Shown here one piece after another: positions 1 to 43,110 of a stretch of 43,110 nucleotides of DNA. The stretch lies in contig PLPI01000093.1 of the NCBI GenBank assembly GCA_003159495.1, positions 5,833 through 48,942 on the forward strand. The letters are read 5' to 3'. Made by a program: the position numbers and the translations under genes. How positions within the stretch are numbered: the stretch's first letter is position 1; each line of letters opens with the position of its first letter. The notes beneath the pieces were generated by a model that worked only from the letters and a program-made list of their open reading frames with translations, ran no database searches and was not told the DNA's origin. Source of the DNA: a candidate division FCPU426 bacterium. Lineage in GTDB: Bacteria > Oederibacteriota > PGYV01 > Palsa-1178.

Positions 1-1
1 G

Positions 2-439
2 CGCCATTGATGCAACTGTTACGACGCGGGCCTTTCCGCTTTTTTTCAGGACTGGCAGAAGTAAATTGGTGAGAAGAAACGGCGCCAGGTGGTTTACACC
101 GAATGTCCATTCAAAACCGTCGGCTGTAAGGGATCGTTTTCCGAACACCCCACCGGCGTTATTAATAAGCACGTCTATCTTTTTATATTTTTTTCTTATA
201 TCCGCAGCAAGTTTTCTGACATTTTTCAGGGCCGAAAAATCAGCCAGCATGAGGTCCACTGATTTACTGCCGCTTTTTGAAACCACATAATCCACGCCGT
301 CCTGCCCCCGTTTTTTGTCCCTTGCAACCATAACCACCCTGGCACCGAGTTTTGCCAGGCCAAGGCTTGTCTCCAGCCCGATACCGGAACTGGCTCCGGT
401 AACAACAACAGTTTTGCCTTTCATGATATTTTCATTCAT
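2..439 (-). CDS. Short-chain dehydrogenase/reductase (retinol-DH-like SDR), 3' end outside the window
   Basis: Not in the ORF track. Manual translation from ATG 439: MNENIMKGKTVVVTGASSGIGLETS...DVLINNAGG...FGVNHLAPFLLT (TGxxxGxG and NNAG motifs). GGAGG RBS upstream. Confidence 0.92.
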   Translation of the reverse strand, partial: MNENIMKGKTVVVTGASSGIGLETSLGLAKLGARVVMVARDKKRGQDGVDYVVSKSGSKSVDLMLADFSALKNVRKLAADIRKKYKKIDVLINNAGGVFGKRSLTADGFEWTFGVNHLAPFLLTNLLLPVLKKSGKARVVTVASMA

Positions 440-531
440 AACACCCTCCGGTTTAATTATTTGATATATTATACCATATTGACGCAGTCAAAACGGACAG
501 CGGAACGGAAAAATCTTAACATAACAAAAAC

Positions 532-560
532 TTGAAATCAGCCATTTCTGTGTGTATACT
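532..560 (+). promoter_or_regulatory. Putative sigma70 promoter
   Basis: TTGAAA (532-537), 17-bp spacer, TATACT (555-560), upstream of an AGGAG RBS and ATG 618. Confidence 0.6.
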
Positions 561-617
561 TTGTCAGTAATAAGCTGTTAAAAATCTTTCCACAGGGGCA
601 AAAAAGGAGATCAATTT

Positions 618-1859
618 ATGAAAAAGTTTTTGTTTTTGATTGTCATTTCCCTTTTTATGGTTTTTGCATTTATCATCGCCGGTTGTACCAAATCATCGCC
701 GACAACTGCCACAACCGCAACGATGACTCCGGACGCGGCACAGCAGACCCAGACCGCCGAAGCTCAGCTACCCACCAGCACGCCCACTATGACCCCAAAT
801 ATGACCGCCACTGAAGGCGCTGTTGAGACTAAAACTGCTGTTGCAATTCAGCCGACCTTAACCCAGACATATATAGCCCGGGTAAATGAAACGGCTACCG
901 CCAACGCAAACGCGTCGGCGACTGCGACTGCCCAGGCGCAGGAAACATCAATAGCGGTTGCACAGGAAACAGCCACAGCACAGGCGCAGCAAAATGCGAC
1001 ATATGCCGCCCAGCAGACCCAGACAGAGCAGGCCACAGAAACAGCGGTGGCACAGTTAACCGGGACAGCGGTTGCAAACCAGCCCGCCGCCACCCAGACA
1101 GCCGTAGCCCGGGCAAATGCAACGGCAACGGCACAGGCAAACGCCACGGCTACGGCAATAGCAAATTCACTGGGCACAGTATCCGGTACGGTTACGCTTC
1201 CAGGTACCAAACCCGGAGAAACTTATCAGGTGATACTAATCAAGAATATAACCGATGTGGCAAGCGGCTCGTCCAATATACAGGTGAGCGGCATTTTGAC
1301 CACAAACACAACAATTCCTTTTACAATAACCAATGTTCCGGCCGGTTCTTATTTTTTAATAGCGGCCACGATGAGTTCAAACGGCGCCCCGACATTTGGT
1401 GATTATGTAGGCGTCTGCGGCACCGTTTATCCGTCGTTCCCGTCGTCGGCGAATGTGGTTATTACCGGCGGTAACACAACCACAGACAACATTACAGCCG
1501 CGGCAGTTTCAAAGGCAATCAGCGGCACTATAACACTTCCCTCGCCAGTCGTAACCGCTCCGGTTAATTTCCAGGTAATGATATACACCAGCCAGCAGTC
1601 TTTTACGGACGGTTCGCAGATGTTTTCCGACGGCGGTACGCTGGGCGGCACAGGCGGACAGATAACCAGCCAGAGCGCCACCTACACAATTCCCCTGCTT
1701 CTTCCGGGGACATATTACCTGGAAGCATGGGTTGATATGAACGGCGGTTCAAATATAATGGCCGGAGATTACGTATACAGTACTACAATTACCATAGGTA
1801 ATCCAATAAGCGATATGGCGGGCGATATTACGCTTACGGGTTCAAACGTACAGCCGTAA
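618..1859 (+). CDS. Lipoprotein with Ala/Thr/Gln-rich stalk and two tandem Ig/transthyretin-like beta domains
   Basis: Lipobox IIAGC after a hydrophobic helix; TATAQA-type repeats; duplicated [V/I]SGT[V/I]TLP...G[S/T]Y[F/Y]L.A...GDYV module. Confidence 0.8.
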   Translation: MKKFLFLIVISLFMVFAFIIAGCTKSSPTTATTATMTPDAAQQTQTAEAQLPTSTPTMTPNMTATEGAVETKTAVAIQPTLTQTYIARVNETATANANASATATAQAQETSIAVAQETATAQAQQNATYAAQQTQTEQATETAVAQLTGTAVANQPAATQTAVARANATATAQANATATAIANSLGTVSGTVTLPGTKPGETYQVILIKNITDVASGSSNIQVSGILTTNTTIPFTITNVPAGSYFLIAATMSSNGAPTFGDYVGVCGTVYPSFPSSANVVITGGNTTTDNITAAAVSKAISGTITLPSPVVTAPVNFQVMIYTSQQSFTDGSQMFSDGGTLGGTGGQITSQSATYTIPLLLPGTYYLEAWVDMNGGSNIMAGDYVYSTTITIGNPISDMAGDITLTGSNVQP

Positions 1860-1871
1860 CAGCGTCTGGCA

Positions 1872-1909
1872 AAACAAAAAAGGCGGCCGAAAGGCCGCCT
1901 TTTTTGTTT
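1872..1909. terminator. Bidirectional rho-independent terminator
   Basis: AAACAAAAAAGGCGGCC-GAAA-GGCCGCCTTTTTTGTTT between convergent genes. Confidence 0.9.
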
Positions 1910-2065
1910 ATATATCAAACATAATATTCCCCGATTAAAATATTATCCTTTGTACCCTTCACATCATCCTGTTCGCCATGTTTTCATGAAAGCGTTTGCA
2001 GGTTTCTGATTTTACAAATAGAGCGCATACGCAGCGTATTTTCCATGTTGTTCAGCCCTCTTTTA

Positions 2066-2464
2066 TTAGATCAGATCATTTTTATCCGGAACATATTTTC
2101 CCAGCTTTTTAATGTCATTCTCTTCAATCACAATAATATCCATGCCTGTTTCATACCGGCCGTCCGGGGTTGTTTTTGACCACTGGACCTTGCACAGGGT
2201 ATGCACCGGTTTTTTTAAATTGGTGCTTTTGCCCTTCAAATCCAGCTCAAGCTCGATTATATCGCCCGCTTCGTGCTTTTGGTTTGTCAACATTCCCGCC
2301 CCGTTGACGGAAATATTGGTTATTTCCGCCGTAAAAAAATCAGCCTTATTGTCAGGAACATTTCCGTCAAGCACCCTGTATCTTGCCGTTATATCCAGTT
2401 CACCGCGCGATTCACCGCGTTTATCAAAGCCGCCCGACATGACAACCTCCATTTTTGAAACCAA
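2066..2464 (-). CDS. PilZ-domain protein (c-di-GMP receptor); start more likely at 2440
   Basis: RxxxR (KRGESR) and NxSxxG (NISVNG) motifs, plus a C-terminal VQW...YETGM beta-barrel pattern. Confidence 0.88.
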   Translation of the reverse strand: MVSKMEVVMSGGFDKRGESRGELDITARYRVLDGNVPDNKADFFTAEITNISVNGAGMLTNQKHEAGDIIELELDLKGKSTNLKKPVHTLCKVQWSKTTPDGRYETGMDIIVIEENDIKKLGKYVPDKNDLI

Positions 2465-2486
2465 TTTGAGATATAAAGCCGTACAG

Positions 2487-4913
2487 TTATTTATCCCTTA
2501 ATATAATAACTTCCCCGGTGCAGGCGGCCCTTCCGATACCATCCGTCCCGGAGGCAATTAAACGGAACAAATATAAACCGTTTGCAAGGGATTCAAAATT
2601 ATTTGATTCCATCATAACCGCATTATCACCCGCGTAATAATTCCCGTCAAGTTCAATCCTTCTTATCAGCCTGAAACCAGTTGTGTAAAGGTTAAACTTA
2701 ACCGCGCCGCAGTCCCTTGTTACATTAAAACCGATGCCCATTTCCCCGTTCCTTGAAGGGTTAAACGGATTCGGGTACGGCCTAACATCCGATAATATAA
2801 GCGCCGACGGCTGCGTCGCCACGGTCTGCGTCGCTGTTGCCGTCGGAAGCCAGGTCACAATGTATGTGTTCGTTGCCTGCGGTGTTTGTGTGCAAGTTCC
2901 GGTAGATGCCGGGGTGGCGGTTCCTGTTGATGTGAAAGTATTTGTTGAAGTAAATACCGGCGTACTGGTTAAAGTTGATGACGCAGAGGCTGTTAAAGTT
3001 AATGTTATTGATGGCGTTGGCGTGTATGTATTTGTCGGCGATGCGCAGCCATCAAGTATCGCCTCTCCAAACCCGCTTGTGTCCTCCCAGTCATCAGGAT
3101 TTCCGTTCCACATCAGAACCCCGTTACGGGTTGGGCCGCATGTCTCATTGTGGTCGACCGCCGCATCAAACCCGATGGCCAGCGAAGGCGATGGTATCTT
3201 CCCGATGTCGCTCCATAATATTTTAAACTCGGCAGAATATCCATTTGCGGTCTGGTAGGTAGCGGCGGTTGTGCCGCCAAGATGTCCGTATACCTCGCGC
3301 GCCACCGGATCGCCGTATCTTATTGAAAATTCAAAATCACCTGCGCCGTAAGTTGTTGCGTGGTCGTTGTCGGCGTTTATATAAACTTCAACAGCGTCGT
3401 CCTCCGGCCAGTCGGCTGCGGGGTTTGAATTGCAAAGCACGGGGTCAGTCACGTTTACCCCAACATACAGCGCCGCAGCGTCCCATTTAACCATAAAATT
3501 CGCGCTTACCCCTCCTGCCGAGCCTTCCGTAACCCTTGTGACACCGGTCCATGTTCCGCCCTGCCAGCCGGCATCATTTAAGTTCCCGTCTATTACAAAA
3601 GCCGTTCCCCGGGCGCAGCCTGCGTAAACCACCCCTGATGTCTGCACAGGCGTAGCGGTAAAAGTCTGAGTGGCTGTCCGGGTCGCCGTCTGCGCAGGCG
3701 GTGTTCCGGTTATTGCCGCCGTCGGGGTATTTGCCGGCGAAGGCGTAATGCATGGCGGCTGTGTCACAGCCGCAAGCCAGGCCATTACATCCGCTCCGTG
3801 GCATGATGTAGGGGTATATGTCCAGTCCTTTATAAGGCTGGGGCTTGAATATGGATTTAAGTCCCATGCAGTGGCGCTGTACATATAATCCGCGTTGTTT
3901 CCCCCGTCAAGCCATGAAATTAAACCGGATTCAAACGGGTTGCACCCGCTGTCATCCCAGCCGCAGCAGTTGCCTTCGGCGTTCGTACCCGACATCAGGG
4001 ATCCGAATTCCCCGACAAATACGCAATACCCCGCGTTCACGGCGGCGGTAATATATTCATCCCAGCTTGGAGCGTCATTATTGCCGGGGTTTCCGTAATA
4101 TACATGGGCGTCATACGCTATACCATAGCCGGTCATGGTGTTTCCCGTATTTGTGTCTGTTAAGGCGTTGCCCGGTATTCCTGTCAGGTCATGGCACCAT
4201 TGCAGGCCTGCAGCAATGACTATATTCTTTGCGCCTGTATCGCGGATGGCCTGCAGCATGGTCTGGTAGCCCGGGCTGATAAAACTTCCGGTCCAGCCGC
4301 CGTCACGCCACACGCTCCAGGGCATATAAGTCGGCTCATTATAAAGGCCGAACAAAACAGCGGGATTATTTCCGAATGTCGAGGCAAGGCTCTGCCAGAA
4401 TACTAGGGCATTCATGTCGGCCATTGCCGGGCCAAGCACCTGCACAGAAGTGGATGTGCCCCAGGCGGCCATGCCTGACCAGTGCAGGTCAAGGATAACA
4501 TAACAATTAAGGCTGGAAGCGGCGTTTACCATATTGGCAACGTAGGCCCTGTAATTATCCTGGTTTGTCAGGTTCTGTGTGGCGGATGAGGATGTTACCC
4601 CGTTGCTGTATCCAAACCAAAAATCCTGGTTTAATGGTATCCGGACGATATTCGCTTTCCACGTGTTAACCGCCACATTTATTGACTGTGTCATGTCACC
4701 GCTCGGGCTGGCCAGGCCGGCTCCGTCAGCTTCCCATTCCAGCCCGTCCACATTCACGCCTGCAAGCCTGACCGGACAGCCGGTGGAGGCGTTTACAAAC
4801 TGGTTTCCCGAAACCTCAAGTTGCGCAGGCGCGGCAAAGATGGATGCCGCCGAAAACAATAAAAAGAACACCGCGTATATTGCTGAAATATTTTGCGCCT
4901 TTTTCATCCGCAT
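2487..4913 (-). CDS. Secreted GH5 glycoside hydrolase (cellulase-like) + CBM9/DOMON-like domain + Thr-rich linker + C-terminal sorting domain
   Basis: Signal peptide; NIVRIPLN, ILDLH, LYNEP (acid/base), HVY, FVGEFG (nucleophile); IDGNLND..W / WD...LYVGVNVTD / DAVEVYI (CBM9-like); YPNPFNP tail. Confidence 0.92.
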   Translation of the reverse strand: MRMKKAQNISAIYAVFFLLFSAASIFAAPAQLEVSGNQFVNASTGCPVRLAGVNVDGLEWEADGAGLASPSGDMTQSINVAVNTWKANIVRIPLNQDFWFGYSNGVTSSSATQNLTNQDNYRAYVANMVNAASSLNCYVILDLHWSGMAAWGTSTSVQVLGPAMADMNALVFWQSLASTFGNNPAVLFGLYNEPTYMPWSVWRDGGWTGSFISPGYQTMLQAIRDTGAKNIVIAAGLQWCHDLTGIPGNALTDTNTGNTMTGYGIAYDAHVYYGNPGNNDAPSWDEYITAAVNAGYCVFVGEFGSLMSGTNAEGNCCGWDDSGCNPFESGLISWLDGGNNADYMYSATAWDLNPYSSPSLIKDWTYTPTSCHGADVMAWLAAVTQPPCITPSPANTPTAAITGTPPAQTATRTATQTFTATPVQTSGVVYAGCARGTAFVIDGNLNDAGWQGGTWTGVTRVTEGSAGGVSANFMVKWDAAALYVGVNVTDPVLCNSNPAADWPEDDAVEVYINADNDHATTYGAGDFEFSIRYGDPVAREVYGHLGGTTAATYQTANGYSAEFKILWSDIGKIPSPSLAIGFDAAVDHNETCGPTRNGVLMWNGNPDDWEDTSGFGEAILDGCASPTNTYTPTPSITLTLTASASSTLTSTPVFTSTNTFTSTGTATPASTGTCTQTPQATNTYIVTWLPTATATQTVATQPSALILSDVRPYPNPFNPSRNGEMGIGFNVTRDCGAVKFNLYTTGFRLIRRIELDGNYYAGDNAVMMESNNFESLANGLYLFRLIASGTDGIGRAACTGEVIILRDK

Positions 4914-5190
4914 CCCTTTAAATGGAATAGTATATATACATATTTTATCACTACTATTTTTGTTATCAAGAAGAAACCGGCCATTTACCGGATTTACCGG
5001 ATATTTAATTCAATGGATTGGCCTGCTGAATGCCGCGGTAATGGTATGTATTTGCGCTGGTATTTCACGGTAATGATAAGGTATGAATGTCAGGTTAAGA
5101 AAGTCACCTTCTTTACGTTTTCACATCTAAGTATTACGGCACTGCCGGAAAACCCGAAGCTGGTTTTATCCAGGGTATATGACAGTACCA

Positions 5191-5754
5191 TTACAGGGTT
5201 GGCGTTGCCTGAACAAACAAGGACCCGGTCGGTTCGGATATGGTATTGCCGCTACAATCAACCCATACTTTTGTCACCTTTAATACAACCGGAGTTGTTA
5301 TTTTATCAGCAATCGTAAACCATGACCCGCAACCTTCAATGAGCTGTATGTTGGGATTTGGGCAGTACGTTTCTGTGGATACTGCGTTTATGGTCGTTGT
5401 CGTACCGTCGGTTACAATGGAATTGAATTTGAAGGCAATATTGGCGCTGATATACGAATCCACATTCCCGACCAGCGTCTTTGACGTATAATCAATTGCG
5501 GGAGGCGCGTTAACCGGCGTAATACGATTGTCAGCCACATACGCGTCATAATCAGACCGGCTGTTTATCAGGACCAGTCCGTCTTTTTGCTGGGCCGGCA
5601 CGCATAAGTGCAGGTCTACGGGTGTTAAGTTTAATACTGTATTAACCGGGGTATTGACAGGCGTGGGATTTGACGGATTCCCTTTCTGCAGGCATCCGGA
5701 TACAATTGTTAAAAACAACGCAAAAAAAATTATTGAAAATTCTTTTATTTTCAT
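5191..5754 (-). CDS. Hypothetical lipoprotein (possibly PrcB C-terminal-like domain)
   Basis: Lipobox VSGC; LVLINS..DY...PPAIDY.SKTLV pattern; GGGG RBS. Confidence 0.7.
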   Translation of the reverse strand: MKIKEFSIIFFALFLTIVSGCLQKGNPSNPTPVNTPVNTVLNLTPVDLHLCVPAQQKDGLVLINSRSDYDAYVADNRITPVNAPPAIDYTSKTLVGNVDSYISANIAFKFNSIVTDGTTTTINAVSTETYCPNPNIQLIEGCGSWFTIADKITTPVVLKVTKVWVDCSGNTISEPTGSLFVQATPTL

Positions 5755-5870
5755 TATTGCCCCCCTAAAACCATATTTTATTTCTTAAAATTCAGACAAT
5801 ACGCAATTCATAAAGTTACGGCCTAAATTTAAGAAAGATTTCCCGGGCGTCAATGCTATGCCCCGGCAGT

Positions 5871-6344
5871 CTATTTATTTAAATAAAAGACCCCGACATT
5901 TAAATAGGCGGCAAAACTTACCCATAATAAATACGGCATCATCATTATCGATGCCGGTTTTGATATCTTCCAGAAAAGTATCACACAGGCCAGAATCGAA
6001 ACCCACATCGCGGTTATTATAAAAATCGGTATTAAAGTCGTCCGTCCCCCGAAAAATACCACTGACCAAAGGGTATTTAAAATCAGCTGGGCCGCGAAAA
6101 CAAAAACCGCGGTTTTTACACCCTCAGCCGCAAAACCCTTTTTTACCACAAGAAAAACCGCAACGGCCATTAACGTGTAAAGCAGGCTCCATACCGGCCC
6201 GAATATCCAGTTGGGAGGATTTAGCGGCGGCTTCACGAGCCCAGCGTACCATGTTGGTATCGACTGAAAAGTGAATATTGTCCCTATGGCCCCCGCCGCG
6301 TAACATAAAACAAGACATGACACGAATACAAGAAAATTTTTCAT
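5871..6344 (-). CDS. tspO: TspO/MBR family tryptophan-rich sensory protein
   Basis: WYAGLVKPPLNPPNWIFGPVWSLLY, LNTLWS..FF, PYLLWVSFAAYLN. Confidence 0.96.
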   Translation of the reverse strand: MKNFLVFVSCLVLCYAAGAIGTIFTFQSIPTWYAGLVKPPLNPPNWIFGPVWSLLYTLMAVAVFLVVKKGFAAEGVKTAVFVFAAQLILNTLWSVVFFGGRTTLIPIFIITAMWVSILACVILFWKISKPASIMMMPYLLWVSFAAYLNVGVFYLNK

Positions 6345-6437
6345 TCATTCCCCTCCCGTTTTTTGGAAAAACCCGGCTTTTTACCGTCCATCGTCCGGAT
6401 AAAAAGCCTCAATCAAGCTCCTGCCCCGCCATCCAAT

Positions 6438-7271
6438 TTAGAAAGTCACCCCAAAGTCAAACCCGAGGCTTAACGGCCTTTGTTTTATTCCGGGGTAGAT
6501 GTCCATTAAACTGTACTGAACTTCCGGCCCAAAGGTCAGCCCCCACTTTCCGAACAGCACATGCATCCGATACTCAAAATGGAGTCCCGCGTCATATCCC
6601 GGCATCTTTGACATGTCATAACCCATAAAATAAGCCTGTCTGGTTAACTTTGGCGCGAAATAAAACCCGGCGCTCAATATCGGCTTCAAAGGGGTTGAAT
6701 ACCCGAACTTGAAACCCAGCGCAAACGGTATATTGGCAAACTCCTCGGAATAATCAAGATTTTCGGCAAATTTTATCATCACCCCGGTCTCCAGTACAAA
6801 GTAATCATTCAGGTGGTAAAATATATATGCCCCGCCCCCGTATGAAGCTGTAACGCTCATCTCAGAACCGCTGCCGGGGTAAAGATTCAATCCGCCGTGC
6901 ATGAGGATGTCGAAAGTCAGCGGGTAAAAATTTAAATTCCTGAAACCCATGGTCTGCTCGCCAAGGCTGTCTTCCAGTTCTTTAAGCCCGGGTTTTCCAT
7001 TGATGCCATACGCTGTTTTTATATAATCGAATGCGGCCTCATAGTTGTTAAGTTTTATATTTGCGCGGCCCGAAGCCTCAAAAGCAGCCGCGTTGCCCGC
7101 GTCAATGTAAATTGCTTTTTCATAAGCAACGATAGCCCGGTCAAAATATCCCGCCGCAGCCAGTTTGTTCCCGTAAGATACCCATTGCTCGCTTAATCCT
7201 GCATTGTCAGCCGCTCCGGCAAAAACCGAAAGGCACAGCATCGCCCCGGCTATGAAAAGGAGGCGCCTCAT
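6438..7271 (-). CDS. TPR-containing outer-membrane beta-barrel protein
   Basis: Signal peptide; TPR (GYFDRAIVAYEKAIYID); alternating aromatic beta strands ending GFDFGVTF with a terminal Phe. Confidence 0.75.
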   Translation of the reverse strand: MRRLLFIAGAMLCLSVFAGAADNAGLSEQWVSYGNKLAAAGYFDRAIVAYEKAIYIDAGNAAAFEASGRANIKLNNYEAAFDYIKTAYGINGKPGLKELEDSLGEQTMGFRNLNFYPLTFDILMHGGLNLYPGSGSEMSVTASYGGGAYIFYHLNDYFVLETGVMIKFAENLDYSEEFANIPFALGFKFGYSTPLKPILSAGFYFAPKLTRQAYFMGYDMSKMPGYDAGLHFEYRMHVLFGKWGLTFGPEVQYSLMDIYPGIKQRPLSLGFDFGVTF

Positions 7272-7858
7272 AACTTAGCCTCCTGCGCGGATTTTACGTA
7301 ATCATTGTAAAACCGCCTGATATTGTCGATGTTATCCCGGGTGAAATCAAATTCCTTCGTATCCGCGGGGCCGCCTTCAATTACCGGAGAGACAAATATT
7401 AGCTTTATTGAATCCGCATTCACAAGCCTGAGAAGCTGCGGCGGCGTCAACAGGCCGTAGATGAACATCGTCGTGCTGGGCCCGGTGGCGCCTGTCACCG
7501 TGCTGCCGCTCATGCTTATGCTGCCGTCGTACTTGTTGCAGATGTGGTATTTTCTTTGTTTTATATAAAAACCGCCGCTGCCGTTTATAACCACCCGTAT
7601 GCCGTTTGACCTGTCAATGTCAAAATCGGTTCCGTTCAGGGAGTAAATTATGTCAACTCCGTAAAAATCATCCTTTCCGTAGCTCCTCTTATTCAGATCA
7701 AAGGAGCATCTGTCGCCGCCCTGATACAGCTGGTTGCCGTACATGGCGGTCATATCAAAAATTCCGTATTTTGATTTATTGATGCTGTAAAAACTGCATC
7801 CGGACAGCATGACAACCGCCAGCAATGATATAAATAATTTTTTCAAACCCTTACCCAT
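7268..7858 (-). CDS. Hypothetical lipoprotein
   Basis: Lipobox LSGC; 4-bp ATGA overlap with the downstream barrel gene. Confidence 0.75.
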   Translation of the reverse strand: MGKGLKKLFISLLAVVMLSGCSFYSINKSKYGIFDMTAMYGNQLYQGGDRCSFDLNKRSYGKDDFYGVDIIYSLNGTDFDIDRSNGIRVVINGSGGFYIKQRKYHICNKYDGSISMSGSTVTGATGPSTTMFIYGLLTPPQLLRLVNADSIKLIFVSPVIEGGPADTKEFDFTRDNIDNIRRFYNDYVKSAQEAKL

Positions 7859-7984
7859 ATTTTACCCACCCCGTGGCATCCATTTTTTATCATTATATCA
7901 TAACATGTTGAAGTCGCAAGTCTCAAATCAGGAACTAACCCCGTCGTCCGCCCGCATCCAACCCGAAACCGGGAAACAAAAATT

Positions 7985-10843
7985 TTATTTACTTATAACC
8001 ATCATCGGCCTGTCCGGCGGCCTTGATTCGCTTCCGGACGCGTCGGAGGCGCTCACGGAATAATAATATATCCCCGTGGCAACGCCGCCCAGTTCACCGG
8101 GCCCTGACTTTACCTCAAAATTACCTGTTATTTCATCCGCCCCCCATCTTATGTCGCGTATAAGGCGGAAAGAAACTGTGTATATCCTCATCCTGACCGA
8201 AACCGGCGCGCCGGTACACTCAAGCCTGAGAGTAAAATCCCCGCTTCCCGTCACAGGGTCGGGATATAATATGGTACTTGTCACCTCAAATGCCCCGGCG
8301 GGCGTGTTTACAGGCGTGGCAGTTGCCGTGGCTGCTCCGGACGGGGTGGCAGTCTGCATAACCTGCGGCGATGCCGTTATTGTTATTGTAAATGTCGGGG
8401 TGCAGGTTGATGTCAGCGTATCAGAATATGTGGCGGTTATTGTGTCCGTGTCAGTGGCCGTCCATAGCGGGTTCACCGTATCGGTCACGGTCGGCGTAAG
8501 GGTTATTGTCGCGGTTAACGTTCCGGTCATGGACGGCGTGGCTGTCATTGTCGCGGTCGGCGTTCCGGTCACGGACGGCGTGGCGCTGTTTGTTGCCGTA
8601 ATAACCTGTGTCGTGGTCATTGTCCCCGTCGGCGTAAATGAAGCCGGCGGTATTGCCGTCTGCGTGCCGGTCGGCGCGGCGCCTGCCGCCTGCTTCCATA
8701 CCCCGCCGCCAAATGTGGTGACATAAGTGTAATTCGTGTCAAAGGTCATATGTTGCGGCGAGGCAAAAGGTATCCCTGTCACGCGCGCCCAGGTTGTTCC
8801 TCCGTCGGTTGAGCCGAATAATCCCTGCCCCTCGGTTGAGTAGTAGACATTATTTGTATTACCCGGGTCTATCATGGCCGCATAGCCGTAAGGCGTATGC
8901 CCCACGGGCATGTTCATAAGGGCCCAGCTGGCGCCCCCGTTTGTTGACTTCCACAGCCCGCCGTCGCTGTATCCGCCGCAATCCTGCGCCGCGATGAATA
9001 TTATATTCGGGTCCTGCGGGTTCACGTCAAAATCAGCCGGGTATTTCAGCGCGTGTCCGCCGAAGTTTAAAGCTATGTTTGTCCAGCCCGCGCCCTGGTT
9101 GGCCGATACAAAAAGGCCGCCCGCGTTCGCATAAGTTTTTTGCGCGCTCAAAAGGCAGTATAATTTCCCCGTTACAAGTTTAAGAGAGTATACGTCATGG
9201 TTCGTGCCTATGGCCACCGGCGCGGTTGCCGCCCAGTTAGTGCCGGCCGCGCTTGTCGATTTATAAACGCCGTTGCCCCACGATGCCGCGAAGTAAACGT
9301 TATTGACCGGGTCAAAGACAACGGAAGTTGTGGGCGAGACAGGCATACCGGTGGAGGCAGGCGCCCATGTGGCTCCGTAGTCCGTTGACTTTGCGATGCC
9401 GCCGCTGCCCGCCCTGCCAAGGGGCCAGCTGTGGTCTATGTCATGGAGCCCTCCCACCGCGGCAATAATCACACCCGGCGTCGGATTAAAGGCTATCTGG
9501 TAAAATGTATTCGTCCACGCCTGGGAAACAGTGCCTTTGCGGGCGGTGTCATACCATGTCTGCCCCGCGTCGGTTGAGCGCGCGAAGCCTATGTCGGTAT
9601 AGCATATATAATGATAATTTGGATTATTCGGGTCTATGACGTACTGCCACGAAGTGGTCATTTCAAGGCCGCGCGACGCCCACTTCTGGGCCGCGGCGCG
9701 CGGCGCCGTATCGGAATATGTGGAATAGGCCTCCTGCCATGTGGCGCCCGCGTCATCGCTTAAAAATGTCTCGCCGTAATTTGTGAACATACAGCGGTTC
9801 GAGTCGGCCTTATCCACGCACAGCATGGTGTTGGGCGAGCCCCATGAAAAACTCAGGTCATAGCTTATCCATCCCATTGAGGCGTTGGGCGCCGGGTTTG
9901 TGTCAACAAGGGCCTTTGCCCATGTTCCGCCCGCGTTGGATGTTTTCCAGACACTGCGGTCCGATGTGTTTATGGCATATGCCGTGGATGTGTCGTTGTC
10001 CGAACAGGCCACCATGCCGAACCAGTCGCCCGAGCCGGAGAGCGTCCATGATGACGCGTCGGTGGAAGTATATAAATCACCGTTGCTGCCGTCTATCTCA
10101 TATAGCCGTCCTGAAGTGGCGTTGCTGGCCCCGCAAAACCCGGAAGAATTCGTTGAAGGCAGTCCGTTGTTTGCCGCGGCCCACGTGGCCCCGTTATTTA
10201 CGGACTTAAATATCCCGTTCCATGACCCTGCATAGCACGTCCTGCTGCCCGTGGCGCTGCGCTGGTCCACCATGAGCCCCTGGATATAACCGGAGCTTAC
10301 ACCCGGCCCTGTAAAAGTTGTTCCGCCGTCAGTGCTTGTATAAACCCCCGCCTCTGTTCCGACAAGCATGAAGCTTGCGTTTGCGCGGTCTATACAAATG
10401 ACCGTTACCCTGTCCGCGCCCCATGCCGGTGATGCGTTCAATACCGACCATGTCACCCCGGCGTCAAGGCTTACCATCAGCTGTGAAGGATTGTTATTCA
10501 AATCCTGCCGCCTGCCGTAGCCGTAAACCTTATCAGGGTTTACCGGGTCATAAGCCATGGCGCACATAAATCCGTTGCCGAAACCGTAATCAACGTCCGT
10601 GCAAAGCTGGTAAAAATCCAGCATGTTCCAGGTGGAGCCCCCGTCAGTGGAGCGGTACCATCCCGACATATCAGAACCGACAAAGCGAAGATTTGGGTTC
10701 AAAGGAGATATGGAAGGAGCATACTGGGCGCCGCCGCCGCCGATGCCGGTGACCGACCATGCGGAAAAACAAGGGGAAGATATAAGAAAGAAAATAAAGG
10801 CAAGAAATAATGTAGCCGGCCCGCGTCCTATGAGTTTAATCAT
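7985..10843 (-). CDS. Secreted BNR/Asp-box double beta-propeller, GH74 (xyloglucanase)-like + Thr-rich linker + C-terminal sorting domain
   Basis: Many SxDxGxTW Asp-boxes; N-terminal IGGGG; GSDMSG and YTDIG at positions like the two GH74 catalytic Asp motifs; YPDP tail. Confidence 0.8.
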   Translation of the reverse strand: MIKLIGRGPATLFLAFIFFLISSPCFSAWSVTGIGGGGAQYAPSISPLNPNLRFVGSDMSGWYRSTDGGSTWNMLDFYQLCTDVDYGFGNGFMCAMAYDPVNPDKVYGYGRRQDLNNNPSQLMVSLDAGVTWSVLNASPAWGADRVTVICIDRANASFMLVGTEAGVYTSTDGGTTFTGPGVSSGYIQGLMVDQRSATGSRTCYAGSWNGIFKSVNNGATWAAANNGLPSTNSSGFCGASNATSGRLYEIDGSNGDLYTSTDASSWTLSGSGDWFGMVACSDNDTSTAYAINTSDRSVWKTSNAGGTWAKALVDTNPAPNASMGWISYDLSFSWGSPNTMLCVDKADSNRCMFTNYGETFLSDDAGATWQEAYSTYSDTAPRAAAQKWASRGLEMTTSWQYVIDPNNPNYHYICYTDIGFARSTDAGQTWYDTARKGTVSQAWTNTFYQIAFNPTPGVIIAAVGGLHDIDHSWPLGRAGSGGIAKSTDYGATWAPASTGMPVSPTTSVVFDPVNNVYFAASWGNGVYKSTSAAGTNWAATAPVAIGTNHDVYSLKLVTGKLYCLLSAQKTYANAGGLFVSANQGAGWTNIALNFGGHALKYPADFDVNPQDPNIIFIAAQDCGGYSDGGLWKSTNGGASWALMNMPVGHTPYGYAAMIDPGNTNNVYYSTEGQGLFGSTDGGTTWARVTGIPFASPQHMTFDTNYTYVTTFGGGVWKQAAGAAPTGTQTAIPPASFTPTGTMTTTQVITATNSATPSVTGTPTATMTATPSMTGTLTATITLTPTVTDTVNPLWTATDTDTITATYSDTLTSTCTPTFTITITASPQVMQTATPSGAATATATPVNTPAGAFEVTSTILYPDPVTGSGDFTLRLECTGAPVSVRMRIYTVSFRLIRDIRWGADEITGNFEVKSGPGELGGVATGIYYYSVSASDASGSESRPPDRPMMVISK

Positions 10844-11082
10844 AGTGATAGTATATCAGCAAAATATGAAGACTTCAAGCTTCATGGCCCTGAACTGTAA
10901 GGGCAAAACCGTGGCAGTGTCATCAATAAGGATTGTCAGATATCAGGTAAAGGCCCGACCCTTTTTAAATATTCTTCTTGATTTAAAGGTCATTTGGAGT
11001 AAAGTTAAATATGAAAACAGCCGGTTGGTTTTGATGTTACTGATACCGGTTGAAAGAATAAAATCAAACTTCGGAGGAAATA

Positions 11083-11814
11083 ATGAAAAATGAAAACAGG
11101 CCTGATTATGGAATAGACGGTTCGCCTTTTATGTTTATCAAATTAATTGTTGCTGAAATAATTCTGTTTGGAACAGGCGGTTATCTGATAACTTTTAACA
11201 GCCTTATAATAAAAATTTTAGCCTCTGTTCTTATCCTGTCCGGTCTGCTGTTTGCCCTTTTTATTGTAACGTTTGTAATCTATGAGACGGGCGGAAAACT
11301 CCGCTACAGGGACAAACTGCTTTCCATGGTTGACTGGAAAGGAAATGAAGCCGTGCTTGATGTCGGCACCGGGCGCGGGCTTTTGATGATAGGCGCGGCT
11401 AAAAAGCTGGATAAAGGCAAGGCCACAGGCATTGATATCTGGCGGCAGGAGGACATGATGAACAACTCCTCCAAAAACACCATGAAAAACGGAGAGCTTG
11501 AGGGGGTTGTCGGAAAAATCGAGGTTAAAAACGAGGATGTACAAAAGCTGCCCTTTTCAGCCAAAACCTTTGACGTGGTTCTTTCCAATCTCTGCATTCA
11601 CAATATTACCTTGAAAGAAGGAAGAGACAGGGCGTGCCGTGAAATAGCAAGGGTTTTAAGGCCAAACGGCGCCGCAGTAATATCAGATATACTTCATGTG
11701 AAAGAATACGCGGAAATTTTTAAAGCAGAAGGGCTCTCCGTTGAAATTTTTAATGCGAGTGTTTTTGACGGAGCGCCATTCTGGTATAAGATTGTAAAAG
11801 CGGTCAGGAAATGA
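11083..11814 (+). CDS. Class I SAM-dependent methyltransferase with N-terminal membrane helices
   Basis: VLDVGTGRG, GIDIW, LPF....FDVVLSNLCIHNI, EIARVLRPNG. Confidence 0.95.
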   Translation: MKNENRPDYGIDGSPFMFIKLIVAEIILFGTGGYLITFNSLIIKILASVLILSGLLFALFIVTFVIYETGGKLRYRDKLLSMVDWKGNEAVLDVGTGRGLLMIGAAKKLDKGKATGIDIWRQEDMMNNSSKNTMKNGELEGVVGKIEVKNEDVQKLPFSAKTFDVVLSNLCIHNITLKEGRDRACREIARVLRPNGAAVISDILHVKEYAEIFKAEGLSVEIFNASVFDGAPFWYKIVKAVRK

Positions 11815-11819
11815 GTAAA

Positions 11820-11963
11820 TGACCCGCCATCCCTTAGTCTCCCTAATATCCCGCGAACAACACTTTCGCCTATCGCGCCCTTATTCCGCCAGGATTTAGG
11901 ATATTTTGAAAATGAAAATATAATAGAAATAACAACTATAAAAATAAATAGTAATACCACCAA
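11820..11963 (-). pseudogene. N-terminal fragment of a NERD-like protein
   Basis: A TM helix followed by KGAIGESVVRGILGRL (resembles the NERD start GxxGE..V...L); the frame then runs antisense into the methyltransferase gene. Confidence 0.45.
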
Positions 11964-12056
11964 ATAATTAACCCCGGTTCTTAAAATAATTCAGCTAAAT
12001 AATAGTTAAGCTGCTTGCTGCGCCCCACCCGTGCCGTCCGTTCAACCATTAAATGC

Positions 12057-12932
12057 TCAACAGGTATCATGTATGCTTCCAGACGCCGTATTAAGCGCAT
12101 ACAATATTCCGCTATATGAAATATAAAAAATATTACCATTATAATATGCCCCCGGTGAGCGTATGCTGTTATGAGTGCTTGTTGTCCAAAGCGTACCGCC
12201 ATTTACGGATGATATGCTGTATATTTTCCCTGCTTCTGTTCCAAAACACAAATTGCCCGTATTTCCCTGACTTGGAGGAATATAGGTAAGTCCAGACAAT
12301 ATTGCCGCCCCATTACTTGAATTAACCTGCCATATTATTGTTCCATTGTCAGCGTTTAATTTATATACCATGCCGCTATTAGTTGAAACGGCAAGATAAT
12401 TGCTGTTCGCTTCGTTATAATATAAAGGCGTTGAATAAATAATTTGGCCTGTTTTAACTTCCCATACTGTCGAACCTGTTATGGCATCATATGCTCCGAG
12501 ATATCCGTCGTTGGATGCAACAAATATTGCCTTTCCGTTTGTGGCATTAGCGCAATTTCCAGCAGCCAGTGCGGTTACAATCTTCCCACGAAGAACGTGT
12601 GTCCATATAGTTGTTCCATTTTGGGTCGAATCAAATGCCGTCAGAACGCCGCCGGGCGTGCATGTGTACATATAAACATGGTTATTAATAGCCAAAGAAA
12701 CAAGGGAAGAATAGCCTACTGAATCGTAAGAACCACCTAATGTGGATTGCCATTTAAGGCCTAATGTTGAAATCGAATTTGCGGTTGTTCCACTTCTGTA
12801 TTCATCACCCCTGAATTGGGACCAGTCAGAGGCGAATAACATTATCGAATCTAATATAAACATTAATAATATGATAATTAACAGGCTTATCCTTACATAT
12901 TGCAAGCCTGGCGTTATTTGCCTTTCTTTCAC
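12057..12932 (-). CDS. Secreted PQQ-like (BamB-type) beta-propeller protein, probably C-terminally truncated
   Basis: Signal/TM segment; WSQFRGD..RSG; repeated [AY][FYL][DN]..[TN]G...W blades; ends abruptly within a blade (LYALNTASGSIHDTC). Confidence 0.8.
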   Translation of the reverse strand: MKERQITPGLQYVRISLLIIILLMFILDSIMLFASDWSQFRGDEYRSGTTANSISTLGLKWQSTLGGSYDSVGYSSLVSLAINNHVYMYTCTPGGVLTAFDSTQNGTTIWTHVLRGKIVTALAAGNCANATNGKAIFVASNDGYLGAYDAITGSTVWEVKTGQIIYSTPLYYNEANSNYLAVSTNSGMVYKLNADNGTIIWQVNSSNGAAILSGLTYIPPSQGNTGNLCFGTEAGKIYSISSVNGGTLWTTSTHNSIRSPGAYYNGNIFYISYSGILYALNTASGSIHDTC

Positions 12933-12947
12933 CCTAAACTCCTTTTT

Positions 12948-13397
12948 TTAATTAGTATTATTTTTTTCTCTTTCAAATATTACATTAATATCTTTTAATA
13001 CCTGTTCTTTTTTATAAACATATTCTTCTTTTTCATCATAAATCACTTCTATTGTTTTGTTGTCTTTCCAATTAGCTGTAACAGAGCAGTTTCGGGGTGA
13101 AGTAAAAAAATAATTACCTCTATCGAAATCTGTAATGCCAATAATAAACGGAATCCATCCTTTCAAAACACAAACAGCCGTATAAGTCGAACTTGATGCA
13201 CCACCACAGGAATTAACATAAGCAATAATCTTATATTTTCCATCTGGGGACATCTTGTTCTCTAAAATAGAATCACTACAAAAATAACAATTTATTATTA
13301 TATATAAAAGCAACAACAAAGCTACTGTTCCAAATAGTATTAGTTTAATGCTTCCAATACCAGATTTCATTTTTTTGTTTTTAATAACATTGTGCAT
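12948..13397 (-). CDS. Membrane-anchored hypothetical protein (DUF5412-like), candidate immunity protein
   Basis: N-terminal TM; SPDGKYKI.AY...CGGA...; W.DNKTI.V.Y; overlaps the toxin stop by 17 bp; AT-rich. Confidence 0.65.
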   Translation of the reverse strand: MHNVIKNKKMKSGIGSIKLILFGTVALLLLLYIIINCYFCSDSILENKMSPDGKYKIIAYVNSCGGASSSTYTAVCVLKGWIPFIIGITDFDRGNYFFTSPRNCSVTANWKDNKTIEVIYDEKEEYVYKKEQVLKDINVIFEREKNNTN

Positions 13398-14553
13398 AAT
13401 AATTTATCCCTTTTTCTATCATTATTTCATCATATATTTTCTCGCCATATGCATTTTTGGGCACATCTTTTAATTTTATTCCTCTAATATTTGTATCGAA
13501 CCAAGCCACTTTATCTTGAATAAACCCTGCAACAGCTTGCAACGTATTTTCTGTAAACCCTACTTTAGTTCCAGTTGCACCATAGTTGAAATTACCAAAC
13601 TCGTCATACTCTATGTTATGTTTTTTATAATCCCATACTGAATAGGGTAAAACTTTAACAATCCAAACCATTGCGCCAATAGTTGAATCGTCAGAATTTT
13701 TTATATTTTGATCCACAGATACTCCTCCTGGTGATATTGGCGCAACACTGTCGTTTCCATCATTGTCTTGACTGTTTGTTTTGTTGTCGTCTTTACAATC
13801 GTCATATTCAACTTTTGCCGAGTTGCCAGTTGTAAAAAAATCTACTACCTTATTTATAACATCAGCAAACCAATTTTCCCCATACACATCCGTTACATTT
13901 AACACATTGTTTCCGCAATAATCATACATGTTGATGATTGTTTTGTCGTTAACAACCGGATCCATCTCAACAAACCTGCCCGTCTTTCCGTCATACCAGC
14001 GTGCAGCAAAATAATATAACCCGGCATCATTGTCAAACATATTCGACGACATTCCGCATTTGCTTATGCCTTTTGTCATACCCTTGCCAAACGCGTCATA
14101 CGTTTCCTTTTCCACCGGCATACCGTTATCATCACAGACCAACATTACATTTCCAATGCGGTCGGGATAATAATAATAATTTACCAAACAATCCCCTGTT
14201 GTGTCTGAATATGTCCTGTTTTCTTTCAATAATACGCCTCCGGGACCGCGTGTATATGCGATTATTACCTTGCCATTTGCCATTTCAGCTACCAGGTCAC
14301 GGCCGTCGTAATAGAATGTATGAATAATATTATCCTTGTTGCTTACCCGTGTTTTAAGCCGCTTCTCAGCGTCATATGAATACATTATATGAGTTCCTGT
14401 GCTTGAATTAATCGCGTCCGTTAGCATATCCGTATCATCATGGGTTAAATTCACACCGCCTACATCCGTTGCGTTTCCATTGCCGTCATACGTCCAGGAC
14501 GTACCTTCGTCCCCGGTTCTTTCACCTATTGGATCATAATTATAAGACAGAAA
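13381..14553 (-). pseudogene. 5'-truncated (orphan) Rhs core with a C-terminal Ntox44-like polymorphic toxin domain
   Basis: YD repeats continue in frame upstream of the tracked GTG at 14454 (SYNYDPIGERT, WTYDGNGNAT) with no real start. Rhs core: GLYYFAARWYD..TGRFVEMDP...NMYDYCGNN...TDVYG. Toxin motifs: WDYK and GNFNYGATG. Confidence 0.85.
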
Positions 14554-14554
14554 G

Positions 14555-14640
14555 TCAGGAGTGTCGGACCTTGTAAATTGACTTTTTTAATAATCAAACT
14601 TGAACTCACTCAAAAAATCAATTTACAAGGTCCGCCCCCA
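14555..14640. repeat. Inverted pair of junction motifs (perfect 17-bp IR)
   Basis: CGGACCTTGTAAATTGA (14565-14581) and its reverse complement TCAATTTACAAGGTCCG (14618-14634). Confidence 0.85.
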
Positions 14641-14794
14641 CTAACCCCCATGACGTAGGCACCACAAGGGGGGTGGCAATTTGCCCCCATCCTTTTGCAA
14701 GTTCCGGATCGCGCCTTCGCATGTCTTTTATGTACCCTCCCGGCTGAATATAAAAATCTGGGTCAGATCCTGCTTCATTATCCTATTTCTCCCG

Positions 14795-14971
14795 TCATTT
14801 CCCTCTGCCATTCTTTTTCCCTGCTTTTCCCGCCCCTGTCTTTTTTACCCTCTTAGGAAGCTTCTTCCCCTTGCTCGCCGCGTTCCACTCATCCACATCA
14901 ACACCCTGGGCCTCCAGCTTTTTCCTGTTAACATTAAAATAAGCTTCCTGAGCCTTGCTTACATAAGGCAT
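14795..14971 (-). CDS. Small basic hypothetical protein, 58 aa (below the ORF-track cutoff)
   Basis: MPYVSKAQEAYFNVNRKKLEAQGVDVDEWNAASKGKKLPKRVKKTGAGKAGKKNGRGK; GGTGG RBS-like sequence upstream. Confidence 0.7.
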   Translation of the reverse strand: MPYVSKAQEAYFNVNRKKLEAQGVDVDEWNAASKGKKLPKRVKKTGAGKAGKKNGRGK

Positions 14972-15209
14972 ATCCCACCGCCTGTTTTGAGATGATAAGA
15001 CAGAAACATCTGCCGGCAGAAAGATATACCTGCAGTTATGGTTATTTTATTGAATTTTATATCAGGAATGACCATGTCTCCGTTTTCAGCCATTGCCGCC
15101 TCATATTATGTGTGTTAGTCCCATTGTTTATCGTAACCGGATTATATAACAAAAACCGGCAATTAACAATGAACAATTACGGCTTTTTGCGTAAATATAT
15201 TTGTAAAAA

Positions 15210-15238
15210 TCAGGGGTGTCGGACCATGTTAATTGACT
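15210..15238. repeat. Direct copy of the junction motif
   Basis: TCAGGGGTGTCGGACCATGTTAATTGACT matches 14555-14583 at 26 of 29 positions. Confidence 0.85.
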
Positions 15239-15253
15239 ATTCCAATCCGTTCC

Positions 15254-16405
15254 CTATCCACCAGTCCTTATTACATTTGTAATAACATTTATCATGATTT
15301 CCTTTTCCTTAGGACTGCTTACGGCCGCAAGCAGCGTCAGCGCGGCAAGGGCCCCGTCGCTTACCCGCTTTTCACCTTTGTTTAAGTAAAGCATTCCGTT
15401 CTTTGACATATAGTGCAGAAAAAGTATTGCGGCCAGCCTTTTGTTGCCATCGGTAAAGGGGTGGTCCTTTACCGCGAAATAAAGCAGGTGGCTGGCTTTT
15501 TCTTCCACGGTTGGATACAGGTCCTTGCCGTCAAATGTCTGGTTTATAGCTCCTATTATGGATTTGAGTTTTGACATCGGACCCGTGCCAAAAAACGCAG
15601 ATCCTTTTTTGTATTCTTTTTTGGCCCTTTCAACAACGCTTAAAGCTTCTTCAAATTTGAGTTCATATGTCGGCGTCAATTTGCCGGTGCTTTTCAGCGC
15701 CATATCATCATAATCCTGAAGAATCTCCAGCGACCCCGAATAACCCGAAATCAGGTTTATAAGCTCGACTTCCATGCCTATTGAACCCGGCAATTTTACG
15801 GCCGCACCAAGGGCGCCGACCACGGACTTTAATTTTTTTAAACCCTTCAATTCTCTTTCCATGCGTTTTATATTCACCGCGTAACCGTCTTTAATATATC
15901 TTTTCAACACACCGGAAGCCCATATCCTGAACCTTACCCCTGCCTGTGATTTTACCCTGTAACCGACCGAAATGACCACATCCATATTATAGTAGTCCAC
16001 ATTGTACTTTTTCCCGTCAGAAGCAGTTGTTGCAAATTTTGCAACAACTGAGCCGCTGTCAAGTTCGCCTTCCCTGAATACATTATCTATATGCCTTGAT
16101 ATTACCGACTTATCCCTGCCAAAAAGGGCTGACATTTGATTTAAATTGAGCCAGACTGTTTCATTATGAAGTTTTACCTCCAGTTCAAAACCGCCATTTT
16201 CTTCATTGAAGATTTTCATTTCTCCATAAAGGGCAGGTTCTTCTTCAGATATAAAATCACCGGCGTCTTTATGGGAAATCATATACGCCTTCCCCATTTT
16301 GCCCGCTTTTATTGTGCCATTTTTAACTTTTTTAAAAACCGCCACCCTGCTGATGCCCATTAGTTTCGCCAGCTCCGGTATGCTGTAATACTCTTTTTTA
16401 TCCAA
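15254..16405 (-). CDS. Excisionase-type HTH + RhuM + Fic/DOC fusion protein
   Basis: YSIPELAKLMGISRVAVFKKVKNG (HTH); ETVWLNLNQMSALF, YNMDVVISVGYRVKS (RhuM); HPFTDGNKRLA (Fic/Doc motif). Confidence 0.92.
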   Translation of the reverse strand: MDKKEYYSIPELAKLMGISRVAVFKKVKNGTIKAGKMGKAYMISHKDAGDFISEEEPALYGEMKIFNEENGGFELEVKLHNETVWLNLNQMSALFGRDKSVISRHIDNVFREGELDSGSVVAKFATTASDGKKYNVDYYNMDVVISVGYRVKSQAGVRFRIWASGVLKRYIKDGYAVNIKRMERELKGLKKLKSVVGALGAAVKLPGSIGMEVELINLISGYSGSLEILQDYDDMALKSTGKLTPTYELKFEEALSVVERAKKEYKKGSAFFGTGPMSKLKSIIGAINQTFDGKDLYPTVEEKASHLLYFAVKDHPFTDGNKRLAAILFLHYMSKNGMLYLNKGEKRVSDGALAALTLLAAVSSPKEKEIMINVITNVIRTGG

Positions 16406-16419
16406 GCATTTCTCCCGTC

Positions 16420-16473
16420 GTTAACCAAATATTATGTTTACATATGTTAACTAATAATACAAGTTAACATATG
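16420..16473. promoter_or_regulatory. Putative operator with GTTAAC boxes
   Basis: Perfect 12-bp IR CATATGTTAACT-9 nt-AGTTAACATATG (16441-16473), plus GTTAAC at 16420 and GTTTAC at 16436, directly upstream of the HTH-Fic gene. Confidence 0.6.
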
Positions 16474-16516
16474 CGGTATTAAATTTCAATTACAATCTTT
16501 TTAGGATCCGTGCGGT

Positions 16517-16876
16517 TCAATCCTTCCCGTCCAATCCGCTGATAAACTTTGACAGCATCATGGCGATGCTGTTAATTTGGGATTTTAATGAATCATTTTT
16601 TTCGTTAGATATCAATCCCTTGCGTTTGCACAATTCCAAAATAGGGACACACTCGTGCGCGGAACCACGGGCAATATAAAAGAATTGTTTTCTGTCATTT
16701 TTATGCCGTCTCCCGTTGCCCTCGGCAATATTCGCCGGTACGGACAATGCCGCCCTGTTTGCCTAATCCTTAATGTAATAGGTGCCCCTGTCAAAGGATT
16801 CGGTTAAGTTCGAGATTTCCTCGGCGAGGTCGAGCGATTTCTGGTAAACTTCAAGATTTTCGAACATGAAAGACAT
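16517..16876 (-). pseudogene. Four-helix-bundle protein (23S rRNA IVP/S23-like) interrupted by one in-frame TAG
   Basis: MSFMFENLEVYQKS...YYIKD*ANRAALSVPANIAEGNGR...FFYIARGSAHEC. The TAG at 16763-16765 (codon 38) replaces the Gln of the conserved DQ..RA motif. Confidence 0.9.
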
Positions 16877-16964
16877 GATTATCCCCCCCCTTTGATTTTT
16901 AGTGTGGTGTTTTTTAGGATAAAGACAAATACCTTTAAAATCTATTTCCAGAACAAAACAAATA

Positions 16965-17062
16965 CCGATAGCCGAACAGTCGAACAGCTGACCGCAGCCG
17001 ATTTTCTATTTGTTCGGCTGTTCGATTATCGGCTGCTCCGATTTTCGGCTCAGCCGAAAATC
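16965..17062. repeat. Short-repeat hairpin cluster built from [C/T]CGAACAG-like 8-mers
   Basis: 22-bp arms at 16965-16986 and 17011-17032 (3 mismatches), and palindrome GATTTTCGGCT-C-AGCCGAAAATC at 17040-17062. Confidence 0.75.
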
Positions 17063-17063
17063 A

Positions 17064-17137
17064 TGGCTGCCCGGGGTGGATTCGAACCACCATAGGAAGC
17101 TCCAAAGGCTCCAGTCTTACCATTGGACGACCGGGCA
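17064..17137 (-). tRNA. tRNA-Gln(TTG)
   Basis: Acceptor stem TGCCCGG/CCGGGCA; anticodon arm GGAGC-CTTTGGA-GCTTC; T-arm GGTGG-TTCGAAT-CCACC; encoded CCA. Confidence 0.96.
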
Positions 17138-17221
17138 ACAGAAAAGGCCATATTATGACGGGGATATTATAACAAAAGAGGGATAAAAATCAAACAATCT
17201 TATATAACCAAATTTTCGTTT

Positions 17222-20200
17222 TTATCTCAGTATTATTACCTTGTTTATCACTCCGGATTTTTCGGCTCCTTTAATATCCCTGCTTACCACCTCGTAAAAA
17301 TATATGCCGTTGGAGAATGCTTTGAACAGGTCGGCCTGGATGGAACCTTTGTTCATTCCCGCACCGGATGGATAGAGGCTTTCTTCCATAATCAGCCTTA
17401 ATGCCCTTGTATAAAATCTCACCTTTACCGTATCCGACGGGTCCAATACTTTATAAATAATATTCAAATCCCCCTTTGACGGGTTGTACGGGTTTGGATA
17501 AACAATTTCCTGCGTTGCAACTGCCTGCGGTGTATTGGTCGGCGTCGCAGCAACAGTCAATGTCAAAGTAATTGTGGCGGTAAAAGAGGGCGTAATTGTT
17601 TTTGTCGGCGGCGGAGTCGCTGAGGCCGTATTTGCCGGGGTTATGGTTATTGTCATTGTGGACGTCTGTGTATTTGCCGGAGTATTCGTTCCTGTTTGTG
17701 TGTATGTCTGCGCCGCCGTGGCTGTGTTTGTAAATGGCGTTGTTTCCGTCAGGGTTGGCGTTACAGTGTATGACGGTGTGTTTTGCTGCGTCCATGTCGA
17801 TGTTGCCGTGGTTGTCACGGTCAACGTCGGCGAATCACCTTCGGTCGGCGTGTCTGTTATTGAATATGTCAGCGTCGCGGTAAAGGTAAAAGTATCCGGC
17901 AGCGTGGAAGTTTCCGTCAGCGTAGGTGTGTACGTGGCTGTAAAAGTGCCCGTTGATGTCAGAGTCGCGGAATATGTGGGCGTCGGCGTTATTGTAAATG
18001 TCGGCGTTAATGTCAGCGTCTCGCTGAAAGTCGGCGTGGCGCTTTCGGTCCAGCTCGGGGTTGCCGTCTGCGTATCTGTCATCGTGCCATAGCCGGTCGT
18101 CCATGTGGGTGAAATTGTCAGCGTGGATGACGCAGTCGGGGTTGATGTGTATGTTGAAGAGGCTGTGGATGTGCGGGTTGCCGTAAATGTCTGTGTCATT
18201 GAAGGCGTATCAGTGGCTGTTTTTGTGAATGTCGGTATTGTTGTCGAAGAAAATGTCCATGTCAGCGTCGCCGTAGCAGTACCTGTCGGCGTATAAGTCT
18301 TTGTCGCGCTGGCGGTAAATGTCTGCGTCGCGGTAAATGTTCCGGTTGCCGTCTGCGTCCCGGTGGGCGTAAAGGTCACGGTCGCTGTAAAAGTGGGCGT
18401 TGCGCTCCCTGTTGCCGAACCAGTCGGGGTTGCGGTGCGGGTTATTGTAGATGATGGCGTACCTGTAAATGTCGGCGTACGGGTCTGCGTGGAGGTTGCT
18501 GAATTTGCCGGCGTCACAGTCACGGAAGGCGTCACAGTCGGCGTCGCCGTCAGTGTCGGGCTCGATGTTGACGTGCGAGTCGCCGTGTATGTCATAGTGG
18601 CGCTTGGTGTCGCTGTAAAGGTCTGCGTATTTGTCCTCGTAAATGTCGGGGTGTTGGTCCTGGTCATGGTAAATGTAAAGCTTGAAACGGGCGTGTTTGT
18701 CGGCGTTGTCGGCCCGCCGCACGCGGATACTCCCGTCACGGGATTTATCCCGGTTAAGGCATCCTGAGTCGTCGCGCTTGTATATTCGCAGACAAGGTTT
18801 GCCCCCTCAAATAGGTTGAAATAAGGGTCCTCGTGATATGTGGTATTTGTCCCCAGCTGTGAAAAATCATCGCAGCTGTCGTCAAATGGAGTTGCCCATG
18901 AATTCCTGTAAATTTCAGCGCCCGAACTCAGGTCAAGATAACCGCCGTTTGCCGGTATTACAGTTACCCCCGAAAATGTCAGGTCCACGTATTTATTAAC
19001 TTTTCTTGTAGATGAATATATATAAGTTGTTGCCGCCGTCGCGGTTACCAGCGTACACGAAACGCTTCCCTGGCTGACCCCGGCAGAATTATATACGGCC
19101 CCGCCCCAGCACCCGTTTATACCGAAGGTGTCTGATGTGTTTGCGCAGTAAAAATATGCCCTTACCGTCAGGCTGTTCAAAGCAACGTCAACCGTGTCGT
19201 TGTTGATAATCTTCACCTTATACTTGAAGGAATTTGCAACGCACGGGTCGTTTCCGCTGTTGTCGTTTGCCACCTGAAGGTTCAGTTTATTCGTAGCCGG
19301 GGCTGTCGGAGTTACCGTAAAAGTCGGTGTAACGGTCGCGGTGAACGTCTTTGTCCATAACGGATTTGCAGTCAGTGTCAGCGTAATGGTCGGCGTCGCG
19401 GTGGCCGTGTACATGTTCCTGAAATTGGGAAAATTTCCGGTTATCATTAACAGCGACATCAACTGATGGCAACCGCCGTAATACTGTGATGTGATATCCA
19501 TGGTGGATAAATAGGAATAAAAACTGTTTATGACCGTCTGGTATGTTGAAGAAACCATGAGCGAGCAGGCCGCCGGCCCTATAAAAGCGCCGTTATGGTT
19601 TGAGCTGGAAATCGAGCCGTTTGAGGTGTTGTATCCGTCTCCGACTCCGCCCGCGCCTTCCGGGCCGAATAATGAGGCCAGGAGGCCTATCTCGGTCTGT
19701 GAATTCGTGTCGCCGTTCCAGATATAATCGGCCGCGTATCTCCATGGTATCCTGCAGGAATTGTAGCCGTATGATGTGCTTCCAAGGGTTTCCCCGACCA
19801 GGCCGTCAACCCCCTTGTTGGCGTTGATATCCGCGGCGCATTTCGCGATAACATTGTTCCAGAAGGTTGTGTCGCTTGTAGCATCGCCGTAAACCCTGTA
19901 CCAGGCCGGCGTGTAGTATGAAGGGTAATATGTGCCGTCCCAGTTGTCCCCGGGTTTGACATGATAGTCCGAAGACCCTATTTCATACTGCTTGATTTTG
20001 GCCACTTCGGCCTGTCCGAGCGCGAGGTAATTATATGTTCCGCCGCTCCCCCACTGTTTGTCAGCCATGATAAGGGCAAAGGCGATATCCTCATCCCCGT
20101 CCGTGGCGGAATACGTGCCGGAAATATTTCCCGAAGAATCCTCGTGCCAGTTCATGAGCCCGTAGGAATCATTATAATGTGTTTTGTAAACCCATAACCC

Positions 20201-20512
20201 GTTAAAAGTGGCCTGATCGTCAAAATAAACAGTGATTATCATACCATAGCCTATGCCTTCGGATACGGTATCATTGCCGTCGGTGTTTCTTAATACCCTT
20301 AACCCGCCCGACGGGCATCCGCCTGACGTTATATAAGAACTTTTCCAGCTTGAATACAGGTTTGAAAGCGTGGCCGAACTGCCGTTGGTGGCTTTTATTC
20401 CATGGGGATATGTGAAATTTTGCGGGAACGGAAAATTACCCGCATAAGAATACGCAGTGACAGCTGTAATTACGCCGAATATAAAAACAAGCCTTTTTAG
20501 AGTAAAGCGCAT
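17222..20512 (-). CDS. Secreted GH8 glycoside hydrolase + CBM3-like domain + very long Thr-rich stalk + C-terminal sorting domain
   Basis: TVSEGIGYGM, LMNW, SATDGDEDIAFAL, YNSCRIPWR (GH8); VKIINN..VDVALNSLTVRAYF (CBM3-like); YPNPYNP tail. Confidence 0.93.
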   Translation of the reverse strand: MRFTLKRLVFIFGVITAVTAYSYAGNFPFPQNFTYPHGIKATNGSSATLSNLYSSWKSSYITSGGCPSGGLRVLRNTDGNDTVSEGIGYGMIITVYFDDQATFNGLWVYKTHYNDSYGLMNWHEDSSGNISGTYSATDGDEDIAFALIMADKQWGSGGTYNYLALGQAEVAKIKQYEIGSSDYHVKPGDNWDGTYYPSYYTPAWYRVYGDATSDTTFWNNVIAKCAADINANKGVDGLVGETLGSTSYGYNSCRIPWRYAADYIWNGDTNSQTEIGLLASLFGPEGAGGVGDGYNTSNGSISSSNHNGAFIGPAACSLMVSSTYQTVINSFYSYLSTMDITSQYYGGCHQLMSLLMITGNFPNFRNMYTATATPTITLTLTANPLWTKTFTATVTPTFTVTPTAPATNKLNLQVANDNSGNDPCVANSFKYKVKIINNDTVDVALNSLTVRAYFYCANTSDTFGINGCWGGAVYNSAGVSQGSVSCTLVTATAATTYIYSSTRKVNKYVDLTFSGVTVIPANGGYLDLSSGAEIYRNSWATPFDDSCDDFSQLGTNTTYHEDPYFNLFEGANLVCEYTSATTQDALTGINPVTGVSACGGPTTPTNTPVSSFTFTMTRTNTPTFTRTNTQTFTATPSATMTYTATRTSTSSPTLTATPTVTPSVTVTPANSATSTQTRTPTFTGTPSSTITRTATPTGSATGSATPTFTATVTFTPTGTQTATGTFTATQTFTASATKTYTPTGTATATLTWTFSSTTIPTFTKTATDTPSMTQTFTATRTSTASSTYTSTPTASSTLTISPTWTTGYGTMTDTQTATPSWTESATPTFSETLTLTPTFTITPTPTYSATLTSTGTFTATYTPTLTETSTLPDTFTFTATLTYSITDTPTEGDSPTLTVTTTATSTWTQQNTPSYTVTPTLTETTPFTNTATAAQTYTQTGTNTPANTQTSTMTITITPANTASATPPPTKTITPSFTATITLTLTVAATPTNTPQAVATQEIVYPNPYNPSKGDLNIIYKVLDPSDTVKVRFYTRALRLIMEESLYPSGAGMNKGSIQADLFKAFSNGIYFYEVVSRDIKGAEKSGVINKVIILR

Positions 20513-20614
20513 TTACATATAACCTCACTTTATCTCCCTCAAGCATAATATATCATAAAAATATGCTCTTTTCTATAATAAAAACCTTTTCACAAAATGA
20601 AATGTGGTTTTAAT

Positions 20615-21409
20615 TTACCACCCGTATTCAATGACTTCCTCATGAGGCCTTCTCCACCAGCCATCGAAACGGTAGGTAAGATTTACGCCAAGCATCATTC
20701 CGGAAAAATCTGCGGCAATATTGTTTCCGCTGACTCCAACCAGCGGGCCGCCTGCCTCCCCGACAAAAGCGCCGTTAGAATCATATACCGAGGAAACGGA
20801 AGTCAGTTCAGAAATGTTCGCGAACCTGTATCCCAGATTCAATCCCAGCGAGAAGTTCTTCGTAAACCATAAATCAGCATTCACAACTCCTTCGCCGCAA
20901 AATCCCCAGCCTTCAAACAACGCCTCGTAACTTCTGTCAAAATTCGTTGTATCCACAGTGTGCTGGTAATAATCAATATACCCGTCCGCGAGCCCGCCGT
21001 ATACACCGGCCGTAAGGGTAAATGGATTGCCTTTGCCGTGAAATGTATATGATAAACCGAGCATTAAAGGCACCATATAAGGTGTCACCTGGTAATCCTG
21101 GTAATAATATCCGTTAGTCGTATAATTATATGTCATTTCTCCTGAATCCATTCCTATAAATTCCATCCTGAAATGCACTCCGAGCCCCTCCGGCGCAATA
21201 TACATCGCGTCAATGCCGGTAAACCACGCGTTTCCAAGCTGTATGTTTGTGATGCCATCTCCTGAATCTTTTGTTATAAGGTCCGAATTTACCTTTGACA
21301 TGTTAACCGAGGTGTAGCCGCCTATAAGTTCGGTATAATAGCCGTAACCAAAAATATTTGAAGCAGAAAGAATCGCGAAAAGAACAATGGCGCCGAAGAT
21401 TTTCTTCAT
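20615..21409 (-). CDS. Outer-membrane beta-barrel protein
   Basis: Signal peptide; amphipathic strands (VPLMLGLSYTF, LGLNLGYRFA, DFSGMMLGVNLTYRF); AGGAG RBS. Confidence 0.8.
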   Translation of the reverse strand: MKKIFGAIVLFAILSASNIFGYGYYTELIGGYTSVNMSKVNSDLITKDSGDGITNIQLGNAWFTGIDAMYIAPEGLGVHFRMEFIGMDSGEMTYNYTTNGYYYQDYQVTPYMVPLMLGLSYTFHGKGNPFTLTAGVYGGLADGYIDYYQHTVDTTNFDRSYEALFEGWGFCGEGVVNADLWFTKNFSLGLNLGYRFANISELTSVSSVYDSNGAFVGEAGGPLVGVSGNNIAADFSGMMLGVNLTYRFDGWWRRPHEEVIEYGW

Positions 21410-21552
21410 TGCACACTCCTTATATTTTATTTTTAAAAAATCATCTTGAATATTTGACGGTTGTATCTGATAAAAGGTTTACATAAATTACCACCCTTTT
21501 CGGAGTCACTCCTCAAGCGAGCCTGTTCCCCGTATTAAGGGTGTCTTGTTTA

Positions 21553-21675
21553 TTACTTCGCCTTGCCTGCCGATTTTGCCGCAACAATTTTTTTTCCGGC
21601 TTTTTCTTTCCTTTTCTTTGCCTGGCGCGCCTCAGCCTGCGACCTTAAAACCCTTTTCGGTACCGAACTGCTCAT
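21553..21675 (-). CDS. Small Lys/Ala-rich basic protein, 40 aa (below the ORF-track cutoff)
   Basis: MSSSVPKRVLRSQAEARQAKKRKEKAGKKIVAAKSAGKAK; strong AAGGAGGT RBS; tandem TAA TAA stops. Confidence 0.7.
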   Translation of the reverse strand: MSSSVPKRVLRSQAEARQAKKRKEKAGKKIVAAKSAGKAK

Positions 21676-21819
21676 AATTAACCTCCTTTTTGGACAAACC
21701 TGCGGAGGGAATAATATCGCCCTCATTGATACCCGCAGTCTTTTAAAACTGTTTATACATATTACACTATTTTAAATTATTATGCAGGATTTTATTATGC
21801 GCTGATAATATTTAATGCT

Positions 21820-24800
21820 TTACCGCGAGTCGGGCAGGCTTACCGTGAATATTGTCCCCCGGCCGGCCTCGCTCACGGCGTTTAAGGCCCCGTTGTGGTA
21901 GTCTATTATCTGCCTGCAAACGGTGAGCCCCAGACCGGTCCCTTTCGCCTTTGTGGTAAAAAACGGGTCGAATATCCTGGGCAGGCTCTCGGGCCTTATG
22001 TGCTCGCCGTTGTTTTCAAAGGCTATTTCCACGGCACCCTCCCTTTTCACGGCGGAGATTTTTATCCTGCCCCCATCCTTCGGCGCGGCGTCAAGGGCGT
22101 TATTTAAAATATTGTAAAAAACCTCTTTTATCTGTATCGGGTCGGCGGGTATCGAAACTCCCTCAAGGCTGCCGTAACTTTTTTCAACAGCGGCGTTTTT
22201 CCCGTTCTTGTCCGCAATGGCGCCCACGGATTCGTCGAGGATATCATAAATTGCGGTGTTTTCATAGTGAGGCGGTTTTAACCGCGAATAATAAAGCAGG
22301 TTGTTTATTATCTGCACGCCTTCGGAGAGCTTTTTCTGTATATTCTCCAGGCTCGCGGTCATATATTGATCCGTTGTCTTTCTTTTCATGTTATAAACCA
22401 CCACGCCTATCGCGGCCATCGGGTTCCTGAGCTCGTGGGCAACTATTGCGGCCAGCGACCCTATGTCCGAAAGGCGCTTTGACTTTTCAAGCTCCAGTTT
22501 TGTTTCAACAAGGGCCTCTGTCTTTTCCCGGACGAGCCTGTAAAAGGTCTCATTGTCGCGTTTCAGTATATCTTCGGCCTGTTTTCTCTCGGTTATATCC
22601 TCATTTGTTGACATCATGACTTTTCTGCCGTTCACCTCAATGGTGTCGGTATTTACCAGCACGGCGCGCTTCACGCCGGAGCGGGTAACAATATCCATTT
22701 CAATGAGCCTGGCCATGCCGTTTTCCGCGAATTCATCAAGTACATGCGCCCACTTTTCTATGCGGGAAGGCAGGCCGAGCTCCGGCAGCGTTTTGCCTAC
22801 GACCTCTTTTTTATCCGTAAATCCGGTTATATCAAGCCATGCCCTGTTTACGTCGATGAGCCTGCCGTCGTGGATTTCCGCAAGGGATATTCCCACGGGC
22901 GCGGAATTGAATATCGTCATAAATTTCTGTTCGCTTTCAATCCGCGCGTCTTCGGCAAGTTTCCTTCCTGTAACTTCCCTGCTGATAATGGTTGCCCCTT
23001 CCGCCGAAGGAAATAACCTTACATCAAAATACCGCGTCATTCCGTCAATTACCGTTTTATTTTCGTAACGCATGGATTTTCCTGTTTTCAGGCACACCAT
23101 CTGGTATTCTGTGGTTTTTCTTGTATCTTCGTTGTCGCCAAAGATTTCGATCCTTGTTTTTCCCAGGGCTTCTTCCGCGCTTATTCCCGATATATTTTCC
23201 GCGGTTTTGTTCCAGTAGGTAAACCTGAGGTTCCTGTCAATCGCCGTAAATGTGTCAAGGATGCTCTCGGTAAGAAGCTTGAGCCTGTTTTCGTTTATCT
23301 TCAGAAGTTCCTCTGTCCGCCTGCTCTCTGTGATGTCCACGAATGACACGACCGCCCCGAACAGCCTGCCGTCAACAGAACGTATAGGAGCCGCGCTTGC
23401 CGACACCCACAGCTTATTTTCCGAAAAAACCGTTCCCATAACAACATTTTGAACCATCTCTCCGCGCAGGGCACGGACTGTGGGAATATTATCCGGTTTA
23501 AGCGGAGTCCCGTCCCCGTTCTCCCACTTGATTGTTTCAAGCCTTTGCTTTATTGTCAGCTCCTTAAACGCCTGCTCAGGAAGGAGCCTTTTCGCCACAT
23601 TATTCATCATTATGGCCTTTCCCGATATGTCGTAGGCGATAAGGCCTGTGGCCATCGATAAAATTATAGAATCCAGTTTTGCCGCCCTGTCCTGGACCTC
23701 TAAAAGCAGCCGTTTATTTTCCTCTTCGACGCGCCTGCTGGCGGTAATATCCTCAATGAGCGACATTACGGATTCCATCTTGCCGTTTTTGTCCAGCAGT
23801 ACCGAGTTGTACCATGTGCATACTATGACGTCCCTTGATTTTGTGACATTCCGGTTCGTTGATGTTACCGTTAACTCACTGCCGCTGGAGAGCCTTTCCA
23901 TGGTCTTTTCCACAATCTGGATGTCGTCCTTGAATATCAGGTTCAAAAGATCTATCCTTATCCCTATGGTCTCCTCTTTTTTCCACCCGAAAATACGCTC
24001 CGCCTCGGTGGACCAGTGGGTTACAATGTAATTCGCGTCCCATTCGACCACAGCAAGGGGGGAATTTATATAATGGTATTTAAGCCTCTGTTCGCTCTGC
24101 CTGAGCTCTTTTTCCGCCAGTTTCGTCTGTGTTATGTCGCGCCATGCCACCACATACCCGTTGAATTTTCCGTTTTTATCTATAACGGGTCCGGCTTCCG
24201 CGGTTATTATCCTTTCGGGCAATCCATTCGGCCTTAAAAGATATTCGCCGCCGTGTATAGTTTCTCCATTTTTCAGTATCCTGGCTATGGGCAGTTCCAG
24301 GGGTTTGACGCGTTCCCCGTCCATTGTATACAGGGGCATTTTGTTTAACCAGGCGTCAAGGGTAAACTCCGTTTTATCAGAGCCGATCCATTCTTTAAGG
24401 CATCTGCTGATACGCACATGCTCGCCGTCCCCCTTTGAAAGAACAATCCCTTCCGGGATGTTTTCAAGGAGCATATTAAGAAGATTTTCGCCGTCCTCGG
24501 CTTCACGGGCCCTGGCTTCGGCAATATCCCAGGCTTTCAGAAGGTCGTCGTGGCTGCGTTTAAGTTCTGTAATGTCGTGATTTATTATTATGTATCCGCT
24601 GAGGTCATTTCCGGACGCGCGCTGCGGCATTATCGTAGAGTCGAAGACCAGCATCCCGCCGTTTTTATCCATATGCTCAATTCTGAATTTTACCGGCGCC
24701 TTTTCCATCCTGACCTGCGTTAATATTTCAAATATTTCCGGCCCTATCTTTTCACCGGTAACGTCTATTGCGGACTTTCCGATGACTTCTTTGGCCCTCC

Positions 24801-25053
24801 AGCCGTATATCCTTTCCGCGGCCGGGTTCCACGAAGTTATAATAAGGCGGTCGTCCATTGTATACGCGGCATCCGAAATATTATAAAGCAAATCCTGCTG
24901 AAGTTTTATTGTAAGGCAGGCGGAACTTTCCGGGATTGATTTGGAATGCCGGCCTGCGGGCTGCCGCGCTGTTTTTATTTTTGATGCCGCCCTTTTAGTT
25001 TCTTTTACCACGGGTTTATCACCCGGCGCGTCCGGTTTTTTTCCGGCTTTCAC
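21820..25053 (-). CDS. Cytoplasmic multi-PAS sensor histidine kinase
   Basis: About six PAS/PAC repeats (WNPAAERIYGW, DIT..K/R); H-box AHELRNP; N-box NILNNALDA; FDPFFTTK..GTGLGL. Confidence 0.96.
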   Translation of the reverse strand: MKAGKKPDAPGDKPVVKETKRAASKIKTARQPAGRHSKSIPESSACLTIKLQQDLLYNISDAAYTMDDRLIITSWNPAAERIYGWRAKEVIGKSAIDVTGEKIGPEIFEILTQVRMEKAPVKFRIEHMDKNGGMLVFDSTIMPQRASGNDLSGYIIINHDITELKRSHDDLLKAWDIAEARAREAEDGENLLNMLLENIPEGIVLSKGDGEHVRISRCLKEWIGSDKTEFTLDAWLNKMPLYTMDGERVKPLELPIARILKNGETIHGGEYLLRPNGLPERIITAEAGPVIDKNGKFNGYVVAWRDITQTKLAEKELRQSEQRLKYHYINSPLAVVEWDANYIVTHWSTEAERIFGWKKEETIGIRIDLLNLIFKDDIQIVEKTMERLSSGSELTVTSTNRNVTKSRDVIVCTWYNSVLLDKNGKMESVMSLIEDITASRRVEEENKRLLLEVQDRAAKLDSIILSMATGLIAYDISGKAIMMNNVAKRLLPEQAFKELTIKQRLETIKWENGDGTPLKPDNIPTVRALRGEMVQNVVMGTVFSENKLWVSASAAPIRSVDGRLFGAVVSFVDITESRRTEELLKINENRLKLLTESILDTFTAIDRNLRFTYWNKTAENISGISAEEALGKTRIEIFGDNEDTRKTTEYQMVCLKTGKSMRYENKTVIDGMTRYFDVRLFPSAEGATIISREVTGRKLAEDARIESEQKFMTIFNSAPVGISLAEIHDGRLIDVNRAWLDITGFTDKKEVVGKTLPELGLPSRIEKWAHVLDEFAENGMARLIEMDIVTRSGVKRAVLVNTDTIEVNGRKVMMSTNEDITERKQAEDILKRDNETFYRLVREKTEALVETKLELEKSKRLSDIGSLAAIVAHELRNPMAAIGVVVYNMKRKTTDQYMTASLENIQKKLSEGVQIINNLLYYSRLKPPHYENTAIYDILDESVGAIADKNGKNAAVEKSYGSLEGVSIPADPIQIKEVFYNILNNALDAAPKDGGRIKISAVKREGAVEIAFENNGEHIRPESLPRIFDPFFTTKAKGTGLGLTVCRQIIDYHNGALNAVSEAGRGTIFTVSLPDSR

Positions 25054-25178
25054 CTTTTTACCCGCCTTTTAGCAAAAAACTTTTTCATGTCCGCCCCTTG
25101 TTATTATCTTATTTAACGGCATTATAACCCCGGCAGTCCGCCGTTTCAAGCTGTTTATAAATCTCTATTGGCCCGCCT

Positions 25179-25610
25179 TTATGCCTGTTCCAGGCAGGAT
25201 TTGATGTTGAGCATCAGTTCCTCCATGTCAAAAGGCTTTGTCATCACATTTGACGCCAGCCCGAGAATGCGGTAGTGCTCGTCGGAGAGCGAATTGCCAA
25301 GAAGATTGCCGGTCAGCACCACGGTCTTTATCGCCATCTTTTCATCTTCCAGTTTTTTCAGCACTTCAAATCCGTTGATTCTCGGCATTTTCAGATCCAA
25401 AAGCAGCAGGTCAAACCGCCTAGCCTTTAACAGTTCAAGCGCGTCTTCGCCGTTTTCCGCGGTGACGGTTTCATAGCCTTCGTCTTTAAGGGCTTCCGAG
25501 AGGCCGCCGCATATCACCGAATCATCATCCGCGATTAAAATCCATTTTTTCATCCTGTTTTCTCCGCTGTAAATTATGGCTCCGCCTGTGGAATCCGCTG
25601 CTGACATCAC
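25179..25610 (-). CDS. Single-domain response regulator (start 25610 or 25553)
   Basis: ILIADDD, DLLLLDLKMP, VVLTG, KPF. Confidence 0.93.
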   Translation of the reverse strand: MMSAADSTGGAIIYSGENRMKKWILIADDDSVICGGLSEALKDEGYETVTAENGEDALELLKARRFDLLLLDLKMPRINGFEVLKKLEDEKMAIKTVVLTGNLLGNSLSDEHYRILGLASNVMTKPFDMEELMLNIKSCLEQA

Positions 25611-25903
25611 GCGCCCTGCGCTGAAATCTCATCCGGCCATGAAGTTTTGTTGAACTGATCCAGCACCTTTTTTGAAATTATATCCCTCATCCCGGTGTTG
25701 ATAGGATGGGCGATGTCCTTGAATGTCCCGTCGGCGAGCTTTCTTCCGGGCATCACGACAAAAAGCCCGTTGCCGCCTTTAATTACCTTCAAACCCTTTA
25801 CCACGAACATGTCGTCAAAGGTGATTGACGCGTAAGCCTTCAGCTTACGGTCATTTTCCTCGTCCGCACCCCTTGGAAAAACCCTTACTTCAGTGATCTC
25901 CAT
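25607..25903 (-). CDS. spoVG: SpoVG family nucleic-acid-binding regulator
   Basis: MEITEVRV...KLKAYASITFDDMFVVKGLKVI.G.NGLFVVMP.RK..DGTFKDIAHPIN; AGGAGG RBS. Confidence 0.95.
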   Translation of the reverse strand: MEITEVRVFPRGADEENDRKLKAYASITFDDMFVVKGLKVIKGGNGLFVVMPGRKLADGTFKDIAHPINTGMRDIISKKVLDQFNKTSWPDEISAQGA

Positions 25904-26047
25904 AACTCGCCTCCTGATGAATTTTTTCGGCGCCTTTTAATAAGAGCCGTCCGGCATATCCGGAATTTTTTTCGTCAGGATATTTATACTAAAAACGGGG
26001 TTTTATTGACAGGGCATTAATTTGTTTTATACCGACTTTTTTTGACA

Positions 26048-26842
26048 TCAAACCCGGGCGCGGGCCCCCGGGCGTGTTTTGGCCTTATGAGTACGCCGTT
26101 TTGCGCCATTCTTTTGCGCGCGTTTCTTTGGCTTTACGGAGGCCATGTTGCGGAACATCGCCGGCGTGAATCCGGTCTGCTTTTTAAACGCCCTGATGAA
26201 CGTTTCGGAATTGGCATAAGCCAGCCTGTCCGATATCTGGTTCACGTTGAATCCCTGCTTGAGGAATTCCCTGGCCTTTTTTATCTTGATTGACGTCTTA
26301 AAAACGGAAAATCCCGTCCCCGTATGCTCCTCGAACGCCCTGCTCAGGTAATTAGAGTTTAAACCCGCGTGGGAGGCCGCCTGCGCCAGGCTGACTTTCT
26401 TGTCAAAATTACGCTCTATGAATATTTTCACCCTCTCGATCTTTTCCTTTATATTATCAGTGCCGGTTATGCCTGCCGAGTCCTTCTCGCCGAGAAGCTT
26501 TGCTATTATTTCCCTTATCCCGTCAACATCGACTGGTTTTTCAATGTATTCATCCGCCCTGTTCTTCAGCGAGGTTATGGCAACATCCTTGGAACTGCTC
26601 CCGGTCAGCATTATTATTTTCAGCGAAGGGTTGATGGCCTTCATTTCCGCCAGCGCGTCGGTGCCCTTTAATCCGGGCATAAGTACGTCTAGCAGGACAA
26701 GATCCACGGTATTGGGTTTTTTGAGTATTTCAACGGCGGTTTCGCCGTCCCCGGCCTCGGTAGTCTCGTATTCGTCAAGGCATTCGCACAATCCGTGCCT
26801 GAATACGGAATCATCGTCGACAACAAGCAGGTGGTAAGACAT
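26048..26842 (-). CDS. Response regulator with C-terminal AraC HTH (YesN-like)
   Basis: LLVVDDD, DLVLLDVLMP, EYIEKP; LNSNYLSRAF...FIRAFKKQTGFTP. The GGAGG RBS favours ATG 26842 over the tracked start at 26905. Confidence 0.94.
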   Translation of the reverse strand: MSYHLLVVDDDSVFRHGLCECLDEYETTEAGDGETAVEILKKPNTVDLVLLDVLMPGLKGTDALAEMKAINPSLKIIMLTGSSSKDVAITSLKNRADEYIEKPVDVDGIREIIAKLLGEKDSAGITGTDNIKEKIERVKIFIERNFDKKVSLAQAASHAGLNSNYLSRAFEEHTGTGFSVFKTSIKIKKAREFLKQGFNVNQISDRLAYANSETFIRAFKKQTGFTPAMFRNMASVKPKKRAQKNGAKRRTHKAKTRPGARARV

Positions 26843-26933
26843 ATTTCCCTCCGTTTTTTGCCATGAAAATGTTTTTAAACCCGGCCAAAAAATATTATCA
26901 GGCAAGAGGGAAAATAAATCAAGCCCGTTTTTA

Positions 26934-27353
26934 TTAGACCGTCTTTATCCACTCGAGTATGCGCGACTTTATCTCCGATTTTATAACAGCTATATTTTCC
27001 AGTTTTTCCTCATCGGTCCCGGAGAGTCTGGACGGGTCGGGAAAAAACCAGTGGAGCCTCTGCGTGACGCCGGTAAAAACCGGACAGCGTTCCGCCGCCT
27101 CCCTGTCGCATACCGTAATCACGTAATCAAAGCTCCTGCCGCTTTTGTACATGTCAAAAACCGATTTTGTTTTATTGCCGGATATGTCGATGCCCTCCTG
27201 CCCCAGGCTTTTTACCACGAGCGGGTTCAATACGCCCGCTTCAATACCCGCGCTCTCCGCCTTAAACCTGTCCGGCGCGAGCGTATTCAGGTAAGCCTCG
27301 GCAATCTGGCTCCTTGCGCTGTTATGGATGCAGATGAAAAGTACGCTGATCAT
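26934..27353 (-). CDS. arsC: Arsenate reductase, LMW-PTPase/thioredoxin type
   Basis: P-loop [14 protein letters not shown]....RCP, HW.FPDP; ars operon context. Confidence 0.93.
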
Positions 27354-28402
27354 AAACCCTCCTGTTTGAAAAGTATTTTTAATTTAAGGGCAGCGTTCAC
27401 TAAAAGTATGAGCACCGGCACTTCCACAAGCGGGCCTATGACTGTGGCGAAAGCCTGGCTGGAGCCGATGCCGAATATGGCGATGGCAACTGCAATGGCA
27501 AGCTCGAAATCGTTGCTGGCGGCGGTAAAGGAAACCGCCACGGTCTGCTTATAATCGGCGCCCGCGGCCTTTGCGATAAAAAATGTTGTGAACCACATGA
27601 ACGCAAAATATATAACCAGCGGCGCCGCCACTATGAGAACATCCGCCGGCTTTTTTATTATATACGCCCCCTTCAGGGAAAACATTACCACTATCATAAA
27701 AAGCAGGGCGATAAGCGTCAGCGGGCTGATTTTCGGGATAAAGACCGTTTCATACCACTGCGCCCCTTTGAGCTTTTGCAGTATGTTCCTGGTCAACATG
27801 CCGGCAAAAAAGGGTATTCCGAGATAGACAAGAACCGTCTTTGCCGATTCCCACATTGATATGGATATGTTTATTCCTTTTGCAAGGCCGAAAAAATTCA
27901 GCAGGAACGTTATAAAGAACCATATGTAAACCGCGTAAAAGAGCATCTGCGATACGGCGTTAAATGCCACGAGCCCGACGCCGAGCTCCCTGTCGCCTCC
28001 GGCCAGGTCGTTCCAGACTATGACCATGGCGATACAGCGGGCAAGCCCGACGAGTATTACCCCGATCATATACCCGGGATAATTGCGCAGGAACAAAACA
28101 GCCAGGCCAAACATTACAACCGGACCGACGACCCAGTTCTGGATAAGGGCAAGGATGAGCAGTTTTTTGTTATGGAATACCTTGTTCATTTTCTCGTATT
28201 TTACCTTTGCCAGCGGCGGGTACATCATAAGGATGAGCCCCACTGCTATGGGAACCGATGTGGCGCCCACATTAAACCTGCCGATAAAGCCGGAGGCCTG
28301 CGGCCAGAAATAGCCGATGGCAATGCCGGCCCCTATCGCCATGAATATCCACAGGGTAAGGAACCTGTCTGTAAACGAGAGTTTTTTTATTGTGGTTTCC
28401 AT
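27350..28402 (-). CDS. acr3: ACR3 family arsenite efflux transporter
   Basis: [54 protein letters not shown]; start taken at METT, just after the arsR stop. Confidence 0.96.
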
Positions 28403-28404
28403 TT

Positions 28405-28773
28405 TTATCCCCTTTTGCGGACGGATTCGCATTGTTTTTTTGGACAAATACTTTTCTTCACGGCCTCTTTCGCCCTCTTTAATACACCGCCTAGCTTTTT
28501 ATCGGAGGTAGACATCGCTGCCACAAAACCTGCAACGGGGGCGTTATATCCGGTTTTCACCGCCGAATAGTGCATCCACAACCCATCCCTGCGATCCTTC
28601 ACAAGCCCGGAATTTTTCAGCACACCCAGGCTCCTGGAGGCGTGCGTCTGCGTTATATCAAGCGCCGCGGTAATGTCGCACACGCACAGCTCCTTCTGCC
28701 CGCAGAGCAGGCTGAACACAGCCAGCCTTACCGGGTCCCCCAGAGCCTTTAATAATTTTACGGTATCAGCCAA
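28405..28773 (-). CDS. arsR: ArsR/SmtB family metalloregulator
   Basis: [34 protein letters not shown]; TTG start with GGAGG RBS. Confidence 0.94.
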
Positions 28774-28789
28774 AAAAGCACCTCCAAAG

Positions 28790-28834
28790 TATATTTATAT
28801 ATTCAAATATACAAATATAATAACCGTTTGTCAA
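28790..28834 (-). promoter_or_regulatory. ars promoter overlapped by an ArsR-type operator
   Basis: TTGACA (28834-28829), 17 bp, TATATT (28811-28806); 14-2-14 inverted repeat at 28790-28819 with one mismatch. Confidence 0.75.
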
Positions 28835-28891
28835 CCGGTATTTTTAAGGTGTAATGAAAATTATCCTGTGGCTACAGCAAACCGCGCCGGC

Positions 28892-29413
28892 TTATATTTT
28901 TGCAAGGGTCCCGGAAAAATCATTTTTCACCCCTGCAATGTCCAGCATAACGGATATGCCGCCGCGGTGATGGGCCTGATGGTTGAAGATCGTAAGCAAA
29001 AGCTTCCATGCGGCCGCCTCAACGGGCTCGCCCCTGTAATTGTTGTATTTGATTATAAAATCGAGGGTTTCCCCGTCAAGCTCGTCGACAAACGCGGATA
29101 TGACCGGGTCTAGCTGTTTCCTGTAATCAAGAAATTTTTCCAGGCCGCTTTCCGCCTCTTTTTTAATCCGGGCAGTATCATCCGAAAGCAGGAGCGTGGA
29201 TCCAAGCGCAATGCTCTCCGGAAAAGCCGTTTTAAACCTTTTGACCATGTTAATGTCGCTTATGAGTATATGCACGGCGGCGTCAAGTATTGTCGGAAAA
29301 TAAGCTCCGGTTTTAGCGGATAATTTTTCCGCCGGCATTTCGCGCAATATCCCGGCAAGTTCGAGGTTCACATTCGAGTTATAACAGGCAAGAGCGTGCA
29401 GTATGGTGTTCAT
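28892..29413 (-). CDS. DinB/YfiT family protein
   Basis: YN..VN, YFPTI....HIL.SD, IFNHQAHHRG; GGAGG RBS. Confidence 0.9.
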   Translation of the reverse strand: MNTILHALACYNSNVNLELAGILREMPAEKLSAKTGAYFPTILDAAVHILISDINMVKRFKTAFPESIALGSTLLLSDDTARIKKEAESGLEKFLDYRKQLDPVISAFVDELDGETLDFIIKYNNYRGEPVEAAAWKLLLTIFNHQAHHRGGISVMLDIAGVKNDFSGTLAKI

Positions 29414-29487
29414 GGTGCCTCCCGTGTAAATTTAAGTGCTTTTAATGATTATACAGGCAGGAACCCCTTGAGTCAATTGTTGTAAAG

Positions 29488-29706
29488 TTGGTGCTGTCGA
29501 AAAAACCCGCCAATGTTGCCAGATCCCGTGTATGTGGCATTTTTATCGGCCTTGCGCCGCTTATCTGATGGCCTCGAAAGAGGCCGTCTTTATTATACCG
29601 GGCGACATGCTTCGATAAACTCAGCATCCTGAGCCTGCCGAAGGAATCCGAGAAAAATGCCATATACACGGGATAAACCGTGCAACAGGTTTTTCGACAG
29701 CAACAA
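29488..29706. mobile_element. MITE-like structured repeat, copy 1 (with nested 37-bp insert)
   Basis: Outer IR TGCTGTCGAAAAA/TTTTTCGACAGCA; inner IR ATCCCGTGTATGTGGCATTTTT/AAAAATGCCATATACACGGGAT; colinear with 33964-34153. Confidence 0.75.
29608..29644. repeat. REP-like palindromic insert
   Basis: TGCTTCGATAAACTCAG-CATC-CTGAGCCTGCCGAAGG is present in copy 1 and precisely absent from copy 2. Confidence 0.75.
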
Positions 29707-29727
29707 AGTTATATATTTAAAGAGTGG

Positions 29728-29925
29728 TTACGCCGTAAATCCGTAACGGCTGCGGGGCTTTTTTATGAGGATGTGGCTTTCGCCGCATTGTTTGCAGGTA
29801 AATATTACCGTGAATTCGCAATGTTTCTTTTCCCACCGCGTGCTTCCGCAGTTGCATTTAAGCAGGTTGAAAAAATCCCCCTCCTGCCTTATCCGCCTGA
29901 AAATCCGCGCCAGAATTTGCTTCAT
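29728..29925 (-). CDS. Small basic Zn-ribbon-like hypothetical protein
   Basis: AGGAGGAG RBS; KCNCGS...FTCKQCGESH. Confidence 0.65.
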   Translation of the reverse strand: MKQILARIFRRIRQEGDFFNLLKCNCGSTRWEKKHCEFTVIFTCKQCGESHILIKKPRSRYGFTA

Positions 29926-30062
29926 AACACTCCTCCTGATGCCGCCCCACTCCCCAAAGATACTATCTTACACGCTATACAGATTATACTTAACGTTTCT
30001 CGTTTTGTCAAGTTTACCACGAAAACTAATAGTGTAAAGTGTTGTGTGTAAATTTTATTTAG

Positions 30063-30136
30063 AGGCCGGGGGGCTGATATAAGGGGTTAGGGATCGTTCT
30101 ATAGGGGTACAGAACGAAATTGAAACCCCCCGGCCT
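30063..30136. other. Nested inverted-repeat stem-loop
   Basis: AGGCCGGGGGG (30063-30073)/CCCCCCGGCCT (30126-30136) enclosing CGTTCT/AGAACG. Confidence 0.55.
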
Positions 30137-30143
30137 GGTCGTG

Positions 30144-30398
30144 TTAGTTTATACCCTTTTTCCGGAACATCTCAAGATATGTCATCATTTCACGCGAGAT
30201 GTTGTTTAATCTTTCGGCGGCGTTTAAAAAAACATTAACCGTTTCGCGCTCGTTTTCCTCTTTCATCAACCGCCGGAAAAAGGCCGATGTATTTTCGCCG
30301 CGTTGTTTAGACATCTTTTCCGCGAGATTCTTTCCTTCCATATCAACACGGATAAGAATTTTCTTTATTTTTCTGTGTGCCCGTGTCTTTTCACGCAA
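30144..30398 (-). CDS. Ribbon-helix-helix (CopG/MobC-like) DNA-binding protein
   Basis: KKILIRVD strand then helix-G-helix (AEKMSKQRGENTSAFFRRLM), followed by LNNISRE; GGAGG RBS with TTG start. Confidence 0.6.
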   Translation of the reverse strand: MREKTRAHRKIKKILIRVDMEGKNLAEKMSKQRGENTSAFFRRLMKEENERETVNVFLNAAERLNNISREMMTYLEMFRKKGIN

Positions 30399-30593
30399 TG
30401 TTTTGCCTCCGTAAATAAATTGGTAAAACTAAAAATAAAATCCAAATTTTTGTGCAACCGGCACACAGCAGAACTTCGCGTCTATTTTACATTTTAATCT
30501 TAATTCGTTCTCGTCTCAACCCTTTATAATATTATACTACTTGCGCCTTTCAGTAGTCAACAGAATTTAACGGGGATTGCATCATTATTGCTA

Positions 30594-30622
30594 TTGACTA
30601 TAAAATGATAAATTGTTATTAT
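30594..30622 (+). promoter_or_regulatory. Putative promoter of tRNA-Gln(CTG)
   Basis: TTGACT, 17 bp, TATTAT with an extended TGn. Confidence 0.6.
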
Positions 30623-30638
30623 TATAACGTTTTCAAGC

Positions 30639-30714
30639 TGCCGGGTCGTCTAATTGGTAGGACATCAGACTCTGACTCTGACGGTTGTAGGTTCGAGTCC
30701 TACCCCGGCAGCCA
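30639..30714 (+). tRNA. tRNA-Gln(CTG)
   Basis: Acceptor stem TGCCGGG/CCCGGCA; anticodon arm TCAGA-CTCTGAC-TCTGA; T-arm GTAGG-TTCGAGT-CCTAC; encoded CCA. Confidence 0.96.
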
Positions 30715-30761
30715 AATTTTTTCCTATCTCCTTAACCCTTAATTCTTTCCCTTATACAAGT

Positions 30762-33700
30762 CTATCGTATTATAACAAACTTCCCCATCTTGTTGTCTCC
30801 GGCCGCGTCTGTCAGCGCGTAAACATACAATCCCGATGAGAGCGTCTTTGCGTGCACAAGCCCCCTGATTTTCATGAAGAGCAGGCCGTCCGGAGTCGCT
30901 TCCGAATCCGAATATACCAGCCCTCCTGTCAGTGAATATACCTCAAGCCTTGTCGCCGAGGTCAGGCCGTAAAAATATACCCCGTCATTTTTTGCCGTCC
31001 TTGCGTCGTAATAAGAGGGGTAAACATACGCCTTATTCAGGTTGTTCTGCTTTCCTATGCCCTGCATTGGCGTAAAGGTCGGCGTTATAGTGGGCGTCAA
31101 TGTTATGGTCAGCGTATTTGTGACCGTATACGTCATGGAAACCGTTGTTGTTATCGTCGGCGTTATCGTATTTGTAATGGTCCTCGTGGGTGTAACCGTC
31201 TTTGTCCCGGTGGGCGTGTTTGTGGGCGTCCCGGCCGGCTGGTAAACGGCAATGTCGTCTACATTTATTGAAAAACTCTGCCCCTGCCCCGTAAAATCCC
31301 ACTGTATCGCTGTCACCGCGGAAAGGTCGAATGGTTTGGCCGAGGCGAAACCCGGCTGGGTCATTGCCGAGAACGGAATGTAATACTGCGTCCAGGCCGC
31401 GGGCGCGGTGAATGTGTACTGGTAATAGCCGCTGTCGGTTATGTTCGACGTCTGCACCTTGATGTCATAGCTCTTGCCGTCGCCTTTCACATACAGATAA
31501 AGGCCGGTGTAGTTGTATAAATTTGTAGACGGAAACCCGGTGCCCCATCCTATATAAACATAATTGCTCCCGGAATTGGTCCCCAGCGTGCCCGTGACCG
31601 CGTAGCTTCCTATGGGCGACAGCGGGCTTCCTCCGGCAACCTTTGAAGCCGAGGTTATAGCCGAACCCGTTCCGTATGAATCAGAGTATGAATACCACGT
31701 CCCTCCCCACAGGTTCGCGTTGGATGGTTCGTTCTCACAGTTGTCGATGATATTGAACTGCTGTGGTATCGGAGTGGGCGTAATTGTCGGCGTCTGGGTT
31801 ATCGTCCCGGTCGGCGATATGGTCGGTGTGATGGTAGGCGATGATCCGACCGGCACAAAATTCATAACCGATATCGAATATGCCGGGAACGTGAAAGAAA
31901 ATGACGACGCCGCAAAATTTATGTTTGAAGCCTGCGGCGCAAGGTCGGGGTCGGCGTATGAAGAGGGCGTTGAATCGAACCACTGGTAATTGTTTATATA
32001 ATACGGCGCGGACGCGGACGCGGCGAATGTGTAGAGGTCCGCCGACGGGTCCGGTGTGTATCCCGCGATATTTATCACCGCCTGATACGCGTTGGCGCTG
32101 TCCTTATTTACCACCATCACCGAGAGCTTTCCGTCCGACCTTTTATTTGCGTAAACAGGCAGGAGCGCCTGGTTCGATGATGCCGACACAAGCGTGTTGC
32201 CGTTGTCGTCGGCCACTCCAAAGAGGTTGTTGAATATGTACATGCCCCAGTAAGTGGCCCTCTGCTGGTACTGATACGCCCCGGTCTGCTGCCCTATTTC
32301 CAGGAATCCCTGGTCGTAATTGCCCGTGGAGGCGTTGTTGTTCATGACATCCCAAAGCGAAGCGTCGGCCCTTGTGCCGAAGGCTTTCGCGTATTCCCCT
32401 ATCCAGTTGACCATCCAGAGCGTCATGGGAAACTGCATCGCAAGCAGGGTGGCACCACCCGAGTTATGCTCCGACATGTAGACTTCCTTTGCCGTCGTGG
32501 AACCGTAATATTTTGTCTGCAGGTTGTCTATGAAAGACTTGTAATTGGATTCTCCGAACCAGTTGTTCGGCGTGTCAAGGGTCGTTGCCGCATCGGTATT
32601 TGACCAGTTCGCGTAAATATGAAAATCTATAACGTCCAAATCGGGAAGTTTTCCCGCAGCCTGTACGTTTTGAAGAAAGGTGTCTATATAGGACTGTCCG
32701 TCGTAGAGTTCGGAGTTAATCTGAATGGATGAAATTACCGGGCCGCATATTTTTATCGTCGGGTCGACAGCCTTCATTGCGTCGGCGAATTTTACGAACC
32801 TTGCCGCGTAATACTGCGCGTCCACGGGCCCGCCGGTCTCCCATGTGCCGTCCATTTCATTGCCCACCTGCCAGTATTTGATGCCGTACTTCTGAACAAT
32901 ATTGGCGTAATAAACCCACGCCGCGGCCTCTTCAGGCGTGCCTGTCCCGAAATTAACCGTACAGGCCGGGATAGCCTTGCCGCCCATTGAATTTATCAGC
33001 GTCATGTATGTTTCAAAGCCAAATGCCGGAGTCCATCCGTAGTTGCTGTTTTCAAGGTCGGTCGGCGACGCTATTATTGTGGTCTGCCCCATATCATTTT
33101 CATTTACGGTTACCCGCGTTGACCCGTTATATAGCATTATTTCATTCATTTTATAACCAACGCCGGAACTGGCGTGCATAAGAATCCTGAATACCTGTGC
33201 CGTTGTCGATGGAATTGCCCGGATATCCGTGCCTCCCGCTCCGTTTGTCACCGTTAAAATAGTGGTCCAGCTGCTTGTATTTGCCATGTGCGGCGCCCAG
33301 CCGTAATTGCCGTAATTGTTCCAGTACTGTATCTCGTAATTGACGGAGTAAGTATTGCCCCAGTAAATATTAACCTGGTTTACGGCCTTCGCCGACGGGA
33401 GCATCACAATAACATAAGCGTTCGTTGTGGCGCCGGCCGCGGTGATGGTATCGGATACCCACTGATTGGCGCTTGACGTGTCGCCGTCAGCCAGGACGCT
33501 TGGATTCCCATAGCTTGAGGTTGTTCCCCTGCGAAGCAGGTTGGCCTGGAACCCGGGAGCGTAAACAGTCTGGCTCGGATGCCAGATATTATTCGCGTCA
33601 TATGAACCGTTGCCGTTCCAGTGATAATTGTCGGAATTCGATCCGCCCGGAAAACGGAGAAGATAGCTTCCCGCTGCGTTTATTTTGGCGGTATTTGCCG

Positions 33701-33866
33701 TATATGCGGCGGGAGCAATCCAGTAGCCCAGGTTGTTGCCCAGAAGCATCCTGTAATGATAAGGATTAACCACAGTGGAATAGTCTACATTAATGGCAGC
33801 AGGCGTGGAAAACGCCGCAATGGAAAATAAAAAATAAACCAATATTAAGGCTGATTTTTTAATCAT
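30762..33866 (-). CDS. Secreted clan GH-A hydrolase (GH44/GH51/GH79-like) with inserted discoidin/CBM32-like domain, CBM11/CIA30-like domain, Thr linker and C-terminal sorting domain
   Basis: LRFPGGSNSDNYHW, YWQVGNEMDG, DFHIY, YMSEHN; DGDTSS..W.SD...VNIYW...YSVNYEIQ (discoidin); IDNCE..WGGTWYSYSD...WTQYYIPFS (CBM11-like). Confidence 0.85.
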   Translation of the reverse strand: MIKKSALILVYFLFSIAAFSTPAAINVDYSTVVNPYHYRMLLGNNLGYWIAPAAYTANTAKINAAGSYLLRFPGGSNSDNYHWNGNGSYDANNIWHPSQTVYAPGFQANLLRRGTTSSYGNPSVLADGDTSSANQWVSDTITAAGATTNAYVIVMLPSAKAVNQVNIYWGNTYSVNYEIQYWNNYGNYGWAPHMANTSSWTTILTVTNGAGGTDIRAIPSTTAQVFRILMHASSGVGYKMNEIMLYNGSTRVTVNENDMGQTTIIASPTDLENSNYGWTPAFGFETYMTLINSMGGKAIPACTVNFGTGTPEEAAAWVYYANIVQKYGIKYWQVGNEMDGTWETGGPVDAQYYAARFVKFADAMKAVDPTIKICGPVISSIQINSELYDGQSYIDTFLQNVQAAGKLPDLDVIDFHIYANWSNTDAATTLDTPNNWFGESNYKSFIDNLQTKYYGSTTAKEVYMSEHNSGGATLLAMQFPMTLWMVNWIGEYAKAFGTRADASLWDVMNNNASTGNYDQGFLEIGQQTGAYQYQQRATYWGMYIFNNLFGVADDNGNTLVSASSNQALLPVYANKRSDGKLSVMVVNKDSANAYQAVINIAGYTPDPSADLYTFAASASAPYYINNYQWFDSTPSSYADPDLAPQASNINFAASSFSFTFPAYSISVMNFVPVGSSPTITPTISPTGTITQTPTITPTPIPQQFNIIDNCENEPSNANLWGGTWYSYSDSYGTGSAITSASKVAGGSPLSPIGSYAVTGTLGTNSGSNYVYIGWGTGFPSTNLYNYTGLYLYVKGDGKSYDIKVQTSNITDSGYYQYTFTAPAAWTQYYIPFSAMTQPGFASAKPFDLSAVTAIQWDFTGQGQSFSINVDDIAVYQPAGTPTNTPTGTKTVTPTRTITNTITPTITTTVSMTYTVTNTLTITLTPTITPTFTPMQGIGKQNNLNKAYVYPSYYDARTAKNDGVYFYGLTSATRLEVYSLTGGLVYSDSEATPDGLLFMKIRGLVHAKTLSSGLYVYALTDAAGDNKMGKFVIIR

Positions 33867-33963
33867 GCTTTAAACTCCTTTAATTAAGATAAAACGACCG
33901 TTTATTATATCACATACCCGGCAAACAGCGGTATCAATATGAATTATAACGGATAAAAAAGAT

Positions 33964-34153
33964 ACCGGTGGTGCTGGCGGAAAATCCCGCCAATGTAACC
34001 CGATCCCGGGTATATGACATTTTTATTGGCCTTGCGCCGCTCATATGATGGACTCGCAAGAGGCCATCTTTATTATACCGGGCGACAAATCCAATAAAAA
34101 TGTCATATACCCGGGATAAAACTTGTAATGGGTTTTCCGCCAGCACCACCGGT
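33964..34153. mobile_element. MITE-like structured repeat, copy 2 (190 bp)
   Basis: Perfect 21-bp terminal IR ACCGGTGGTGCTGGCGGAAAA; perfect 27-bp inner IR (34003-34029/34091-34117); central GNRA hairpin. Confidence 0.8.
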
Positions 34154-34179
34154 TGCGTTGTTTTTTATGCGCCGCCTGA

Positions 34180-35679
34180 TTAAAACTGCAGGTCGCAGTG
34201 AATGCCGCCCGCGCCCCACGGGTATTCGGCAACGGTCGTCACTTCGTATCCTGCCTTTTCAAATATGGCTTTTTGTTTTTCATAGAGGCTGTTTTTGGCG
34301 GACGCGGAATAATCCATTGCGGCCCAGAGATTATCCACGCACTGCATTAAATAATCATAGGCGCCCGTGCTGTATGACTGTTCCCACTGCTTTTCCGCGT
34401 CATTAAGCGCCCCGAAGGAGTCGTTCATTTTTGCCTGCGGCGCCGTATCGGCGTTATCATCCGCCAGGAACGGATATTTTCCCAGCAATACGCAAGACTT
34501 TCCGGTTTGCGGGTCCCTGTATTTTACCAGGTTTGCCGGCGACCTGACGGGATGGTCCGCAAATGGAACACGCAGGACATTATAACCCATCCGCCCGAGC
34601 TCCCCCGCTATTGCGTCATACTCAACCTGCCACCCTTTTATGACTGAAGGCGCGAAAACCTCCCCGGACACAAGGTCCCTTTTTTTCCACGGATTGTCAT
34701 ATGTGGGCACAAAGGCGTCAACTTTTTTTCCGGCGGACATGATCACCACCGACATATCAAGGTGGAATATTTCATCTGCGGCCAGTTCGGGCGAAAGGAG
34801 CATTTCTTCCGGGACAACGGCGGTTTTAATCCCGAATAAAGCGTCGGAATAGGCCTGCTTGACATCATCAATCATATCCTGGGAAAACGCGATGCCTTTT
34901 AAGGGATAACCCTTGGTCCTGAAAAAGTAATGATTTACCCTGTTCCTGCCCGTCAGGAACATGGCGCTTTTATTGTCGGGAGTAAGTACCACTTCCATGT
35001 CCCCGCCCTCGGAGCTCAGGGAATTTCCGAGTTTTAATATCGTAAAATATTCAGGATATGCTTTTGCCATGGCTTTTACTATGCCGAAGGAATCGTTGTA
35101 GTTGTCCGGGTCCGCGGCGATTATTATTTTTCCGTCCTTATCCACTCCAATGGGCTCGCTTGTGTCCTGCGCCCACACGAGGTCCGACGGCGCCTTAAAA
35201 AAATTAATGCGTTTTTTTATCCTCTCTTCGCTCCAGCCGCACCGGGATTTTAAATACCCCCTCATGAGCTCTTCCTCGCGGCCGCTTGCCCCCTTCACCT
35301 TTCCGTTTTCGGGCACGGCAATGAAGACGCGCGTATATTCGGGTATCATTTTCAGGATGTTTCCGTGGGATAACTCAAAGTTAAGCCGATAAAATTGTTC
35401 GTCAAGCGCCCTATATTCAGCTTCAGAGGCGGCTTTTTTTGCATCCTTTATCGGCGGCAGAAAATAATATTCCCCGTTGTCGGGCCATATGCCGAGGACT
35501 ATAAATGAAAGGTTTCGCAGGGATTCCGGCACCACGGTTTCGCCGCTATTTCCACGCGGCATGCCGGGCGGGACAGGGCTTAGTGATTCACGTGAAAATA
35601 AATCAGGGGCAATAAATACAAAAGCCGTCAAAATCAAAATTACACGCAGCCGGTTTACGGTCATTTTAAACACTCTCAT
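34180..35679 (-). CDS. Exported pentein-fold deiminase (protein-arginine/agmatine deiminase-like)
   Basis: N-terminal signal/TM; WAQD, SEGGD, FHLD and C-terminal GGIHC, the Asp-His-Asp-Cys catalytic set. Confidence 0.75.
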   Translation of the reverse strand: MRVFKMTVNRLRVILILTAFVFIAPDLFSRESLSPVPPGMPRGNSGETVVPESLRNLSFIVLGIWPDNGEYYFLPPIKDAKKAASEAEYRALDEQFYRLNFELSHGNILKMIPEYTRVFIAVPENGKVKGASGREEELMRGYLKSRCGWSEERIKKRINFFKAPSDLVWAQDTSEPIGVDKDGKIIIAADPDNYNDSFGIVKAMAKAYPEYFTILKLGNSLSSEGGDMEVVLTPDNKSAMFLTGRNRVNHYFFRTKGYPLKGIAFSQDMIDDVKQAYSDALFGIKTAVVPEEMLLSPELAADEIFHLDMSVVIMSAGKKVDAFVPTYDNPWKKRDLVSGEVFAPSVIKGWQVEYDAIAGELGRMGYNVLRVPFADHPVRSPANLVKYRDPQTGKSCVLLGKYPFLADDNADTAPQAKMNDSFGALNDAEKQWEQSYSTGAYDYLMQCVDNLWAAMDYSASAKNSLYEKQKAIFEKAGYEVTTVAEYPWGAGGIHCDLQF

Positions 35680-35790
35680 TCCTGAATGTAAAAAATCATA
35701 TTCACTATAACGAGCCGCTAATATTCAGGCTTGAATATGACAACACAAACGGGCAAAAGTTTCTTGTTTTTAGAAACAGGGAAGGCAGAA

Positions 35791-38700
35791 TTATCCAATC
35801 TCCACCCTTACGTTATGGTCAACCCTGTCGTCGTGAAGCTCTATGTGCTTTTCCGGCATAACCGCGCCGTCTATTGCCACAGACAATACCCCATCCCCGG
35901 CTCCGGATCTTTCGATTGTTATATGGTAAAAGGTTTCCCTGTACCTGTAATGCAGTTTGAATGACGGCCAGTCGTCCGGCAGGCACGGGTCAAAATAAAG
36001 GCGCCCCGCGGATATCCTTAACCCGAGCATATATTTCACGACCAGCTGGTACATCCAGGAAGCCGATCCGGTGTACCACGTCCAGCCTCCGCGCCCCGCG
36101 TTGTTCTTTTCCGAGTAAACATCGGCGGCCAGAACATACGGCTCTACCTTGTAAACGGCGCTTTTTGCGTTCGTCGCGCCGTGGCCCACTGGATTGATAA
36201 GCCCGAGCAGTTCCCACGCCCGCTTTTTATCCTTTAACATGGCAAAAGCCATCACCGTCCATACCGCCGCGTGCGTATACTGCCCGCCGTTCTCCCTTAC
36301 TCCGGGCAGGTATCCCCTAATATAACCCGGGTTGGGTCCGGTTTTATCAAATGGCGGTTCGAATATTTTTATCAGGGCGTTTTTCCTGTCGACAAGGCGC
36401 GCATCCACATTCTCCATCGCGGCTTTTGCCCTTGCCGGGTCGGTGAGCCCCGATATTACAGCCCATGACTGCGGCAGGGAGTCTATGACGCACTCGACGC
36501 TCTGCGCCGAACCCATTTTTTCGCCGCTGTCAAAATATGCGCGCAGATACCACCCGCCGTCCCACGCGCCTTCATCGATGTTGGCCGCCAGTTTTTCCGC
36601 TTCCCCTGTGAATTTTTCCGATGCCGCGTTATCCCCGCGCGCAGAAGCGATGCCGGCCATTGATTTAAGCGTCATCGCCAGGAAAAACGCGAGCCATACG
36701 CTTTCCCCTTTGCCTTCGGGACCCACAAGGTTCATGCCGTCGTTCCAGTCGCCGCTCCCGATAAGCGGCAGTCCGTGCGCCCCAAAATTCAATCCGTGCT
36801 CGACGGCGGCGGCGCAGTGCTCATAGAGCGTCCCGGACGACGCCGAGACCGACGGTTCGCCGTAATACGATTCCTCGCCCGTTTTTACACGGGGACCCTC
36901 GAGATAATTCACTTTTTCATCCATGATGCCGGTGTCGCCCGTTTCGTCCACATAAGCGCACGCCGCGAACGGCAGCCATAAATAATCATCGGAACATCTG
37001 CTGCGTATGCCGCGGCCCGACGGCGGATGCCACCAGTGCTGGACATCGCCCTCCACAAACTGGCGCGACGCAAAAAACAAAAGTTTTTCCCTTATCATGG
37101 GCGGGTCCGAATGCGTCAGCGACATGACGTCCTGCAGCTGGTCCCTGAAACCGTACGCGCCCCCGGACTGGTAATAACCGCTGCGCCCGAGCAGGCGGCA
37201 CGATATGGTCTGGTACTGGAGCCATCCGTTCACAAGAAAATTTAACGACTGGTCCGGCGTTTCAACGTATATCACACCCAGCGTCCTTTTCCAGTATTCC
37301 CAGACGTTTTCAAGCTCATGGCGGACGGATTCAACCCCGTTAAAACGGCGCAATATGCCGCGCGCGTCATCTGCCCCGGAGCCGGAACCGAATGTGAACA
37401 CAACCTCTTTTTCCTCGCCGTCGCCGATATCCAGAAAGATTTGCACGGCCGCGCACGGGTCAAAACCCGCGCCGGTCTTTCCGGAGAGCCTGTCCCTTGA
37501 CATGGCCGTGGGCGATGCCATGGTGCCGTTCCTGCCTATAAATTCAGCCCGGTCGCCGCTGACATAACGCGCCGGTTCGCTTACATCCAGGAAAACCACC
37601 CTTCCCGGAAAATCCTTGTTGTAATGGTTATAAGCAAGCAGGGCCCCGCTTTTCGGGTCTATTTCCGTGACTATATGCATCTGGTATTTGTCCCTGTGTG
37701 TGCCCATTACAAGTTCATTATAATTTGAAACGGAGACTTTCCTGGCGCGGCCGGAGATGTTCCTTAATTTAAGGATTGAGAACTTTACCGGATGTTCCAG
37801 CGGCACAAAAACGGTCAGCTCCGAAACGAGCCCCTGTTCAACATGTTCAAAAACACTGTAACCGAAGCCGTGCCTTGACACATAGCGTGTTTCGCCCTCC
37901 GCCGGAAGCGGTGAAGGCGACCAGAATTTTCCCGTCTCCTCGTCGCGTATATACATGGCCTCGCCGCTCGCGTCCGTCACCGGGTCGTTTTTCCACGGCG
38001 TCAGGCGGAACTCATGGGCGTTCTCGCTCCACGTATATGACCCGCCCGACTCGGTAATAACTGCTCCGAAATTTTTATTGGCGAGCACGTTCGACCACGG
38101 CGCCGGAGTGCGCATACCGCCGTCTGTTGTGATGACATATTCACGCCCGTCGCCGGTAAACCCGCCGAAACCGTTAAAATAAGCCAGGTCCGCGCGCCTC
38201 GGAGTCTCTTCGCCGGGTTTTTCCTGCGCGGGCCTCCTGCTAGCGGCCAGCCTGGGCCGCAGGATGCCCTGGTGCGAAATACGCTCAAGCTGTTCGGAGA
38301 GTGTGCCGCCCCTGTCTGTGATTATGATGCGCGCCACGGTCTGCATTAGTATCTTATCCTCTTCCGACATCTGGTCCGAGCGCCGTAAAAATATCCCGCC
38401 GCTGGTATTCGGCGCGCTGCCGGAAACATTTTCTGCTATCAGCCTGTTTATTTTTTCACTCATGGCGTCCCTGTAAACAGAGAAATCTTCGTTCCATATT
38501 ACAAGATCCGCCGCCAGGCCGTTCATGCGCCAGTACGAATGCGCGTGGACCATGCTGGTTATAAGTTCCAGATTTTCCCTGTCCTCAATCCTCACGAGCA
38601 CGATTGGCAGGTCGCCCGATATGCCGTAACCCCACAAATCGGACTGGCCCCTGAAATTGCGCCTCAGGATGCTTGCGTTTGCCCTCCATGCCGGATTTGA

Positions 38701-41700
38701 AAATATGACCGCGCTGGCGAGCCTGCCGTATAGCTGTGCGTCCGCTTCGGTCGCGTTTATCTGCTGGAGCGCCACCTGCCCGTGTATCCAGGCGAGGTTA
38801 AAGACCCTGTCCGCAAGATTGCGGTCGCGGTACTTTTCCATTAATTTAAGGGCTTCGCCCCTGTCGGCGCATATGCCGGTTACATAATCAACCACGGCGG
38901 TCTCGTCGGGGTCAAGCTCCACCGTACAGCGTATCGACACCGACGGGTCAAGCACATCGCCTTCGCTGCCGGAGAGCGGGCCGTGCTTTTGCATCGCGTC
39001 CGGATTTGCGGCCGTATTATACCTGCCCAGGAACCTGGAACGGTCCGTTTCGTATGAAGCCGGGATTTTTGTCGTGCCGTGCACCGCCATCAGATGCATC
39101 ATGACTGGAAATTTTTCGCTTTCCGACCTCGGCCGTCTCGAGCATAGCACGGCCTGGTACTGCCTGATTATTTCCGTCTGGACAAAAAGGTTGCTGAAAG
39201 ATGTATGGGACAAATCCGCGGCCTGGTAATTCAGAACGGCCCCGGCAAAGCTTGTAACCTCGATGGAGCGCCTTTCCCGCGACCTGTTTGTTATGCTCAC
39301 CCTGCGCAGTTCTATGTCATCTTCCGGGGAAACGGCTATCTCGGTATGCGTGTCGATAAGATTGTCCCTGCGCTTGAATTCCGCGCGCGAGCGCGAAAAA
39401 ACAGCCTCGTAATGTTTCGGCCTTTTCAGGGCTGGCTGGAACGCGGAGGACCAAAATTCGCCCGAGCGCGTGTCACGCAGGTAAATAAACGTACCCTCGT
39501 TGTCAAGCTGAGCGTCCTCGCGCCACCTTGTGACCGCAATATTTTTCCAGCGGCTGTATCCGCCGCCGGAGCTGGTTACCATGACGCTGTAGTTCCCGTT
39601 TGAGAGCAGGTGTGTCTCGGGCATCGGAGTGTCCGGATTTGTGTATACGCGCAGAAGCGCCTCCCTCTCTTCGGCGTTCCTGAACGGCCCGGTAACTTCC
39701 GTGTCGTATAGATACGGCACATCGTCGGCCACCCTTTCCTGCAGAAGCATTTCAGTGGCCTTAAATCCCGGGTCGGAAAGAAAACGCCTCTGCATCGGCC
39801 TGTCAAGCAGGGCATATGCGTATGATAAAAGGGTCATTCCCTGGTGGTGAGCCATATATGATTTGATCACGGCCCGCGTCTGGTCGGGTGCGAGCCTTGA
39901 CGGAGTATAATCCACCGCCTCATAAAAACCGAACTCTCCCGAAAGCCCCATTGAATGCATATGCTGGAGGTTCCCGCACGCTTTTCCCGGATCAACCATG
40001 AGCGCAAGCGCTCCGGCGTAAGGCGCAATCACAAGATCCTCCGCAAGACCGCGCTTAAATCCCGTATCCGGAACCCCGAACGACCTGTACTGATACGACA
40101 TGGACTGGTCAAGTTTATTGTATCCCGATTCTGATATACCCCACGGCACGTTATTGCGCGACGCGTATTCCATCTGGCGGGTCAAAACCGATTTATATGT
40201 CCTGTCAAGAAGCGTGCCGTCGTAATTCGGCATTACAAGCAGGGGCATCAGGTATTCAAACATCGAACCGCCCCATGAAACCAGCACCGGGTCGCCGCCG
40301 TGCTTTGATATTAGCCTGCCGAGCATGAACCAGCTTTCCTGGGGCATCCTGCCCTGCGCTATCGCCACAAAGGTGCTGAGCCTGGACTCGGATGCCAGCA
40401 GATCGTAATACGACGGGTCGGCCCTGTGCGCGCCGGTATTATACCCTATGGAAAGAAAATGGGTTTCCCTGTTGAAAATAAAATCATATTCCACATCCGA
40501 CATTTCGCCGCATAAAAGCGCGGCGTAATCAACCGCGTTCATCCTTTCGCTCGCGCGTGTGGATGCTTCCCTTACGGCTTTTTTCAGGGCTTCAAACCAA
40601 TCCCTGTATCTGCCGTTCTCATCTTCGGCCGGCGAAATATTGCCAATTATCAGGTCGATTACGGGAACGAACTTTTGTTCGAGCCTGGCGGCGCCGCTTA
40701 GGGTTGGAATCGAGTCAAGTTTTCCAAATTCCTCCCTGAGCCCGGAGAGCCTTTCCTTTTGTTCCGCGCCCCCGTGTTCCCACATGCCCGGAATGTCCGG
40801 CGGCAAAAGTATCCACGGCGCAATAAATGACATGTCCTCGAGGTGGTCATAGCATTGTTTCTCGAATGCATGCGCCCACTTTTTTGTTTTGACAAACCCG
40901 CTATGCCCCTGCGCGGGAATCATTTTTGAAATGTCCGTGGAAAGCTGGCGCAAAAGCGTATGGCTTTCCGAAAGGCAGTCCGGGGCAGCCGCGAGCTTTT
41001 CCCTGAAACGGCTTATCCATTCCGCGGGTTTGCGCGCGTCAGGCCCGGGATTTTCCGCGTTACCATGCTGTTCCGACATCAAGCTCTCATCAAGAATTTC
41101 CAGAGTGTCGGAAAGGCCGTCGAATATCCTTGATGACACTATCTTTGTCTCCTTAAGTTCAAACAACCCCGAGCGCAGAACCAGAAGGTGCCCGCACAGG
41201 TTGCCGCTGTCAACCGACGAAACATACTGCGGCTCAAGGGGCTTTAATGTTTTTGTATCGTACCAGTTGAAAAAATGGCCCTTGTACCTGGCCATGGTGT
41301 TCATTACATTTATGGATTTCTGCGAACGGTTCAGCAGCAAACCCGCCGATATATATCCGAAATCAAATGCCGCAAGGCTGGAAAGCAGGGATAGCCCCAT
41401 ATTAGTCGGGGATGTCCTGTGTGCCGCCCCCGAGGCCGGGTCCTCCTGAAAATTGTCCGGCGGAAGCCAGTTGTCATGCGCCGTCACAAAAGTCTCAAAA
41501 AAATTCCAAGTCCTGCGCGCCTGTCTTCTGAGAAAAGCCGCCTCCTGTCCCGAGAGCACCGTCCTTTTTGACACGGACAGAAGGCTGATAAAATAGGCCG
41601 CAACCGGCGAGAAGATCCACATAGCCATCAATAAGAGCGAGAACGGGTCATACGCGGCCCTGCCGGCGGCTATGACAGCAGCGACAATAAGCGGCCCGAT

Positions 41701-43110
41701 ATACATACGCTGGTAAAACTGTACGGGATTCTTTTTGGCCCGCAGTTCTGATTCCCATGATGTGGTCCACTGCAGCAGCCTGTGCCGCGTGATATGCTTT
41801 CGCCAGAAGGTGGTAGCGGCCGCCCCCGTGGAAAAATAGGCCTCATATATTATAAATGACAATGATATAAAAAACTGCGCCGCGTTTTTGACAAGCGCGT
41901 AAAAAACAGAGGTTAAGTGCGCCATACCTCCAACGCCAGCCGGTTTTCTGAGCATGGAGGCCATGGTAATAAAAGGAATCGGCAAACCCGCCAGGATTAT
42001 TACAGCCGCGGTCCAGGCCGCGGTATTTTTTAAAACCAGCCATCCGGAAACAATCAGGAACACCACGGAGACCGGGACCAGCGACCGCCTTAAATTATCC
42101 AGTATTTTCCACCTGGAAAGTATTGAAACCGGATTCGCATTTTTTTTGTTCCCCGGCCCCGGGACCTTCGGGAACATCCATGCCGACACCTGCCAGTCGC
42201 CTCGTATCCAGCGGCGCCTGCGGCTGACTTCCTTTAAATACGCCGACGGAAATTTTTCATACAACTGCACATCGGTCACGAGCCCGGAGCGGGCGTAACA
42301 CCCCTCGAGCATATCATGGCTTAAAATCAGGTTTTCGGGCATGCGCCCCTTCAGACAGAGCTCAAAAGCGTCAACCGAATAAAGCCCCTTGCCTATGTAC
42401 GACCCCTCATTAAAAAGGTCCTGATAAACGTCCGATACCGCCCGGGTATAAGGGTCAATGCCCGTTTCCCCTCCAAAAAGCTTCACAAACGCGGATGGTG
42501 TTTCGCCCGGATATCCCGCCTCGACGCGCGGCTGGAGAATTCCGTATCCGGATACCACGCGTTTTTTCTTTTCATCGAAGACCGGCCTGTTAAGCGGGTG
42601 GGAAATTACCGCCGCAAGCTCGCGCGCCGCGTTGCGCGGCATCACGGTGTCGGCGTCCAGCGTTATTACATTTTTCACGTCCTGCAGGCGCGAGATATCG
42701 CCCGTGATGCGGACGAACGCCTCTTTACCGGACCCGCGCAGCAGCGCGTTCAGGTCCGCTATCTTGCCCCTTTTTCTTTCATATCCCATCCACGACATTT
42801 CGCCTGTGTTCCATTTACGGGCGCGGTGAAGAAGAAAAAAAATATCCCCGTTCCCGGCGCCGTATTTGCCGTTAAGCCTGGTTATCCCGGCGGAGGCCTG
42901 TTCAAGCAGGACCCCGTCGCCTGCCATTGTTTCCTCCGGTGCGTCTGTAAAATCCGTAATCATGGCGAAATCAATGTTCCCGTCCCTGTTGGCCAAAAAG
43001 CATACTTCTATATTTTCAAGCATCGCGGATACGCCGGTTTTGCCGGACAACAGTGACGGAAATACCACAAGGGTATGCGCGGAGCGCGGTATGCCCGCTG
43101 TAAAATCCAT
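35791..43110 (-). CDS. ndvB: Cyclic beta-1,2-glucan synthase (Cgs/NdvB/ChvB; GT84 + GH94), 5' end outside the window
   Basis: WMGYERKRGK, ITLDADT, SHDMLEG, RRWIRGDWQ, PPDNFQE...RTSPTN, YDLLASESR, SWGGSMFEYLMP, PWGISES; GH94 motifs YQSGGAYGFRDQLQD, GDWNDGMN, RENGGQYTH, GWTWYTGSA. Confidence 0.97.
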   Translation of the reverse strand: MDFTAGIPRSAHTLVVFPSLLSGKTGVSAMLENIEVCFLANRDGNIDFAMITDFTDAPEETMAGDGVLLEQASAGITRLNGKYGAGNGDIFFLLHRARKWNTGEMSWMGYERKRGKIADLNALLRGSGKEAFVRITGDISRLQDVKNVITLDADTVMPRNAARELAAVISHPLNRPVFDEKKKRVVSGYGILQPRVEAGYPGETPSAFVKLFGGETGIDPYTRAVSDVYQDLFNEGSYIGKGLYSVDAFELCLKGRMPENLILSHDMLEGCYARSGLVTDVQLYEKFPSAYLKEVSRRRRWIRGDWQVSAWMFPKVPGPGNKKNANPVSILSRWKILDNLRRSLVPVSVVFLIVSGWLVLKNTAAWTAAVIILAGLPIPFITMASMLRKPAGVGGMAHLTSVFYALVKNAAQFFISLSFIIYEAYFSTGAAATTFWRKHITRHRLLQWTTSWESELRAKKNPVQFYQRMYIGPLIVAAVIAAGRAAYDPFSLLLMAMWIFSPVAAYFISLLSVSKRTVLSGQEAAFLRRQARRTWNFFETFVTAHDNWLPPDNFQEDPASGAAHRTSPTNMGLSLLSSLAAFDFGYISAGLLLNRSQKSINVMNTMARYKGHFFNWYDTKTLKPLEPQYVSSVDSGNLCGHLLVLRSGLFELKETKIVSSRIFDGLSDTLEILDESLMSEQHGNAENPGPDARKPAEWISRFREKLAAAPDCLSESHTLLRQLSTDISKMIPAQGHSGFVKTKKWAHAFEKQCYDHLEDMSFIAPWILLPPDIPGMWEHGGAEQKERLSGLREEFGKLDSIPTLSGAARLEQKFVPVIDLIIGNISPAEDENGRYRDWFEALKKAVREASTRASERMNAVDYAALLCGEMSDVEYDFIFNRETHFLSIGYNTGAHRADPSYYDLLASESRLSTFVAIAQGRMPQESWFMLGRLISKHGGDPVLVSWGGSMFEYLMPLLVMPNYDGTLLDRTYKSVLTRQMEYASRNNVPWGISESGYNKLDQSMSYQYRSFGVPDTGFKRGLAEDLVIAPYAGALALMVDPGKACGNLQHMHSMGLSGEFGFYEAVDYTPSRLAPDQTRAVIKSYMAHHQGMTLLSYAYALLDRPMQRRFLSDPGFKATEMLLQERVADDVPYLYDTEVTGPFRNAEEREALLRVYTNPDTPMPETHLLSNGNYSVMVTSSGGGYSRWKNIAVTRWREDAQLDNEGTFIYLRDTRSGEFWSSAFQPALKRPKHYEAVFSRSRAEFKRRDNLIDTHTEIAVSPEDDIELRRVSITNRSRERRSIEVTSFAGAVLNYQAADLSHTSFSNLFVQTEIIRQYQAVLCSRRPRSESEKFPVMMHLMAVHGTTKIPASYETDRSRFLGRYNTAANPDAMQKHGPLSGSEGDVLDPSVSIRCTVELDPDETAVVDYVTGICADRGEALKLMEKYRDRNLADRVFNLAWIHGQVALQQINATEADAQLYGRLASAVIFSNPAWRANASILRRNFRGQSDLWGYGISGDLPIVLVRIEDRENLELITSMVHAHSYWRMNGLAADLVIWNEDFSVYRDAMSEKINRLIAENVSGSAPNTSGGIFLRRSDQMSEEDKILMQTVARIIITDRGGTLSEQLERISHQGILRPRLAASRRPAQEKPGEETPRRADLAYFNGFGGFTGDGREYVITTDGGMRTPAPWSNVLANKNFGAVITESGGSYTWSENAHEFRLTPWKNDPVTDASGEAMYIRDEETGKFWSPSPLPAEGETRYVSRHGFGYSVFEHVEQGLVSELTVFVPLEHPVKFSILKLRNISGRARKVSVSNYNELVMGTHRDKYQMHIVTEIDPKSGALLAYNHYNKDFPGRVVFLDVSEPARYVSGDRAEFIGRNGTMASPTAMSRDRLSGKTGAGFDPCAAVQIFLDIGDGEEKEVVFTFGSGSGADDARGILRRFNGVESVRHELENVWEYWKRTLGVIYVETPDQSLNFLVNGWLQYQTISCRLLGRSGYYQSGGAYGFRDQLQDVMSLTHSDPPMIREKLLFFASRQFVEGDVQHWWHPPSGRGIRSRCSDDYLWLPFAACAYVDETGDTGIMDEKVNYLEGPRVKTGEESYYGEPSVSASSGTLYEHCAAAVEHGLNFGAHGLPLIGSGDWNDGMNLVGPEGKGESVWLAFFLAMTLKSMAGIASARGDNAASEKFTGEAEKLAANIDEGAWDGGWYLRAYFDSGEKMGSAQSVECVIDSLPQSWAVISGLTDPARAKAAMENVDARLVDRKNALIKIFEPPFDKTGPNPGYIRGYLPGVRENGGQYTHAAVWTVMAFAMLKDKKRAWELLGLINPVGHGATNAKSAVYKVEPYVLAADVYSEKNNAGRGGWTWYTGSASWMYQLVVKYMLGLRISAGRLYFDPCLPDDWPSFKLHYRYRETFYHITIERSGAGDGVLSVAIDGAVMPEKHIELHDDRVDHNVRVEIG

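What the first reader, a model, noticed from the sequence alone, without database searches (positions are those of the whole stretch)
2487..33866. Four unrelated CAZymes share one C-terminal sorting domain: a possible T9SS-like export system outside Bacteroidota
Seen: GH5 (tail ~2487-2800), GH74-like (~7985-8295), GH8 (~17222-17525) and GH-A (~30762-31045) all have signal peptide - catalytic domain(s) - Thr stalk - ~95-aa terminal domain. Aligned motifs: YPNPFNP/YPDP/YPNPYNP/YPSYYD; LYTTGFRLI/IYTVSFRLI/FYTRALRLI/VYSLTGGLV; LANGLYLF/VATGIYYY/FSNGIYFY/LSSGLYVY; EVIILR/MMVISK/KVIILR/KFVIIR. Known: YPNP..., GxY and K-hydrophobic-K/R ends are hallmarks of type-A T9SS C-terminal domains (related to FlgD-Ig). 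The YTxx[F/L]RLI variant in three of them looks lineage-specific, and the window has no SusC/SusD genes. Inference: a T9SS-derived or parallel secretion/anchoring pathway displaying a stalked, cellulosome-free glycan-degrading coat in a little-studied phylum.
Basis: partly seen in the sequence, partly recalled or inferred. Interest (0 to 1): 0.75.

Follow-up and report, generated by a model that had tools for sequence, protein, structure and literature searches.

The report
T9SS-like sorting tails on Goldbacteria CAZymes
Four plant-fibre-degrading enzymes of an uncultured Goldbacteria-like bacterium end in a divergent version of the export tag used by type IX secretion, and the genome holds the pore and carrier parts of that system but no detectable motor, although reviews confine the system to Bacteroidota and their allies.

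Summary
Four minus-strand genes (GH5+CBM9, BNR/sortilin GH74-like, GH8, GH44-like) each encode a signal peptide, catalytic modules, a Thr-rich stalk and a ~95-aa terminal domain.

- **Tails:** three are one close subclass (pairwise BLASTP E 1e-8 to 2e-16). The fourth is a different, more canonical subclass.
- **Identity:** they are divergent type A T9SS C-terminal sorting domains. None of the four reaches the TIGR04183 cut-off, but 30 of the genome's 74 such tails do. A variant-only profile matches the canonical ones (hhalign 99%, E 4e-18) and the solved PorU CTD.
- **Host:** the nearest named RpoB relatives are Candidatus Goldiibacteriota, outside the FCB group.
- **Machinery:** the genome has a true but divergent SprA homologue (profile vs PDB SprA, E 2e-35) and about 33 PorV/PorQ-family barrels.
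- **Missing parts:** GldL, GldM and GldN were not found, here or in 61 genomes of the phylum, while positive controls scored 5 of 5. No PorU-type peptidase was found in this genome.
- **Variant:** the YTxxFRLI form is specific to this organism's order, always follows a Thr stalk, and is enriched on CAZymes.

Verdict: a new variant of a known kind. Export and surface display are inferred, not shown.

The parts
2487..4913 (-). Gene for signal peptide - GH5 - CBM9 - Thr stalk - variant CTD (808 aa)
   Evidence: ORF; translation; Pfam PF00150 E 3.8e-31 and PF06452 E 1.5e-32
2490..2783 (-). Variant-class C-terminal sorting domain (YPNPFNP ... YTTGFRLI ... GLYLF ... VIILR)
   Evidence: AlphaFold2 on a 74-tail alignment gives pLDDT 96.5 and a 7-strand sandwich. 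No NCBIfam hit at E<=0.01.
2796..3056 (-). Thr-rich stalk (33% Thr) in front of the GH5 tail
7985..10843 (-). Gene for signal peptide - BNR/sortilin beta-propellers (GH74-like) - Thr stalk - variant CTD (952 aa)
   Evidence: Pfam PF15902 E 8.7e-20 and BNR E 1.5e-12. NCBIfam F510_1955 glycosylhydrolase is below its cut-off.
7988..8272 (-). Variant-class CTD (YPDP ... YTVSFRLI ... GIYYY ... MMVISK)
   Evidence: It matches only the C-terminal end of the PorU model, E 3.5e-4.
8300..8698 (-). Thr-rich stalk (35% Thr)
17222..20512 (-). Gene for signal peptide - GH8 - unassigned module - 430-aa Thr stalk - variant CTD (1096 aa)
   Evidence: Pfam PF01270 E 1.9e-38
17225..17509 (-). Variant-class CTD (YPNPYNP ... 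YTRALRLI ... GIYFY ... VIILR), 72-73% identical to two tails on contig C34
17492..18781 (-). Thr-rich stalk, 430 aa, 40% Thr
30762..33866 (-). Gene for signal peptide - F5/8-type-C-like - GH44-like TIM barrel - CIA30/CBM11-like - Thr stalk - canonical-leaning CTD (1034 aa)
   Evidence: Pfam PF12891 E 1.4e-6, PF22633 E 5e-7, PF08547 E 1.6e-13
30765..31049 (-). CTD of the second subclass (YPSYYD ... VYSLTGGLV ... GLYVY ... KFVIIR), with the Gly of the canonical motif kept
   Evidence: TIGR04183 at 18.7 bits, cut-off 23; CHU_C E 0.0016; 25.8 bits against the genome tail HMM; nearest paralogues on C89 and C62
31032..31268 (-). Thr-rich stalk (34% Thr)

Best explanation
The four tails are divergent type A T9SS C-terminal sorting domains (CTDs). 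Three belong to an order-specific subclass in which the conserved Gly of the central strand is replaced, giving YTxx[F/L]RLI. The fourth belongs to a more canonical subclass.

Proposed pathway, all of it inferred:
- The enzymes cross the inner membrane by Sec.
- The CTD is then recognised at the outer membrane by a divergent SprA-type translocon, working with PorV/PorQ-family barrels.
- The enzyme ends up outside the cell on a long, probably glycosylated, Thr stalk.
- No PorU-type sortase was found. The CTD is therefore more likely kept and held non-covalently by a PorV/PorQ-type barrel (as I recall for PorU-PorV and PorZ-PorQ in P. gingivalis), or the enzyme is released. Transfer to LPS is less likely.
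- The system lacks a detectable GldLM/PorLM motor and GldN ring, so how transport is energised is unknown.

Shown here: domain homology, C-terminal position, co-occurrence with the SprA and PorV/Q families, non-detection of the motor against positive controls, and the lineage distribution. Inferred: export route, tail fate and surface display.
For: CTD identity:
- A profile of the 74 tails matches PDB PorU CTD 6za2 (E 4e-11), PorZ CTD 5m11 (E 2e-8) and the T9SS substrate CTD 8glj_D (E 2.6e-4).
- The variant-only profile matches only PorU CTD (E 3e-5) and 8glj_D (E 0.039) at E<=1.
- Variant-only against the canonical, TIGR04183-passing tails of the same genome: hhalign 99.0%, E 4e-18 over 96 columns.
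- 30 of 74 tails pass the TIGR04183 cut-off and 49 of 74 match it at E<=0.01.
- The model is a 7-strand sandwich, pLDDT 96.5. Against PorU CTD: Z 9.9, rmsd 2.7, 96 aa.
- 73 of 75 HMM-positive ORFs carry the domain at the C-terminus.
- Signal-peptide-like N-termini occur in 52 of 62 complete CTD ORFs against 248 of 713 background ORFs, by a crude heuristic.

Machinery:
- SprA model TIGR04189 gives colinear hits on an ORF split over the contig ends C21/C51.
- A profile of six phylum homologues matches F. johnsoniae SprA 6h3i/6h3j, E 2e-35.
- SprA is found in 58 of 61 phylum genomes.
- There are 33 PorV-like ORFs; 19 of the 23 scanned pass the NF033709 cut-off.
- 31 of 31 phylum genomes have 8 to 49 PorV_fam matches each.
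- 12 of the 33 barrels have a CTD gene within 300 bp.

Motor and sortase not found:
- GldM 0 of 61, GldL 1 weak hit in 61, GldN 0 of 61, against 5 of 5 Bacteroidota controls for each.
- The PorU model matches only through its CTD end, in 27 places.
- Peptidase_C25 occurs in 7 of 61 genomes, none in this genome or genus.

Host:
- The named RpoB relatives are Candidatus Goldiibacteriota at 72-74% identity. NCBI places that phylum outside FCB.
- Doud 2019 places Goldbacteria next to Firestonebacteria and Elusimicrobia and reports its GH5/8/9/44 and CBM11 richness (PMC7031533, passages).
Against: - None of the four window tails reaches the curated cut-off of TIGR04183 or PF18962. 15 of the 74 tails have no NCBIfam hit at all at E<=0.01.
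- The fold is a generic Ig-like sandwich. Foldseek and VIA rank many unrelated Ig-like domains level with PorU's CTD.
- The four CAZyme genes have no PorV-like neighbour. 0 of the 12 barrel-adjacent CTD genes are of the variant class, so their partner barrel is unknown.
- No PorV-like ORF reaches the PorV, PorQ or PorV2 equivalog cut-offs.
- SprA scores below its curated cut-off in this genome (75 bits against 200) and in 56 of the 61 genomes.
- In the studied systems the motor is needed for transport. The abstract of PMC10994853 (listing) says disrupting it traps the substrate, so a motor-less SprA may work differently or do something else.
- Three secretin loci exist, so another outer-membrane route is available.
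- There is no experimental evidence of any kind. The genome is a 145-contig assembly, 97.8% complete.
Confidence: 0.7

Rival explanations
1. The tail is only a structural or binding Ig-like module of the FlgD-Ig type, for example a cell-surface or carbohydrate adhesion domain, and has no sorting role. The enzymes leave the cell by a secretin-based (T2SS-like) or other route.
For: - The fold is generic Ig-like.
- FlgD Ig-like domains of flagellar proteins match the tail profile almost as well as CTDs do (7eh9, E 2.3e-8).
- Ten CTD proteins carry extra internal FlgD-Ig-like copies.
- Three secretin loci are present.
- The motor needed by known T9SS was not found.
Against: - The best-scoring copy is at the extreme C-terminus in 73 of 75 ORFs. 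No variant-class copy is internal.
- The cargo is very diverse: GH5/8/9/18/28/30/44/53, PL4 modules, an S8 protease, propellers and DUF11. That fits an address tag better than a substrate-binding module.
- The variant-only profile finds only T9SS CTDs in the PDB.
- The family co-occurs with SprA and an expanded PorV/Q family across the phylum.
- CTD genes are paired with PorV/Q genes.
Confidence: 0.12
2. A complete, canonical T9SS is present. Its motor (GldL/M), ring (GldK/N) and sortase (PorU) are either too divergent for the family models or lie in unassembled parts of the genome.
For: - SprA itself is very divergent here (75 bits against a cut-off of 200), so other parts could have drifted below detection.
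- Four ORFs match the C-terminal FGE-sulfatase part of the GldK model.
- Peptidase_C25 proteins exist in 7 of 61 phylum genomes.
- The assembly has 145 contigs.
Against: - GldM 0 of 61, GldN 0 of 61 and GldL 1 weak hit (20 bits) in 61, across 45 genera. These include single-contig or few-contig genomes at 96-100% completeness. The same searches scored 5 of 5 above cut-off in Bacteroidota.
- The GldK hits cover only model positions 251-406, and the same search also rings in Bacillus, Caulobacter and Methanosarcina.
- No T9SS motor gene lies in the 20-kb neighbourhoods of SprA in the six phylum genomes examined.
Confidence: 0.1
3. The SprA-like barrel and the PorV/Q-like barrels serve outer-membrane or LPS biogenesis rather than protein export. 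The CTDs only dock already-exported proteins onto these barrels.
For: - The SprA-like gene sits beside lptF/lptG in 5 of 6 phylum genomes examined, and beside O-antigen-ligase and heptosyltransferase genes in this genome.
- The best-scoring PorV/Q gene (C20) is followed by an ABC ATPase gene and then an LptD_N gene.
- Several PorV/Q barrels are fused to OmpA-like peptidoglycan-binding domains.
Against: - In 4 of 7 genomes (this one included) the SprA-like gene is directly followed by a large fn3 protein with a CTD, as expected of a translocon with its cargo.
- Homology to the solved translocon covers three stretches of the barrel.
- Gene neighbourhood is weak evidence for function.
Confidence: 0.08

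Closest known systems
Type A T9SS C-terminal sorting domain (TIGR04183 / PF18962 Por_Secre_tail), especially the long CTDs of P. gingivalis PorU (PDB 6za2) and PorZ (5m11)
   Same: About 80-100 aa at the extreme C-terminus, behind a signal-peptide-bearing multidomain cargo. Seven-strand Ig-like sandwich. YPNP start, central I-Y-x-x-x-G-x-L-V strand, GxY motif and K/R-hydrophobic end. Profile matches.
   Different: The three variant tails replace the central Gly with F or L followed by R-L-I, are about 95 aa long, always follow a Thr stalk and fall below all curated cut-offs. The host is not FCB. No PorU peptidase that could cleave them was found.
SprA/Sov translocon with PorV of Flavobacterium johnsoniae (PDB 6h3i, 8gl6-8gln)
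   Same: A giant outer-membrane barrel homologue (about 2170 aa here, 1750-2330 aa in the phylum) that matches SprA in three colinear stretches. PorV/PorQ-family barrels are present.
   Different: Fibronectin type III domains at the N-terminus. Below the curated cut-off in 56 of 61 genomes. No GldLM motor or GldN ring. PorV/Q family expanded to 8-49 matches per genome, with fusions to OmpA_C, TPR and FlgD-Ig.
T9SS-dependent cellulolytic systems of Bacteroidota and Fibrobacterota (Cytophaga hutchinsonii, Candidatus Paraporphyromonas polyenzymogenes, Fibrobacter succinogenes)
   Same: Cellulosome-free, multi-modular GH5/GH8/GH9-type enzymes carrying T9SS CTDs (titles and abstracts of PMC11611037, PMC8564354 and PMC5831590 in the listings).
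   Different: Those organisms have complete T9SS gene sets (abstract of PMC11611037, listing). Here the motor and sortase are not detectable, the phylum is different, and a dedicated CTD subclass marks the CAZymes.
Type B CTD cargo with dedicated PorP/SprF-like partners (e.g. SprB-SprF)
   Same: One cargo gene followed by its own outer-membrane barrel gene. 12 such CTD-barrel pairs occur in this genome. The comparison is from the title and abstract of PMC9143113 (listing).
   Different: The barrels here are of the PorV/PorQ family, not PorP/SprF. TIGR03519 found nothing, though without a positive control. The four window CAZymes are not in such pairs.

Membership tests
Type A T9SS CTD (TIGR04183 / PF18962) | Score at or above the curated family cut-off | tested here: not met
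   0 of the 4 window tails reach it; the best is the GH44-like tail at 18.7 bits against a cut-off of 23. PF18962 gives E 0.09 and 0.12. In the whole genome 30 of 74 tails do reach it.
Type A T9SS CTD (TIGR04183 / PF18962) | Homology to accepted members by profile comparison | tested here: met
   Variant-only alignment against the TIGR04183-passing tails: hhalign 99.0%, E 4e-18. Variant-only profile against PDB: PorU CTD E 3e-5 and 8glj_D E 0.039, with no other hit at E<=1.
Type A T9SS CTD (TIGR04183 / PF18962) | Extreme C-terminal position on a protein with an N-terminal Sec signal | tested here: met
   73 of 75 are C-terminal. 52 of 62 complete ORFs, and 4 of 4 in the window, have a signal-peptide-like start by a crude heuristic.
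Type A T9SS CTD (TIGR04183 / PF18962) | Compact 7-strand Ig-like beta-sandwich | tested here: met
   AlphaFold2 model pLDDT 96.5 with seven strands. Against PorU CTD: Z 9.9, rmsd 2.7, 96 aa, but level with many other Ig-like domains.
Type A T9SS CTD (TIGR04183 / PF18962) | Needed for export through SprA/Sov, then removed by PorU | not testable with these tools
   Needs proteomics or genetics. No PorU-type peptidase was found in this genome.
Type IX secretion system (canonical, Bacteroidota) | SprA/Sov translocon | tested here: met
   TIGR04189 gives colinear matches, best E 1.1e-21, 75.7 bits, below the cut-off of 200. Phylum profile against PDB SprA: E 2e-35. Found in 58 of 61 phylum genomes, 5 over the cut-off.
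Type IX secretion system (canonical, Bacteroidota) | PorV shuttle (and PorQ) | tested here: inconclusive
   At family level, 19 of 23 scanned ORFs pass NF033709 PorV/PorQ. None reaches the PorV (250), PorQ (220) or PorV2 (325) equivalog cut-offs.
Type IX secretion system (canonical, Bacteroidota) | GldL/PorL-GldM/PorM proton-driven motor | tested here: not met
   GldM: none here, 0 of 61 in the phylum. GldL: none here, 1 weak hit in 61. Controls: 5 of 5 Bacteroidota over the cut-off for both. This is non-detection at family-model sensitivity.
Type IX secretion system (canonical, Bacteroidota) | GldK/PorK-GldN/PorN periplasmic ring | tested here: not met
   GldN: none here, 0 of 61, control 5 of 5. 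GldK: only partial FGE-sulfatase-domain matches, and these also ring in non-T9SS control genomes, so GldK alone is inconclusive.
Type IX secretion system (canonical, Bacteroidota) | PorU sortase (C25 peptidase with CTD) and PorZ | tested here: not met
   The NF033707 model matches 27 places, all within model positions 961-1095, which is the CTD end. Peptidase_C25: none in this genome or genus, 7 of 61 in the phylum. The PorZ model matches through its CTD end only.
Type IX secretion system (canonical, Bacteroidota) | Host within Bacteroidota or the FCB group | tested here: not met
   RpoB relatives that carry a phylum-level name are Candidatus Goldiibacteriota (72-74%); closer ones are unnamed or labelled Spirochaetia. 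The NCBI lineage is outside FCB. Doud 2019 places Goldbacteria beside Firestonebacteria and Elusimicrobia.

The most novel reading that the evidence does not exclude
SprA, PorV/PorQ barrels and CTD tags form an old, motor-independent outer-membrane export and display module. It is widespread outside the FCB group: SprA relatives with Firestonebacteria, Elusimicrobiota and Sumerlaeota titles appear. In one order of Goldbacteria a dedicated CTD subclass (YTxxFRLI) with glycosylated Thr stalks has evolved into a private route or anchor. That route coats the cell with cellulases, with the CTD kept and held by a PorV/PorQ-type barrel in place of sortase-mediated attachment to LPS. The Bacteroidota GldKLMN motor would then be a later addition to this core.
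Probability: 0.35. Interest if true: 0.8.

Novelty: new variant of a known kind. Interest (0 to 1): 0.55.

Why it matters
A 2024 paper states that T9SS genes are absent outside the FCB phyla (PMC11285876, introduction passage). Other abstracts call the system specific to Bacteroidota (listings).

Here a non-FCB, experimentally cellulolytic candidate phylum (PMC7031533) carries the outer-membrane core of the system (pore, carrier family, about 74 tagged cargoes) but not the motor that the studied systems depend on. That raises three testable questions:
- Can a SprA-type pore work without GldLM?
- What anchors the cargo when there is no PorU?
- Which came first, the core or the motor?

In practical terms, current models miss this tail on the three variant-class window CAZymes, which get no TIGR04183 or PF18962 hit at E<=0.01. 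The secreted or surface status of Goldbacteria enzymes is therefore under-annotated. The tail could serve as a marker for mining the extracellular enzyme set of this lineage.

Tried and rejected
- **Complex prediction** (core PorV/Q-like barrel C20 with the GH5 tail): never accepted, because the queue was full. No result exists, so binding is untested.
- **Fold searches**: only generic Ig-like matches. PorU's CTD is among the top rows but not separated from unrelated domains, so the fold cannot settle membership.
- **phmmer of the SprA-like fragments against PDB**: the 1478-aa part found nothing and the N-terminal part only titin-like fn3 hits. The profile search was needed.
- **Pfam on the SprA-like ORFs**: no SprA_N hit.
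- **PorP/SprF** (TIGR03519): nothing in this genome, but I ran no positive control, so this says little.
- **GldK**: ambiguous FGE-sulfatase hits.
- **Literature:**
  - 'Goldbacteria' + 'type IX secretion' and 'Goldbacteria' + 'secretion' gave only Doud 2019, where the term stands in a reference title, and one chemoreceptor preprint (listing only).
  - 'type IX secretion' + 'Elusimicrobia' gave 4 papers. I read passages of two of them, and neither describes such a system.
  - A six-term search listed no paper combining Elusimicrobia or Firestonebacteria with T9SS terms among its top 20.
  - The library lacks most subscription journals, and I opened no supplements.
- **Rejected:** canonical T9SS in an FCB host, and chance similarity of the three variant tails.
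- **MotA/ExbB/TolQ-family genes:** seven exist. Three lie within about 4 kb of CTD or PorV/Q genes (contigs C81, C98, C109). This is a lead only.

Full report
**1. What is in the window**

The four genes lie on the minus strand at 2487-4913, 7985-10843, 17222-20512 and 30762-33866 (translations). Pfam assigns the following:
- GH5 + CBM9;
- Sortilin-Vps10/BNR propellers (GH74-like);
- GH8;
- a weak GH44 match with an F5/8-type-C-like and a CIA30 (CBM11-like) module.

Each protein starts with a signal-peptide-like sequence (a crude hydrophobicity and charge heuristic). Each carries a Thr-rich stalk: 87, 133, 430 and 79 residues at 33-40% Thr.

Three tails are clearly related: BLASTP E 1.7e-16, 9e-9 and 1.5e-8 at 29-32% identity. 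The fourth, on the GH44-like enzyme, is not significantly similar to them pairwise (E 0.025 to 2.4). Its nearest paralogues are two other tails in the genome, at 43% and 38% identity.

**2. What the tail is**

Curated models barely see the four tails:
- PF18962 gives E about 0.1.
- TIGR04183 gives at best 18.7 bits against a cut-off of 23.
- There are a few weak matches to the C-terminal ends of PorU, PorZ and T9SS-dependent peptidase models.

An HMM built from the four tails and iterated over all six-frame ORFs of the 3.05-Mb genome converged on 75 ORFs. In 73 of them the domain ends within 30 residues of the stop. The two exceptions are a contig-end fragment and a PorV-like ORF. The GH44-like protein fell out of the full-length scan, but its tail scanned alone scores 25.8 bits. 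That makes 74 tails.

Of these 74, 30 pass the TIGR04183 cut-off, 49 match it at E<=0.01, and 15 have no NCBIfam match at all.

Profile searches tie the tails to known CTDs:
- The 74-tail profile matches the solved CTDs of PorU (6za2, E 4e-11) and PorZ (5m11, E 2e-8), flagellar FlgD Ig-like domains (E 2e-8), and a T9SS substrate CTD caught in the F. johnsoniae translocon (8glj_D, E 2.6e-4).
- I then removed any circularity. I aligned 23 variant tails, leaving out the two that pass TIGR04183, and 28 canonical, TIGR04183-passing tails separately.
- hhalign links these two alignments at 99.0% probability, E 4e-18, over 96 columns.
- The variant-only profile finds only PorU's CTD (E 3e-5) and 8glj_D (E 0.039) in the whole PDB at E<=1.

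AlphaFold2 on the alignment gives a confident seven-strand sandwich, pLDDT 96.5. Fold comparison is compatible with PorU's CTD (Z 9.9, rmsd 2.7, 96 aa, 18% identity) but does not separate it from other Ig-like domains.

I conclude that the tails are divergent members of the type A T9SS CTD lineage, on sequence-profile evidence rather than fold evidence.

**3. Two classes of tail**

A regular expression for the variant strand ([FYW][TS]x2-3[FYLMC]R[LKRFM][IVL]) marks 25 of the 74 tails. All 25 follow a Thr-rich linker, compared with 12 of the 49 others.

I scanned 67 CTD proteins with Pfam: 63 and the 4 window proteins. The seven longest, two of them variant, were left out for size. GH or PL catalytic-type domains occur in 13 of 23 variant proteins and 3 of 44 others. 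Fisher p is 1.4e-5, but paralogues are not independent, so this is indicative only.

The cargo of the canonical class includes an S8 protease, NHL, Kelch and other propellers, DUF11, VWA and FlgD-Ig arrays, and fn3 proteins.

The exact motif YTxxFRLI, searched as a degenerate DNA pattern, behaves as follows:
- 11 of the 12 sampled genomes of this organism's order have it: 33 matches against 5 for the reversed control pattern.
- In the other orders of the phylum it stays at background: 12 matches against 10 control matches in 49 genomes.

A sample of 24 confirmed tail relatives from the species collection points the same way. Four of five from MAGs close to this genome have the Gly replaced. 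All 19 others keep the canonical Gly. Those others are mostly FCB-type taxa: Cloacimonadales, Bacteroidetes, Fibrobacteraceae, Ignavibacteriae, Latescibacterota, Marinimicrobia, Calditrichaceae, Krumholzibacteriia and others.

**4. Who the host is**

RpoB of the genome finds its relatives among uncultured MAGs. The only informative phylum names are Candidatus Goldiibacteriota, on two MAGs at 72-74% identity. Closer MAGs are titled 'uncultured Spirochaetia bacterium' or simply 'bacterium'.

NCBI places Goldiibacteriota among candidate phyla, not in the FCB group. Doud et al. 2019 (PMC7031533; abstract and passages read) place Goldbacteria next to Firestonebacteria and Elusimicrobia. They also report many GH5, GH8, GH9 and GH44 enzymes and 24 CBM11 copies, and they validated cellulase activity. 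That matches the cargo list here. Their main text, searched for the terms 'type IX secretion', 'T9SS', 'secretion', 'C-terminal', 'sorting' and 'Por', does not discuss a secretion route. 'Type IX secretion' occurs only in a reference title.

**5. The machinery**

*SprA.* The SprA model TIGR04189 gives four colinear matches on an ORF broken by a contig gap: C21 end, 689 aa, and C51 start, 1478 aa. Intact homologues of about 1750-2330 aa occur in 58 of 61 sampled genomes of the phylum, 5 of them over the curated cut-off. A profile of six of these matches F. johnsoniae SprA (6h3i, 6h3j) at E 2e-35 in three stretches.

*PorV/PorQ barrels.*
- PorV-like barrels are very numerous: 33 ORFs by a genome-derived HMM.
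- Of the 23 scanned, 19 pass the PorV/PorQ family model NF033709. None reaches the PorV, PorQ or PorV2 equivalog cut-offs.
- Several are fused to OmpA-like, TPR or FlgD-Ig domains.
- All 31 phylum genomes searched have 8 to 49 matches.
- Twelve of the 33 have a CTD gene within 300 bp, nearly always upstream on the same strand. All twelve of those CTDs are of the canonical class.

*Parts not found.*
- GldM: none here, 0 of 61 in the phylum.
- GldL: none here, one 20-bit hit in 61.
- GldN: none here, 0 of 61.
- The same three searches scored 5 of 5 above cut-off in five Bacteroidota genomes, which I reached through a 16S probe.
- GldK gives only partial FGE-sulfatase-domain hits, of a kind that also ring in unrelated control genomes.
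- The PorU model matches 27 places, all through its CTD end.
- Peptidase_C25 is absent from this genome and genus and present in only 7 of 61 genomes.

These are non-detections at family-model sensitivity, in a 97.8%-complete assembly and in many near-complete relatives.

**6. Context of the SprA-like gene**

- In this genome and in three of six other phylum genomes it is directly followed by a large fn3 protein with a CTD.
- In five of the six it is flanked by lptF/lptG.
- In this genome and its family member it is flanked by O-antigen-ligase and heptosyltransferase genes.
- Relatives of this SprA-like protein turn up in MAGs titled Firestonebacteria, Elusimicrobia/Elusimicrobiota and Sumerlaeota, and in others with doubtful labels. 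342 candidate stretches were confirmed and 70 loci listed.

**7. How it most likely works (inference)**

- The enzymes are exported to the periplasm by Sec.
- The CTD is recognised by the SprA-like pore and a PorV/PorQ-type barrel.
- The enzyme emerges on a Thr stalk.
- Without a PorU-type sortase, the CTD is probably kept and held by a barrel, or the enzyme is released. Retention of the CTD by PorU and PorZ themselves is recalled, not read here. The attachment complex of PorQ, PorU, PorV and PorZ is described in PMC11285876 (passage).
- The canonical-class cargoes often bring their own barrel. The variant-class CAZymes do not, so they may share a common barrel. A candidate is the conserved, minimal 314-aa PorV/Q gene on C20. 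It has the best family score (187 bits) and sits in a housekeeping neighbourhood.
- The energy source is unknown. Seven MotA/ExbB/TolQ-family genes exist.
- Secretins also exist, so a different exit route with the CTD acting only as an anchor is not excluded.

**8. Comparison with what is known, and novelty**

[quoted passage not shown] Several abstracts call the system specific to Bacteroidota or to the FCB superphylum (listings; PMC11205867 passages). My searches of the held library found no paper describing T9SS parts in Goldbacteria, Elusimicrobia or Firestonebacteria. That library lacks most subscription journals, and I read no supplements.

The tail is a member, by homology, of a known domain lineage. 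The system fails the membership test for a canonical T9SS on motor, ring, sortase and host. I therefore file it as a new variant of a known kind.

Earlier notes of this same scan, which are AI notes and not independent evidence, describe the same tail on Goldbacteria cellulases and SprA/PorV cores in Goldbacteria, Elusimicrobiota and other phyla. I saw them after forming my reading, and they agree with it. They also mean this window is one more instance of a recurring pattern rather than a first sighting.

**9. Limits**

- There is no experimental evidence.
- The signal-peptide calls are heuristic.
- The phylum name rests on record titles and RpoB identity.
- Paralogue counts are not independent.
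- The co-folding test could not be run.

Noticed in passing
window 12000-16400: A low-GC stretch (36-44% against about 47-57% around it). It holds a BamB/PQQ-like propeller ORF (12057-12932), an ORF with a C-terminal Ntox44 toxin domain (13381-14454) and a RhuM/Fic/HTH protein (15254-16405). It looks like an inserted mobile or conflict-system island between the CAZyme genes.
   Followed up: no
window 35791-43110 (minus strand, runs off the window): An ORF of at least 2439 aa with GT2-like, glucoamylase-like, GH94 supersandwich and GH94 catalytic domains. This is the architecture of cyclic beta-1,2-glucan synthases.
   Followed up: no
window 21820-25053 and 26048-26905: A histidine kinase with multiple PAS domains and a receiver-AraC response regulator lie between the GH8 and GH44-like genes. 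They are possible regulators of the CAZyme genes.
   Followed up: no
G000 contig C21:14106-16172 and C51:1-4437 (loci L041, L042): The SprA-like gene is split by a contig break. It has N-terminal fn3 domains and lies after O-antigen-ligase (Wzy_C), heptosyltransferase and MCP genes. In 5 of 6 other phylum genomes lptF/lptG flank it, and in two a LytTR regulator and His_kinase pair does.
   Followed up: partly
G000 loci L123, L124, L141, L127, L128, L142: PorV/PorQ-family barrels fused to C-terminal OmpA-like peptidoglycan-binding domains (L123, L124, L141) or to TPR repeats (L127, L128, L142). A barrel tied to the cell wall would suit a fixed surface anchor.
   Followed up: no
G000 contig C34:8812-12663 and C34:12776-16219 versus window 17225-17509: Two neighbouring CTD proteins without any Pfam domain carry tails 72-73% identical to the GH8 tail. 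That is far closer than the 29-32% between the other window tails. It suggests recent duplication or sequence exchange between tails.
   Followed up: partly
G000 contig C62:33262-48564 (locus L071): A 5100-aa ORF ends in the best-scoring canonical CTD of the genome (TIGR04183, 40.9 bits). It is a giant surface-protein candidate. It was not scanned for domains.
   Followed up: no
G000 contigs C81:15964-16308, C98:22376-22726, C109:303-653: Three of the seven MotA/ExbB/TolQ-family genes lie within about 4 kb of CTD or PorV/Q-like genes. This could be chance, or a lead to an alternative energiser.
   Followed up: no
loci L266:14167-15684 and L268:3900-5471: In two phylum genomes a PMT_2 (ArnT/protein-mannosyltransferase-like) glycosyltransferase gene lies beside the lptF/lptG genes that flank the SprA-like gene. 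It is a possible link to glycosylation of Thr stalks or of lipid A.
   Followed up: no
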